From assembly GCF_006345805.1 (NCBI RefSeq), contig NW_021832852.1, positions 1 to 64,000 of the forward strand: 64,000 nt of DNA, given 5' to 3'. Below are positions 1 to 64,000 of this stretch, one piece after another; the stretch's first letter is position 1; the number at the start of each line of letters is the position of its first letter. The position numbers were made by a program, and so were the translations under genes. This DNA is from Octopus sinensis. Lineage: Eukaryota. Under the pieces are notes generated by a model. It searched no databases. It saw nothing but the letters and a program-made list of their open reading frames with translations, and was not told the DNA's origin.

Positions 1-3000
1 TTATTGATGGTAAAGATTTTTAATTCTTTCGATGCATGAAGTCCAATAACAATCCCACCGTGTTTTTCCTGCAACCCAATTATTTGACGCATCCTCAATT
101 TCTTTTATATAATCCTCCATAACTTCTGCATTCTGTTCAATTCATAAATCAAAACCACCTCAACTACGTTGTACTTATGTTCTCTCACTCTCTGATGAGC
201 CAATGTCTTTCTAGAATATTCCTCGTCGTCGAAGAGATCCATTATTTGTTTCCATTTTTTGTTGTCAGTTTTTGAATCCAAGTGATCCCTCATTCTTTTT
301 AAAAGCTTCTTCAATTTTATCTTTGTATCAAATTTTGTAGTTTCACAAATGTCATAATCAGTGAATGCAGTTGCAGTGTTATTTTCTCTCAATTCTCCGA
401 ACAGGAGTGCCTCGATTGGTTTCCGTTCGGGAGGAAGTTCTTAAAATTATAAATGTCATGTTTCAACCATCAAATGTTATTTCTTCTTCAGTCAAAATGT
501 TGTCAAATATTTTGAGGTAATCCAAGGCCAGGACGAGATAGTCTTCCACGTATTGAATTGTTGTTAAGGCATATGATTTCTAAATTAATGGTATTTCTTT
601 ACTTTAAATTCTTTGATCAATGGTAAAAAATTGGCTTGAATTTCATTTTCCGAAGTTTCTTGATCATTTACTAATTTTTCTAATTTTCCAGTATGTGCAG
701 GATGGCCCAAAATAGGAAAGAGCTTGGCGTCATACATTTTCTTGGCTTTTAAAATATTTGACAGACTTTATGTGATCCAAACTTGTCTATAACGTCCTTG
801 ATTCTTGTATTAAATTCACTTTTCTGCTGTGCCACCGATTCCTCGAATTTGATTGTACAATTTTTTAAATTTCCTAAAGAAAATTTGACTACAGCATCCA
901 TCAATTTACGGACTTGGTCTCCAAATTCTATTTTTTATAATCTCATTAATATAACCATTTACGCAGTTTTGTTGATATGTTGTTATCTGACTCAGAAAAT
1001 TTTCAATTCTGGTAAGAACAGAGTTTGTACTCTCGTCAAAACTCTCGTTTCCATCGGCCAATATCTTTGATTTGTTTTTCCCAGTTTTAGTTTTAAAAAA
1101 TGCCTTTTCATTAGAAAACAAATATCACTTCAATCCTTTCAAACAGTAAGCCAATGGTTCGATTGAGTATCAATTTATTATTGTAAATAAACGTATGGGG
1201 TCCGGTTGGTTCAAATTGTTTCAGTCTCAATTTGATCTTTTCTTTTTTAGTCATTGATTTCATGACCAGACTACAGTCTAATGTATCCCTCACCTTGCTT
1301 GGTCTGATATTTTACTGTACGTGTCACAATTGACGTCTCTTCGAGTAGTTCCAATGCTCACTAATATCATATTATATTATTTTGATTTAAATATAGAATG
1401 AAAACCAACTTTTTTTAGTTATGGAAGGCATCACATTGTCGTTAAAATTGGTATGACTTGATTTATTTAATATTTATTACTTTAATTTATTAAAATTCGT
1501 GTTGTCTAGTAGACTTTTTGAATTATTTCTGCTTGGTTTTGTAGCATACATGTCATATTGGGGTGATTGAGAAACTTCAAATCCAGATTTAAGGCAATTT
1601 AAATCGACTGCCCGAGCTTTAAATTCTTCAAAAACTGTCTTCAAATTATAAATTTCCTAAAATATTTAAAATTTGAATACTTTGCCAGTCCGAATATTTT
1701 CCAACATTTCAAATAAAATTCGTGCTTTTCCGTTGCTTTTAGCGGCCAATGATTTTATGTTTATTTGACAGTTTGTGAGTATTTTACCGATGTCACTCAA
1801 AAAGTGGACATCCTTGGAATGTTCACCAAGTCTAGCTTAATTAGTAAATAAACTAAACAAATTGTGACATTCGGAGCAAATTCGGGAATATTGTAACATT
1901 CGTTTAGATTCAGTCGCCTCTAATTGGTCCAATATTTCCAATTCAGTGTTGTCAATTTCTTGGGATATTTTGTGAATCTGTTGACGGTACAAACCAACTT
2001 CTCCAGAACTAAATGTCCCTCCGTCACAGATCAGCCTACAAAATCAATTCAGAGAAAACTTGAAAGACTGTACGAGAGAATATGTTTTTTCTCTGCACTC
2101 CTGACTACACTGTTCTAAACTTGTTCGAAAATTACGAAATGAAGATTTTATTGTTTTTGAACAGTTTTCCATCTCCATTTCATAATACTCGCTCACTTTT
2201 GAGAATCTAGTAAATTTCTTAGTTCTTGGCAACTTGGAAATGTGATAGGTGTTGTCCAGTATGGTCTCGAGTTTAATCACGTGGTTTTGAAGCTTGTTCA
2301 CAGTATTGCACTGAGTTTCTTCTACCCGACTAAATTCTTCTGATATGTTTTTCAACAGCTCACGCACATTCCCACAAAATTTATTAAGTTGTTCATAATG
2401 TTGATTGATTTGATCTTACTTATTTAGCATTGCAAAGCTAACCAACTCGGAATCGATAAATATCGATTTCAATGCGTTTCTGACGGGGTTTTAGTAGATT
2501 CAATTTTATTTGAAGTTCTGATTTGACTTCCTCACTCTTTAAAATTTAATTTAAAGTAAGACCTTAAACTCTACGATATCTTTGGTTTTTTCTTCCACCT
2601 CGATTTTCCATTCAGAAAATTTACTTTTGAACAATTTTTTCAATCTTTAGAGTTATTAAAATATTTCAGACCTTTCTGCTACATCAGTAAAAAACAAGTC
2701 AGAGATTGTCAGACTTTCCTGAAAATTTTCTATCATTTTTCTTTTAATATTTTCAGTGATTGTATCTGATCTGGTCAATTGATGACTTGTTTTTCGATTT
2801 TGAAAAAATTCTGTAATCGATCTATGAATTTCGCGTAAAATTGTCCGTATTGTTCCCGGGTAAGATTTGAGAAATTTTATTTGATTTTTTCCAAAATTTT
2901 CGTAGCTAAAAATACTAAAACAAAATACCTTGATTTAATGTTATTCAAATATTCCACTGCCTTAGTGAAATTGTTGTTGAGCTGATCTTGTGTGTAATCC

Positions 3001-5700
3001 TCTCGCATATCCTCGATATATTTTGTGATGTTATTTTCAATTTCCAAAGAAAAAAATGTAAATAATATACTTCTAAATATTCTCGATTTTCTGTTATATC
3101 ACGGAGCATTGTTTGATTCATTTCATCGAAGGATGAATTCAACTTCGTTTCTCCATTATTCCAAAGAAGGATAGCTTTTTCTGTGAATTGAACGGTTTCG
3201 GATATTTTTTTGGACATGTTTTTTTGAAATATTTTAATTTTTTTCTGAAAAAATACATTTGAAATACTTACCATCAGAACAGTTGCATCATTATTCCAAA
3301 TTAAAGTTTTTCGTCTTAATATGCTCATAAATGAATTATTAAAGTCTTCTATTCGTTGTTCTGCCTCTTCGACGGAAAAGATATTGTCCAAAGAAGTCTT
3401 TGAATTTATATGTACAACTTACCATAAACTCGTCTTTCCTGTTTTTCATTTCTAGAATTCTCTCAGATTTTAACAAATTCAGTTCTTCTTTAAGTTCAAC
3501 AAATGTATTTTCTATAAATAGTTCTTTATTATCGATGACCATATTCTTTATCAATTTCTGTAATTTGGAAGGCCGCATTTTCGGTTTGTTCGCGAATTTT
3601 ATCAAATCCCGACGAACTGCATATTTTAAATTAATCCACAATAAACCCAAGAGTTTCAAAAATGAATAAAATTTGTTTATTTATTTGAGCAAATCTATTT
3701 ACATAATTTTGTAAAGTTTCTTTATATATATCATACATGTTGAATGATACGCCTTCAATTTGCTCACTACAAAGTTACACAATATATTTTACAGAAATTG
3801 TTTTATTGCAATCTCCATCTTGTCATTCCGTAAATTACTCTTTACTATGGTCCATTTTTCCAACATAATATGTTTAATCTCGATATCTCTCATTTTTAGT
3901 GCTTTTCGCACATTTTCATATTTTTTGAGATTTGATACTACAGATAAATTGAATAACTGAATATTTAATTATGTTTCTGATACTAGTGACTTTTCGTCCA
4001 AAATATCGTCGACTTGTTGGGGGAGAATGTGTGCAATGGCGATTAGATTTTTTTTGGTTTGTGTAAATAAATCAATCATCTTTGAAAATAATAATTTAGC
4101 ACATACTGATTTGAGTCGTCTATTCTCCAATTGTTTTAATTCGTCATAAAACGATAAAATAATCATTTCTCTTTTTTCCATTAGACTTTCTAGCTGAATT
4201 TTCCGTTGAGGAAGTTGGTCATATTCCATGTCGTTTTTCTAAATAAATATAAATTATTACTTCTTCTAGAGAATTTGAAATGTCCTCAATTTCCTTTTTA
4301 TATTGATGTGATGATTCTGTCAATTTGTTGCATATTGATTTCACTTGATGGTACAATTCCTATAAATATTGAGGTAAATAGATTCTACATTCTGGATGAG
4401 GAGAGATTTATTTTCATGTTGCTTCAATTCGTTTTCGTGTCTGTTTATATTATAATATCGTTCACCGTTCTTTCTTATTTTCGTTATATTGTTTGATATA
4501 TTTTGAAGGCATTCTTGTAGACGGAGAATTAATTTTTGGCAACTTTTTTACAGAGTCAATATTTTCTTGTTGTTCTTTGATTAAATCACTTAAAATAATA
4601 GCAAATAATATTTCACTTATGCTGAGTCTGGATTTTCCGATCAGCAACAGTTAATATCATCTCGTTGTTCTGTAGACTTTTTTTTCTTGTCTTATACACA
4701 TTTAGAGACTTAACCAAGCTTGTCTTTAAACTGTAAACATTCAAACCAACTATACTTGAGCTAAAAATAGCGGACGGTATGATTCCTCCATTATATATCC
4801 AGAATTGTTACGATTCCATAGAAACAATTTTATATTAAAATATCGTTAAAATTATTCTATTTCAAAAAAATAAAATCAGTTCAACACAACATTTTTATTA
4901 TCAGCTTCCTCTATGATTTTTATCTGCTTAAAAAACAATGTTTTAACTTTGCATGAAAATAATCTAAATTTGATTTAATATTAATTTACGTTCTCTAGAG
5001 AAAATTTATGATTTACAAGACTACCTTTAATAATGTAGGGTCCTTTGAGTCCTTATAATTTAGAATTTAGAATATTCTGAACAATTTTAAAGTATTTAAG
5101 TCTTAGAAATTTGAATAATTGGTTCTGATTTGGCTGGAATTGTATTTGATGTTTGTACACATAAAATAAGTAAAAATTCTTTGATTTTTGAAATCAAATC
5201 TTTTACAGATTTCGATTGAAGTAGTTTGCATTTACAATTAAGTAGTTTTGAAATTTTATCAAACTGTCACATTTACTACACTTCATGTTAAAGAGGATTC
5301 ATACTTGAGAACCATTCTTCTAGCAGAATGTTTAGTTTTTTAAATGTTATTTGGTCAGCGGGGTTTTGTGAAAGTTTTATTTTTAAGACTAACCTTGGAG
5401 AGTTCATTAGTCCAAGAGCTACCTTATTTTGGAGTGACGTTCGAAAAGAATAGTAAATTAAAAAATACATAAACCGCTCCAAAAGACATGCTCAAATTAA
5501 AAAATTTTGTTTTTGCCAGTCCTCTGAACGTACTCAGAGCAAGCAAAAAATTTGCCTAAGATAAGCAAAATTACATGAATGTATTAAAGACAATCCGTGG
5601 GACTTGATACTCCATAGACTAAACTTAGGAGAGCGTCTAAACAAAGATCGAAACTCGAATTTAACTGCTTTTCTCTTTGAAATATAAATGATTAAAAATG
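1..5700 (-). CDS. Large multi-exon helical/coiled-coil-rich protein of unknown identity; 3' end runs off the left edge of the window, 5' end approximate
   Basis: A run of minus-strand ORFs (105-392, 906-1121, 2044-2367, 2945-3391, 3339-3659, 3969-4229, 4462-4647, 5288-5482) can be joined through small GT-AG introns, e.g. 29-nt gttgaaaacatgacatttataattttaag joining EEEITFD|ELPPERKPIEALLFGELRENN. Composition is E/K/L/I-rich. No diagnostic motif recognised. Confidence 0.5.
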
Positions 5701-6204
5701 TTTGGAAAAATAGTCAGAATGTCTTAGAGAAGGCATTGGATAAATAAAATAATACTAATTCGTGCGTTCTAAAAAGTCTTCAATAATAAATATTTTCAAT
5801 TTAATTTTATAAATAAATTCTGAGAGCATTTAGAACGAATGAATTTGAGTACGATTTTGAGAGTTTGAATGATTTTAGCGATTTTAATTAAATCGATTAA
5901 TTAGTAAATTAATCAAAAAAAGTAAAATCACAGTTTTTTAGTTATTAAAGTAGTTGAGATTGTTGGGATATAATAATTTGTTATTTTTAGTTAACAAATA
6001 TTTAGATTTTGATTTAAAGTGAACAATTTTATTAATTTTTTGAAGATTTAAAAAATTATTACATATTTCAATTTTATAACAAAAATATTTATTTATTATT
6101 ATAATTAATTTATATTAAAAATGTATACTATTTTATCTTTGGCTTACCATTTACAAATAAATATTTTAAATTTTAAATCAAATCTGAATACAAATTTGAT
6201 CAAA

Positions 6205-7947
6205 ATGTTCTACATACATCAACTTTTACAAAGAAGGACAGGAAAATTTGGAATTATTTGGTACTAATTAGCCACATATTTAAGGATCGCTGCCACCAAA
6301 AGTGGGAGAATCTCAAAACTCGAATATAACAAGACCAATATTGTAGAAAATTGGTTTTTCTGTACAAAAATATTCATTTAGCGAGGAATTGGCTGCCCAT
6401 GTCCTTGGTCTCCTCGACACAGAGCGTGGGAGGAGAAAGACTCGCTTCTCTTTATATCTTTCGGCCAAATTAGTCATTGGAGTAGTCCGAGTTTACTCTA
6501 AGCAAATCGAATACCTGATAAGTAAGCAAATCATTAAATTTCCTAGCCGACATCAAGTCCTTTACTCGATCTTTCTACTCGAGGCACTTGTCTGCCAGTT
6601 TTACTCCCACAAAGAGGCCTATTCGGAGACAGAGAGTTAAAAGAAAAGAGTTTTTTATTCGCGATGAAGACCAGAACAATTATTTTGACTTTAATTATCT
6701 GGTTTTAGTTCACTATATTTATTCTTAGGACGAAATCACCGATTCTATGGGTATTTTAATTTATTATATATTTAATTAATTCCACCACGTCATTCAAAAT
6801 AATTTTCCCGCTCTTTTTAGATTTGTACACGGTTAACCAACAATTAATAACACTTCAAGAAGAAAATTTCAGCAGAAATACAATCCAATACAATCAAGAC
6901 ATTATTCCCCCCTTAAACGAAGAAGAATTCCAAAGTCTCCTCAACGAATTACAAAATCAAGAACAAATCTCCTCCATTTCCGACACAAGTCCATCCAAAA
7001 GACCCCAAAGTGTTAGAAATGAGCAACCAAATACTCCAATTCCAAAAAGAAACCGACCTTTGGACGAGGCATTGGGCCTTCAGGGAATGTCCATCAGTCA
7101 GGGAATCGAGCTCAGTCAACCCAGAGAATCGGTAAGTGAGAATTATACACTTAATAAGTCAAGTAGTGTCACATTTGAATAGCACTTGTAGTATAAATTT
7201 GTAGGATAATTAAATTAATTTTATAAAATTGACTCTTTAGCAAGTCAAGAGGTGTGTTCGGAAAACTAAAAGACTAATTGTAGATCAAGTGACTAACTAC
7301 AGCATTGACAAATTAAAAGAAAATAAAAACAGAGCTGAATCAACAAGTAAAAAACTTAAATTGGTTAATCACGAACTTCCTTTGTCATTTGAAACACTTT
7401 CAAGCAAATTTGCCAGTCTTTTTAACAATAAATCAACTTTTAGAAAACTTTAATAACCTTTGGTCTCCACCGATTGTAATCCATTTTCCGAAACGCGGAA
7501 AAATGGCGAAATATAACAGCATTGAGGTGGCAAGGAGAATGCAAAGTGAAGAAGAAGAACCAAGTGAAAGATTTCACAAATCTCCTGCAATTCTAACAAA
7601 TTATGAACCAATGTAATTTTGACTTGAAAATTGATAACAGAAGTTTTAATTCTAAAACTGAACGAAGTATTCAAATCCCCGAATTGACTGAAACGTCGCT
7701 TAATAGTTCTGCCACGTCCACATTTGATGAGAGAGTGTTGGAGAAATGTAAGGAACAGTCATTTCTGAGGGGGGTCACTACATTCGACCAAATTTGTCCT
7801 CCAACACGGAACAGTCGAAAAACTGCAGCGAGATATTTCTCGAGTTTGTTGGGTGAGTTTTTTGTAAATATTTTATCAGTTCTTTGCAAAAATTGTAAAA
7901 TTATGTGCCGACAAAATGAGAAGATTATTGAAATTTCTATTTTATAA
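6205..7947 (+). CDS. REC8: Meiotic cohesin kleisin REC8 (multi-exon)
   Basis: N-terminus MFYIHQLLQRRTGKFGIIW|IAATKSGRISKLEYNKTNIVENC...RFSLYLSAKLVIGVVRVYSKQIEYL matches the Rec8-type N-terminal kleisin motif (vertebrate VLQRHTGCFATIWLAAT...RFSLYLSAQLQIGVIRVY). C-terminal winged-helix motif TFDQICPPTRNSRKTAARYFSSLL..VLCKNCKIMCRQ. Confidence 0.85.
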
Positions 7948-8322
7948 TTCTGTTTTTTTACGTGTTGTTTGTGTTTTTTGTTTATCTATTTTTAATGTAT
8001 ATAAATTTATAAATGAAGATGTTTTTTTAGTTTTACTTTTCAGATTTTATCACAAAGTCTATTAATATAAAACCCGAGCTTTGGTCCCTCAAAAAAATTA
8101 AGTAAAAAATAAATTAAAAGTATTTGTTAAAGATTTTTTATTGTCACAAACTGGGGGTACCGACTATATTCCAATAACTGGTCAACCAAACTATATTTTA
8201 AATAAAAGTGAAGAGTGAAGAAATAGATTTTAAATAAAAGCTTATTAATGTTAAGTATTTTTATAAATATGATAATTTATTAATTAATAAATACCACGTG
8301 TATTATTGTGTTCTAGTGAGCT

Positions 8323-8834
8323 ATGCAGATATTCGTCAAGACTCCCTCTCAAGGAACACTGTGCTGTAATGTAATGCTCAGTTAATCCATCTAATCTAGG
8401 TCTTAGAGACCGACCAGACTCGAACATTGCTTGAACAAATTTCCATAAAGATAGGTTCCGTTTAATTCTCGAACATTTAAAGGAATTTCACTCAATGAGG
8501 TGTATATTAGCCACAAGGGTTCAACATTGAGTGCAGATTGTTCGTTGGATTCGTATGGAATAAAAGATCTGTCAACCCTCCATCAATTTGTGCCCCTCCT
8601 GGGAGGAAAGAAGAAGAAGAAATCCAAAAAGCACACCACGCCAAAGAAGAGGAAACACAAAAGAAGAAAGTCGTGATGGCTGCTCTGAAATACTACAAAG
8701 TCAACAACGACGGAGAAGTCACGTTGTTGAGAGATCGGTGCCCCAATCCTGAATGTGGGCCTGCATCCATGATGGCCAAACACAAAAATAGGAGCACATG
8801 TGGGAAATGTACTAGGACAATCATGGCTAATTAG
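8323..8834 (+). CDS. RPS27A: 40S ribosomal protein S27a (eS31) fused to a divergent ubiquitin-like domain; 2 introns (8371-8399, 8455-8482); one apparent 1-bp deletion near 8660
   Basis: Spliced product MQIFVKTPSQGTLCCNVLETDQTRTLLEQISIKIGISLNEVYISHKGSTLSADCSLDSYGIKDLSTLHQFVPLLGG-KKKKKSKKHTTPKKRKH(K)KKKVVMAALKYYKVNNDGEVTLLRDRCPNPECGPASMMAKHKNRSTCGKC, with the S27a C4 zinc finger. Confidence 0.92.
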
Positions 8835-8939
8835 GACGTACTCTTTCTTATTCATTAATTCTTGTTTCTTTTCGTTGGTCAGTTTAGGCTGTGTGTTTTG
8901 AAAATAGTTTTTAATACTTTATTGACCAAAGGATTTAGA

Positions 8940-10500
8940 AGTTGTAATATTTTCGTATTTTTCATGGAGGCAGATTTTTTCAATTTGTGAATATTTTTCG
9001 GGTTCAATTTGTGAATATTTTTCGGGTTCTTAAATAACTTTTATTTTCGAAATTTTTGAAGTCTGGCGATTGATTTGGTAATTCCAAAACATTTATTTCG
9101 TTTTTAGCAACCATTTAACAGTCATTTTTGACTAATATGTTGGATCTTTGTCAACTGGAATGTCCAGTGTTGTACTAACTTTAATTTGGTGATCTGAATG
9201 TAACATATATTTTTCCAGGATTTTGCAATACAGTAAAACCTCTGTGCTCGCCATTTTCGGAACCAAAGAAAAAATGGCGAGCAATAGAATTGGCGAGCAA
9301 TGGAAATAATCAATAAATTTTTTGACTTTGAAATTTTGAAAACATCTCGGTTTTCGATACTTTCCGATCATAAGTGAGCCTTCCAAGTCATATTTGAGTA
9401 AAGAACAAAGAGAATCGAAAGAAATTAAAAGGAAAAAATTAACTAAAAAATCTTAATAGTTTTTTTAATTCAGGCATATTTCTAATAACGGTGTCGATTA
9501 GATCCAACGAATTTATATCAAAATTTTCATTTTGATAAAAGAATGACTTTATTCTTTTCTACATTTTCAAAGCCTCTTCTGAATTCACATGAGATTCGTA
9601 AATTGTGAGTATCTTCATCGTCATATTTTTGTGGGAAAGCAATATTAAGGTAATCTTCAATTTCATATATTTCGGTAAATTCATGTTTAATAAAATCATC
9701 TTTATCCACCGGGTCCAATATTTTCAAGATATTTACCATTTGATCATAATTATCAATTTCAACAGTTGTCTTTCGAGTTGATTTTCACATTCGATCCATT
9801 TTGAATGTCCGAAACAATTTGTAATTGTTTTGGTCGTTACTTTTTTCCAGGCAAAATATGTAAAAAGAAGACCGTCTTTTAAGGTCAAAAATCCCAGTTT
9901 CATCAGCGTTATAAATGTTTTCAGCATTATATTATTGAATCTTTGCAGAGATCAAAAAAGTAAATGCATCAATTTCTTGTTTCTGATCAACTTTTATATA
10001 AAAAATAGTTTACCTAAAATATTTTTAAAAATTAATGGCGAGATTTAGAAAATGGCGAGCAATAGATATTTATCAAAATTTACTAGAAATTTTTAATTTT
10101 TTGAAAAATATGTGGCGAGCAATAGAGGTGGCGAGTAACAGAGGTGGCGAGCACCAGAGGTTTTACTGTATTTGACTAAATTCATTATTCTATCCATTAC
10201 AAATAGTTGATGAAAAAGCCACACAACATGATACTTTCTCCCCCTGTTTATGGTAGGTATGGTGCATTTTTGTATATATGCGTGATTGGATTTACGCCAA
10301 ATTGATGGCGTGTAGTTCAGTTTGAAAAGTTGTCTTTTGATTCATCCGACCATAAAAATTGTTTATGTATTCATTTTCTTTATTAAAAGAATAATTGACA
10401 TATTTAATTCGTGCAGAAATGTGTATTTTTCTAATAACTGAACACGACTGGACCTTTGTTTATTGATACTTTGATTGCGTAGTGTAGAAGTTATTTTACA
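8940..10500 (-). mobile_element. Degenerate Tc1-type transposase remnant interrupted by a pogo/Tigger insertion
   Basis: Right of the insertion: ARIKY...LWSDESK...GGESIMLCGF. Joining the TA flanks restores MNLVKY|CKILEKYML. Left of it: DP(K)H...KWLLKNEINVLELPNQSPD. Confidence 0.7.
9231..10168 (-). mobile_element. Non-autonomous, internally deleted pogo/Tigger element with TIRs and TA TSD
   Basis: TA+CAGTAAAACCTCTG(G)TGCTCGCC inverted repeats at 9231 and 10168, TA on both sides, subterminal TGGCGAGCAATAG repeats; transposase pieces IYNADETG, AWKKVTTKTITNCFGHSKW, LMIGKYRKPRCF. Confidence 0.85.
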
Positions 10501-11828
10501 AAGGGACACTGGGATAATCCCATCATTTCTTTCCACATCAAATTTTAGATTTTTGAAATGAAAGTACAGTTTCAACTTTTCCAAGACAAAAAATTTCCTC
10601 CTCTCTTAAAAATTTTCAAAATTTCATTCAAATTCATTGTTGGCTCGATATATTCGTTTATTCTACAAGTATTTTCGTTTAGATTGAGTATTCTCAGAAA
10701 ATTGAAAGCTTTCTGGAGAGAAAAGTATCACTAATAAAATTGACATGTGAAGAATATTGATTCCATATTTCCTTTAAATCATTAATAAATCCTCCACTTT
10801 TCCGAATAAGAACAGATTCCTCTTTTACCAAATTGGATATTTCTAACACTATGTGAAGTTTTTTGCGTAGTATTTAGTTGCTCGGAACCAGCCCCCCATC
10901 TAGTAACAATTGAGGTAGTCCTATTTCAGCAAATAGTTCCTTTCGACTACTTTTTTTGAGAACAAGTTTTTTAGAAGCAATTAAGTTATTCACTAGGTAA
11001 GAACTCGATTTGATACTCCCAACAGAATAAAAATAGTTTTCAAATAAATATTTGTATTTTTTTCCTAATTTGTATTCTGAACAATTTAATTTGCATTTTT
11101 TGTTTTTAAACAGTATAAAAACTTTTTTTGTTTGAGCGAAAATTAAATCATTTTTATCGGGAAAATAATTTCAGGTATAGAATCAGAGATTAACTCCAAA
11201 ATTCATTTATCAAAGCATTCACAAAACAACACTTTATAATTAGCAGACCTGTTAAATCAATATATGCGTAAAAACTGAATATATAAGTATAAAATTTACG
11301 TTAATAATCTGAATTTATATAGTTTTAAACATGGGAGACTCCTGGGAGAAATTTGACAAAGAAGCAATTTTGGAAAAAATCAGAGAAGTGCTAATGAATA
11401 ACATGCAAGAAACGATGCCTATCAATCACCTGATAGGTCAAAAAATATCATCCAACAAATGACTTCGATAAACTGCACATGAAGGACCCTTATTTTAGCC
11501 CTTTTAGTTGGAGGGGACGTAAAACGATCCCATAATAGCACATTATTAATTTTGTTTCTGTTTTTTCCAGTGTTATTATTTTCATTATTTAAAAATTTTA
11601 ATAAAACTTGCAAAAATGGCGTGATTTTTAGATTTTCGAAAACAAGAACTCTCAATTCATAATTCAAAAACGATAAAGGCTTTTAGCACCTTTCTGATAA
11701 CTACATGTTATAAAAGTCTAACGTACAATTAAAATAAAGGAAGGTCATTTTTCTTTAAGTTCCATTTGAATCGGAGCTGAATGAATGGTGAAATACTCCC
11801 TAGTCTTTTCACTTTTAATCGTCCCATC

Positions 11829-12175
11829 CACAGTCTGGCATACAACTGATGCATTTGGCGAAAATTTTAATGCTATGTAATAAGATTGTTGATTTAAAAA
11901 TCCGTTATTTTTTCAATGAAAATATTTAAAAATTTTGCAATACATGTTACGTAGACATATTAGGATATAATTTTTGTGTGCTTCAAACTGAAATCATATA
12001 TGTTGCCGCGTCGGTTAATAATAAATAATAATTCCTCTCTCATATTTCCACTTCTAATCGTGTCATTCACAATCTGGCATTACAACTGATGCATTTGGCA
12101 AAAATCTTAATGCTTACAATTAATAAGATTGATGATTTGAAAATCCGTTATTTTTCAATGACAATATTTACAAAA
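11829..12175. repeat. Imperfect ~105-bp direct duplication (11829-11932 and 12068-12175)
   Basis: cacagtctggcatacaactgatgcatttggcgaaaattttaatgct...aatccgttatttttt versus cacaatctggcattacaactgatgcatttggcaaaaatcttaatgct...aatccgttattttt. Confidence 0.75.
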
Positions 12176-12770
12176 TTTTATTTAAAGGCGTAAGTTTCAT
12201 TACGGAATGCTACACGAATGTTCTATATATTGCAATATAAAATTCCACCAGGAGTAATTGAAACATTCATGGATGATTCTCAAGACTTTATAATGAGAGG
12301 ATTTTGTAAATTTAAGCATGAACAACAACAATTGAACAATAGTCAGCGTGGTTGATAATTTAATCTTTATAAAATTGACAAAATTGACCTAAAAAACATA
12401 AAATAAAAGCTTTTTTAAAACACCAAATGTATTTCTAGTATTTTACAGCATAATAATTTTTTGTTGAGTTAACTTTATTGACTTTTATGTGACCTAATTA
12501 CTAAAAATGTTATTAAAATTTTTTACAGATGATTTGAATCACTTTTCTATACCATTATTTAAATTTCTCCCTTGAATGTGCTTTAATACACAGTAATAAA
12601 GTTTAATTAGTGTGCTTTATATTTATGAATTCTTAATAAATTAGAATTCAAAAAATAAAATGCATTCAGCATTCAGGGTAGTAATTTCGATTTAAATTTG
12701 AATGAATGAATCTTTAATGAATTCAATATAGGACAATTGTTGAAATCAATGTTTTTCACTATTTATAAAT

Positions 12771-13273
12771 ATGAAATCAACTACTATATATTCTAAATGC
12801 AGCAAGAATTCCAAGTAAATATTTATTATATTATTAAAAATTGTAAATTAGGAAGTTGTACTCTTAAAAGAACAAAAACCATATTTTCATCAGGTTGCAG
12901 GAATAAGCTCTAAAGGGGAAAAAGATGGTAGTATCACAAATTTTGTTTAAATATTAGAATTTCTTAGTTATGGAGAAGGAAAGTTATTAAAAAAGTTAAA
13001 AATGATAATCGAGGAATTATGGAAACAAATTACTACAAAACAGTTTCACAAGCTCCGATTGGTAGTATACAAAATCTTTTGTATACATTCACTGCAGATT
13101 ATTTTTATACTGTATATTGTAAAGAATCTGAAAATTGTAATTTAACAATTAATAAATAATTAATTTTAGATTATGTTTGTCTCGAAGATCTATCAGCAAA
13201 ATTTCAGAATCCTCATTAATTGATATCAAAATCGGTCAAGTCACATGGGAATCTGAGCTTCAAAGGGAAAAAA
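12771..13273 (+). pseudogene. IPMK: Inositol polyphosphate multikinase, N-terminal half, cut off by a Tc1 insertion
   Basis: After removing 3 small introns and allowing two 1-bp homopolymer deletions: PYFHQVAG...FLSYGEGKLLKKVKNDNRGIMETNYYKTV...YVCLEDLSAKFQNPSLIDIKIGQVTWES, carrying the IPK PxxxDxKxG motif. Collinear with vertebrate SHQVAGH...GTVLKQL...RGPRELEFY...LEDVTHKFNKPCIMDVKIGQKSYD. Confidence 0.75.
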
Positions 13274-14745
13274 AGTAAACCAAAATAAAAAACGAACACT
13301 ACATTTTTCCTAAAATTTCCGAAAACGAATCAAAAAAAATATCTAAATAGAATTTAAACAATATATAAACAATAACTAATATTTTTATTTTGCAAAAAAA
13401 ATATATTTACCGCCTTTTTACGGCAAAAGTATAATCTGAACCAAAATAAAAAACGAACAAAATTTTATTTATTTAGTATGCCCACCACGTGTCGCAATTA
13501 CAGACAATATTCGTTCACTCATAGTTCCTACAATGATTTTGCATAATCCACTCCTATCTCATTCCAAATTTTTTGTAATTCTTCAAAAAGTTCCTCTTTT
13601 TTGGAATACGATTTCCTCCTTATTTTGCCTTCATATAGCTCCATAAGTGTTCAAGGGGTTAAGATCTGGGCTTTGCGCTGGCCAAGGTAGCAATTCGATA
13701 TTATAGTCTCAAAAAATTTTTGCAAGCACACATGTGTTGTTTTAGGTCGTTGTCCTGTTGAAAAATGGATCAATAATCCTATTTTTTCCAGAAATAACAA
13801 CAAATTGTTTGCCAAAATGTTAACATACAATGATTTATTCATTATTTTTTTTTATCCAAACCAGATTACTAAAATATTCAGACGTAAATGCACCACATAT
13901 CATCACACTTCCTTTTCCAAATTTTACGGTTTCAGTAATATTGCGTGAAACAAACTTTTCGGATTGTTGTCTTTATACAAATCTTCGTCCGTCGTTGTTT
14001 ACTAAGTTGAATTTTCATTCGTCGCTGAATATAACGTAATTCCAATAGCATATTCCATTTTGACAGATTTCCATTCTTCGTTCTTGTGTTTTTTAGTAAG
14101 ATGTGGTCTTATAGTCGGCGGAAATGCTTTGAAACCTCTTTGTTTTAGTGTATTTCTGATTGTTTCAGGTGTTACATTTTTCCCAGTTTCTTCTTTCAGT
14201 GCCTTCGCATATTTTACGCAATTAAATTTTGGATCTTCAATCCTTGCCTTATTGATTTTTTAAAATCATGTTCATTTAGAGCCGGGGACGACCAAAACCA
14301 TATTTTTCTTGAGCATGGAATATTTTGTTTATATTTTCGAATTGTTTTCGATATGGTATCAAGTGATCTTTTACACCATCTTTTAGTTATACGTTGTATT
14401 TCGCGATACGTCTTTCCGCATTTTGTAAATACCGATAATTGTTCCCTTTCTTCAAAACTCAATTGTCTGGCCATAATAAGTTATTATAGCGTCCCAAATA
14501 TTAATAATTTTCTAAAAAAAAATCATATATTTAATAACATTTACAAATAAAAAATTTTGTTCGTTTTTTATTTTGGTTCAGATTATACTTTTGTTGTAAA
14601 AAGGCGGTAAATATATTTTTTTTGGAAAAATAAAATATTAGTTATTGTTTATATATTGTTAAAATTCTATTTAGATATTTTTTTTGATTCGTTTCTTGGA
14701 AATTTTAGGAAAAATGTAGTGTTCGTTTTTTATTTTGGTTTACTG
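13274..14745 (-). mobile_element. Tc1-family DNA transposon, ~200-bp TIRs, frameshifted transposase
   Basis: Long inverted repeats (C)AGTAAACCAAAATAAAAAACGAAC... at 13274-13470 and 14545-14745, TA after the right end; transposase fragments MARQLSFEERE..., RPPTIRPHLTKKH, VIFSDE, GQRKAQILTP (the frameshifted QSPDLNP motif). Confidence 0.9.
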
Positions 14746-14759
14746 TAAGTTAATATTTT

Positions 14760-15950
14760 ACGCCAACAAAATGTAAATACGTGCTACCTGTGCTGAAAAA
14801 AGGTCTTCACCACGAGTAACTTGGGGATAATACCTTCAACCCGGTTAACAAATCCCATTAATTTTTGTGGTTGTTAGAACTTTTTTGCCTCTCCTGCGAT
14901 TTCTTCCAACATTTTAGCCTATATTCAGAAATTGAAGAACCATCCGAAGTTTTCTTATATTTGAGAATTATTGGCATCTTATCTCTTAGCATTTTTTTAC
15001 TTTGCTTTGAAAGTACTCCAGGCTAATTTAATTGGGTTTAATAAGTAGGAATATGGAGCCAATCGTAAAAGTTCAATATTTTCTTCTTGATCAAAAACTG
15101 ATTCCAATTGATTGTGAACAGGAGCATTGTCAATTAAAAGTGGGATCTTGTACGCCTGAAGACCTGCATTCATTAATTAACTTTTCATCCAATTTTTACA
15201 ATCTTTTCCTCTGTAAGAACCTCTTTTGAATGAAAATTAAACAATGTTGAAGCAGACATTGCACTTATACAATGTAAGTTAGAGCCTCTCGAATTTGGAG
15301 TAATGACAAAAGAACGAGATCCTATTTTTGATCGTTCTTCTTTTCTCTTACAATATAATTAAATTGGATTCATCGATCCAAATTAAAGTTCTTCCAGGAG
15401 ACTTGCTTTAAACAAGCAATCCAAATAATATATTCTTTTTTCTTTATTTTCAGGTGAATTTACGTTTGCAACTATTGGTCGACCGGTTTTGAAGAAATTA
15501 ATTCCCCATCAAGCCAATTTTTTACTGTTGTAACCGACACAGACATTGAATAATTTTTTCGTATTTTCTCCGCGCATTCTTTCAAAGTGATCTGAGGATC
15601 AGTTTCAATCCAACTGATTAATTCATTTATATTTATTTGATTTTTTTGAATGTCTTTTACCTCCTCTTGGATGTCTTTCTTTATCTTTATTTTCAATCCA
15701 AAGATAAGCTGTTCTCAAATTAACTCCAGGAGAGGAGCATAGAGACTGCCAATCGCCAAAATTTTAATGTGCTTCAATTATTATTTTTTTTGTATCATCA
15801 TTGTATTTTCGATATCTTGTTTTTTCAGTCATCAAACAATTTTCGATGTATTTTGACGAAAAATTTCTTATATGCAAATTGACTTTCGTAATTACAAATT
15901 TAAAGGTTGTTATTGACAAATTGATTTTTTCAGATGACATTTGAAGTTTG
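14760..15950 (-). mobile_element. Degenerate IS630/Tc1-mariner (DDE_3) transposase
   Basis: MTEKTRYRKYNDDTKKIII..., WIETDPQITLKECAEKI, IDN(A)PVH, LLRLAPYSYLLNPIK motifs across frameshifts and stops. Confidence 0.75.
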
Positions 15951-15959
15951 CCTGCGTTT

Positions 15960-17100
15960 TCCAAGAGGATGCCTGTCGAGCCAAGAGGAGACTACCGAAT
16001 TCTTCCGCAATCAGCTCGCAGTGGTTTTGGAAGAAGATCCATCTGCCAGCCTCCAAAGAGGATAAGTTCCAAAGTCATAGAAAAAAACTAAAGTGTATAT
16101 GGAAAACTTTCCAAAACATGTGTGCATCTCAACAAATGTGTTTATTTATGCTGATGACGTTATTATTACGTTCGAGGCAGCCTTTCAGGCGAATTCGGGA
16201 ATGAAACTAAAAATCTACTTAAATAAAACAGGGATGACAGTGAATTACTTGACTCTGTCAATTGAGATGTCACACTCGAGTAGAAGTGCAAAAACCTTAC
16301 CATACACGATTGATATTCGGAAGACTAATCGTTTTTATACCTGGGAGTCCAATTTTCTGAAAATGGAAAGTGGACGAAGACATTATTCTAAGGAAAAAAC
16401 GATGTACATAAATGAGCATGTGCCTAATCAAATTTTTCCTGCCCCTGGAGACCCTGAAATTTATTTTCCGGTTGGTATTCTTCCTGTGGTGATGTATGGG
16501 CTGGAAGGGTGAATCTTTCCCCTTCTAAGGCAAGAATTATAAAACTACTGGAAAAACGAGGAGATCGATATCAAAGTGGTTGTGGCGTAAATCTAACAGA
16601 GAAAATGCCGAGCTGTCACAAAACCTTTCCTATGATTGGTGACCTTGTCCTTTCGAAGGCAAGAGGGCAAACTCAAAATAATCGTGTATTTTGGACTCTT
16701 TAACTCTTCGGCCTGATCACTGGCAAAGCCCGGGTTGCTGCAAGTTTTGAGTAACATGGTCACCAAGAAGGAGTCGAGGCAGGTGTCGTTCCAAACCAGG
16801 GACTTGCGTCCCCTGAAGGAAAGGTCGTCATCCCGTCGGGACGCTTATCGTCGCTCCCGGAAAGGCCGACAGACCTTAGAATGGAAGGGAAACTAGCCGA
16901 CTTTAAAGTTGAGTGTGGCGAGAAATTCTACCGGCACTCTTTGTACACGACAAGGCGTGGAGCTGTTCTACGAAATTGTGGACCCGCACCGGCAATGGTG
17001 GGGCTGGCAGATGTTCAACACAAGCGTAAACAGATCCCGATCGGTAAGGATTCATTGTCCAGTGGTAATCCCGTGCTGAGGATAGGAAGTGCTTTAAGCC
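15960..17100 (+). mobile_element. Degraded non-LTR retrotransposon RT/3' region
   Basis: VFIYADDVII (RT YADD motif) and LPVVMYGLE thumb-region motif; many stops and frameshifts. Confidence 0.6.
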
Positions 17101-18085
17101 AATGAAAAACAAAATAGAAATCTATAAACTATAGAGCAAAGAATCACAAGTTATTTTATTATCGCAATAAAAACACTTCGGGAGAGGTATATGAGTTCAT
17201 TGTTTGCAAGGTAAGCAAAAATGTAAGTTAAATAAACTATAAAAATACTTTGAACCAAACCCTAGTTTTTGATGGCACTTCCGCTTTAAATTTATGATGA
17301 TGAATACAAATTAAACAATTTTCATATTTCTTAGAAAGTACTAAGCTGACAGCAACATGTAGGAGAAAGGATTATTGAATTAAAAACATGGAAAATATTC
17401 AGGGGTACATGTACTTATGTAAAGAACAGTGAAAGTCTATTTCTTTTTTCTTTGATAAATGTTGAATTATAAATAAAGTCTTTTAAAGTCGTTTGAAAAA
17501 TAATGAGTTATCAAATAAGCCATCTTATAGTAAGGTTCTTGCTGCTTGATGAATCAAAATTAGTTTCTTGCTTGGTCCACTCTTAAAGATATGCATAGTA
17601 TTTGAGTTTGTTACTAAGACGTGAATTATTTTATGGAAAGCAGACTTTTTTGAGTTGGAAAAAACAATCCAGTCGCCTTTTACATAAAACAATGAATTTT
17701 TGACTAGCTAAAGTAGTCATTTAAATTAATGTTTACTTTTGAAGCGGCCGAAGTTAAGAATAAAAATACTTCAGCCCAAAATGCTGCTTTGTCACGTTGC
17801 GATCCATTTCAGTGTATATTTGTATAGAATTGGCCGAGATGAAAAAACTAAAGACTACTTAGACTGTTGGAAATGGATATACAAAATTCACAGCGATCTC
17901 AAAGCGTATTTCTTGGCTTGAAACTCAAGACGTGAACAAGAGACAACTTAATACTACAAAACATCCCCTCTCAGTTTAATCTGTCAAAACTCCTTGCCTA
18001 CCCTGAGTTAGAAATATAAGACTAGCAAATGCAAAAACAAATAGAAAGATTTTTAATACAGTCAAATAGAACCGAATTTCAATAT

Positions 18086-21000
18086 CTACATCCTGTTCTT
18101 CCATGCAGAAATGAAACTAAAATATTAAATAAAAAATCAAACTCCAATCCGATAAAAAGAGCATCATTATTTACAGCAAAACAATTAATCCCCTTGTCAC
18201 TAATTTTAAACGAGTCATTGCACTCCATCGACTCCGAATTCCACACTTTGACCACACTATTCCGACACCCACTAACAAACGCATTCTCCAAAAACGGAAT
18301 ATCGTGGACACACTGAATACTCCTTCCAGAATGTTCCAGAACATTCCTCTAGAAATATAACCATAGACATCACATTGACTATTCTTAACGAATCCCTCAC
18401 ATCCCATTTACACACACACCCGTCATGACTTACTGAGAATAGAAAACTCCCAATCACATATAGATGGACAATTCTATCATTGTGGGGAGTGCGAACAACA
18501 CATCTGGGGTGAACATCCCCAAAAGTGTCCCCTTTCACATTAAACACCTTATCAAGTTATTCTCCCAAAATATACACAAAGAGTTCGATCTTTCAAAGCA
18601 GCAATGAGATAAAGAACATCCTCAATGACCACCTCAAGCAAAAATACAATCAAAGAGTCGCACATAAATGTATTGGGACGTGCTTCCATTCTAAAATAAT
18701 GACCCAATGTGCAAACCTGGACAAATCCCAGACATTCACAACATTGGAATGAGAAGAATACAGACTTAGTCTATCCACAGATAACACACAACCAACGGCG
18801 TCGAACAAGCGTTGGGCATTTCATTAAAACTTTGTGCATTCCTGAATACACTTCCATCAGAACTGACACTCAAAATGTAAAAATAACCAAAAAATAGAAA
18901 ATTTCTTTTTAGCAGGCTCTCGAATGTCCCACACCATTGAGCAGTACGAAGCCGTCATGACCACCATCCTCAGTTCGGGGGAAAGGTTGATATTCCTCGT
19001 GACGTGGGGGTATCCACTGTAAGTCTGCACTTCACAAAACGCCTCCAAATCCCACAAATTATTCGAACAGTCTGGAATCAGTTATTGAGAGTAACCCTTG
19101 CTAGAACTCACAAGTCTATCCTGACTGGCACTCATTGACACAATTCCCCCACGTGGCCCTCTTATTTCGAACACATTCTCCAGGAATAAGGACTTGGGTC
19201 CGCTCTTTCCTTCAGAAAAGTGGGAAAACCGAGAACTAAATTTGAGGTATGGACACTACCTCTCCATCGCGTCCTTTATTTTCTGTACATCTGAGATAGA
19301 GAAAGTGTGACTGGCCGACTTGATGAACATGTGATGAGGCACAGGTACAACACTTCCACTCGACGACGTAGCAATAGTACTAAACATGCAACAACAGTTC
19401 AACCACCTGGACAAAGTGTCAATCATCGAGGGCATGGCAGTCAGTCTGTGTTTTCTTGGAATAACTTCCTAAAACTAAACCAAAATACCAACATCTTGGA
19501 CGACACCAACTTGAACTGTCCTGCAGTGTGAATCATAAGGTAATACAGTTCATTAGGATTGGTTGTGGAAGGAATGTCTCCGTCAAATTCATCCTCGGTC
19601 TCTGGGAGGAATATTAGTCACTCAACCTTCTTCATCGTCGAAATCTGGATCAGACACGTCATCTCCGAGGAAACTCAAGTCAATATTCAACTTGTCTTCG
19701 TCGTTGGGCACCAAGTCCATCAGATTGCCATACAATTCCGCCCTGAAACTACTCCGTGCGTCCAATTTGGAAATTCTCGCACGAAGTGCCTTATTATCCA
19801 CAATTGTCTTCTCCAACTGCACAATCTGTCTATTAGTCTACAACAATCAGCCTTCTCGATCATGTTCTCGAGGATATTGACCAGAATCGGCTTGATATCC
19901 TCAGAATTCTGTAAGTAATCACATAGACTGGAGGACAACTCGTCGGCAGACCCAAATTCATTCTATACTCATAATTCACTCACTCCACCTTTTTGGACAT
20001 GAAATGTGTTATCTTTGACTGACAATCCTTCACGTGACTGCTTATAAACTCAATCGTAGACTCCACCGAGGATATCTTTGTATCCAGCAAATCAGCCTTA
20101 TCCTTCTCGTCATAATTCATAACCAACTGTTTTATGAGCAGGGAGACGTGATCTCTTCTCCCTTAATGATACAAGCCGTTTTTTATATGAATTTTGTTTC
20201 TAGAAGGACTAGAATGTTCTCAAACTACCTTAACCCAACTGAACATGTCCTTTTCTATATTGTTGATTGTCACTTGATGTCCACTCATGTTGGAAATCCA
20301 ATCCTCCACTGTTTTTATGTTCTTGTCGACCAATTCCTTCAATATCTTTCTCCTATCTAAGCATAAATAACACAGTCATACTCGATTTAGTCGCCTCCAC
20401 ACTGATTAGCCTATTCTTCCTTCTCAGACTCTCAATCTAATTAGTTAATCCACCACACTCCAACATCGGCCTGCTTCCTCTTTAGCAACGAGTCTTTCTG
20501 CTCCAACCCAATTTTTAGACTTCTGTTATCAGACAATGTTCGCTGAAACTTCCTTTCGAGTTGATTGACTTCTTTGGTATGACCCACATCCCTCTGTCGA
20601 CTCCGAGTGGCTTCCTCTCTCATTTTCTTCATCATATTGACCTTAAATATATTTCACAATACACCTTTAATTTCTTCATCTCCGCCAATTCTTTCTTCAG
20701 CATTTGAAGGTCCCGCTCAGAAGTGGCAGTGATTTTGAGTTGCTGTGTCTTCTCTCGCAGTAATGACTTGTATTTCTGAACACAACTATTTAATTCTGCG
20801 ATCTTCTTCTCACATTCCTCCACTCTCTCGTTAGAACGGACATCCTTCTTGTCTATTGAGTATTACAGAGGTTAATTTACTGCTGTTTCGTCTTGATATC
20901 AAATCACGTTCTTGCTCCAAGGACTTTATTTTGCTGAGCATTGCTCCTATTTTAGTCTCGTAACAAGTCTCCATCTCTTTGCAGCGAATACGGGAGGTTT

Positions 21001-22939
21001 CAATCACTCGAATCAGCCTTTCTTTCGACTCAATCTCCTGTGCCAGACTGACCATTTGACTGGAATCAGAAATGCCGTCCACAGTCCCATCTCTCTCAAT
21101 CAACGTGTTATCTTCCTCTCTGCTCTCCATATCCTCACTTTGTCTAATAAATTAACTAATTGGCTTATTATTTACGTATCAGAACACATTCTTGTAGATT
21201 CCTCTCTTTGTCTGCGCACTGTTTGGATGAGTTGATTAATCTATTAATTCATTTAGACCACTCACATCAGTGTCGGGTGTTTTGTCATCATGTTTGAGTG
21301 ACTCCAAATCAAATATTTTATTCCTTCACATTACTCAAATGAGATTACTTGAGTGACGAGTTCTCTTCTATTAGTTCTTTTATTATAATATCCGAACAAC
21401 CCATGTCCTCCCCACCACACACTACACTCAAATCACACAACTCACCTGCCAAATATTCTTCCAGCCTATTTTTATCTGAATTGATCTGAATCTCTTCAAA
21501 ACGGGAAATATGACGACTAATTTCTAGCTTCTGTTCACTTATTTGCTGGTGAAGCTGCGAATTCTCCATTTCTAGGTCAATCAGTCTCAGTCTCATCCCA
21601 TCCGAATTCTACCAGTCCACCACAAGTCCAAATACCCCACAACTGGCCAACTCCTTCTGCAATTTCAATATTTGTGTCCGAAGAGTCATAATTTCCCGAC
21701 TATTGAGATCTTGGTTGACTGTTGCCTTATTTTCTATATTCTTTGCTCTATTTGCATATTCGACTGTCCCAGTTGTCTCAATACAGTCACGGACAGAGGG
21801 GGAAACACACGCCAACATGACAGTCCGACTATTCCCCCCAAGCGAATCCTGCAATATTCGAGTCAGCTTTGAAGTCCGATAAGGCACAAATGTCCCTGTC
21901 TTCATTTTATCAGCCAAAGCTGAGATTACGTTGCCCAATGCAAACTAGAGTCCTCCAAACACACCAAACCAGTCCACAATTTATAGAAATCCCCTCCTTT
22001 GCCCTCTCTCCGGTCGCACCAGTCCTTTTTAGTCGTTCTGACCCAGCAAGATCCACAAAATTAAATTTAGATGTGAGAATCTCCTTGTGTGACTCACCCT
22101 GATCCAATCAGACTAATTAATCAACTTTTTCCAACTCAATGACTTTCTCTTGGTTAATTAAAATAGAAAATATTGCATGAGAACGAGAAGATTGGTTGTT
22201 CATGTTAGTACTTCCTGTCGTTCTCTGATCACAACCCATTCTGAGTTGGTTTGTCACTTGTTCCAAGTCAGTCACCACCTTCATGGTTGCCCCCACCAAA
22301 TATATTCCTCCCTGGGAATCCTCGTGGATTTTTATTTGACTTTTATTCTACGATATGACCATTTTGGACTACTTTTGTGCCAATGTCCAACAAATCTCTG
22401 ATTTCCTCGTTGTAAATCTGCCAATTTGAACTGACCTGACAAACCTCGACAAATTGGATGGACAGTTTGAATTCTGACTCAGAACGTGCTTTAATCCCCG
22501 AAAATAAATGAGAAAGAGCACGAGGAATTATCCCCACTTGGTCTTCCTTCAAATCCACGTTGAATGACGAGCCCATCGAGAAAGTCTTCCCAGAACCGGT
22601 CTAAAGTAGAAAGGAGTTATAAAACCTGTCCATATGCGAGGATTGTGGCATTGTAGCCTTCGAAGGACCTACAATTAGATAGGGAAATACCCTTCCACTA
22701 AATTGTGGGCGATTGAGGAATAGATTTGAGATTGGTTGGATTTGACCCCAAAAACGTGGTCGAAAGTGAAATATTTATTGCCTCCCAACAATATTTGGGA
22801 GGTCTCAGGTAGGACTTTAGTGTAGTAGGGATATTCCTCACATAACTCACTCCCGGTGAGAGGACGGACACTGGTGGTGATTGAAATTTATTTACCGAAT
22901 GGCCACCTTAACTTTCGAATTCTCGTTCAATTTATTCAT
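18086..22939 (-). CDS. KIF21: Kinesin-4 family KIF21A/B-like motor (motor domain, coiled coil, C-terminal WD40); many tiny introns
   Basis: [15 protein letters not shown]|VRPL...FTFDHVF...EG|[14 protein letters not shown]|[11 protein letters not shown] (P-loop), [47 protein letters not shown]; coiled coils; WD40 pieces ([56 protein letters not shown]). Motor plus WD40 is the KIF21 architecture. Confidence 0.9.
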
Positions 22940-23281
22940 TTATTCTACTAATAATAAATATATATAAATGTATAAGATATGGAAAACACTACCACAACTT
23001 AAAACGACCGCTTGTTCATAATTTATTTATTATTTTATATAATTTATGAATATATATTTATTAATAAGTAAATAATATTTATTTAACCGATAAATTGGTT
23101 TTAATTAAACAGACATTTTTGAATATTAAAGTAGTTCTTCTAACTAATTCATCATTGCTTGGTTACTATAATTAATCAATATTTAACATTTATTTTTATA
23201 AAATGTAATTAAGATGTAGACGATTAGAATATTATAAATAATTTTAAATTAATACAAGTAATATATCACATTGTTACACAA

Positions 23282-24785
<1,504 letters not shown>

Positions 24786-25789
24786 TTTACATTAATTACT
24801 TTTTTTGGTCATTTCATTTTTGTTGTTTATTTTTTTCTAATCTGAAGATTGTAGTGATTTGACTTTTAATTTGCTTTGAACAAGATAATTTGAAAATAAA
24901 AAACACAAATTGAAAAATCAATCGAGTTTTATTTATAATTTGTCAGAAACCTGGAATGAAGTTAATGTTTCTATTTCTAGACTTTGTGGTTAAACTTGGT
25001 TGAGAATCTGACTCATTATTATTTTTATCATTCCACATAACTTCTTCGGACCCTCCTCAGAGAAGTCGGGATCACCTGATTAATTAGTTCTATGATTTTG
25101 GACGGTGATCTTGGTTATAATAATAACATAACTTCTTCCGGGGTCCCCAGTTTTTGAAAATTATTTTTAGAGAGTCGAAATTTTCATCACTTGACTGCAA
25201 AACGAAATATACAACTGAATCTATTAGTGAGATCCTAATAGTCCGATAGATTTTCTGAATAGGTCATTAAAATAAGAATCTTAAAAAAGATTTTTGAGGA
25301 TTTTGGCAGCGGTCTTAAATATAAAAGAAAGCTCCGGACACAAAAAACGCTTTTTCACAAAAGTGATGATAATTGTGTGTTTTAAAATGTTCTGTATTGA
25401 ACGAAATATTACTCTTCTTAGGCAATAGTTTGCTTTATGTTTCAAATCAGCATAAAATTGAAGATTATCCTCTTCAAAATTCCGAAAAAACTATATTTAT
25501 TTATCTTCTCCCTTGTAAGAAGCTTAATAAACACACGGCGAATCTTTAAAAAGACGGCCTGCACACAGAAACTAATAATTACAAGAAAAAAACAACCTTT
25601 CTAAATATTCTACAATCTTAAAATTGATGAAGCAGGATGGGTTGGACATATTTGGGATGAGGACTTAAAGAAGTTTGAGCAGCTTTTCCAATACCTGCAA
25701 TAAAATAATTTATTTTCATTAGAAAATAAAAATTGGTTTTATTTTTTATTATATGTCACAGTCCGAATAAAATACGCTAGAAATTTAAA

Positions 25790-26120
25790 AAATTAGTCTG
25801 ACATAATAAATATCTATTTTGAAGATGGAAAAACATATTTTTGAAAGAATGGGCTTAATTTGCGTTTTTTCTGTGAAGATGAAATCGAATTAAAGTGCGT
25901 TGAGGTGCAAAAATAAAAGTTAGGCGGAACATTACCACTTTGGGAGAGACCGGCTTTTTTCGAAATTAAGAAATCTCAATTATGGATTGAATAGAGAAGA
26001 AATCTCTAAGGTGATTTCGCTTTGTGCTTTCTGTCAAGTAATAACTCTTTTCAATAAATATTTTTGGTCTAAAAAATTATTGTATACGAAGCCTCCAATT
26101 ACGCCAATCATTGCTGATTT
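25790..26120 (+). mobile_element. Remnant of a Ginger/Gypsy-integrase-type transposase (N-terminal H2C2 region)
   Basis: YFEDGKTYF..NGLNLRFFCEDEIELKC..., TLGRDRLFFEIKKSQ..GLNREEISKVISLCAFCQ..TKPPITPIIA; similar to the N-terminus of the element at 48232-49567. Confidence 0.55.
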
Positions 26121-26795
26121 ACTATTTAAATATTTTAAAAATTAATCAATCATGTAATGTTATTATATAATAATTGACTATATAATGAATGTAACTTGGT
26201 TTATAATATACTAATACAAAAATATCTGATAATATTTCTCTCACAAGTAACATATTAATCAAAAAATAGTCAGCAAAAATAATAATACATTTACTTTTTT
26301 ATTAGAAAAAGTGAGTAATAATCATTATTTTAATATAATCAAATTTCGAATTTTTATGCACAACTTTGTATTTACAGAAAATTATACCTTCCACTTTATC
26401 AACATCATTACTATTTTTTACTGCTTATTATGTCAGTTTTTCCAAAACAGCATCTTTTAAACAACAGAAACATTTCCAAACAAATCAACAATATGTCACA
26501 AGTAATATTACATTTGCTTCAAACACATCTAAAATAAACATTATTACATATATGATTCTTATTTACCATCGTTTATCTATCTCAGAATTTATCCTCTTGC
26601 TCAATGGCACGTGCTAAAAATTCATATGTCAAAAATAAAAAAATTGTCCTAATTTTTTGGTATATTGTCTACAATGATACAAAAAAAGAACACAAAAATA
26701 AGGTTTCATCTTTCCCTGTATATATTCCCTGTCCAAAAATCACCAAGTCCTCTCAAAAAATAAAAAAACAAATAAGAGCATAATAATCAAACAAA

Positions 26796-27058
26796 TTAGA
26801 CATTTTTATCACGATTTGTTTGCCAAATAAAGATCCTGCTCATATTGACTTCCAGAATAGTCTTCTGGTCCTGAATATAGTTGAGTCGATCATCTAACTT
26901 GCAAATCTGTCTGAGTGCTTCCTTATAATTTTTGTCTAAAAATGCTTCTGCCTCATCCAACTCATATTCCATCAATATATTCGCCTGCATCCTTTATAAC
27001 ACATTTATACTCCCAGCAGTAAATACACACTCGATACTGATTCTATTCGAGCCTTTGA
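26796..27058 (-). pseudogene. VBP1: 5'-truncated DNA-level duplicate of prefoldin subunit 3 (last two exons plus intron, and 3' flank back to 26603)
   Basis: 26603-27058 is nearly identical to 40651-41116 and keeps the intron gtataaatgtgttataaaggatgcag; encodes ANILMEYELDEAEAFLDKNY...ILEVNMSRIFIW. Confidence 0.85.
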
Positions 27059-27215
27059 ATATTTTTAACGACAGAAACATTTCCAAATTTTATAATGATT
27101 AAACAACAAACAAATCAACAATATGTCACAAATAATTACTTATCTATCATCGTTTATCTATATTACAGAATTTATCTTCTTGCTCTCCAAAAATTCCGAA
27201 ATCGGAATCGCCCTC

Positions 27216-28040
27216 TTATAGAGTCATTGACTCTTTCCACTTCTCTATGAAGTCATACGCCATTCCGTCGGCGATACTCTGATCCACAACAGCAACACAC
27301 TCACCAAAATAACAAAACAGTACACACCAATTAAAGGCAAGAACAAGAACGGAAACACAGCTTTTGTCGTCAATGACAATATCTTTTAGTGACGACTCCT
27401 CTTTGAAAGGCTGAACCACCTAACTGGATAATCTAACGAAGATGAGTACAGCCATTTTGAAATCCGCCTGCCCCTTTTTTCCAGATGTCAATTTCGTCGT
27501 GAGCAACGACAATGCAGTCAAAGTTGACCTCTCTCCCGACAGAATCTTCAATTGTTTCCAGAAATCTGGGAAGCGCCTCTCAACTAGTCTGCAGGCCCGC
27601 TCTTACCGTGGACTTTCGATTTCACGGATTTCTCTCCTGATCTCCATCTGAAGCCGGCTAATCCAGCTCTTCATAGACGTATTTCCCATAGTCTGGACAG
27701 CCGGGCTTGAACTTAATTTTATTTAACACCCGGCACGGAATCTTGGGATGTGACTGACCCTGCACTGAGTTCTGTTTGAAAAAACAACATCGTAACAGGC
27801 ACGAGACAACCCAATCATTTTACATGCTTTTGTCAAAATTCGTCTTCTTTTGATCCTAATCTTACTCGAACAGTCCAATCCAGCCACTCTCATCACAGCA
27901 GGAATCTACTCAATCAGACAACACAATACCATTCTATAAATTGCACAAACCACCACTCCAAAATTGAAGTAAATCAATGTGGAATGAAGCAAACCGAGAC
28001 TTTCGAGCACAACAGGCGACTGAGGATGTCCCAACATTCC
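27216..28040 (-). CDS. Unidentified GC-rich multi-exon gene; start approximate
   Basis: Frame can be continued through 24-30 nt GT-AG introns: ...MRVAGLDCSSKIRIKRRRILTKACKMIGLSRACYDVVFSNRTQCRVSHIPRFRA|PAVQTMGNTSMKSWISRLQMEIRREI|QRACRLVERRFPDFWKQL...KMA|VVQPFKEESSLKDIVIDD...ADGMAYDFIEKWKESMTL. GC content resembles the neighbouring real genes. Confidence 0.5.
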
Positions 28041-28899
28041 AAACGTTTTTTTTAAACAGACTTTATATCATTGAACCCTATAAAGCAGTTTAGCTGTTTT
28101 TGGTAATAAAAAAGTATTAGATTTTGGTTTTTCTATTTTTTCTTCAATCTTACGACACAAAAATAGTGAGTTGAGTCACATAAAAAATGTAATCCGAAAC
28201 TAAACTTCATGGACGGGAAGCCGACGCGATCGAGAAATAATTAGAGCGTATTATCGCGAGGGATATCCGCTTGAAAAACCATCTTGATTCGCGGGCGTCG
28301 CCTGTGAGAGCAGAAATGCGGAAATAAGCTTTAAGTCAATAAAAAGAAAATGCTTAGTCAAAAAGAATAAACTCTTCAGCTATTCTTTTTCCATCGAGCA
28401 GAAAAATTCTCCTGATATTAAAATTGTGTTTAATTAGACTCCGGTACCTGAAGATATACCAAAAAGTTATTCATGTCGCTGGATTCTTTCCACAGAATCC
28501 AGTTAAGAAGAATCGGTAACATATTTTTTCCAGGAAGAGTATCAAATGAAAGTCTTTACAAGATGTGCAGTTCGCGGCCATAAGCATTGATGTGGGGAAA
28601 AGCGGGGAAGGGCCCTTTAAACACATTCTAAAAATGGATGAAAAAACACCTTGTAATATCTACTTCATAATAAAAGAGTTTACTGAATTCAGGGGAAGGT
28701 TTAAATATTAATCTAATAATTTGATTGTGTCCGAATCTGATATTTTCCAAGTAAAACAGTTGTCACAAGATCGCCTAGGTCAGGGGTCAGCAAATACTTT
28801 TGATGTTTTTTAGAAATTTAGAAAAATTGAAGAGTCACTTTTTACCACTCTTACAATTCGAAATTCTGTTTTACAGTCAAATCTCCCTAATTTACCACC

Positions 28900-29165
28900 T
28901 CTATGATTTGCCACTCTCTTTTTTACCAAAAAATTGAAATTCTGTTTTTCTTATGTTTTTTCTATTTTTACCACTTTTTTCATGTATAAATTCAAATGAA
29001 TTCAATTTATTGTTGCTAGATATAAACATAAAGTTAAACAGGAAAATATTATTGATTTTTGACAATTGTTTAAGTCATAAAATTAGTTATCACAGTAAAT
29101 TTATTGGAATATTATTCCATGTTGTGAACGAAATTGATTCCCAAAGACATGCTGAATTGTTATTT
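28900..29165 (+). mobile_element. pogo/Tigger DDE_1 fragment
   Basis: LNRKILLIFDNCLSH motif, compare RKILLILDNAGCH in the 59-60 kb element. Confidence 0.5.
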
Positions 29166-29179
29166 ATTCGCAGATGAGA

Positions 29180-29520
29180 CTTCCGATTCCTTGGGTGAAA
29201 AGGCAATCAGCTTTGTTCAGGAGATCTGGTCCCGGATTTGATAAAGATAATAGAGGCTGATTCTTTTTCTATTCCCCAATACAGAATTTTATTATATGGG
29301 TTGAATTGGAACACCACAGGGGGACTACCTATCTCCAGTTTTATTCATCATATACCTGGAGTCTACTGAAAGCTCTCAGAACTATTTCTGGAGAATTAAT
29401 GCCAATTGAATTATATGATACAGACTTTGTGTCAGAAAAAGATCTTTAACTTGTTTATGAAAAAAATTCATAACGAATTTAAGAACTGGTCCCTGCACGT
29501 TAATGAAGAAGTTCGATTTG
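29180..29520 (+). mobile_element. Old RTE-like RT remnant
   Basis: IGTPQGDYLSPVLFIIYLES and ...DTDFVSEKD...KNWSLHVNEE, matching GTPQGDSISPVLFIVYLE...KWFLKVNIEK of the 31.5 kb element. Confidence 0.6.
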
Positions 29521-31452
29521 TCTGTTAATGTGGCGAGTGAGTTGTCGTACTCACCCATAATGCAGAAACAACAACCCATCAATGTCATATTCTACTCATT
29601 ATTGGCATGCTTATGCTGTACACTGACGGCACAGGTTTGGGGGGTGGAGTGCATCTTCGTGCGATGGATCTGGTCGAGAATGTGTCTCCGGCAGTCGATA
29701 GAATTAAATTAGCATTTCGGACTTGTCCTTCAAGCTTAGGCCCATGCTTGGGTTTTTTATTTGGAAAATATTAGATTAGGGTTTATTTAAATGAAATTGA
29801 CGATTGAATGTTAAATAATACTGTTCACAATAAAAGCAAAATTGTCGAATTTAGGATTCACAATTATATTACAAATAAAAAATGTATTGTCTTTTTTATT
29901 TGTGTTTTTGGATCTTTCTTTGATTTTTAATATGAAAGAATTAAAAATTGATTTATTTTGAAAATCCGGGTTTTAATGTTTAATTTAAATGTATTAGTAA
30001 TTCATGTCGTTGTTTTGTATTGTTAATGTATTTCAAACAATTTTTCTAATACGTGAATTTTAGGTTGCTGATTAAAATGCACTAAATATTTTAGCGCATG
30101 TTTAAACAAGGCGAGTTTAATTTATATTACTTATTATGTCATTTTTGCAATTTATATTAAGTAAAAATTTCATTACTGATCGATCGAATCGAGGTTTTCT
30201 TTTGAAATTTCTATAAAATAAAAATAAATTGTTTAACTAAATCTCCAAAGAGGCTAATCCGATATTTGTTTTTATAATCTTTTTTTTATTAAATCGTTTA
30301 TTCTCGAGAACACAAATGGTCACATCCATCCATAATTGTTCGATTTAATTCTTTTAATAGCCATTTTCTTATACACGTTTACATCCTGATTTTAACTAAG
30401 TCAAAATTAGTCAATTTAAATTTGATTAACTTTTTTGAAGTTTATTTACTGTCGGAACAAATTACTTGTTTTCTGACAAACATTTTATTTTTGATATCAA
30501 GTGAAAATTCAAATCACCGCCCACATAATTTTGGTTCTTATATTAAAATAAAAAAGCTCAAACATTATCTAGAAGAAATAGTTGATAAGATGCTAGCGCC
30601 TTATCAAAAGTAGCGTTAATGCCAGTTGTCAATGTAACACCACAGAAAGGTGGAATCTTCAATTATGATAAACAAATGAAATTCAGTCTCAAAAACCAAA
30701 AAAAGTGCAGATCCTGCAATACAGAAAAGTATCCAGGATGTAAATAATAAAAAACCAACTTACTTTTTGACAAACTCGAGAGAGACTCACCCCCAAAACC
30801 AGAACTAATCAGGATAATCTTTATAAATACCCTTCTCTCAGACAACGAGCACCAGCTGATTGGTTAACCAGCGTCATTAAGATGAATTTTTGAGTAATAA
30901 ATAAACTAATCTTTCTGCAATTAGAAAAAACATATTCTGCCTAAATGAGTTCACAGTCTCAAAAATACCAATTTATAGTACAGAATCGAGAAAGTCCTAA
31001 TAACTGTAACTCGTTAAAAAATAAGCCAATCAAGGATGGACTACTCTGAATAACGCGCTTAAGAACAAACCGAAAATACTGATAAAATCTAATTCCGTTA
31101 ATAACTACCGACTTGTGTATCTTGTTTTTAATATTACTTAACCAATTTGATAATCAAAAGTCATTCGAAAACACTTAGTATAATTTTAATCATTACGAAG
31201 TTTTAAAATTCGGGTACATTTTCATCCAGACACGAGTTCACTCAAAACAACAAAAATCTTAAAAATAAATAAAATCGACTAGAAGCAATATGACATTAAA
31301 ACTGTGAAAGTTTCTTTTTTAAGCCCGGGTTTTTATTTATGAGAACTATCAGGTCAAAAACCACAGAAAAGCAATTTTTACTTCATGGACCAACAGAGTA
31401 GGCAATCTTGGAGACTCTTGAAATAATTCAGCTTAGTGTTTGACTAATGAAA

Positions 31453-32921
31453 TTATTATTATTATTAGCACTGTCATAGGAACATAATGTAATTTAAACT
31501 AATTAAGTTCCCACATGTGCCACATATGAGACTATCTTTTCGGTCATAATTTTCCATGATGTGCGGTTGTATGCTATACTCCTGAGAGTATCTAGGTCGT
31601 CTCCATTTTTCAGTTGTCTTTTAACGCGTTGTAGTTCTTTTGAGATTACAATAGGTAATGTATTTCGTGGGCGTCCTCGGGACGCAGATCTTTCGTCCTT
31701 TGCGTAATATGATTCCATTGCCCAGTTAGCATAAACATCCTGGTCGAGTCTTAGAATGTGGCCCAATAGGCGCCAACGTGCTTCGGTAATGTCCACACTG
31801 ACGGGTCTGCTGTTGCAGATATTGTATAGGGTGGAGTTCTTGATTTTCTTTGGCCAGTTGATGCCAATAAGAATTCTTAACTGTCTTCTATGGAATGCAT
31901 CAAGAGATTTTGATTCAGACTCAGATATTCCCCATGTTCCTCCGTTGTACAAAAGTATGGGTTTAATAAAAGCATTGTATAATTTGGCACGTAAGGCCGT
32001 TCCAACCTCGCGGTTTCGTAGCCAAGTGGTCCGCAGTTTGTTAAGTGCAACAGTCGATAGCATCTTTCTCCTCATAATGTCTTCACTATCTCCTAAAAGA
32101 GTTCCAACTTTTTTCGAGTTTCGCCATTTTTCGTCTGTTCTATTTGCCTCCCGGTTGATTGTTACATATTCGGTTTTTTCTATGTTCACTTTTAAGAACC
32201 ATTTTTCCAGTGCCTGGGGAGCAATGTTCAGCAGTTCTTCGAGTGTCGACTTATCATGAGACAAAAAGTCTACATCGTCGGCATATATCACTTCAGTTAT
32301 TGAAGTAGTCTTCACTAGTTTTCTCAGATCTCTTAGTGCCGCTTCAAGATAGACAATGAATAGTACAGGTGATATTGAATCACCTTGGGGCGTTCCAATG
32401 CTTGTTTTGAAAGATCTTGATTGTACGGGTCCGATCTTCACCGTTAACTCGGTGTCTATAAGTAGTGCTCGAACCATTCTGATCGAGTCATTGTCAAGAA
32501 TAGTTTTGAGGATCTCCATTAGCTTGTCTCTGCGGATTGTATCAAATGCCCTGCTCATATCAATGCCCATATTGTGGTCGCCATTTTAAATTTCTGAGAT
32601 ATGGCACAGATCCATCTATGTCCCCATACTACATCTGCAGTTGATCGCCCAGGCCTGAATCCACTTTGGCTAGCCGACAGATATTCATTAACAGGGTCCT
32701 TAATACGTTCCAGTGTTACGAGCGAGAAGATTTTCCTTATTGTGTTCAAGAGTATGATTGGGCGAATGTTGTTAAGAGGACCTTGCGGCTTGTTGGGTTT
32801 TTGGAGAGGAATTAGCGTTCCTTTCCCAATAGGCGGTATGGTATTTCCATGGAACATCTCGTTCAGGAGATTTGTGATTATAGTTGAGATCTCCATTGGG
32901 GAGTACTTTATCAATTCACCG
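31453..32921 (-). mobile_element. 5'-truncated RTE/RTEX-like non-LTR retrotransposon with (TAA)5 tail and perfect 13-bp TSD
   Basis: RT motifs IRPIILLN, QSGFRPGRST, GIDMSRAFDTI, GTPQGDSISP, YADDVDF; one frameshift near 32570; TSD TTGACTAATGAAA at 31440-31452 and 32922-32934. Confidence 0.93.
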
Positions 32922-33047
32922 TTGACTAATGAAAGAAGAGATAAAAACAATTTTTTTTCTTTTTCAAAGCAAATAACTAAAATTAAATTTTTGTGAATAT
33001 TTTTTAATCAAATATTTAAAATAAAATTCCCTTATTCTTGTTGTGGT

Positions 33048-34076
33048 ATGGAAAATTCAACAGAAGATTGTCTAAACAATTGTTTGGAGTCTGACCAGTC
33101 AAACAAAACCTCAGACAGCCAGACTAACCTCAAAATCACATCATTCAACTACAAATCACCCCTCAGTCGGGAAGATAGGCAATTAATAATATCACATTTT
33201 AGTACTCGACATATTCTTGTAGACACACAAAACGACGGTTTATTTAATAAGATAATCTTTTAGACACAAACCTGATCCAAGTATGAGGGCATTAAGCATT
33301 TCTGTAGTCCCCAAAGCCCCTCTCCAGCTCAATATTCCGGGATTTTGACCCTCTCCACATTCCTACTCCAGAAAATGGCGATCCTTTTATAGCTTCCAGC
33401 ACAAACCTCAATTCGATAGAATTTCCCGCCATTTCTGACTTCCCGGAGCAGTCTCCTGAGGTGAATGTCCCTAAAAGGACTCTGGCAGACCAGCTTTTAG
33501 CACTGTATAAATCAACGACCCTTGAAATTATGGGTTTGGAGTTTTTTTGCCAAAAAATAGACAAATATGAGTCGGAGGTTGCGAAATGGCGAGAATCTGA
33601 GCTCAATTTGAAGAAAAACGTGGAATGTATGAAGAATGACTACACGGCACTGGAAGCCTCATTTCATAACCTCCACGACCGATTTGAGAAGGCTCGTGGT
33701 CTCCTGGTAGAGTCTGAGCAAGTTTGGGAGAGGGGTCTATTCGATAGGCTCGGTCAGAACTGGAGTCGACGAATGGCTTGTTGAACAAAGAAGTAGAAAA
33801 ACTGACAGAAAAATATAATTTGTTGTTGGAGAAGGCGCAGAATAAGCTTGAGGAGTTAGGATGGGTGTATTATGGTTGTAGGGCTAATTCGGCTATTTGT
33901 GAAATGGGCAATCAACATAGCACTGATGTGGCTGCTGTCGAGGAAAATTATCGCAAGATTGAGATGAAGAATGCCTATTTGGTGAGTTGTCTCAATGCCA
34001 AGGTTTTCTGATTTTCAAATCTCAGGAAGCCGAGTTGGCCCAAATAAAGACAATTTTTAACCAATATATGACCTAA
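33048..34076 (+). CDS. TACC: TACC-domain (transforming acidic coiled-coil) protein, multi-exon
   Basis: C-terminal coiled coil NDYTALEASFHNLHDRFEKARGLL...KYNLLLEKAQNKLE|ANSAI...AAVEENYRKIEMKNAYL...AELAQIKTIFNQYMT follows the TACC pattern DLNSVEKSLADLFRRYEK...RYQALKVHAEEKLDRANAEI...LRKEQLRVDAL. Confidence 0.72.
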
Positions 34077-34094
34077 GTTCATTCTGTTTTAAAT

Positions 34095-35035
34095 GCTTTT
34101 CTATAATTCGTTCATGTATCTTTAATGGAGAGTGGATAGCTTTTAAATACCCAAAGATTTAGTAAAGAGTCGCGGATTTGATAATGAAATTACACAAAGA
34201 ACAAAAAACTATATCAGAAGAGGGTTAGAACAAGTTTAATATTAGTAAAATTAAAAAATGTAATTATTCGGTGTCGATCATGAATTTATCATTAATGTTA
34301 ATTAATTATCATATTTAACGGCTGTTTAAAATGATTGAATATCTGAAATAAATTTTTCATTATGAATGATAAAAAGAGAATAATTATTAATCTAACTAAT
34401 TTTTTTGATTTTTGCTTTGATAAAATAGTTTGACTTGAATAAGACACAATTTCAATGGATAACTCTCAAATGCGTATTTAGTTGACTAAAAACACAATTT
34501 CATTTCAGTATCTTGCTACTAATGGGAGAGTGGATAGTTTTTAAATGCCCATTCAGTTCACTTGAATGAGACAAAATTTGTCTATTTTGTTGACCAAAAT
34601 GATACACAATTTCATTCAACTATCTTACTACTAATGGAAGAGGATAGCTCTCAATAAATGCCCATTTAGTTGACTAGAATAGCACACAAGTTGCCTATTT
34701 AGTTGACTTGAATGAGACACGATTTCATTTAAGTATTTTACTACTAATGGGAGAGGAGAGCTCTCAATAAATGCTTATATAGCTGACTTGATTGAGACAC
34801 AATTTTATTCAACTATCTTGCTTTTCTATAATTCGTTATTCGTTCATGTATCTTTAATGGAGAGTGGATAGCTCTCAATAAATGCCTATTCAGTTCACGT
34901 GAATGAGACAAAATTTTGTCTATTCAGTTCACTTCGGACTCTCCTTCCTACTCTCGATTAGTCACAACTAATGGGAGAGGATATCTCTTATGCCTATTTA
35001 ATTGACTAGAATGAGACACAATTTGTTTATTTTGT
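34095..35035. repeat. Degenerate compound tandem array, period ~110-114 bp, between the convergent TACC and WDR33 3' ends
   Basis: TAATGG(G)AGAG(T)GGATAGCTCTC cores at 34520, 34632, 34745, 34855 and 34969 plus an orphan at 34123; recurrent CTATTTAGTTGACTTGAATGAGACACAATTT modules. Confidence 0.8.
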
Positions 35036-35052
35036 TACCGAATATACAAAAA

Positions 35053-36693
35053 CTAATAAGGACGGTCATTGAACTCTCCCAGGTTGCTTTGATGACTGTC
35101 ATCTACAACATTATAAACAATCCAAACAATAATCCCCACGAAACTGGCCATAGTTCATTCCATCTATCATATAAACACAAATAAATACACGAAGGACCAG
35201 AAAAGCGAGAACCAGATGGCCGACTGTAAACAGGAACCGGCCTCCGAGGAACCTCGAGTGGCTCAGTCCCCTCCAAACCAGGTATTTTCCCCACATATTT
35301 ACAATTTTGCATATCACTGAGAATAGTCAGCACATCTGACTCTCCTTCCTCCTCTCGATTAGTCCCTCCATTGGCCACAAACTCAAGCTGAGATTGATCC
35401 CCAGGCTGATAACGCGTCCAGAACTTAATAGAATGGTCATTCGACCCAGAAACAAGCAAATGGCCAAGAGGATGCCACGACAGTGACCACACAGTACTGT
35501 CATGGGCGTCCTGCACCACCCCAATCTCCTTCTCAGTCCCCACCGACCAGTAGAAAATAGACCCATCATTCCCCCCACTCGCAAATACATCCCCATAAAG
35601 CGGATGCCACTCCAATACTACAACTCCCCCAATAAGGGTACCACTCACTTCCTTCTTGTGCCCCACAAATGACTGAATTGGCACACTCAGCTTCCTCGTA
35701 TCAAATAATTTGATCGTCCTGTCCTCCGATCCCGACAGTAGTCGATTCCCGTCCACACTCCACCGGACATGAGTCACCCCTGCCTTATGCACGTGACTAA
35801 ACCCTCCTATATATATTTCTACAGTGTCCTCAGACTAGTCTCAGTCCGGGGGTCCCAAAACTTGATTGGACGTTGGGAATCCCTACTTCCGGAGACGAGG
35901 AGCCCCATTTGAGGGTGCCAATCCACGGAGGACACATCCGCTCCGTGTTCTACACTCCCCATACCACGGAATACCACGGAATATCCTCTCTTCTCGACAG
36001 GATATGAAATCCCAGACCCTCACTGTCCCATCGTTGGAGGAGGAGGCGAATTTGACGTCGTTGGGGGAGAAGGACAGTGATCTGACTGACTCCTTGTGGG
36101 CCTGGAACATTTTTACGTTGTTCATGTTGGGCTGCCAGTATTTAAGGAAGCCCAGACTGTCCCCCGAGACCAGCCAGTTGTCGTTGTGACTCCACGCCAT
36201 TGCCTGAATTGCCTCATCGTGGGCCTACTGCTTTAAAATATCACCAACTTGCAAAATTGTCTCGAAATTGAAAACCAGGCCATTCCAGAGGGTGAATTCT
36301 CCACTGGCCGAGCCTGTGGTCAATCTCCGGCCATCGGGAGTCCACTAGTCATATTTAGCCCACTGACCATGACAGTGTAGATTGGACACCTCTTCTTGTT
36401 GGTGGCTTGTTTGACAAATCGAGTGCACGTGACTGAGACTGCACTGGATAGAGAAGGGCAGGGCTTTCTTGTCTGGTTGTTTTATTTGTTTTTATTACTT
36501 GGAAGGCGTATAATTCGTTTGGTTGAATGCACTGCTTTCTTCGGCCTGGGAATTTTGAGATGTGTCTGTTTTGTACATAGTAGAGGGCAGAGGAGTTATA
36601 GTCGATTGTTTTACGGTATAATGACTTTCTTAAACGTTTTCCGTCGAAGGTCAGTTTTACGTTTGGCCGGGAAATGGAATCTTCTGTTATCAT
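35053..36693 (-). CDS. WDR33: Pre-mRNA 3'-end processing factor WDR33 (Pfs2), short form
   Basis: [50 protein letters not shown]|[51 protein letters not shown]. Confidence 0.95.
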
Positions 36694-36909
36694 TTTTTTG
36701 TTGTACCACTACGATTAATAAAATTGTTTTATTTATTTTTAATATATTTTATTATTTGTTGTAATATAATATTTACTTTTTACTAATACTTATAAAATTA
36801 AATTAACACTTTATTAAAATTTAAAATAAACAATTTTTCTTTATTTTAATGTAGTTATTTTTTACAATAAATAATATAAAGTTAAAAAATTTATATAAAA
36901 ATTAAACAA

Positions 36910-38280
36910 CTAAAATAAAATAAATATATCAATATTCATCAGATGATTCTTGTGGTGCCATCTATTATAGTCACAAAACAAGCTCACTCGAATACTACTG
37001 GGACGAGCCTGAGACCTGATATACAAACTATCAACATGTGATGACTGTCCCCACCCAGTCCCATCAATATCTCTGTGTCCTGCATGATACACAGTCCCCG
37101 GAACAATCCTCCCAACTTCAACAAAGTCAACAGACTTGACTGACTTAACCATTCTCACAAGCTTGGAGGGAAAATTCCCGACTTGCAAAGTTCTGAGATT
37201 CTGCCCCCTCCACTCATAGTCATCCCTCCAATCAATCACAGCAATACAGTCACGTGCTGTCACCTTCAGCCCCCTCTCCCACCTGTCCTTTGCCTCAACC
37301 ACTGGAATACACATCTACACTCAATATACCACTCATTACATCATTTAGTTGTAGAATTAATGATATAAATGAAGGTCTCTTCCTTGAGACCCAAATCCGC
37401 TTAAGGATGCCTTCTAAGGGGAAAGGACAGGTGTCGTTCTTAGGGAGTGTCTTCTCTTTGTGTGCCACCAACAATTCTTGGGGACTGAAGCCTTCCCAGG
37501 GGGGTGTTTTATGTGCAAATATTTCCCAAACAGTCACTCCAAATGACCACACGTCACCATCTTTGGTTATTCTAGAACATTCTAGAAGTTCTGGGGCTCG
37601 CCAGGCTGGGTTGTTGAGAGAGAAGTCACATGGGAGGTAATAATCGGTTATTTTGACCACATTTACTGGAGAAAGAAGGACTTGGCTGGCAGAGAGAGAG
37701 CCATGGATAATATTATTGATATGTAGAAAGGCCATTCCACTGGCTATTTGTCTTGAAAAGTGTAGGAGTCTGTTTATTGGGGGGAGAATAGGCTGATCAT
37801 TCAGAAATTCTCTAAGGGTCCCCCCTTGGATAAATGTGGTGATTATGAGGAGTGGGGATTCGACTGTTAGGCCTATTAACTGGACTAAATTGGCATGTTC
37901 CAGACTAATGAACATATTTCTGTCCAGTTTTGAGGGTTTTGTGTCAATAGATTTGACTGCCACTCTCATTCCGGCCATAAATCCTTCATGGACAGTCGTG
38001 CTCTGTCCACTGCCGATGAGGCGTGTGTATGTTATGTCCTCATGTGGCACACAAATGACGGAATCAGCAGATGTGGATTGGTTTATTGCTTTTATTAATA
38101 TTCGTGCAGAATTCTTGTTTATTCCCACTGATTTGATGAGTTTAATACTCAGTTGAGAATGTCTATTGGTATAAGAGGGTGGGTGTACTCGGAGATTTTA
38201 CTTTTGAGAGGATAGTAGTGGTGGAGGAGGCCTAATTTGGCCATTGTGTATTTTAGAGTAGATTTGTCAACTGATGACAT
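36910..38280 (-). CDS. TNK2: ACK1/TNK2-family protein (SAM-like, kinase-like, SH3, CRIB) with a degenerate catalytic site
   Basis: After a 25-nt intron the kinase continues into VTARDCIAVIDWRDDYEWRGQNLRTLQVGNFPS (ACK SH3: WWRGQNTRTLCVGPFP) and VPGTVYHAGHRDIDGTGWGQSSHVDSLY (ACK CRIB: NSFIHTGHGD..CWGFPDRIDELY). A kinase-then-SH3-CRIB order is ACK-specific. Confidence 0.85.
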
Positions 38281-38592
38281 CAAGGCACTGATTAGATACC
38301 ACAAAATAGTGTATTTTTTTCGGATTAAGTTTTATTTTATTCTAAATATTGAACAATTTTTTAATTTATTTTTATTTTTAAATAATTTGTTTTTTTGTGA
38401 TTACACTTTGTAAATAAATTATAATTTATAACTCACGTGCTGGCTATTTTCATTAAGTCACAGGAAAAACCATTTTTTAATCTACAGTTGAAACTTTCTT
38501 AATTTTATTCTGAGAATATTTTTTAGTTTATAAAAAAAATATTTATGATGTTTATGAAAACCCAGAAAATTGATATTAGTATATTTTAATGG

Positions 38593-39092
38593 TTAATAGG
38601 GTGTTCTGTTATTATAGTTGTCGGGAATGGAAAAGTGACAAAGTCCTGGTCCTCTGCGGCATTTGTCCTTGTATGACATTCTGTGTTGTTGTACTTTCTA
38701 TTTAAATTCAAAAAATAGCAAAACCTCATAAAATTCGTTCATTTCGGCCATTTTTTTGGGGGACGAATTTAAAAAGTCGAAATAATTTTTAGGGAAATTA
38801 GCTTTTCGAGTGTTTTGTCGTGCTTCCCAAACAAGGTTGGGTCTGTTTGTGAAATACGTGGGAATCGACCCTCCTTTAATACTCCCAGACTCCTCCACGC
38901 ATTTGAGACGATTATAAATAAAATAATCCGCACTTATATTCCCAAATGTATCCCCAAAACGATACTTTGTTGTCGGCACGTGTCCTAGGTAGCTGCCATG
39001 GCTTAGTTAGTTCACATTTACCCCGGCATTTGACTTGGAATGCAGTAAGTGGATTTATAAGTCGTTTCAGCGTTCTTCTTTGCCTCGCACAT
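38593..39092 (-). CDS. CIMIP2C: Ciliary microtubule inner protein 2C-like (FAM166C/C2orf70); introns of 29 and 27 nt
   Basis: Spliced product ...YCIPSQMPG|YLGHVPTTKYRFGDTFGNISADYF...GGSIPTYFTNRPNLVWEARQNTR...EMNEFYE|KVQQHRMSYKDK, against recalled human C2orf70 LMPGYQGHVPTVAFSFGAPYG...GGHFPTIFSTNPNLL..ERASTR...ELTNFYQMVQQHRKYYQDK. Confidence 0.8.
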
Positions 39093-39239
39093 TATTTACT
39101 TATGTTTCCATGGGTATTCCGATTTATGAAAATAGTCCATTTTTATTAATTTGATAAAAATAAGCTTTTTTATTAAACAGGTTTGGAAAAAATTGTGTGA
39201 AATATCACAAAACTGGAAAGCCTAAACTTTCAATATGGC

Positions 39240-40600
39240 CGGAATATTTTAACTTCTTGTCTCAAGGAACTGGAAACCTTCAAAAATAATGCACGAATGT
39301 GTCTGGCTGTTTAGAGAAAGAAAAGAAGCTCCAAATTTCAGCTCTCAACCAACAAAGGAACTGTAATATCGTACTCGGGGGAACAGGCGAAGCTTATAGC
39401 GGATTTATTTTAACAACACTGAGCCAATTTTGTTTTGCTCTGGCTCACTGCGATTCCTGAGGAATATAATCACTTGCCGGAGTTTACAAAGGCAGTTAGC
39501 AGGCTTAAAAACAATCGACGACATCAATGCGAAGCTTCTGAAATACGGACCATTTTAGACCTAATTTCTATAAAATCTTATTCCTTGTCTAAATATAGAA
39601 ATTTGGAACATTAAGAATATACTCAACGATATGTTTGTCACAAACGACTTACTCCTGCTTGGCTCTGGGGTCCTAATTCCTATTTAAAAGTCGGACAAGT
39701 CCGTTGGCCCAGTAGAAAACCTCTGCCCAGTCATTCTGCTGAACTGCCTCAGGAAGATTCTCTCATTGATTGTGCTGGATTGAATCAAGGACAGATTTTT
39801 GTCTCCAAATCACAATGGTTTAAAGAAGGACGTTCAACTGCAGACGTCTGTGGAGTCACCGATGGCGGTTCACAACACACCAAAGATATAAAAAGGCATC
39901 AATATGTCAAAAGCGTTGACTCCATCCGTCGAGATTTACTCATGAAGAGTTTAAACGAAGATGACATCAAAATGATAAGAGTATTACTAACAAAGACGAA
40001 ACTTGCTGTTCGTCTTGGAACAACATCGTCCAGACCTTTCCTGACAAATGTGGGAACCTCTCAAGGCGACTTTCTCTTGCCTCTGCTGTTTGTGATCTAC
40101 TTCAAGGCTGCCTTGCGAGATTTGAGAAGTCTATATGGTGCAAATCACCAAACTAATTTACGCTGATGACTTTGTGTCGACCGACTATTGGTGATTGCAC
40201 CTGGAAAATGGTTTCTAATTATGAACAAAACCGATGTCACCTTCGAATAGCCAGCTTATGGAGACTGTCGAAAAAGCTTGGCTCACTGCTTGGAGACCGG
40301 GAGAACATAATGCGCAGAAGAACTCTGGACGCTGCTGGTATAAAAACCGTCATAAAAAACTGGCTAAGAAATTGACCTCTCACTACGCTCAGAATCTACA
40401 ATGCCTTTGTAAAACCCGTCTTAATGTATAATTCATCTACATGGGGCATTTCTGATACCGAACTAAGGAACAAACTGACGGCTGTTCTGCAACATGAAAA
40501 ACCCTAAACAATTGCGATGATCTGGACGAACTCTGCAGACAGGCCCAAATCCGCAGAAAGCGGAAAACGGTGGTTAAGCAGGTCGTATCATATGTGGCAC
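39240..40600 (+). mobile_element. Older degenerate copy of the same RTE-like family as 31453-32921
   Basis: VDSIRRDLLMK, TNVGTSQGDFLLPLLFVIYFKAALRDLR, KKLGSLLGDRENIMRRR; 3' end CATATGTGGCAC shared with the 31.5 kb copy. Confidence 0.8.
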
Positions 40601-40850
40601 GTGAATATGACTTATTCTGTTCTTGTTCCTATGGGAAGTGCTATAACAACAATGGCACGTGCTAAAAATTCATATGTCAAAAATAAAAAAATTGTCCTAA
40701 TTTGTTGGTATATGGTATACAATGATACAAAAAAAGAACAAAACACAAAAATAAGATTCTATCTCTCCCCCTTATATCTCCTGTCCAAAAATCACCAAGT
40801 CCTCTCAAAAAATAAAAAACAAATAAGAGCATAATAATCAAACAAACAAA

Positions 40851-41485
40851 TTAGACATTTTTATCACGATTTGATTGCCAAATAAAGATCCTGCTCATAT
40901 TGACTTCCAGAATAGTCTTCTGGTCCTGAATATAGTTGAGCCGCTCATCCAACTTGGCAATCTGTCTGAGTGCTTCCTTATAGTTCTTGTCTAAAAATGC
41001 TTCTGCCTCATCCAACTCATATTCCATCATTATATTCGCCTGCATCCTTTATAACACATTTATACTCCCAGCAGTAAATACACACTCGATACTGAGCTTA
41101 TTCGAGCCTTCGAATAGACCTGACTACAAAGCAGATAACTGCACGTGAGATCCTCGTCTCCACTCAGCGTCTTTAGGTGTCTTACTGAGTCCAAGGAAGC
41201 CGTAAAGTCGGGGATTTGTTTCAGGTAACTTGATATTGAGAATCAATGATTTAAACCGAGATTTGCTTAGAGAAAAGTTTGATTCGATGTATCTGAATTT
41301 CCTGTGTAGATCTTGGAATCGTTCGAGTGCTCCTTGTGCGTCCCCTTTATTGAGTTCCATGAAGGAATCTACGTCTTCCTGGAATAAATTTGGAAATTTA
41401 TTTTTTATACCACAAATTCGGCTTTTATAAAATGATCAAAATTGTCTGGATTTTTGCTGATAGTTCCATTACCGTTTTCTGACAT
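40851..41485 (-). CDS. VBP1: Prefoldin subunit 3 (VBP1), full-length, 3 introns
   Basis: FIKAEFV|EDVDSFMEL...LERFQDLHRKFRYIESN...QIPDF...YLLCSQVYSKARI..VYLLLG|ANIMMEYELDEAEAFL...TILEVNMSRIFIW. Confidence 0.93.
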
Positions 41486-42183
41486 TATTTCGAACAACTA
41501 CGCACAACAACTGAAACTCAGGTTTTTAATTATGTATTTAAAAATATTAAAGATAATAAAAAACTTCAAATATTAACCATAGAAAAAAAAATAGAAAAAT
41601 TATTCTGATTCTTATTGTTTTTAATATCTACTTCACCCCCCACAGTAAGCCATCACTACAAACTTGCTACAAAGCCTCTGGGAATCAGTTCTATTAGAAT
41701 TTAGTATTAATCGGGCTCATAATGACAGAGTTGTTAACTTTTCTTATTAGCAGTGCTTACTGACTTTGTCCCAATATAATACTTGATATGTGGTTTAGAA
41801 ATTTGATCAAATAATTTTTTGTGTCTTTTTGGAATATTTAAATGTTTCTTTTTTGGGTGAATTCGAGAATTTCCCTGAGAAATTTGTATTTTTATTTAAA
41901 AAATGGCGGATTCGAGAGAGTTTATTGCATTCAAATATTTCATTTTTTGTTTTAGTTAATAAAAAACGCCAAAGAATTATTTAACCCTCATAATTTCTAT
42001 TTATGGACAATGAATAAGATTTTATGGAAATTTGGTCTAAAAATGAATTGTACATAGAAAAATAAAACAAAATTGTAGTAAAACCGTTAGTAAAATCGTA
42101 TAAAATAAAATAGTTTTGCTAAGCCTAGTATTGCATAGCACATTAGTGGTGAGTGTGATCCATTTGAAACTACAGAAATATTA

Positions 42184-43113
42184 TTAAAAAAAAACTTTTC
42201 CAGAGTTATGTCGACGTTGTGGGTCATATCTTGATTGGTAAATTGAATAATCGGTTGTTTCTTGATTATTTTGTAAGGAATTTCGATAGTAGTCAAAACT
42301 GGATGCCAGCTGTATTCCGTTCTCAGGGTTGATTTGAGGAATAAAATTCGACATTTGCTGATATTGGACAAACGCGTTTGGATTGTGAGGGAATTGTCCG
42401 TTTTGGAAACTAGTTCCAAAGTTGGAATATGCTTGATAGTTAAATGGATTTTGTTGAGAGTACAAATCAGTCAATGGGGGTCTCGTAAAGTTGCCATTTT
42501 CAGGGAAATAATTTTCACTGATATTCATGCTATGACTGGATATAGGATGTGACACAACTTGATGTGTCATGTCCATAGGAATAAAATGATGGTCCTTTTT
42601 TGCCAGATTTTTGTTTTTTCTACGTGGTCTGTATTTATAGTCCGGGTAGTCTCGCATGTGGATAGTTCGAAGTCTTCTGGACTCTTCGACGAAAGGTTTT
42701 TTGTCTTCCTCGGATAACATCTTCCAATTATTTCCCAATCTTTTTGAAATTTCAGAATTATGCATTTTTGGATTTTCCGAAGACATTTTTTTACGTTGGA
42801 CTCTCGACCAGACCATAAAAGAATTCATTGGTCTCTTGATTCTATTTTTTCCATTCGAAATTGGAGCACTTTCAACGTTCTGGTCTTGCTGGTAGTTAAC
42901 AATCGAAGTTGATTGAGGATTGTTTTCAAATTTATCGGAGATTGAATTGTATTCCATTTGTGGAGCGGAGTACACTTTTTCCAAGTTATTAGAAACATTG
43001 AATTTGTAATGAGAATTATAATTTTCGTGGTATTTCTTTGATAATAAATTACCCGTTGAATCATTCTGATTGTATTCCAATTGTTGAATAGACATCAATT
43101 TATGCTGTTCCAT
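42184..43113 (-). CDS. SoxB: SoxB-group HMG-box transcription factor, intronless, 309 aa
   Basis: [37 protein letters not shown]...[15 protein letters not shown]; single uninterrupted ORF, as is typical of SoxB. Confidence 0.95.
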
Positions 43114-44349
43114 TTACTCTATAAATTATTATGAAAATAATAAGACCAACAAAATCTCCACACTCAAACTTTGTTTGCGAAACAATGACCATTTGTTCTC
43201 TTGAATAGTCGAAATAACGCGTTTATACGCCGCCCTGACGACGCGTATTTTATTTTTCAACAAAATATGTCTTTAAACATTCAACCGTAAAATTAAAGCT
43301 CATCCCCTTTTTTAAAATATCTCAACATCAAATATTCGGGGAATTTTTAATGTTTTTCTACACGTAAAATAATTTTTTGGGTTAAATTGGTTTTAAGTGC
43401 GGTATTGAAATATGCACTTGTGGGAACAAAAGGGAGCCATAAATATTGGATTTTAGGCAATAAATCACAGCTGAATAGAAAAACTCTTTGTTATTGAGGT
43501 TTTATTAATGGGATGACGGAAAGTGGAAACAATAGGCTGACCCAATTCAAAATCTGAATTACTTTCGTATCCAAGGCATTAAAGAATTGAAGTAAATATG
43601 CCAACAATGCAAGTATTAAGCCACAAATCGACATTCGCTTATTGACGATTAAAGATGGTAGATGATAGGAAACGCTATATAATTATTAGAAATATTGAAC
43701 AAGGAATAGACTGAAGACAATATCATTTATCAATTGCTGGAACATCAATCAAACCGCTTTGATTTGTGCACGTGCAAATACCCATTTTATATCCTAAAAA
43801 ATATTTATTTTACCAAAAATACATTCATTTTTGATTATATAAAAATTGAGTCAATCATATTATATCACAATAATATTAACTCATATGGTCTTAATTAAAA
43901 CTTTTAATTCTTTCTTCAATAAGTAGATGTATTATATCTTTCTTTAAAAATGATTGGTCTTCCTCACTTTGAATTAAACTATTACTTTATAGTAACTGGC
44001 AATGGAGTGTATTTTGTCGGGGAATTGTTTTTTATAGTTGAAACACAATGGACTTCCAATTAAAATTGGCCAATTGTAAAAATATAATAAGGTAATTCAT
44101 TTATTTCTCAATAGACGTGAATATTGCTGTCATAAAATCATTTTATGAAAAACAATAATTACAAGAATAAGAGAATATTGGTTTTTCTATTATTTTACGT
44201 ACATTAATTACGAAATTTTCTTTTTGATTTCCCAAAAATAATTTGAGTCTCACTTTCAATATTTAAAATCATAAATTATATTTTTTCAGTTATTTTGCCT
44301 TTTTCAAACTAGTTTCAATTATCAGGATTATTTTCTAGATTATAAAATT

Positions 44350-44700
44350 TATGTCAATATCCAAAGCTTTCATCAATCATAATCCGATTTATAAAAGTCG
44401 TCAACATAAACCAATAATGAATGAAAATGTAGAAAAACAAATTCCATTTAATAATTGTGGATTCTTATGTCATTATGACGATCAAGATTTTCTACCAAAG
44501 CCATCATATTGCACGTGGCATCTCTTTTGGAAGCCGATCTTATTTCTGATGTCATTTATAAAGTCAGAAGTTAGTAGTTGTCAAGTCCTGTTTTTGCCTT
44601 TACAGCAGATTACTTCTGAGTTTCCAATGGCAGGATAAATGACAAATGAGAAAACATGTCCGTGCACGTTGAATTTAACTTTTTACTGAAATTTTGATTG
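44350..44700 (-). mobile_element. Possible heavily decayed pogo/Tigger DDE remnant
   Basis: Weak motif order (AIGNSEVICCKGKN...DFINDIRNKIGFQKR...MEFVFL) resembling DDE_1. Confidence 0.3.
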
Positions 44701-45657
44701 TCGTTCGCATTTTCTTATTTTTAGGATAAAGAATTTGAAATTGACACGAAAGAGTTAAAATATAAAAACCAACCTCATTGTTGTAAAATTTAAGAATCCC
44801 ATACTTTCCTGAAACATTTGTTTATTTAAAAATATCCCAAAAGATATGACTGATTTTACCATTGGTGTATACTGTTTGCGGTATCTAAAATACATTGTTT
44901 GTGGTATCTAAAAATAGAAGTGATTGATCGCTGCATTTTTAGGGTTAGGGTCTCCTCGGTGTATCGGGAAAAGTTCTTTTAAAATACCCTGAAAAGATGT
45001 GGGATACATCCATATTTATGGTAAGGAATTTGTTACAAAATAAAAAAAGTTATCCAAATGTACAATTTGGTTAGCTGGCTTTTTCAGAAAATATCGGTCA
45101 CTGTGCTTTGCGGAAACTGCTACTCAATACGGCGGCACTAAGCTGACTTTTAGGCTCAGATGTATTAACAACACAAAAATATAAGACCACCGGTGACATT
45201 AATTAGGGAAATGAATTATTCGATTGACTAAATTTTATTTATCAGCATATAACATGATCTAAAATTTCCGTTTCTAACTATCAGTGTCATATAGATGATC
45301 ACATCTTCTAACAGTAAAATGAGGTGTTCGGATAGGACAGTAAAATGAGCAAAGTTGTTGAGTTCAAAAATCAAAAAAAAGACACTCCGAAGCAGTAGCA
45401 AAAGCTTTTTGTTTGAATTTCAATTGGTCATAAAAATATAAATGTCTTTTTAGAAGTATCTCACAGAACATAACATCCAACGTGATTTCCAACGTTTTAT
45501 TTCTTATTTCCTTTTTCTTTTTATAGGCTAGTCCTTATGGTGGAAACCTTAAATGTCTATTTATTTAAAAAATGAAATTCTTTGATGTTAGAATATTAAA
45601 CTAAATTATTTTTTGAATAATTAAATTTTTTAATTAATTTTATTATTCTATTTTGTG

Positions 45658-48039
45658 ATGGGGATCCTGTATCACCAAAAAATAGAAAGGCAAAAGACAT
45701 TTCTGCTGACACTAATTCTGATCTCAATATGTGTCTTATCGTTCATAACAAGACTCCACTCCGTCATAAAATTCGAAAGCATAATCCACGAATTCGACCC
45801 CTGGTTTAACTATCGTGCCACAAAAATGATGGTCGAGAACTCATTTTATGACTTTATAAACTGGTTTGACGAGTCAGCCTGGTATCCCCTGGGAAGAGAC
45901 GTCGGCGGAACAGTTTACCCAGGCATAATGAGCACATCCGGCCTCCTCCATTGGGCACTCCACTCCCTCAGCCTCCCAGTCCATATCCGTGAAGTCTGTG
46001 TATTCCTTCCTGCCTTCTACAGTGGTCTAATGGCCATCACAGCCTATTTATTTGCCTCAGAAGTGTGGAATAAATCAGCCGGGTTGATCTCCGCCTTCAT
46101 AATGAGCATAAGTAGTCCCCTTCCACTCATTTCCAGTCCCCGGATATGTTTCCCGATCAGTTGCAGGGAGTTATGACTATGAATGTATTTCAATATTTAT
46201 AATCATGTTTACTCTGTATCTGTGGGCCAGGACTGTCAAGTCTGGGAGTCTCCTTTGGGCAGTTTTTACTGCTTTTTTCTACTTATATGCAGTTGGTGGA
46301 GGTTTATTGACTTGTAGGTGGCTTCCTGGGGAGGATATATTTATGTAATCAACGTCATCCCTCTCCATGTATTCATACTTGTTATATCTGGTCGATATAC
46401 TAGTAAATTGTTTTGTGGTTTGGTTTATACATGTTTTATTATCAGCTTATACTACTTTTTATATTCTTGGCCTACTTATGTCTATGCAGATACCTTTTGT
46501 GGGATTCCTTCCGCTCACAACCAGCGAACATATGTCTTCTCTCAGTAATATTCGTATAATATGTCAGTGGTGTTTCTACTGCTCTGTTTGGTCGGACTTT
46601 TTAAGCATTTGGGGTCACTAAGTGACTCTCGTTGGGCAGCCAAGGTGGTTTTGTTGTGTTTGGGTGTGTTTGGCCTCGTTAGTGTGTTGATGGTGGGCGT
46701 CCTTACTTATTTGGGTAGTCTTTTTGGGGGTTATTAGTGAAGGGGTTATTTCCCCTTGGACTGGCCGTCTTTATTCGTTGTTTGACACTTCCTATGCGGC
46801 CATCAACATTCCAATCATTTCTTCTGTCGCTGAACATCAGATTTCTATTTGGACGAGATATTTTATTGACTTGCATTTTATTCCGACTGTTTTTCCGATT
46901 GGAATTTGGCTGGCTTTTTCTCGTTTGAGTGATCAAATGATTCTGGTTCTCACTCTGGCTGTCACTTCTGCTTATTTTTCTGGGATGATGGTCAGACTGG
47001 TGATTATTCTGACCCCAATTTCCGCGATTGTGTCATCCTTTGCCTTGGAGTCCGTTTTCCGTAGAATTTCTCGATCCCACCGAACTGAGAAAAATTCATT
47101 TTTTTCATTCTCGATGGCCACAACTTCACTTTTTGCCGCGATTGCGTTATTTGTTGTGCACAGCACGTGGATTACTGCCGTGATGTATTCGGGGACTTCG
47201 ATCGTGCTGGAAGGAAGCGGACAGGACGGGTACTGGTCAGTCAACTATTGGCAGAGCCCACCACATTATCGACGACTACAGAGAGGCCTACTACTGGCTG
47301 GGAAGGAACACCCCAAAGGACTCCAAGATCATGTCCTGGTGGGATTACGGATACCAAATAACGGGGTTTTCTAACAGAACCACCATAGTGGATAATAATA
47401 CGTGGAATAATACTCATATTGCCACTGTACTGTTCCCTAATCAAATTAGGTGGGCAAAGCTATGGCCTCCAATGAGTCACGGGCTGCGGAAATTGCTCGG
47501 GAATTGGACGTGGATTATGTTCTGGTGGTGTTTGGGGGATATTTGGGGTATGACTCGGACGATATCGCCAAGTTTCTGTGGATGGTCCGAATATCCGAAG
47601 GGGAGTACCCTAACGAGATCCACGTGCCCAATTGCCCGATATTTTAGGAAAATGAGTATTTTGACTCGGAGGGGAACTATAACATTGGAAAGGGCGTTTC
47701 TGAGAGGATGAAGTCTTCTTTGATGTTCCGACTTTGTTACTACCGTTTTCATAACAAGCTGGTAGTATTATACATATATTAAAGACAAATGGATATGACA
47801 AGTCGAGGAGACAGATGGTTGGGCATGTAGTCAATGAGTTGACTCACATGGAGGAGGCATTTACGAGCGAGAATTGGATTGTGAGGATATATAAAGTTAA
47901 GGATCTGCCTTCTCGTGCCAGACTTACATATAAGCCGACATTTCCAATAAGTCTACCAATGTCTAGAAAAGTAGATTTGTGTGGTTGTAATGTGTAGAAT
48001 TCGAGGACCACTAAGGGGTCCATTTATGGGAGGGGGTGA
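45658..48039 (+). CDS. STT3B: Oligosaccharyltransferase catalytic subunit, STT3B-like, multi-exon
   Basis: [101 protein letters not shown]. Confidence 0.96.
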
Positions 48040-48231
48040 TTGTCTGGTTTTTTGACTTTATTTTGGGTTTAAACTAAAGTTTATTGGGATAGTTTTATTG
48101 TTATGTTTGTGCTGGTGTTGGGGGTTTTGTAGTTGCTGATTTTTGAATTAGGTGGTCTGATTAGACACAAAATATATTTAAAATTGTAGTATCTTGCTGG
48201 GAGATTTCCTAACTGAATTTAGAAAATATAT

Positions 48232-49567
48232 TGTCACCGTCCAGATAGGTCGGGGCGCCAGATCGGTTATGTATAAAATTTTTAATAAAAACTACCTTTC
48301 GGAAGTTATTTTCTTTTTCTGTTCATTCTTTTGTTGATTTTAATATTATTTTTGCCAAAATATTGGAGTTACTGAGTTCATAAAAAACCAACATCAGTCA
48401 TTTCCGGATAATTACCGTATTGACATTGCATTTTATTTAAAAACGCTTTAACCAAGGTTAGCCAACAATTCTCAACAATAAAGTTTATTAGAAAAATCCA
48501 TTTTTAATTTTTAAAAATGTTGTAAATTTCTATTTTTATCATTAAAACTCTAAAATACAATCCGGCCTACGGCCGGATGATTCAATGTGAATATTTTTCC
48601 CTATGCGGCCTTCGGCCACGTCGAATTTGTAACAATGGCACAATTATTTCACAATTAAGTAAATATGACACGAGAAAAAACACAGAACGAACCCCATGAA
48701 TATTTGGAGTTAAATTTTTTTACTCTGCTAATATGTATCCTTTGGTCTTTGTCATCCTCTTCATTAATTATCGTTACGAGTTCTCGATCCCTATTTTTCA
48801 CAATATATTTTTGTGCAGATATCTCGTCGTATAATGGGTATTTTCTATAACCCGGGTTTGCATCCCCATCATGGCGTATTAAAATTTCATCGCCACTTTC
48901 AACTTCGTCATATTTCCATTTTCTCCGCCTTTCATTTTTTCTCCCGATTTTACAATATTTTCAAGGGCTTTGTTCCTTTTTCACGACCTCAGAATTGTTA
49001 GTTTTTTATTTGGTTTCTCCAAATCAGTTCCGAACAAGAGGTCAAAAGGCCTTTGTTTTGTTGTTTCGTGGACGGATTTATTGTAGTCTCTTGCTATTTT
49101 CTTCACGCATGTTTTATAGCATTCAAAATTTCCATTTGATGCACTCGTGGAGCCTAATTTAAATAAACAAATACACTCCTTCAATGAATTTTAACTTAAG
49201 TTCAGTGTCTTCGATACAAAAAAACGCAACTTTGAGCCATTTTTAGAAATGTAGGTGTTGTTCTCCTTGAAACTAAATTTTTTGGCATATCTCCGTATTC
49301 GTGCCCTTTCTTCCGAACTCAAGGAATCATCAAGGTGGCCTGATTCCAAATACTCCCTAATTTTTCGAGGGTGTCTCGAGTTAATTCAACTAAAACCATT
49401 GATTAATGCTAATCTTTTCAACTTTTTAGAACTTTTTTATTAATAAGATTTATTTTTTTATTATCAATATTTTTTTGCAATGAAATGTTTTGTAGGAAAA
49501 ATATTTGTTTTGTATTTAGATAATTGACCTAACCGATATGGCGCCTCGGCCGGTCTGGACGGTGACA
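48232..49567 (-). mobile_element. Internally deleted Ginger2/TDD-like (retroviral-integrase-type) DNA transposon with TGT...ACA TIRs
   Basis: ~38-bp imperfect TIRs TGTCACCGTCCAGA..GG.CG.GGCGCCA.ATCGGTTA, AT-rich 4-bp flanks; ORF pieces IREYLESG...FSFKEN and integrase C-terminus YNKSVHETTKQRPFDLLFG...RIHISRVKKF. Confidence 0.78.
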
Positions 49568-50369
49568 TATATTAATTAGAACTGTAATCTATTTTAGACT
49601 AAATTATCCAGGAATAGTTCTCATTTAGAAAATAATAACGACGTAAATCAGCAAAATCTACAAAGCATCTATATTTTCAGTTCAAGTTTGACAATTTTTA
49701 TGTCAATTTTGATAATGCGATATTCATTTTGACATTTTTTAGATTAATTTTGACAAATATTTTTATAAAGGACACACATAAGGACTTTTTCTAATCGGCT
49801 AAATCAAGATGAGAGTTAATAAGAAAATTTTATTAATCAGGTTAATGGAATCCTAATCATACAATTTGCGATGATTTTTTCTGCATTTCTGTAAAAATTT
49901 CAAAATGACGTTAAAATTCACTCCTTTTCTTGCCTTACTGGAACCATCACACGTGATTCTATATAGGATCGGTAGAATTTTTTTAATGTAAAGAGATTGA
50001 AATTTGTTTGGTACAAATGTATTTTTCTATTTGTATTACGTTGATAATTCAACAAAAATTTTTTTCTATATTCCGGAGAATTCCTGGAAATTGGTTCTCT
50101 TCGCAACCTCTTGTAGTAATTAATCGCCCATCAAGTCGGTTATATAGTTGATCTGTAGGAAGCATGTAACTAGCGTCTTTAACAATCGATTGCATAAAAT
50201 TCGTAGCGGATTTATTATGTCCATTCACTTGGATATATCTTTCCTTGAGAACCAAATTTGCAGAGGAGCATCAAGAAATTATTATTTCCTACCTTAATAA
50301 AGTTCTCTCAAAAATGCACGTCTATTTTTCTTGAATAAAATTGTCTATCTCTCCGCCTTCATTGTGTAC

Positions 50370-50700
50370 TTTCATCTTTCTTCCACTTTTAATACCATAG
50401 ATTCGACACAAATTTAGATGGATACACCTTACAACTTTTACGGGCCTGTGTTATAAATAGAGCGGACTAGGTACCAAAGTTAAAATTTAATAATAGTTAG
50501 TAAATACTGTTATCATCCAGAAACTGGAAATTTGATTGGGTAACCTTTCGACCTGAGATTACGAAAAATCTTGTAAACTTGGGCATTCAATTCGTGTCCA
50601 ATTGTCGCTTTGGATGTTGAGAAGCCTTGAGCTAGGATTCCTTTCCTTGCTGGCAGGTATAGCATTCCTTTAGAGATGTTAAATCTTTCACAAATCATTT
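50370..50700 (-). mobile_element. Short remnants: R4-type RLE retroelement fragment (50370-50445) and Tigger HTH fragment (50513-50698)
   Basis: KVVRCIHLNLCRIYGIKSG (compare EVVKCIHLHLCRTYGIKRG at 55.1 kb); ICERFNISKG...QVYKIFRNLRSKGYPI (CENP-B-type HTH). Confidence 0.5.
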
Positions 50701-50987
50701 TATCCTTATATATCCTTGCTTAGTTTTCTAGGCATTGGCTTTATAAAATTTATAAAATAATTTTAAAAATTGATAATTTCAATTTTTTAACAGGTTAATT
50801 AGTTAACTAACTAAATTATCAGGTTAAATAAATTTTAAAATTATTGATTACAATTTGGAAAAACAGGCGAAAATATTTCTCCAAAAGCAAAGTTTTCCCC
50901 AAAAAGAAGGTTTCCCTGCTATTTGGTTTTCCCCAATTCGAGGACGCATTGTAATAATATATTTTTCCTCTAAAATTTTTGTTTGGC

Positions 50988-51700
50988 ATGCCTAAGTTAG
51001 CAAAATCGTATCAAATAAAAGCTAAGGCTGTTGTAAAAGATTATCCTAAAGAATTAATGATTCTTGAGAATGGTACGCTATATTGTCGACTCTTTTGTGT
51101 AAGATAGAATGCGGGAAAAGACATTTTGTAAATTTTCATCGAGCCTCGCGAAAACATATAAATTTATTGAGCTAAGCGAAATAATAATTTTTTGTAGATA
51201 ATCTGACCGAATTCCATAAAAAACCATTTTTAACTGAGACTGTTAGAAATTTTTTTACTACATATTTATTTAATACGATAACAATGCTTAAAAAAATAAA
51301 AACAGAAAATATTTAGGTCAGTTTTATCAAAGACGACTAGAATATTACAACCTAGTCGATGTAAATATACAAATTTTCTGTAATTTCATCAATTCGTTAA
51401 AATAAACTTAATTTAAATGTAACAAGGTTGAAGTATTGCTGTCGTATTTTCAGAAAGATATTTAAACGATTTATATTGAATAATTCTCAGTTTTATGGCA
51501 CCCAGCATTATCCAAAATTACAAAATTTCTTCTTCGATATATTATCCCGTGTTGAAAATTTTATTTGTCATTCACGAATTTTTTGAATGAATACATAGGA
51601 TCCCTATCCAACATATCAAAATCTCTCAGCAACGATGAAATCTGAATTTTTAATAACCAAAAGTTACATTTTTCAAAATTAAATTTAGACATTAAAGAAC
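50988..51700 (+). mobile_element. Decayed hAT-like (CGGBP1-type zinc finger) transposase 5' part
   Basis: MPKLAKSYQIKAKAVVKDYPKELMILENGTLYCRLFCV..ECGKRHFVNFHRASRKH, a C2H2/BED-like N-terminus; later frames are broken. Confidence 0.45.
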
Positions 51701-52209
51701 TCTGGCTCTTTCTTTATTGTGTTCAATTCCATCGTTTAATTTATAATGTTAACTAAACTTTTTAATTTTTTTGGTCTTGTAAGTGAACTGACTATTGCTA
51801 ATTTATAAACAAAAAATCAATTATAATCAAATAACGAATAAATTTACCCTACAAATATAAACACATCAAATTAATGTACAGAAATTTCAAAAATGTTATC
51901 TCTACGGACTATCCTCCATCCTGAATAGCTTAAAATATACGTTCACGACTTTAGTTCAAAAATGCCTTTTATTTCTGACAATAACTCGTCTCAAACGCGA
52001 TTAATTTAGCATTGTTCAAGGTCGACTTTAATTCCTTTCAAGAGGCATTTTAAAAAAGGTATTGAAGCACACAACATCCCAGATGAAAAGTCTGCCTCCA
52101 TGGAAAGATATAGCCATTTAGAAATTATTTTTTTAATTCAATAAATATAGCGTCACTATAAATAACACATCAACTTTAATAACTGCTATGAAACTTATTG
52201 GATACTCCT

Positions 52210-55200
52210 AGTGTTGTTGTGGTGCTGTTCATGTCCGTTTTTCTCGATAAGAAGAAAATGAATCCCATGGGCCCTCCTGCAGAAGTAAATTATAAAAAAG
52301 ATATGGTGGATGCAGGAACGATGTCTCTGGGGCTGGATAATGCCACAAGAGCTTATATAAACAATAACCCTACGTTTGGAAGTCGTGTTGCCAATACTAA
52401 CTTTCACACTCTTTCTGCCATTATTGAGGATGTCGATTGTGTCTCTAAGAATGAATGGGTGTCACAGGCTGTTCATGCCACCAGACAAAGACTGGGGAGA
52501 ATACCCAGAGGTGGCTGGAGTTTTATCCTTGAAAAGTTCAACGTGAAATTTTCTGAGAGTACGAGTCTAACCAGATTGAAAAATATGGCCAATCTCAAAC
52601 CAGTAGTTGGTAACAATAATGAAGCTGGTGGATCTAATAGCAAACAATTCCCAACAAGGGAACAAGTGGAAATCTCCAATTTCAGAAATTGCCTGGAAGA
52701 GATTAATTTCCAAATTAAGGAAGTTAAATCGATACCGAGAGAGGCTCGTAAGCCTACATGGAAAATTCCAAGAAAATATGTCAAAGCTGATATTTTAATG
52801 GGATTAAACTCTGCAATATATCATATTACAAAGGACGATCCACCTCGAGATATCAATGCAATTTGTGATATTTTATATGCTGCCCAGTGTGCCTACTCAG
52901 TCTTAACTAAGAAAGTTAAGCCACAGACCACATGGTTGGGAAATACCGAGGCGAAGATCTCAAAATTATCCGCAGAACTAGAACTTGTAAATTGTTACGT
53001 AAGACAGGCTCTGCCACAGTGTGAAAAACAAAATGTGATGGATATTCTATGTCGTTATGGATATAAAAAGAAGAAAAAAGGAGAGCTTTCGAGAATCGAA
53101 TCCTTACTACATGACCTAATCAGAGTTAAGAAAAAACAAATTGCTGTATATAACTCGAGGAAGGACTTCCGTAAGGACAATGTTTGCTTCGAACTAAACA
53201 GAAGAAGATTTTACAGAAACTTATCAAAGAGTAATGAAGTCACAACATACTCTTTTGACGATGAGGAGTGCATGTCGTTCTGGGAAAAAGTATGGAGCAA
53301 AAGGCGCGAAATATCCGTGTCACTGGACAATGTTAGTAAAAGAATAACCGGCAGTGAAGACATGTTGCCAGATTTAACAAATAATTACATAATGGAGATC
53401 ATTAAATATCTTCCTGACTGGAAGGCACCGGGATGTGACGGAATATATAATTTCTTCATTAAAAGACTAGAATCTCTGCATGAATTTTTATGTGTTGAAA
53501 TCAAGAAAATAATCAACGGTGATTACATGCCAGAAAACTGGTTTTATACTGGAATTACATATCTAATTCCTAAAAAGAACGATTGTGAGACCCCGAAAGA
53601 TTTACGGCCTATAACATGCATGTCGACACTTTATAAGTTAGTTACCAAGTGTGTTAATGGAAAACTGTCTGAGTTCATGGATGTATTTGGCTTAATTTCC
53701 GACAATCAACTTGGTACGAGGAGACAGTGTCAGGGTGCTAAAGAACAGGCCCTTATTAACCAATGCCTAAATAAAGAGTATGGAAATGGGCTATACTCTG
53801 CATGGATTGATGTCAAGAAGGCTTTCGATTCTGTTGACCACGACTTTCTATTTCATGTGTTGGAGTGCTCTGGGATACCTGTATGGATTGTTAACTTTGT
53901 GAAAAGGACTGTACGAATGTGGACTGTAAAGCTCCATGTTGACGGAAGGAGAATTGGTTCTGTAAAGTTGAGCCGAGGGATTTTACAAGGAGACTCGTTA
54001 TCTCCGCAACTGTTTGTTATGGTGATGGACCCACTAAGCAGGATTCTTAATGCCATGTTTCCAAAGGTTCAGATTAATCAACAGGACCCAAATATGTTGA
54101 CCTATTCTACTAATCATTTGTTCTTCATTGACGACCTAAAGATATTCGCTCTTAAAGAAGATGTAGTAATTAAAATGATGGAAGCTGTTGATGGATTCTT
54201 TAAAACTGTTGGCTTGGAGATGAATTCAGAAAAGTCTGCATCAAATGTCAAATCTTTATCTTGTTGTGAGACTTTGGAAGGAGTCAAAGGATATCGCTAC
54301 TTGGGTGTACTTGAAGATGCAGGAAGTAATGTTCTTAAGAGTAAAGTAATGGATTCTATCCTTGGAAATGTAAAGGAAAGGATAACCATGCTTTCAAAGA
54401 CGAAATTAAATGCGGTAAATTTATTCCACGCTATAAATGAACATGCCATTTCTCTATATAATTATTACATTGGACTCATTAATATTGAACCTCATGAATT
54501 TGATTGTATTGACCGTCAAATACGACAACTTCTTACGACTCTCAGACTCCATCTCAAACCTGCAAATAAAGAGAGGTTATATTTAAATCGGAAATCTCTT
54601 GGGAGAGGACTTGCTTCAGTCTCTTTCAGAAGTGAACTGATACTTTTCCAGTTCATGAAAAGTTTAGAAAGACAGTCGACAGTATGCTTACGGAGATCGG
54701 GAATCCTGCGTGTGATACAAATAAATAAATGGCATATGGCCACAATTGCAGGATTTCTCGCCTCCAAGTATGCAATTCTCGACATGGAGAATTTGGGTGT
54801 TGAATTTATCAAAGATGCTCAAAGAAAATATTTGCTTAAGAACATCAATTGTAAAATGCTACATTCGGTTCTATTCAAATGCATGGACGAACAAAATGTT
54901 GATCTAGCCACATCCTCAGAGTGGTTATCTAAAGGAAATAATGGTCCACGGAGTGAAGCATTGTACTGTCTCTTGCAGGATAGGAATTTGTTCTTCACAT
55001 CCATGGGATCTTTATGCAGTCACTGCAAAAAATGCAAGAAAACAGTTGATCATTTGGCTACGCAGTGTGGAAAGATGTTAAACAGTGATTATCTGCGGAG
55101 ACACAATGAAGTTGTGAAGTGCATTCACCTTCATTTGTGTCGAACCTACGGTATTAAGAGAGGAAGCAAATTAAAGACTCATTCTGTTCAGTCCATATTA

Positions 55201-55839
55201 TCGACGCAGAATGTTGAAATCAGAGTCGATATGTCAATCATGACGGAAACTAAAGTTCAATCCAACAAACCAGATATCTTCGTGTATGACAAAACCAAAC
55301 AAGAGATAACCTTAATTGAAGTTGGCATCACGTCACAAGATCGCCTCAAACAAGTAGAAATCGAGAAATTTCGTAAATATGATCTGCTCGCAAACGAACT
55401 TTCGATACTTTATGATGCAAAGGTAAAGATTATCCCGGTTGTCTTGACCTGGGACGGTGTTGTTTCGAGATATTTCAAAAACTATATGGACAAATTATCG
55501 ATCGAAAAAGCCACAAGAACTTATATTCAATCTGTCGTTTTAAAAAGGACTCTAGAAAGCATGGTAGTTGAACACAGACATGGAGTGAGAGTATCTGCCG
55601 AAGAATACGCCTCTGCTGCTTACCAGCTTGCAGAAGTGGCATGCTGCCGTGACACGCCGGTGAAAGATGTGAGACAAATAGAAAATCTATCTGACTGGGA
55701 GATGGAGAGTGAGAAGGAACTGGTTGCAAGCTCTTCTCCTAAAAGGAGGAGAAAGATTCCAATAAGCGGGACTGAGAATCTAAATTAAATAGTCTAGCTT
55801 AAGTTAAATTTTGTTTCTTTTAATAATAGACTAATATCA
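52210..55839 (+). mobile_element. Full-length non-LTR retrotransposon of the RLE type (R4/Dong/NeSL-like) with a 13-bp TSD
   Basis: TSD ATTGGATACTCCT at 52197-52209 and 55840-55852; single intact ORF; short AT-rich 3' UTR. Confidence 0.95.
52231..55788 (+). CDS. RT plus CCHC plus restriction-like endonuclease polyprotein (~1185 aa), no stops
   Basis: WKAPGCDGI, LRPITC, WIDVKKAFDSV, GILQGDSLSP, FFIDDLK, YRYLG; C-x2-C..TVDHLATQC..RRHNEVV; KPDIFVYD..ITLIEVG RLE motif. Confidence 0.95.
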   Translation: MSVFLDKKKMNPMGPPAEVNYKKDMVDAGTMSLGLDNATRAYINNNPTFGSRVANTNFHTLSAIIEDVDCVSKNEWVSQAVHATRQRLGRIPRGGWSFILEKFNVKFSESTSLTRLKNMANLKPVVGNNNEAGGSNSKQFPTREQVEISNFRNCLEEINFQIKEVKSIPREARKPTWKIPRKYVKADILMGLNSAIYHITKDDPPRDINAICDILYAAQCAYSVLTKKVKPQTTWLGNTEAKISKLSAELELVNCYVRQALPQCEKQNVMDILCRYGYKKKKKGELSRIESLLHDLIRVKKKQIAVYNSRKDFRKDNVCFELNRRRFYRNLSKSNEVTTYSFDDEECMSFWEKVWSKRREISVSLDNVSKRITGSEDMLPDLTNNYIMEIIKYLPDWKAPGCDGIYNFFIKRLESLHEFLCVEIKKIINGDYMPENWFYTGITYLIPKKNDCETPKDLRPITCMSTLYKLVTKCVNGKLSEFMDVFGLISDNQLGTRRQCQGAKEQALINQCLNKEYGNGLYSAWIDVKKAFDSVDHDFLFHVLECSGIPVWIVNFVKRTVRMWTVKLHVDGRRIGSVKLSRGILQGDSLSPQLFVMVMDPLSRILNAMFPKVQINQQDPNMLTYSTNHLFFIDDLKIFALKEDVVIKMMEAVDGFFKTVGLEMNSEKSASNVKSLSCCETLEGVKGYRYLGVLEDAGSNVLKSKVMDSILGNVKERITMLSKTKLNAVNLFHAINEHAISLYNYYIGLINIEPHEFDCIDRQIRQLLTTLRLHLKPANKERLYLNRKSLGRGLASVSFRSELILFQFMKSLERQSTVCLRRSGILRVIQINKWHMATIAGFLASKYAILDMENLGVEFIKDAQRKYLLKNINCKMLHSVLFKCMDEQNVDLATSSEWLSKGNNGPRSEALYCLLQDRNLFFTSMGSLCSHCKKCKKTVDHLATQCGKMLNSDYLRRHNEVVKCIHLHLCRTYGIKRGSKLKTHSVQSILSTQNVEIRVDMSIMTETKVQSNKPDIFVYDKTKQEITLIEVGITSQDRLKQVEIEKFRKYDLLANELSILYDAKVKIIPVVLTWDGVVSRYFKNYMDKLSIEKATRTYIQSVVLKRTLESMVVEHRHGVRVSAEEYASAAYQLAEVACCRDTPVKDVRQIENLSDWEMESEKELVASSSPKRRRKIPISGTENLN

Positions 55840-56399
55840 ATTGGATACTCCTTTCTTCCGTTGTTGCCAACACTCATTTTTGTAATTTACATAGAAGCTC
55901 GATTGCTGTTTCCAGCGAGAACTGTCAATTCATTCCATACACACGTGACATATAATATCTTGCCGTGTTTATCCACATGAGCGACAATAGACGCACTAAT
56001 CTTATCCCAAACTCTGTAGTATGTTGGACATGTTTGAAAATTGGGCACTGGGAGCATATAAAAAAATCAATCGTATTAACACTCTAAAAACTGATCCAAA
56101 ATTGATTCATTTATGAAAATGAATCCTTGAAATGTATTTGCAACTTTTGTTGAGAAGATTGTTGTGTTGAGAATTTTGTTGAATTTCCGGCATTTTCAAT
56201 TCAGAGCAAACAGCCATTTTATTTTTGCTGCAAAAAATGTTTTTTAACAGTTTAACTTGATTGACACTAAATTTAATACTTGGTTTTTTAGGAAATAGGA
56301 CGTAAAATAAAGACTTTAAAAAACTTGCAACTTTATCCTAAAATCGTTCAAATTTCTTTAAACTGAAAGTCTCTTTATAAAAGTCTGAAGAAGAGATTG

Positions 56400-56620
56400 T
56401 GGAAAGATTTATTAATTGTCTAATGAATACAAATGTGAAGCTTACTGAGTCTTTCCGGTGGTTTATATGTGAAGAAATGCTACGTTTGTTCGAGATCGGA
56501 ACTTATTTTTCGAAAAACCGAATTAAAGTGCACTCATTCCAACATTGTAAAAAACATTGATTATTTGGCTACAAAATGTGACCGAATGCTCATCAGTGAT
56601 TATTTTTAGAATTCTACAAA
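56400..56620 (+). mobile_element. Old remnant of a related RLE retroelement
   Basis: VRDRNLFF...IDYLATKCDRMLISDY, matching LQDRNLFF...VDHLATQCGKMLNSDY. Confidence 0.55.
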
Positions 56621-57020
56621 AGACCGGTTTAATAAAAAAGATCCCAGAAAGTATTCGAGTTGAGTACAGCTGTGGGTGGATGACAAAGATGACTGTCAGC
56701 AGATTGAGGTCAATGATTTGTTCGACATTACAAGATTGAGGTCAATGATTTGATGAAGAATTCAAAGAACGACGCTTTAACGAATGACATGACGAGGACA
56801 ATAAAAGGAGGTTAAAAAATGAACAGAAAGACTCTCAACTCTAAAAATCTTAGGATGAAGAAGTTTTTGCAGAAATAATAAGAATAGTTCACAAAAATGA
56901 CGTAAAAGTTGAGAATTCCATCTTTTATTAATTTGATATGAATTAGTTATTTTTATTTAACTTTATCATAATTTTTATTACATTAAATTATAAGAATTAA
57001 ATTTATACTGTTCTCATTTA

Positions 57021-58942
57021 ATGACCTCAAATACAGCTGTGTTATTCTCTCGCATTCGCGAATTCATAAAAGATGATAAAAATTTAGAAAGGGTACCAAA
57101 TCATATTTCCACTTGTCTTCAAAATATTTTTTTTGATACGGAACTTGAAAAAAAACTTTTTGACCTTTACGAAAAGGCTCCTCAATTTGACTGTCATCCA
57201 TCAATTCCTTTCAATGGCCTTCGAAGTTATTTCTCTATTTTGGATAAGTCAATCAAACCAATCTATGACATAACCGTCGAAATATCCACAGAAAAATACA
57301 ACAGCAAAGCCCAAACAAATAATCTACGTCAGCACGTTGATATTCTAGAACAGATGCTAAAACTGGCTGATGTGATGGACCTACTTGTGTCTCCAAATAC
57401 AAGCAGCTCCAATCCTCGGCAAATGGAGCAAGTAATCGAAAAGATAAACCAAGTTGACCAAACTGTATTTTTTCGCTCAAAAATGGCATTTTTTGTAATA
57501 TTGATTGATAATTTTCGAGTTTCCAAGTGCCTTCCACAAACCTTTAAATCTCTTGGCTTCATTTTTTGTGGCCTGTCGAGTCAAAAATACGGCGACGAAA
57601 GGTAATTTTTTATCAAGTATGTTCGACATTGCAAGATTGACCAACTCCGACTATTTTCTCAGATCGAAATTTGTTTTTATTCATTTATTCACATAGATTG
57701 CTTTTTTTAATAATTTTGTGAACTTGCAGGCAGTTACTGATGTTTGGAATTTAACTGAAAAACCACTGTTTACTGTATTTCTAGTTCTTATTCAAGTTTT
57801 TTCTTAACAATTTGAATCGCCTTTCATTTAATAAATTGTTCGATGGTTTTCATTCCCCAAAAATCAATGACCTATTTTTGATACACCCTCCTGAGGGGGA
57901 TCCCGTGTCTGTCCGACTTATATCTTACAATGTTCTCTATTTGTTGTGATTTTATTAGTTTTTTGATAAAGAAAGTGTGTCGGAGAATATTTCTGACGAT
58001 TTAATAATTCACTTCCATGGGGGAGGGTTCATCGCCCATACATCTGCCAGTCACTTGGTGGTCTCTTATTTCGTATTTATAGACATATTTGACTGCGTTA
58101 AGTCGAGCTACCAATTTGCCCATTCTTTCTGTTGACTACTCGCTTGCTCCAACGGCTCCATTCCCAAAGGCGATTGATCAATGTTTCTATTCTTACAAAT
58201 GGGCCCTTGAAAATCTTAAATTTCTTGGTATGTTAAATTATATTAATAAATATAGGCACTAGAGGTCGAAAAATTATTATGTTCGGTGATAGTGCGGGTG
58301 CGAATTTGGTGTTGACAGTTGCGGCTAAAACTATAATGGAAGGTCTACGTAAGCCAGATGTGCTTTTTTGGGCATATCCTTACTTTTCACTGTCATTGAA
58401 TGCAACTCCTTCTCGTTTTCTCTCAGTTGTTGATTTTGTTGTCTCATTTTCGTCAAGTTATGCTGCTATTTCTGGTTCTTTTTATTGAAAATTTGGCAGC
58501 ATATTTGAAGGTTGATATTCGTTCCGAAAACCAGCGAGTTCCTCAATTTTCTGGTTTTGATTCGGACACTATCGATTCCATGTTGTCCAAATACAATCTG
58601 GGGTATTGGATAGGCGACGTTGCATCCAAAATTCTGGACGAGGACATTAGAAACGACCCTTGGGTCTCTCCAGCTAATTTCAGTGATGAAATACTGAGGA
58701 CATTGCCTCCTGTTAGAATATTTGTATTAAGCCCTAATAACCGAGAATAGGTGGGGAGTTATGACTCATTGTTGGATGATTCGATTTTTATGGCAAAGCG
58801 TCTTTATGATATTGGTCACAATGTTCAGCTTCGCGTCATTGACGGATTTCCTCATGGGTTTTTACACTTGTACGGAATTGCTGAAGAAATTGACACAGAA
58901 ATCAAGATTGCGTTTGACAGTTTTTCGGAATTTACTAATTAA
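57021..58942 (+). CDS. LIPE: Hormone-sensitive lipase (LIPE)-like, multi-exon
   Basis: IHFHGGGFIAHTS, VDYSLAPTAPFPKAIDQCFYSYKWA, FGDSAGANL, ATPSRFLS, DPWVSP..ILRTLPPV, DSLLDDSIFMAKRL..IDGFPHGFLHL (Ser-Asp-His triad motifs present). Confidence 0.9.
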
Positions 58943-59041
58943 CTATTTAAAAGTTTAATGTCTTCTAATAATTGCCTCAATTAATATTCATACCGAGTAT
59001 TTTTTTAGTTGTTTGCCTGTTAAGCGATGAATTTCCGATTA

Positions 59042-60700
59042 CAGTCCGACCCCAAAATGGGGCAGACCCCAGGGGGGGGCACCCTCGGATTTTGGGGCAC
59101 CCCCGCAATTTGGGGCACTTTATTCAAAAAGTACATTTTGGCAGAAAAAAAATAAAAATCGATAAAAAATTATGGAATTTTTGGGGCACCATAAAATCAT
59201 TTATAAGGAATTAAAAATAAAATAAAATTATAATAAATTAATTATTTTTTGTTTTATTTTCAATTTATATTTTTATTGTTGTGGTTATGGATTACGAAAC
59301 TAAATTGAAGATTGCTAAAGAAATTTTGAAGAAAAATTTATCTGAGAGGCAACTAATGAAAAAGTACAACACAAGTAAAGGAACAATATCAAGAATAAAA
59401 CGAAATATTGTACCTTTCTTGCAACACGGCAATACTATTCTGAGGAATATGACACATTAAAGCCGATAAAGATAAATTTGATGATCAAGTCTTTGAAATA
59501 TTTCAAAGACTACGCGTAGATAAAATTCCGATTTCAGGCCCTATTTTGAAAAAAATTGCCTTAGTTACAGCTTCAAAAATTGGATTTACTTCTTTTAAAG
59601 CTTCTAATGGGTGGCTTGATAGATTTAAATTGCGGCATGAACTTCAATTCAAGTCAATATGTGGTGAAAAAGCTTCATGTGATTTATCTTATGTGAAAAA
59701 TTATTTTGAAAAATATGACCAGAAAGTATTAAAATATGGACCTGAGAAATATTTAATTGTGATGAAACTGCGCTTTTTATAAAAAGAACTCCTCAAAAAT
59801 CATTTGTTGAACAAGGCGAACCGTGTTTTGGTTATAAACAAGGGAAAGAAAGACTCACTGTTCTTCTATGCTGCAGTTTAATCGGGGAAAAACTTAATCC
59901 ATTGATTATTGGAAAATATAAAAAACCTCGGTGTCTAAAAAATTTTGATGTTCAAGATTTTGGGTTATTGTATTCATCTTCTCAAAATGCATGGATGACT
60001 GGAAAGACTTTTATGAGTTGGCTTACACTTATAAATGAATCGTTTTGCAAAAACAACAGAAAAATATTATTAATACTTGACAATGCGGGATGCCATAAAA
60101 CTGCCGAATGTTCGAACATCGAATTTTTATTTTTGCCGAAAAATACAACGCCCTATTTACAACCTTTGGATATGGGAATAATCAAGATTTTTAAAGATTA
60201 TTATTCCTCTTTCTTAATGGAATTTTTATGTTTTCAAGATTTCGAAAACGATTTTACACATTCTATTGGTAAATTAAATTTGCGTCAGGTTATGATGCTA
60301 ATTTCAAAAGGATGGGAGAAATAGATGCTAAAAGTATTGTTAATTGTTGGAAGAAATTGATGGAGAATGCGAAGACATGAACAATAATGTTTATGATACA
60401 TATTCAGAAACCGAAAATAGTGAAAATGTCGTAGCAAAAACAAAAGATCTGCTTAACAATTTAGAAGAAAAAATTTCTAATGTGCCACCAAGTATGCTCC
60501 GAGATTTTTTTGATTTTCGGCTGAAATGACGAACAATATCAGACAAAACTCTACAAATAAAAAGAAAATAACTGAATATTTTAGTAAAAATGTTTTTTGA
60601 TGTTTATTAATGGTTTAATTTTTAAAAAAATAACAAACCCCTGTTTTTGGGGCACCCCCGCATTTTGGGGCACTTGGTGCCCCATTGGGGGGTCGGACTG
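59042..60700 (+). mobile_element. Near-complete pogo/Tigger transposon with TA TSD; transposase 59287-60529 frameshifted
   Basis: TA-CAGTCCGACCC..AATGGGGCA inverted ends, subterminal TTGGGGCAC repeats; PISGPIL, FKASNGWLDRFKLRH, IIGKYKKPRC, RKILLILDNAGCH, FLPKNTTPYLQPLDMGII. Confidence 0.92.
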
Positions 60701-60988
60701 TATCTTATTTAATGCTGTCAAGATCAGAACTAATTTTCGGTTGGCTTAGCTATCTTACTAGCAGGTATGTTGAATCGATGATTTTTGTCCATATTAACGG
60801 TAGCTAATTTTTTATAGATTGAGGCTATGACGATTCACAAATTTTTTTAATAATGAAAATCTTGTCAACATGAATCAATTTTTTTTATATTGCATTTTTT
60901 AAAATATTATTTCTAGCATTAACGACAAACTTTCCAGGATCATTTGGCAGTTTTAATGTTGTTGAATTGCATAAAATGACATTGTTTA

Positions 60989-63560
60989 TCTTAATAATAA
61001 AATGGTATGGTGTGTGTCTGTCTGTCTGTGTGTGCACACCAACTTCAAATTGGCAATACGATGTCCTCGACTTACATGATGAGGTACTTAAAACCTTCCC
61101 CCCCAAAAAATTAAAAAAAAAATTTTCTGCATTTTGGTTAAAATGAACAACTCTACAATGTCCTCGACTTACATGATGAAGTCCTTAAAACCTTCCCCCC
61201 CAAACAATTAAAAAAAATTTTCTGCATTTTGGTTAAAATGAACAACTACAATGTCCTCGACTTACATGATGAAGTCCTTAAAACCTTCCCCCCAAAAAAA
61301 ATTAAAAAAAAATTTTCTGCATTTTGGTTAAAATGAACAACTACAATGTCCTCGACTTACATGATGAAGTCCTTAAAACCTTCCCCCCAAAAAAAATTAA
61401 AAAAAAATTTTCTGCATTTTGGTTAAAATGAACAACTACAATGTCCTCGACTTACATGATGAAGTCCTTAAAACCTTCCCCCCAAAAAATTAAAAAAAAA
61501 TTTCTGCATTTGGTTAAAATGAACAACTACAATGTCCTCGACTTACATGATGAGTCCTTAAAACCTTCCCCCCAAAAAAATTAAAAAAAAATTTCTGCAT
61601 TTTGGTTAAAATGAACAACTACAATGTGCTCGACTTACATGATGAAGTCCTTAAAACCTTCCCCCCCAAAAAAATAAAAAAAAATTTTCTGCATTTTGGT
61701 TAAAATGAACAACTACAATGTCCTCGACTTACATGATGAAGTCCTTAAAACCTTCCCCCCCAAAAAAATTAAAAAAAAATTTCTGCATTTTGGTTAAAAT
61801 GAACAACTACAATGTCCTCGACTTACATGATGAAGTCCTTAAAACCTTCCCCCCAAAAAAATTAAAAAAAATTTTCTGCATTTTGGTTAAAATGAACAAC
61901 TACAATGTCCTCGACTTACATGATGAAGTCTTAAAACCTTCCCCCCAAAAAAATAAAAAAAAATTTCTGCATTTTGGTTAAAATGAACAACTACAATGTC
62001 CTCGACTTACATGATGAAGTCCTTAAAACCTTCCCCCCAAAAAAATTAAAAAAAAATTTCTGCATTTTGGTTAAAATGAACAACTACAATGTCCTCGACT
62101 TACTGATGAAGTCCTTAAAACCTTCCCCCCAAAAAAATTAAAAAAAAATTTTCTGCATTTTGGTTAAAATGAACAACTACAATGTCCTCGACTTACATGA
62201 TGAAGTCCTTAAAACCTTCCCCCCCAAAAAATTAAAAAAAAATTTTCTGCATTTTGGTTAAAATGAACAACTACAATGTCCTCGACTTACATGATGAAGT
62301 CCTTAAAACCTTCCCCCCAAAAAAATTAAAAAAAAAATTTCTGCATTTTGGTTAAAATGAACAACTACAATGTCCTCGACTTACATGATGAAGTCCTTAA
62401 AACCTTCCCCCCCAAAAAAATTAAAAAAAATTTTCTGCATTTTGGTTAAAATGAACAACTACAATGTCCTCGACTTACATGATGAAGTCCTTAAAACCTT
62501 CCCCCCAAAAAAATTAAAAAAAAATTTCTGCATTTTGGTTAAAATGAACAACTACAATGTCCTCGACTTACATGATGAAGTCCTTAAAACCTTCCCCCCC
62601 AAAAAATTAAAAAAAATTTTCTGCATTTTGGTTAAAATGAACAACATACAATGTCCTCGACTTACATGATGAAGTCCTTAAAACCTTCCCCCCCAAAAAA
62701 ATTAAAAAAAAATTTTCTGCATTTTGGTTAAAATGAACAACTACAATGTCCTCGACTTACATGATGAAGTCCTTAAAACCTTCCCCCCAAAAAAATTAAA
62801 AAAAAATTTCTGCATTTTGGTTAAAATGAACAACTACAATGTCCTCGACTTACATGATGAAGTCCTTAAAACCTTCCCCCCAAAAAATTAAAAAAAATTT
62901 CTGCATTTTGGTTAAAATGAACAACTACAATGTCCTCGACTTACATGATGAAGTCCTTAAAACCTTCCCCCCCAAAAAATTAAAAAAAAAATTTTCTGCA
63001 TTTTGGTTAAAATGAACAACTACAATGTCCTCGACTTACATGATGAAGTCCTTAAAACCTTCCCCCCAAAAAAATTAAAAAAAAATTTTCTGCATTTTGG
63101 TTAAATGAACAACTACAATGTCCTCGACTTACATGATGAAGTCCTTAAAACCTTCCCCCCAAAAAAATTAAAAAAAATTTTCTGCATTTTGGTTAAAATG
63201 AACAACTACAATGTCCTCGACTTACATGATGAAGTCCTTAAAACCTTCCCCCCAAAAAAAATTAAAAAAAATTTTCTGCATTTTGGTTAAAATGAACAAC
63301 TACAATGTCCTCGACTTACATGATGAAGTCCTTAAAACCTTTCCCCCAAAAAATCAAAAAATTATTTTCTGCATTTTGATTAAAATGAACAACGCGAATG
63401 TCCTCGACATTCATGATGAGGTCCATTAAAACCTTCAAGGCAAAAATCTCACGTATTAAGAATATCCTTGATGAAAACGACAGCGAGAATATTAACAATG
63501 ATGAACTCCCAATTATTCGCGATAAAGAAATTCAATTCATCCTATGTTGTTCTCTTTAAA
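60989..63560 (+). mobile_element. Putative non-autonomous Helitron (5' end and internal region); no convincing 3' hairpin-CTRR found in the window
   Basis: A|TCTTAATAATAAAATG followed by a (GT)n(GTCT)n microsatellite, typical of Helitron 5' ends; the downstream array peptide resembles a Pif1/Helitron helicase segment. Confidence 0.5.
61071..63430 (+). repeat. Tandem array of ~25 copies of a 93-bp unit; one frame is open (31 aa NVLDLHDEVLKTFPPKKLKKIFCILVKMNNY)
   Basis: First unit start 61071, last 63398, so 25 periods average ~93.1 bp; internal units differ almost only in C/A/T homopolymer length. Confidence 0.97.
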
Positions 63561-63612
63561 ATTAAATGCATATATCATTAACGACCATGAATCAAAATTA
63601 AAGCTATTATCA

Positions 63613-63805
63613 TAGAGTGTGCAATTAACAGATTTTGAAAAACCACTTTGATAGTTGAAACCACATTAGCACAATCATTAACACAATTTACCACCAATTG
63701 ACGCACGACCTTGAATAGAGTGTGCAATTAACAGATTTTGAAAAACACTTTGATAGTTGAAACCACATTAGGACAATCATTAACACAATTTACCACCCAT
63801 TGACA
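63613..63805. repeat. Two-copy ~102-bp-period direct repeat
   Basis: atagagtgtgcaattaacagattttgaaaaa(c)cactttgatagttgaaaccacattag..caatcattaacacaatttaccacc at 63613 and 63715. Confidence 0.85.
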
Positions 63806-64000
63806 GCGCAATCAGAAGAATTTGCGTAAAAATATTAACTATTTAGTTAAGTTTTTCGTAAAGATAGAATTTATTTTCGGTATGCCTCTTTTCCTAAACT
63901 TTTTTATTATTCAAAAATAATTTTTTAAATAGATAACCGAAGGAGGAAAAACGAAGCTGAAGAAAAAACGGTCAGCTTAATAAGGTAATTAATTAAATCT

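What the first reader, a model, noticed from the sequence alone, without database searches (positions are those of the whole stretch)
18086..58942. Strand-skew flip centred inside most genes: C/A-rich 5' half, G/T-rich 3' half, whatever the orientation
Approximate hand counts on the + strand: PSMC2 23401-23520 C26/G15 versus 24181-24300 G46/C9; STT3 45901-46020 C44/G23 versus 47521-47580 G22/C8; minus-strand KIF21 18361-18420 C22/G3 versus 22681-22740 G18/C7. TACC, WDR33, TNK2, REC8 and LIPE show the same trend by eye; SoxB is an exception. Introns follow it too (5' gtatttcactaaaatataacaaaacag versus 3' gtgttggttgaattggattatttgtag), so amino-acid usage is not the cause. On the top strand the pattern is always C/A then G/T across a gene, the same sign as a bacterial replication origin. 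Inference: each gene may behave as a symmetric unit, e.g. gene-centred replication initiation or gene-sized amplification (somatic DNA amplification and extrachromosomal circles have been reported in dicyemids). Opposing sense/antisense transcription-coupled mutation or R-loop effects are alternatives.
Basis: partly seen in the sequence, partly recalled or inferred. Interest (0 to 1): 0.72.

Follow-up and report, generated by a model that had tools for sequence, protein, structure and literature searches.

The report
5'-to-3' strand-skew ramp in genes
In many genes of this tiny-intron parasite (dicyemid-type DNA sitting in an octopus assembly), silent sites and introns run from A/C-rich in the first few hundred bases to G/T-rich in the rest, a gradient tied to the transcript that resembles one known from yeasts, not a sign of replication starting in each gene.

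Summary
At third codon positions plus intron interiors, G/T lie 3' of A/C in PSMC2 (p=2e-12), WDR33 (4e-17), TNK2 (1e-12), STT3, TACC, and weakly in LIPE and KIF21. SoxB, a cilia-type gene and all transposon ORFs show nothing.

Three parts of the description fail:
- "Whatever the orientation" is a tautology, because "C/A then G/T" is its own reverse complement.
- The flip is not centred. It lies 0.06-0.9 of the way along the coding sequence. A ramp from the ATG that saturates at 750-1000 nt fits better than relative position or a midpoint step.
- Only 14 of 24 host genes across 11 loci show it individually.

The skew starts at the ATG, ends about 200 nt past the stop, and is near zero in intergenic DNA. 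Its sign changes every ~0.8 kb in tandem genes. This argues against replication or gene-sized amplification.

The gradient runs purely along the keto/amino axis, meaning the two complementary transition balances shift in mirror image. [quoted passage not shown]

Best reading: a transcription-linked mutational asymmetry with two regimes. The mechanism is unresolved.

The parts
18086..22939 (-). KIF21-like kinesin gene (about 25 introns). The sense strand is C-rich only in the first ~300-350 nt (about 22600-22939). It is G-rich for the remaining ~4.5 kb. The T-over-A excess appears only in the last ~30%.
Evidence: Pfam Kinesin 9.6e-99 and KIF21A domains. ATG at 22939, [15 protein letters not shown]. 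Cumulative G-C minimum at 6% of the gene. Silent-site profile.
23282..24785 (+). PSMC2 (26S proteasome subunit 7), 430 aa, 8 introns of 23-29 nt. This is the cleanest example. Silent GC skew goes from -0.51 in the first 250 nt to +0.61, and T-A skew from -0.25 to +0.48. The switch lies about 360-600 nt from the ATG.
   Evidence: Exact spliced model. Pfam PRS7_OB and AAA. Silent-site AUC 0.67, p=2e-12. Introns alone: G vs C AUC 0.89, p=8e-6. Orthologue controls are flat.
33048..34076 (+). TACC-like gene. The switch lies about 475 nt from the ATG.
   Evidence: Pfam TACC_C 6.8e-5, below the curated cut-off. AUC 0.60, p=5e-4. Deciles.
35103..36693 (-). WDR33-like WD40 gene. Exon 1 (36364-36693) is strongly A/C-rich (K3 -0.45). 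Exons 2-4 are near neutral. The last exon (35106-35796) is G/T-rich (K3 +0.52).
   Evidence: Pfam WD40 families. AUC 0.70, p=4e-17. Fine profile and per-exon values.
36910..38280 (-). TNK2/ACK-like tyrosine kinase gene. It is A/C-rich for about 900 nt, then steps abruptly to G/T-rich at about 37340, which coincides with intron 2.
   Evidence: Pfam PK_Tyr_Ser-Thr 4e-43. AUC 0.69, p=1e-12. Profile.
40851..41485 (-). Prefoldin subunit gene. The switch lies about 260 nt from the ATG.
   Evidence: Pfam Prefoldin 3.4e-16. Third-position G vs C AUC 0.68, p=0.006; introns 0.83, p=0.04.
42187..43113 (-). SoxB-type HMG-box gene, intronless ORF of 309 aa. It is an exception: mildly A/C-rich throughout, with no gradient.
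   Evidence: Pfam HMG_box 2.3e-25. AUC 0.47, p=0.3.
45658..47997 (+). STT3 oligosaccharyltransferase gene. Exon 1 (454 nt) has K3 -0.35. The remaining ~1.85 kb is mostly positive.
   Evidence: Pfam STT3 2.7e-83. AUC 0.58, p=4e-5. Per-exon values.
57021..58942 (+). Hormone-sensitive-lipase-like gene (LIPE). The gradient is weak.
   Evidence: Pfam Abhydrolase_3 2e-29 and HSL_N. AUC 0.55, p=0.02.
52231..55788 (+). Intact 1185-aa reverse-transcriptase ORF of a retroelement. It serves as an internal negative control and has no gradient.
   Evidence: Pfam RVT_1. AUC 0.49. Pooled 14 TE ORFs give a log-likelihood gain of 0.0.
31506..32570 (-). Reverse-transcriptase fragment ORF (355 aa). Negative control, no gradient.
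   Evidence: Pfam RVT_1 3.4e-20. AUC 0.47.
34077..35102 (.). Intergenic spacer between the convergent 3' ends of TACC and WDR33. The skew falls to about zero here, although both flanking gene ends are strongly skewed.
   Evidence: The spacer contains a 113-nt tandem repeat.

Best explanation
A compositional ramp confined to the transcription unit. It is most likely produced by strand-asymmetric transition mutation coupled to Pol II transcription in the germ line, operating in two regimes.

In the gene body, beyond roughly 0.4-1 kb from the start, C>T and A>G changes on the sense (non-template) strand outweigh their complements. The sense strand therefore becomes G/T-rich, which is the classical transcription-associated sign. 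In the first few hundred nucleotides the balance is the mirror image: G>A and T>C win on the sense strand, so it becomes A/C-rich.

What is shown: the anatomy, the site classes affected, the keto/amino axis, the confinement to transcripts and the anchoring at the 5' end. What is inferred: that the cause is mutation rather than selection, that it depends on germ-line expression, and what produces the 5' regime. Candidates for the 5' regime are an initiation or early-elongation state of Pol II with different exposure or repair of the two strands, as McLean & Tirosh proposed for fungi, or antisense events near the promoter.
For: 1. The gradient is concentrated at silent sites. Pooled over 24 host genes, the log-likelihood gain (dLL) for the ramp is 72.6 at position 3, 9.0 at position 1 and 2.6 at position 2. 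Introns give 7.9.
2. In 12 responsive genes, 4-fold sites go from A.35 C.27 G.14 T.24 to A.19 C.16 G.28 T.37. Intron interiors go from A.40 C.17 G.08 T.35 to about A.27 C.12 G.18 T.43, a similar amplitude.
3. The ramp runs purely along the keto/amino axis (dLL 72.6, against 0.4 for the purine axis and 2.3 for GC content). The purine fraction stays near 0.49 while G/(A+G) rises from .29 to .57 and T/(C+T) from .47 to .69. That is what a change in the balance of complementary transitions predicts.
4. The skew is confined to transcripts. Keto skew is about 0 from -500 to -1, drops to -0.16 at the ATG, crosses zero near +400, stays at +0.10 to +0.19 until about 200 nt past the stop, then returns to about 0 (fine profile).
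5. The ramp is anchored at the 5' end and saturates.
6. It is absent from 14 transposon ORFs (11,389 third positions, dLL 0.0), from SoxB and from a DUF4455/4456 gene. It is strong in housekeeping-type genes: proteasome, WDR33, STT3, prefoldin, a MYST acetyltransferase and condensin Cnd3. This matches a dependence on germ-line expression.
7. The protein sequence is not the cause.
8. The same 5'-C / 3'-G pattern in fungi affects 4-fold sites and UTRs in many but not all genes (PMC3315797).
Against: - No expression, TSS or polymorphism data were available, so both 'mutational' and 'germ-line expression' are inferences.
- Known transcription-associated asymmetry in mammals keeps one sign along a gene. 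No established mechanism gives a mirror-image regime in the first ~0.5 kb.
- The negative zone starts at the ATG with no skew in the 500 nt upstream. That fits poorly with antisense transcripts running out through the promoter. It would also fit selection acting on the mRNA or pre-mRNA.
- Switch positions vary from 260 to about 1600 nt. In TNK2 and WDR33 they coincide with exon boundaries, which the model does not explain.
- Some host genes that look broadly expressed (ArfGAP, CTNNBL1-like, NSDHL, MGAT2) show nothing.
- Gene models outside the window come from my own finder, and only some were checked against Pfam.
Confidence: 0.55

Rival explanations
1. Selection acting on the RNA or on transcription kinetics. 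An A/C-rich 5' part would keep the 5' region of the (pre-)mRNA unstructured or would pace Pol II. A G/U-rich 3' part would avoid C, as in the adaptive CTP/C-avoidance idea of McLean & Tirosh, or would favour termination.
For: The skew starts at the ATG and ends near the likely poly(A) site, so it matches the RNA exactly. Introns and the 3' UTR are part of the pre-mRNA and share the skew. The adaptive hypothesis is published for fungi.
Against: C-avoidance does not predict the equally strong A-to-T shift (T vs A log-likelihood gain 35.5). Halves of complementary composition would promote long-range pairing rather than prevent structure. The amplitude in introns is similar to that at 4-fold sites, as expected for a regional mutational bias. 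Many genes lack the gradient.
Confidence: 0.2
2. Two single-strand-exposure processes with opposite strand targets. Transcription exposes the sense strand along the gene body. Double-strand breaks centred on promoters, followed by 5' resection, expose the template strand for some hundreds of nucleotides downstream of the promoter.
For: It gives the right sign on the gene side. It naturally explains a mirror-image transition spectrum. The 0.3-0.9 kb length scale resembles resection tracts; that comparison rests on my own knowledge and was not tested.
Against: It predicts a G/T-rich flank upstream of promoters in the gene's orientation. The observed keto skew there is +0.01 to +0.05. Upstream of TNK2 the skew is A/C-rich, the wrong sign.
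Confidence: 0.08
3. Replication initiates inside each gene, so the leading-strand G/T bias flips at an intragenic origin.
For: The sign on the top strand matches an origin, but that follows automatically from symmetry. A mirror-image transition spectrum is what a reversal of polymerase direction would give.
Against: - The skew vanishes in intergenic DNA instead of persisting to a terminus.
- The sharp changes are the downward ones, at promoters, and the upward change is gradual. That is the opposite of origin jumps.
- The sign alternates every ~0.8-1.5 kb across tandem genes.
- The flip is not centred.
- Transposon ORFs and SoxB in the same DNA are unaffected.
Confidence: 0.04
4. Gene-sized somatic amplification or extrachromosomal circles replicate each gene as a symmetric unit.
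For: Chromatin elimination, amplification and circular DNAs are reported in dicyemids (PMC6543705).
Against: - No flanking repeats or shared boundary motifs were found.
- The units are not symmetric.
- Somatic events cannot shape inherited sequence unless they also occur in the germ line.
Confidence: 0.03
5. Amino-acid composition or translational codon selection (for example a 5' codon 'ramp') creates the gradient.
For: The negative zone begins at the ATG. Positions 1 and 2 shift slightly in the same direction.
Against: Introns and the 3' UTR share the skew. The effect is about 8-28 times stronger in log-likelihood at position 3 than at positions 1 and 2. PSMC2 orthologues with 77-78% identical protein are flat. 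The zone is 100-300 codons long, far beyond known initiation-proximal effects.
Confidence: 0.05

Closest known systems
[quoted passage not shown]
   Same: The coding strand is C-biased at the 5' end and G-biased at the 3' end. The bias is present at 4-fold degenerate sites and extends into the 3' UTR. It affects many but not all genes (33% of C. albicans genes). It is linked to the direction of transcription, and the mechanism is unresolved.
   Different: - Here the organism is an animal, judged dicyemid-type from its 22-29-nt introns.
- In fungi AT skew is flat (A>T throughout). Here A-to-T shifts as strongly as C-to-G, so the axis is amino/keto.
- In fungi the strongest C bias is in the promoter and 5' UTR, and non-degenerate positions are affected as much as 4-fold sites. 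Here there is no promoter skew and the effect is concentrated at silent sites.
- The silent-site amplitude here reaches about ±0.5-0.6.
Transcription-associated mutational strand asymmetry (G+T excess on the non-template strand of germ-line-expressed genes in mammals; Green et al. 2003 and Touchon et al. 2003/2004, cited from memory and via PMC3315797)
   Same: The gene-body part has the same sign (sense strand G/T-rich), includes introns, stops at the end of the transcript and runs along the keto/amino axis.
   Different: The mammalian asymmetry does not reverse sign inside the gene and is strongest near the 5' end. Here the first ~0.3-0.9 kb has the opposite sign.
Replication-associated skew jumps (bacterial origins; mammalian N-domains)
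   Same: The keto/amino axis, and a sign change from C/A to G/T when read along the top strand.
   Different: Those skews run through all sequence classes for tens of kilobases up to megabases and jump sharply upward at origins. Here the skew is confined to transcripts, spans 1-5 kb, rises gradually and resets sharply at promoters.
Symmetric end-skews of gene-sized macronuclear chromosomes in hypotrich ciliates (Prescott & Dizick 2000; from memory, not checked here)
   Same: A unit the size of a gene whose two strands have similar composition when each is read from its 5' end.
   Different: Those are physically separate molecules capped by telomeres, with the skew in the subtelomeric ~100 nt. 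Here the genes lie on a 95-kb contig with no terminal repeats, and the pattern is not symmetric about the unit.

Membership tests
Fungal-type intragenic opposite GC skew (McLean & Tirosh 2011) | Coding strand C-biased at the 5' end and G-biased at the 3' end of genes | tested here: met
   Deciles and cumulative skew. Silent GC skew runs from -0.5 to -0.65 up to +0.5 to +0.6. Pooled G vs C log-likelihood gain 39.5.
Fungal-type intragenic opposite GC skew (McLean & Tirosh 2011) | Present at 4-fold degenerate sites, so not explained by protein selection | tested here: met
   At 4-fold sites C falls from .27 to .16 and G rises from .14 to .28. WDR33 4-fold G vs C AUC 0.77, p=2e-7.
Fungal-type intragenic opposite GC skew (McLean & Tirosh 2011) | Extends beyond the CDS into the promoter/5' UTR (strongest there) and into the 3' UTR | tested here: inconclusive
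   The 3' side is met: skew persists for about 200 nt past the stop. The 5' side is not: keto skew is about 0 from -500 to -1. TSS positions are unknown.
Fungal-type intragenic opposite GC skew (McLean & Tirosh 2011) | AT skew uniform along genes | tested here: not met
   T vs A log-likelihood gain 35.5 at third positions. The A share at 2-fold purine-ending sites falls from .74 to .43.
Fungal-type intragenic opposite GC skew (McLean & Tirosh 2011) | Affects many but not all genes | tested here: met
   14 of 24 host genes at p<0.05 and 8 of 24 after Bonferroni correction.
Classical transcription-associated strand asymmetry | G+T excess on the non-template strand, introns included, bounded by the transcript | tested here: met
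   Met for the gene body beyond about 0.4-1 kb.
Classical transcription-associated strand asymmetry | Same sign along the whole transcription unit | tested here: not met
   The first ~300 nt have silent keto skew of -0.35 to -0.48 in PSMC2, WDR33, TNK2 and STT3.
Classical transcription-associated strand asymmetry | Amplitude scales with germ-line expression | not testable with these tools
   No expression data. The only support is that affected genes look housekeeping-type and that transposon ORFs and SoxB are flat.
Replication-origin skew switch | Skew continues through intergenic DNA and all sequence classes until a terminus | tested here: not met
   The skew drops to about 0 within ~200 nt of the stop. 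The 34.1-35.1 kb spacer is near 0. Transposon ORFs are flat.
Replication-origin skew switch | Sharp upward jump at the origin, with spacing compatible with replicons | tested here: not met
   The rise is gradual over about 1 kb and the sharp reset is downward, at promoters. The sign alternates every ~0.8-1.5 kb.
Gene-sized amplified or circular units | Defined unit boundaries (terminal or flanking repeats, junction motifs) and symmetry about the unit | tested here: not met
   No recurrent flanking repeats. The midpoint model fits worst among the positional models anchored on the start or on relative position. Copy number and junction reads cannot be tested here.

The most novel reading that the evidence does not exclude
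The two zones show an exact mirror image of one transition asymmetry: the purine fraction stays constant while the A<->G and C<->T balances swap. This would mean that, in the germ line of this animal, the template strand is the preferentially exposed or mutated strand over the first ~0.3-0.9 kb of expressed genes. Possible causes are pervasive antisense Pol II activity near the promoter, or an early-elongation state whose strand handling is inverted. If so, dicyemids would be an animal system, with silent-site amplitudes of ±0.5, in which the unexplained fungal 'opposite skew' phenomenon could be dissected mechanistically.
Probability: 0.25. Interest if true: 0.65.

Novelty: new variant of a known kind. 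Interest (0 to 1): 0.45.

Why it matters
The gradient strongly reshapes synonymous codon usage within single genes. For example, C-ending 2-fold codons fall from 48% to 26% and A-ending ones from 74% to 43% along a gene. This has practical consequences:
- Gene finders, codon-usage analyses and phylogenetic models that assume a stationary composition will be biased for dicyemids.
- The pattern may help mark transcript direction and extent in a genome whose splice sites carry almost no information.

Biologically, it extends to an animal an intragenic skew reversal so far described in unicellular fungi. It also adds a second (A/T) component that points to transition asymmetry. That constrains explanations of a phenomenon that still has no mechanism.

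It does not provide evidence for per-gene replication origins or for gene amplification.

Tried and rejected
- A length-only spliced-ORF chainer over-chained across stops. I replaced it with a codon log-odds and intron-penalty dynamic-programming finder. Splice sites carry almost no information beyond GT/AG.
- I looked for a dicyemid PSMC2 orthologue to test conservation of the ramp. The best hits were generic animals at no more than 78% identity, apart from one partial sturgeon-labelled hit flagged as a contaminant at 84% over 76% of the query. I used two of the full-length hits as negative controls instead.
- The sister contigs L001, L003 and L005 are 99.3-99.85% identical to the window over their long aligned blocks. 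That leaves too few differences to polarise a substitution spectrum, so I did not attempt it.
- I tested whether the flip is tied to exon boundaries. It coincides with them in TNK2 and WDR33 but not generally.
- I searched for repeats or inverted repeats flanking gene units as a signature of excision or amplification. None recurred.
- The strong top-strand C/A skew at 61-63.5 kb looked like a further example. It is a 94-nt tandem array, not a gene.
- 'REC8' at 38.6-40.8 kb is really degenerate RT fragments. REC8 lies at 6.2-7.95 kb.
- A literature search for dicyemid nuclear skew returned only mitochondrial papers. The two dicyemid genome papers do not mention skew, and where I searched for the terms, neither strand asymmetry (PMC6736024) nor codon usage.
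- Two cited papers (Aerts 2004, Touchon 2004) are not held in the library.

Full report
**Origin of the sequence.** The window is positions 1-64000 of contig VCDQ01006441.1 (94,951 bp) of assembly GCA_006345805.1. The SoxB ORF maps to identical coordinates in that record. ORFs on this contig and on its relatives carry source names of the form "uncharacterized protein LOC… [Octopus sinensis]".

The genes, however, have 20-32-nt GT..AG introns with modes at 22 and 25 nt, and the splice sites carry almost no information beyond GT/AG. Overall GC is 34%. Among animals, introns shorter than 30 nt are reported only from myxobolid myxozoans and Dicyema japonicum (PMC13644364). Dicyemids live in octopus kidneys. 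I did not find a dicyemid reference sequence to confirm this directly.

**Check of the observation.** All six hand counts are exact. The gene identities were confirmed by Pfam on spliced models: KIF21, PSMC2, TACC (weak), WDR33, TNK2, prefoldin, SOX, STT3, LIPE, a DUF4455/4456 gene and two reverse-transcriptase ORFs. The PSMC2 model is exact: 430 aa and 8 introns of 23-29 nt.

In sense orientation, most of these genes run from C/A-rich to G/T-rich. I tested third codon positions plus intron interiors, asking whether G/T lie further 3' than A/C (PFD).

| Gene | AUC | p |
|---|---|---|
| PSMC2 | 0.67 | 2e-12 |
| WDR33 | 0.70 | 4e-17 |
| TNK2 | 0.69 | 1e-12 |
| STT3 | 0.58 | 4e-5 |
| TACC | 0.60 | 5e-4 |
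| PFD (third-position G vs C) | 0.68 | 0.006 |
| LIPE | 0.55 | 0.02 |
| KIF21 | 0.53 | 0.03 |

SoxB, the DUF4455/4456 gene and both RT ORFs show nothing. Silent GC skew is -0.5 to -0.65 in the first 250 nt and +0.5 to +0.6 near the 3' end.

Introns follow the same trend. Twelve introns within 450 nt of the ATG have mean keto skew -0.12, against +0.23 for 50 later introns (p=0.0018; per-base Fisher 4e-7).

Two PSMC2 orthologue transcripts from other eukaryotes (77-78% protein identity) are flat (AUC 0.53 and 0.52). The coding sequence of the window's PSMC2 alone gives AUC 0.64, p=2e-6. The protein sequence is therefore not the cause.

**What needs correcting.**
- A profile that is C/A-rich and then G/T-rich is its own reverse complement. 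[quoted passage not shown] is therefore the same statement as [quoted passage not shown]. It says nothing independent about replication.
- The switch is not centred. In REC8 the switch is near 0.9.
- REC8 lies at 6.2-7.95 kb, outside the stated range.

**Generality.** Using two reverse-transcriptase families as handles, I fetched ten more loci from other contigs of the same assembly (L006-L015). L011 and L012 are near-identical, so I modelled genes on nine of them. I used the same finder and checked the main host genes against Pfam.

A MYST acetyltransferase (p=2e-7), condensin Cnd3 (6e-4), an unnamed 13-intron gene (7e-4), NitFhit, PFK2 and a formin-like gene show the ramp. NSDHL, MGAT2, a RING protein, a Scribble-like gene (not Pfam-checked), an ArfGAP and a CTNNBL1-like gene do not.

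Of 24 host genes:
- 18 have AUC above 0.5;
- 14 are individually significant in the 5'-to-3' direction;
- 8 survive Bonferroni correction;
- one is weakly opposite.

Fourteen transposon ORFs (11,389 third positions) give a log-likelihood gain of 0.0.

**Shape.** In 12 responsive genes pooled by distance from the ATG, composition changes monotonically and saturates at about 1-1.5 kb.

| Site class | First 300 nt | Beyond ~1 kb |
|---|---|---|
| 4-fold sites | A.35 C.27 G.14 T.24 | A.19 C.16 G.28 T.37 |
| Intron interiors | A.40 C.17 G.08 T.35 | about A.27 C.12 G.18 T.43 |
| C share, 2-fold pyrimidine-ending | .48 | .26 |
| A share, 2-fold purine-ending | .74 | .43 |

I compared logistic models on 17,894 silent sites of all 24 host genes.

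| Model | Log-likelihood gain |
|---|---|
| Ramp from the ATG, capped at 750 nt | +79.7 |
| Ramp from the ATG, capped at 1000 nt | +78.6 |
| Relative position | +54.3 |
| Step at the midpoint | +35.2 |
| Distance to the stop | up to +24.9 |

The ranking holds within genes longer than 1.9 kb. For short genes the models cannot be separated.

**Axis.** The ramp is purely keto versus amino. At third positions the gains are 72.6 for GT vs AC, 39.5 for G vs C, 35.5 for T vs A, 0.4 for the purine axis and 2.3 for GC content. At 4-fold sites the purine fraction stays near 0.49, while G/(A+G) rises from .29 to .57 and T/(C+T) from .47 to .69. Both zones depart by similar amounts, in opposite directions, from strand symmetry. 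This is what a reversal in the balance of complementary transitions would produce.

**Extent.** In a metagene of 12 responsive genes, keto skew is about 0 from -500 to -1. It drops to -0.16 at the ATG and crosses zero near +400. It stays at +0.10 to +0.19 until about 200 nt past the stop, then returns to about 0.

Across the tandem pair TNK2 then WDR33, the sense-strand skew goes negative (about 900 nt), positive (to the TNK2 stop), about 0 in a 220-nt AT-rich spacer, negative again at the WDR33 ATG, then positive to its stop. It is about 0 through the 1-kb spacer that separates WDR33 from the convergent TACC gene.

**Interpretation.** The following points argue against replication forks or gene-sized replicating units:
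- the skew is confined to transcription units;
- the reset at promoters is sharp and the rise within genes is gradual;
- the sign alternates on a sub-kilobase scale;
- the ramp is anchored at the 5' end;
- embedded transposon ORFs and SoxB are unaffected.

No recurrent flanking repeats were found. The long circular contigs described for Dicyema sp. have a median length of 702 bp, and the only conserved protein domains found on them were mitochondrial (PMC6543705).

Translational or amino-acid selection is excluded as the main cause by the introns, the 3' UTR, the contrast between position 3 and positions 1-2, and the orthologue control.

That leaves a cause linked to the transcript. I favour strand-asymmetric transition mutation coupled to transcription, in two regimes (confidence about 0.55). 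The gene-body sign is the classical one. The mirror-image regime in the first few hundred nucleotides has no established mechanism.

I considered three sources for the 5' regime:
- An initiation or early-elongation state of Pol II, as McLean & Tirosh proposed.
- Antisense transcription near the promoter. This is weakened by the absence of skew upstream of the ATG.
- Promoter-centred breaks with resection. This gives the right sign and length scale, but the predicted upstream flank skew is absent.

Selection at the RNA level remains a serious rival (about 0.2), because the skew coincides exactly with the RNA.

**Comparison with what is known.** The closest precedent is McLean & Tirosh 2011 (PMC3315797). 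In most unicellular fungi the coding strand is C-biased at the 5' end and G-biased at the 3' end. The bias is present at 4-fold sites and in UTRs. It is significant in 33% of C. albicans genes and correlates only weakly with expression. The authors offer mutational (Pol II phases) and adaptive (C-avoidance) hypotheses.

The present case differs in four ways:
- it is an animal;
- AT skew is not flat but shifts as strongly as GC skew;
- the promoter carries no skew;
- the effect is concentrated at silent sites, with large amplitude.

I found no report of nuclear strand skew in dicyemids. I therefore class this as a new variant of a known kind.

**Limits.**
- There are no expression, TSS or polymorphism data.
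- Gene models outside the window are my own, and only some were validated.
- The sample is 24 host genes, taken from neighbourhoods rich in transposons.
- The species is inferred, not demonstrated.

Noticed in passing
whole window (= VCDQ01006441.1:1-64000 of GCA_006345805.1); also L001, L003, L005, L006-L015: DNA of a tiny-intron parasite (dicyemid-type) sits in an octopus genome assembly. Its intronless ORFs are named as Octopus sinensis proteins (LOC115230029 and others). This looks like host/parasite misattribution. At least four contigs carry near-identical versions of this locus (99.3-99.85% over the long aligned blocks), probably uncollapsed haplotypes or strains.
   Followed up: partly
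window 61057-63436: Tandem array of 25.5 copies of a 94-nt unit (95% matches). Its top strand is strongly C/A-skewed (GC skew down to -0.40). It mimics a gene-scale skew block but is a satellite.
   Followed up: yes
window 34471-34802 (repeat family spans about 34430-35026): Tandem repeat with a 113-nt unit in the spacer between the convergent TACC and WDR33 genes.
   Followed up: no
window 26602-27061 vs about 40.85-41.3 kb; 26412-26602 vs 27059-27185: The prefoldin 3' part is duplicated (92.5% identity). The copy forms the C-terminus of a chimeric ORF model at 26799-28067 (-), which is G/T-rich throughout and for ~600 nt downstream. A local ~600-nt duplication lies next to it.
   Followed up: partly
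window 52231-55788: The intact 1185-aa RT ORF has its closest non-assembly relatives (35-49% identity) in small metagenomic contigs and in parasites of other kingdoms: Vairimorpha, Hamiltosporidium, Theileria equi, and a bin labelled Candidatus Riesia. This is a patchy distribution biased towards parasites, worth checking for horizontal transfer or contamination.
   Followed up: no
window 37315-37339 (TNK2 intron 2); 36345-36363 and 35797-35822 (WDR33 introns): In TNK2 the skew steps abruptly from negative to positive exactly at intron 2. In WDR33 the two transitions coincide with the ends of exon 1 and exon 4. Other genes do not show such coincidence. Unexplained.
   Followed up: partly
window 6118-7941 (+) and 8320-8831 (+): A REC8/RAD21-type gene (N-terminus MFYIHQLL…IWIAAT) and a ubiquitin-RPS27A fusion gene. 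REC8 stays A/C-rich for ~1.6 kb and turns G/T-rich only in its last ~200 nt and 3' UTR. Neither was scanned against Pfam.
   Followed up: partly
window-wide, 86 training introns: Donor and acceptor sites carry almost no information outside GT and AG. Intron length is 20-32 nt, with modes at 22 and 25.
   Followed up: partly
window 39553-39614 and 41981-42042: A 62-nt inverted repeat (82% complementary) brackets the prefoldin gene and adjacent RT fragments, with 2.4 kb between the arms. It may be a pair of transposon ends.
   Followed up: no
window 38.6-40.8 kb: Degenerate reverse-transcriptase fragments on the + strand (for example 39615-40372). They are related to the RT fragment at 31506-32570.
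   Followed up: partly
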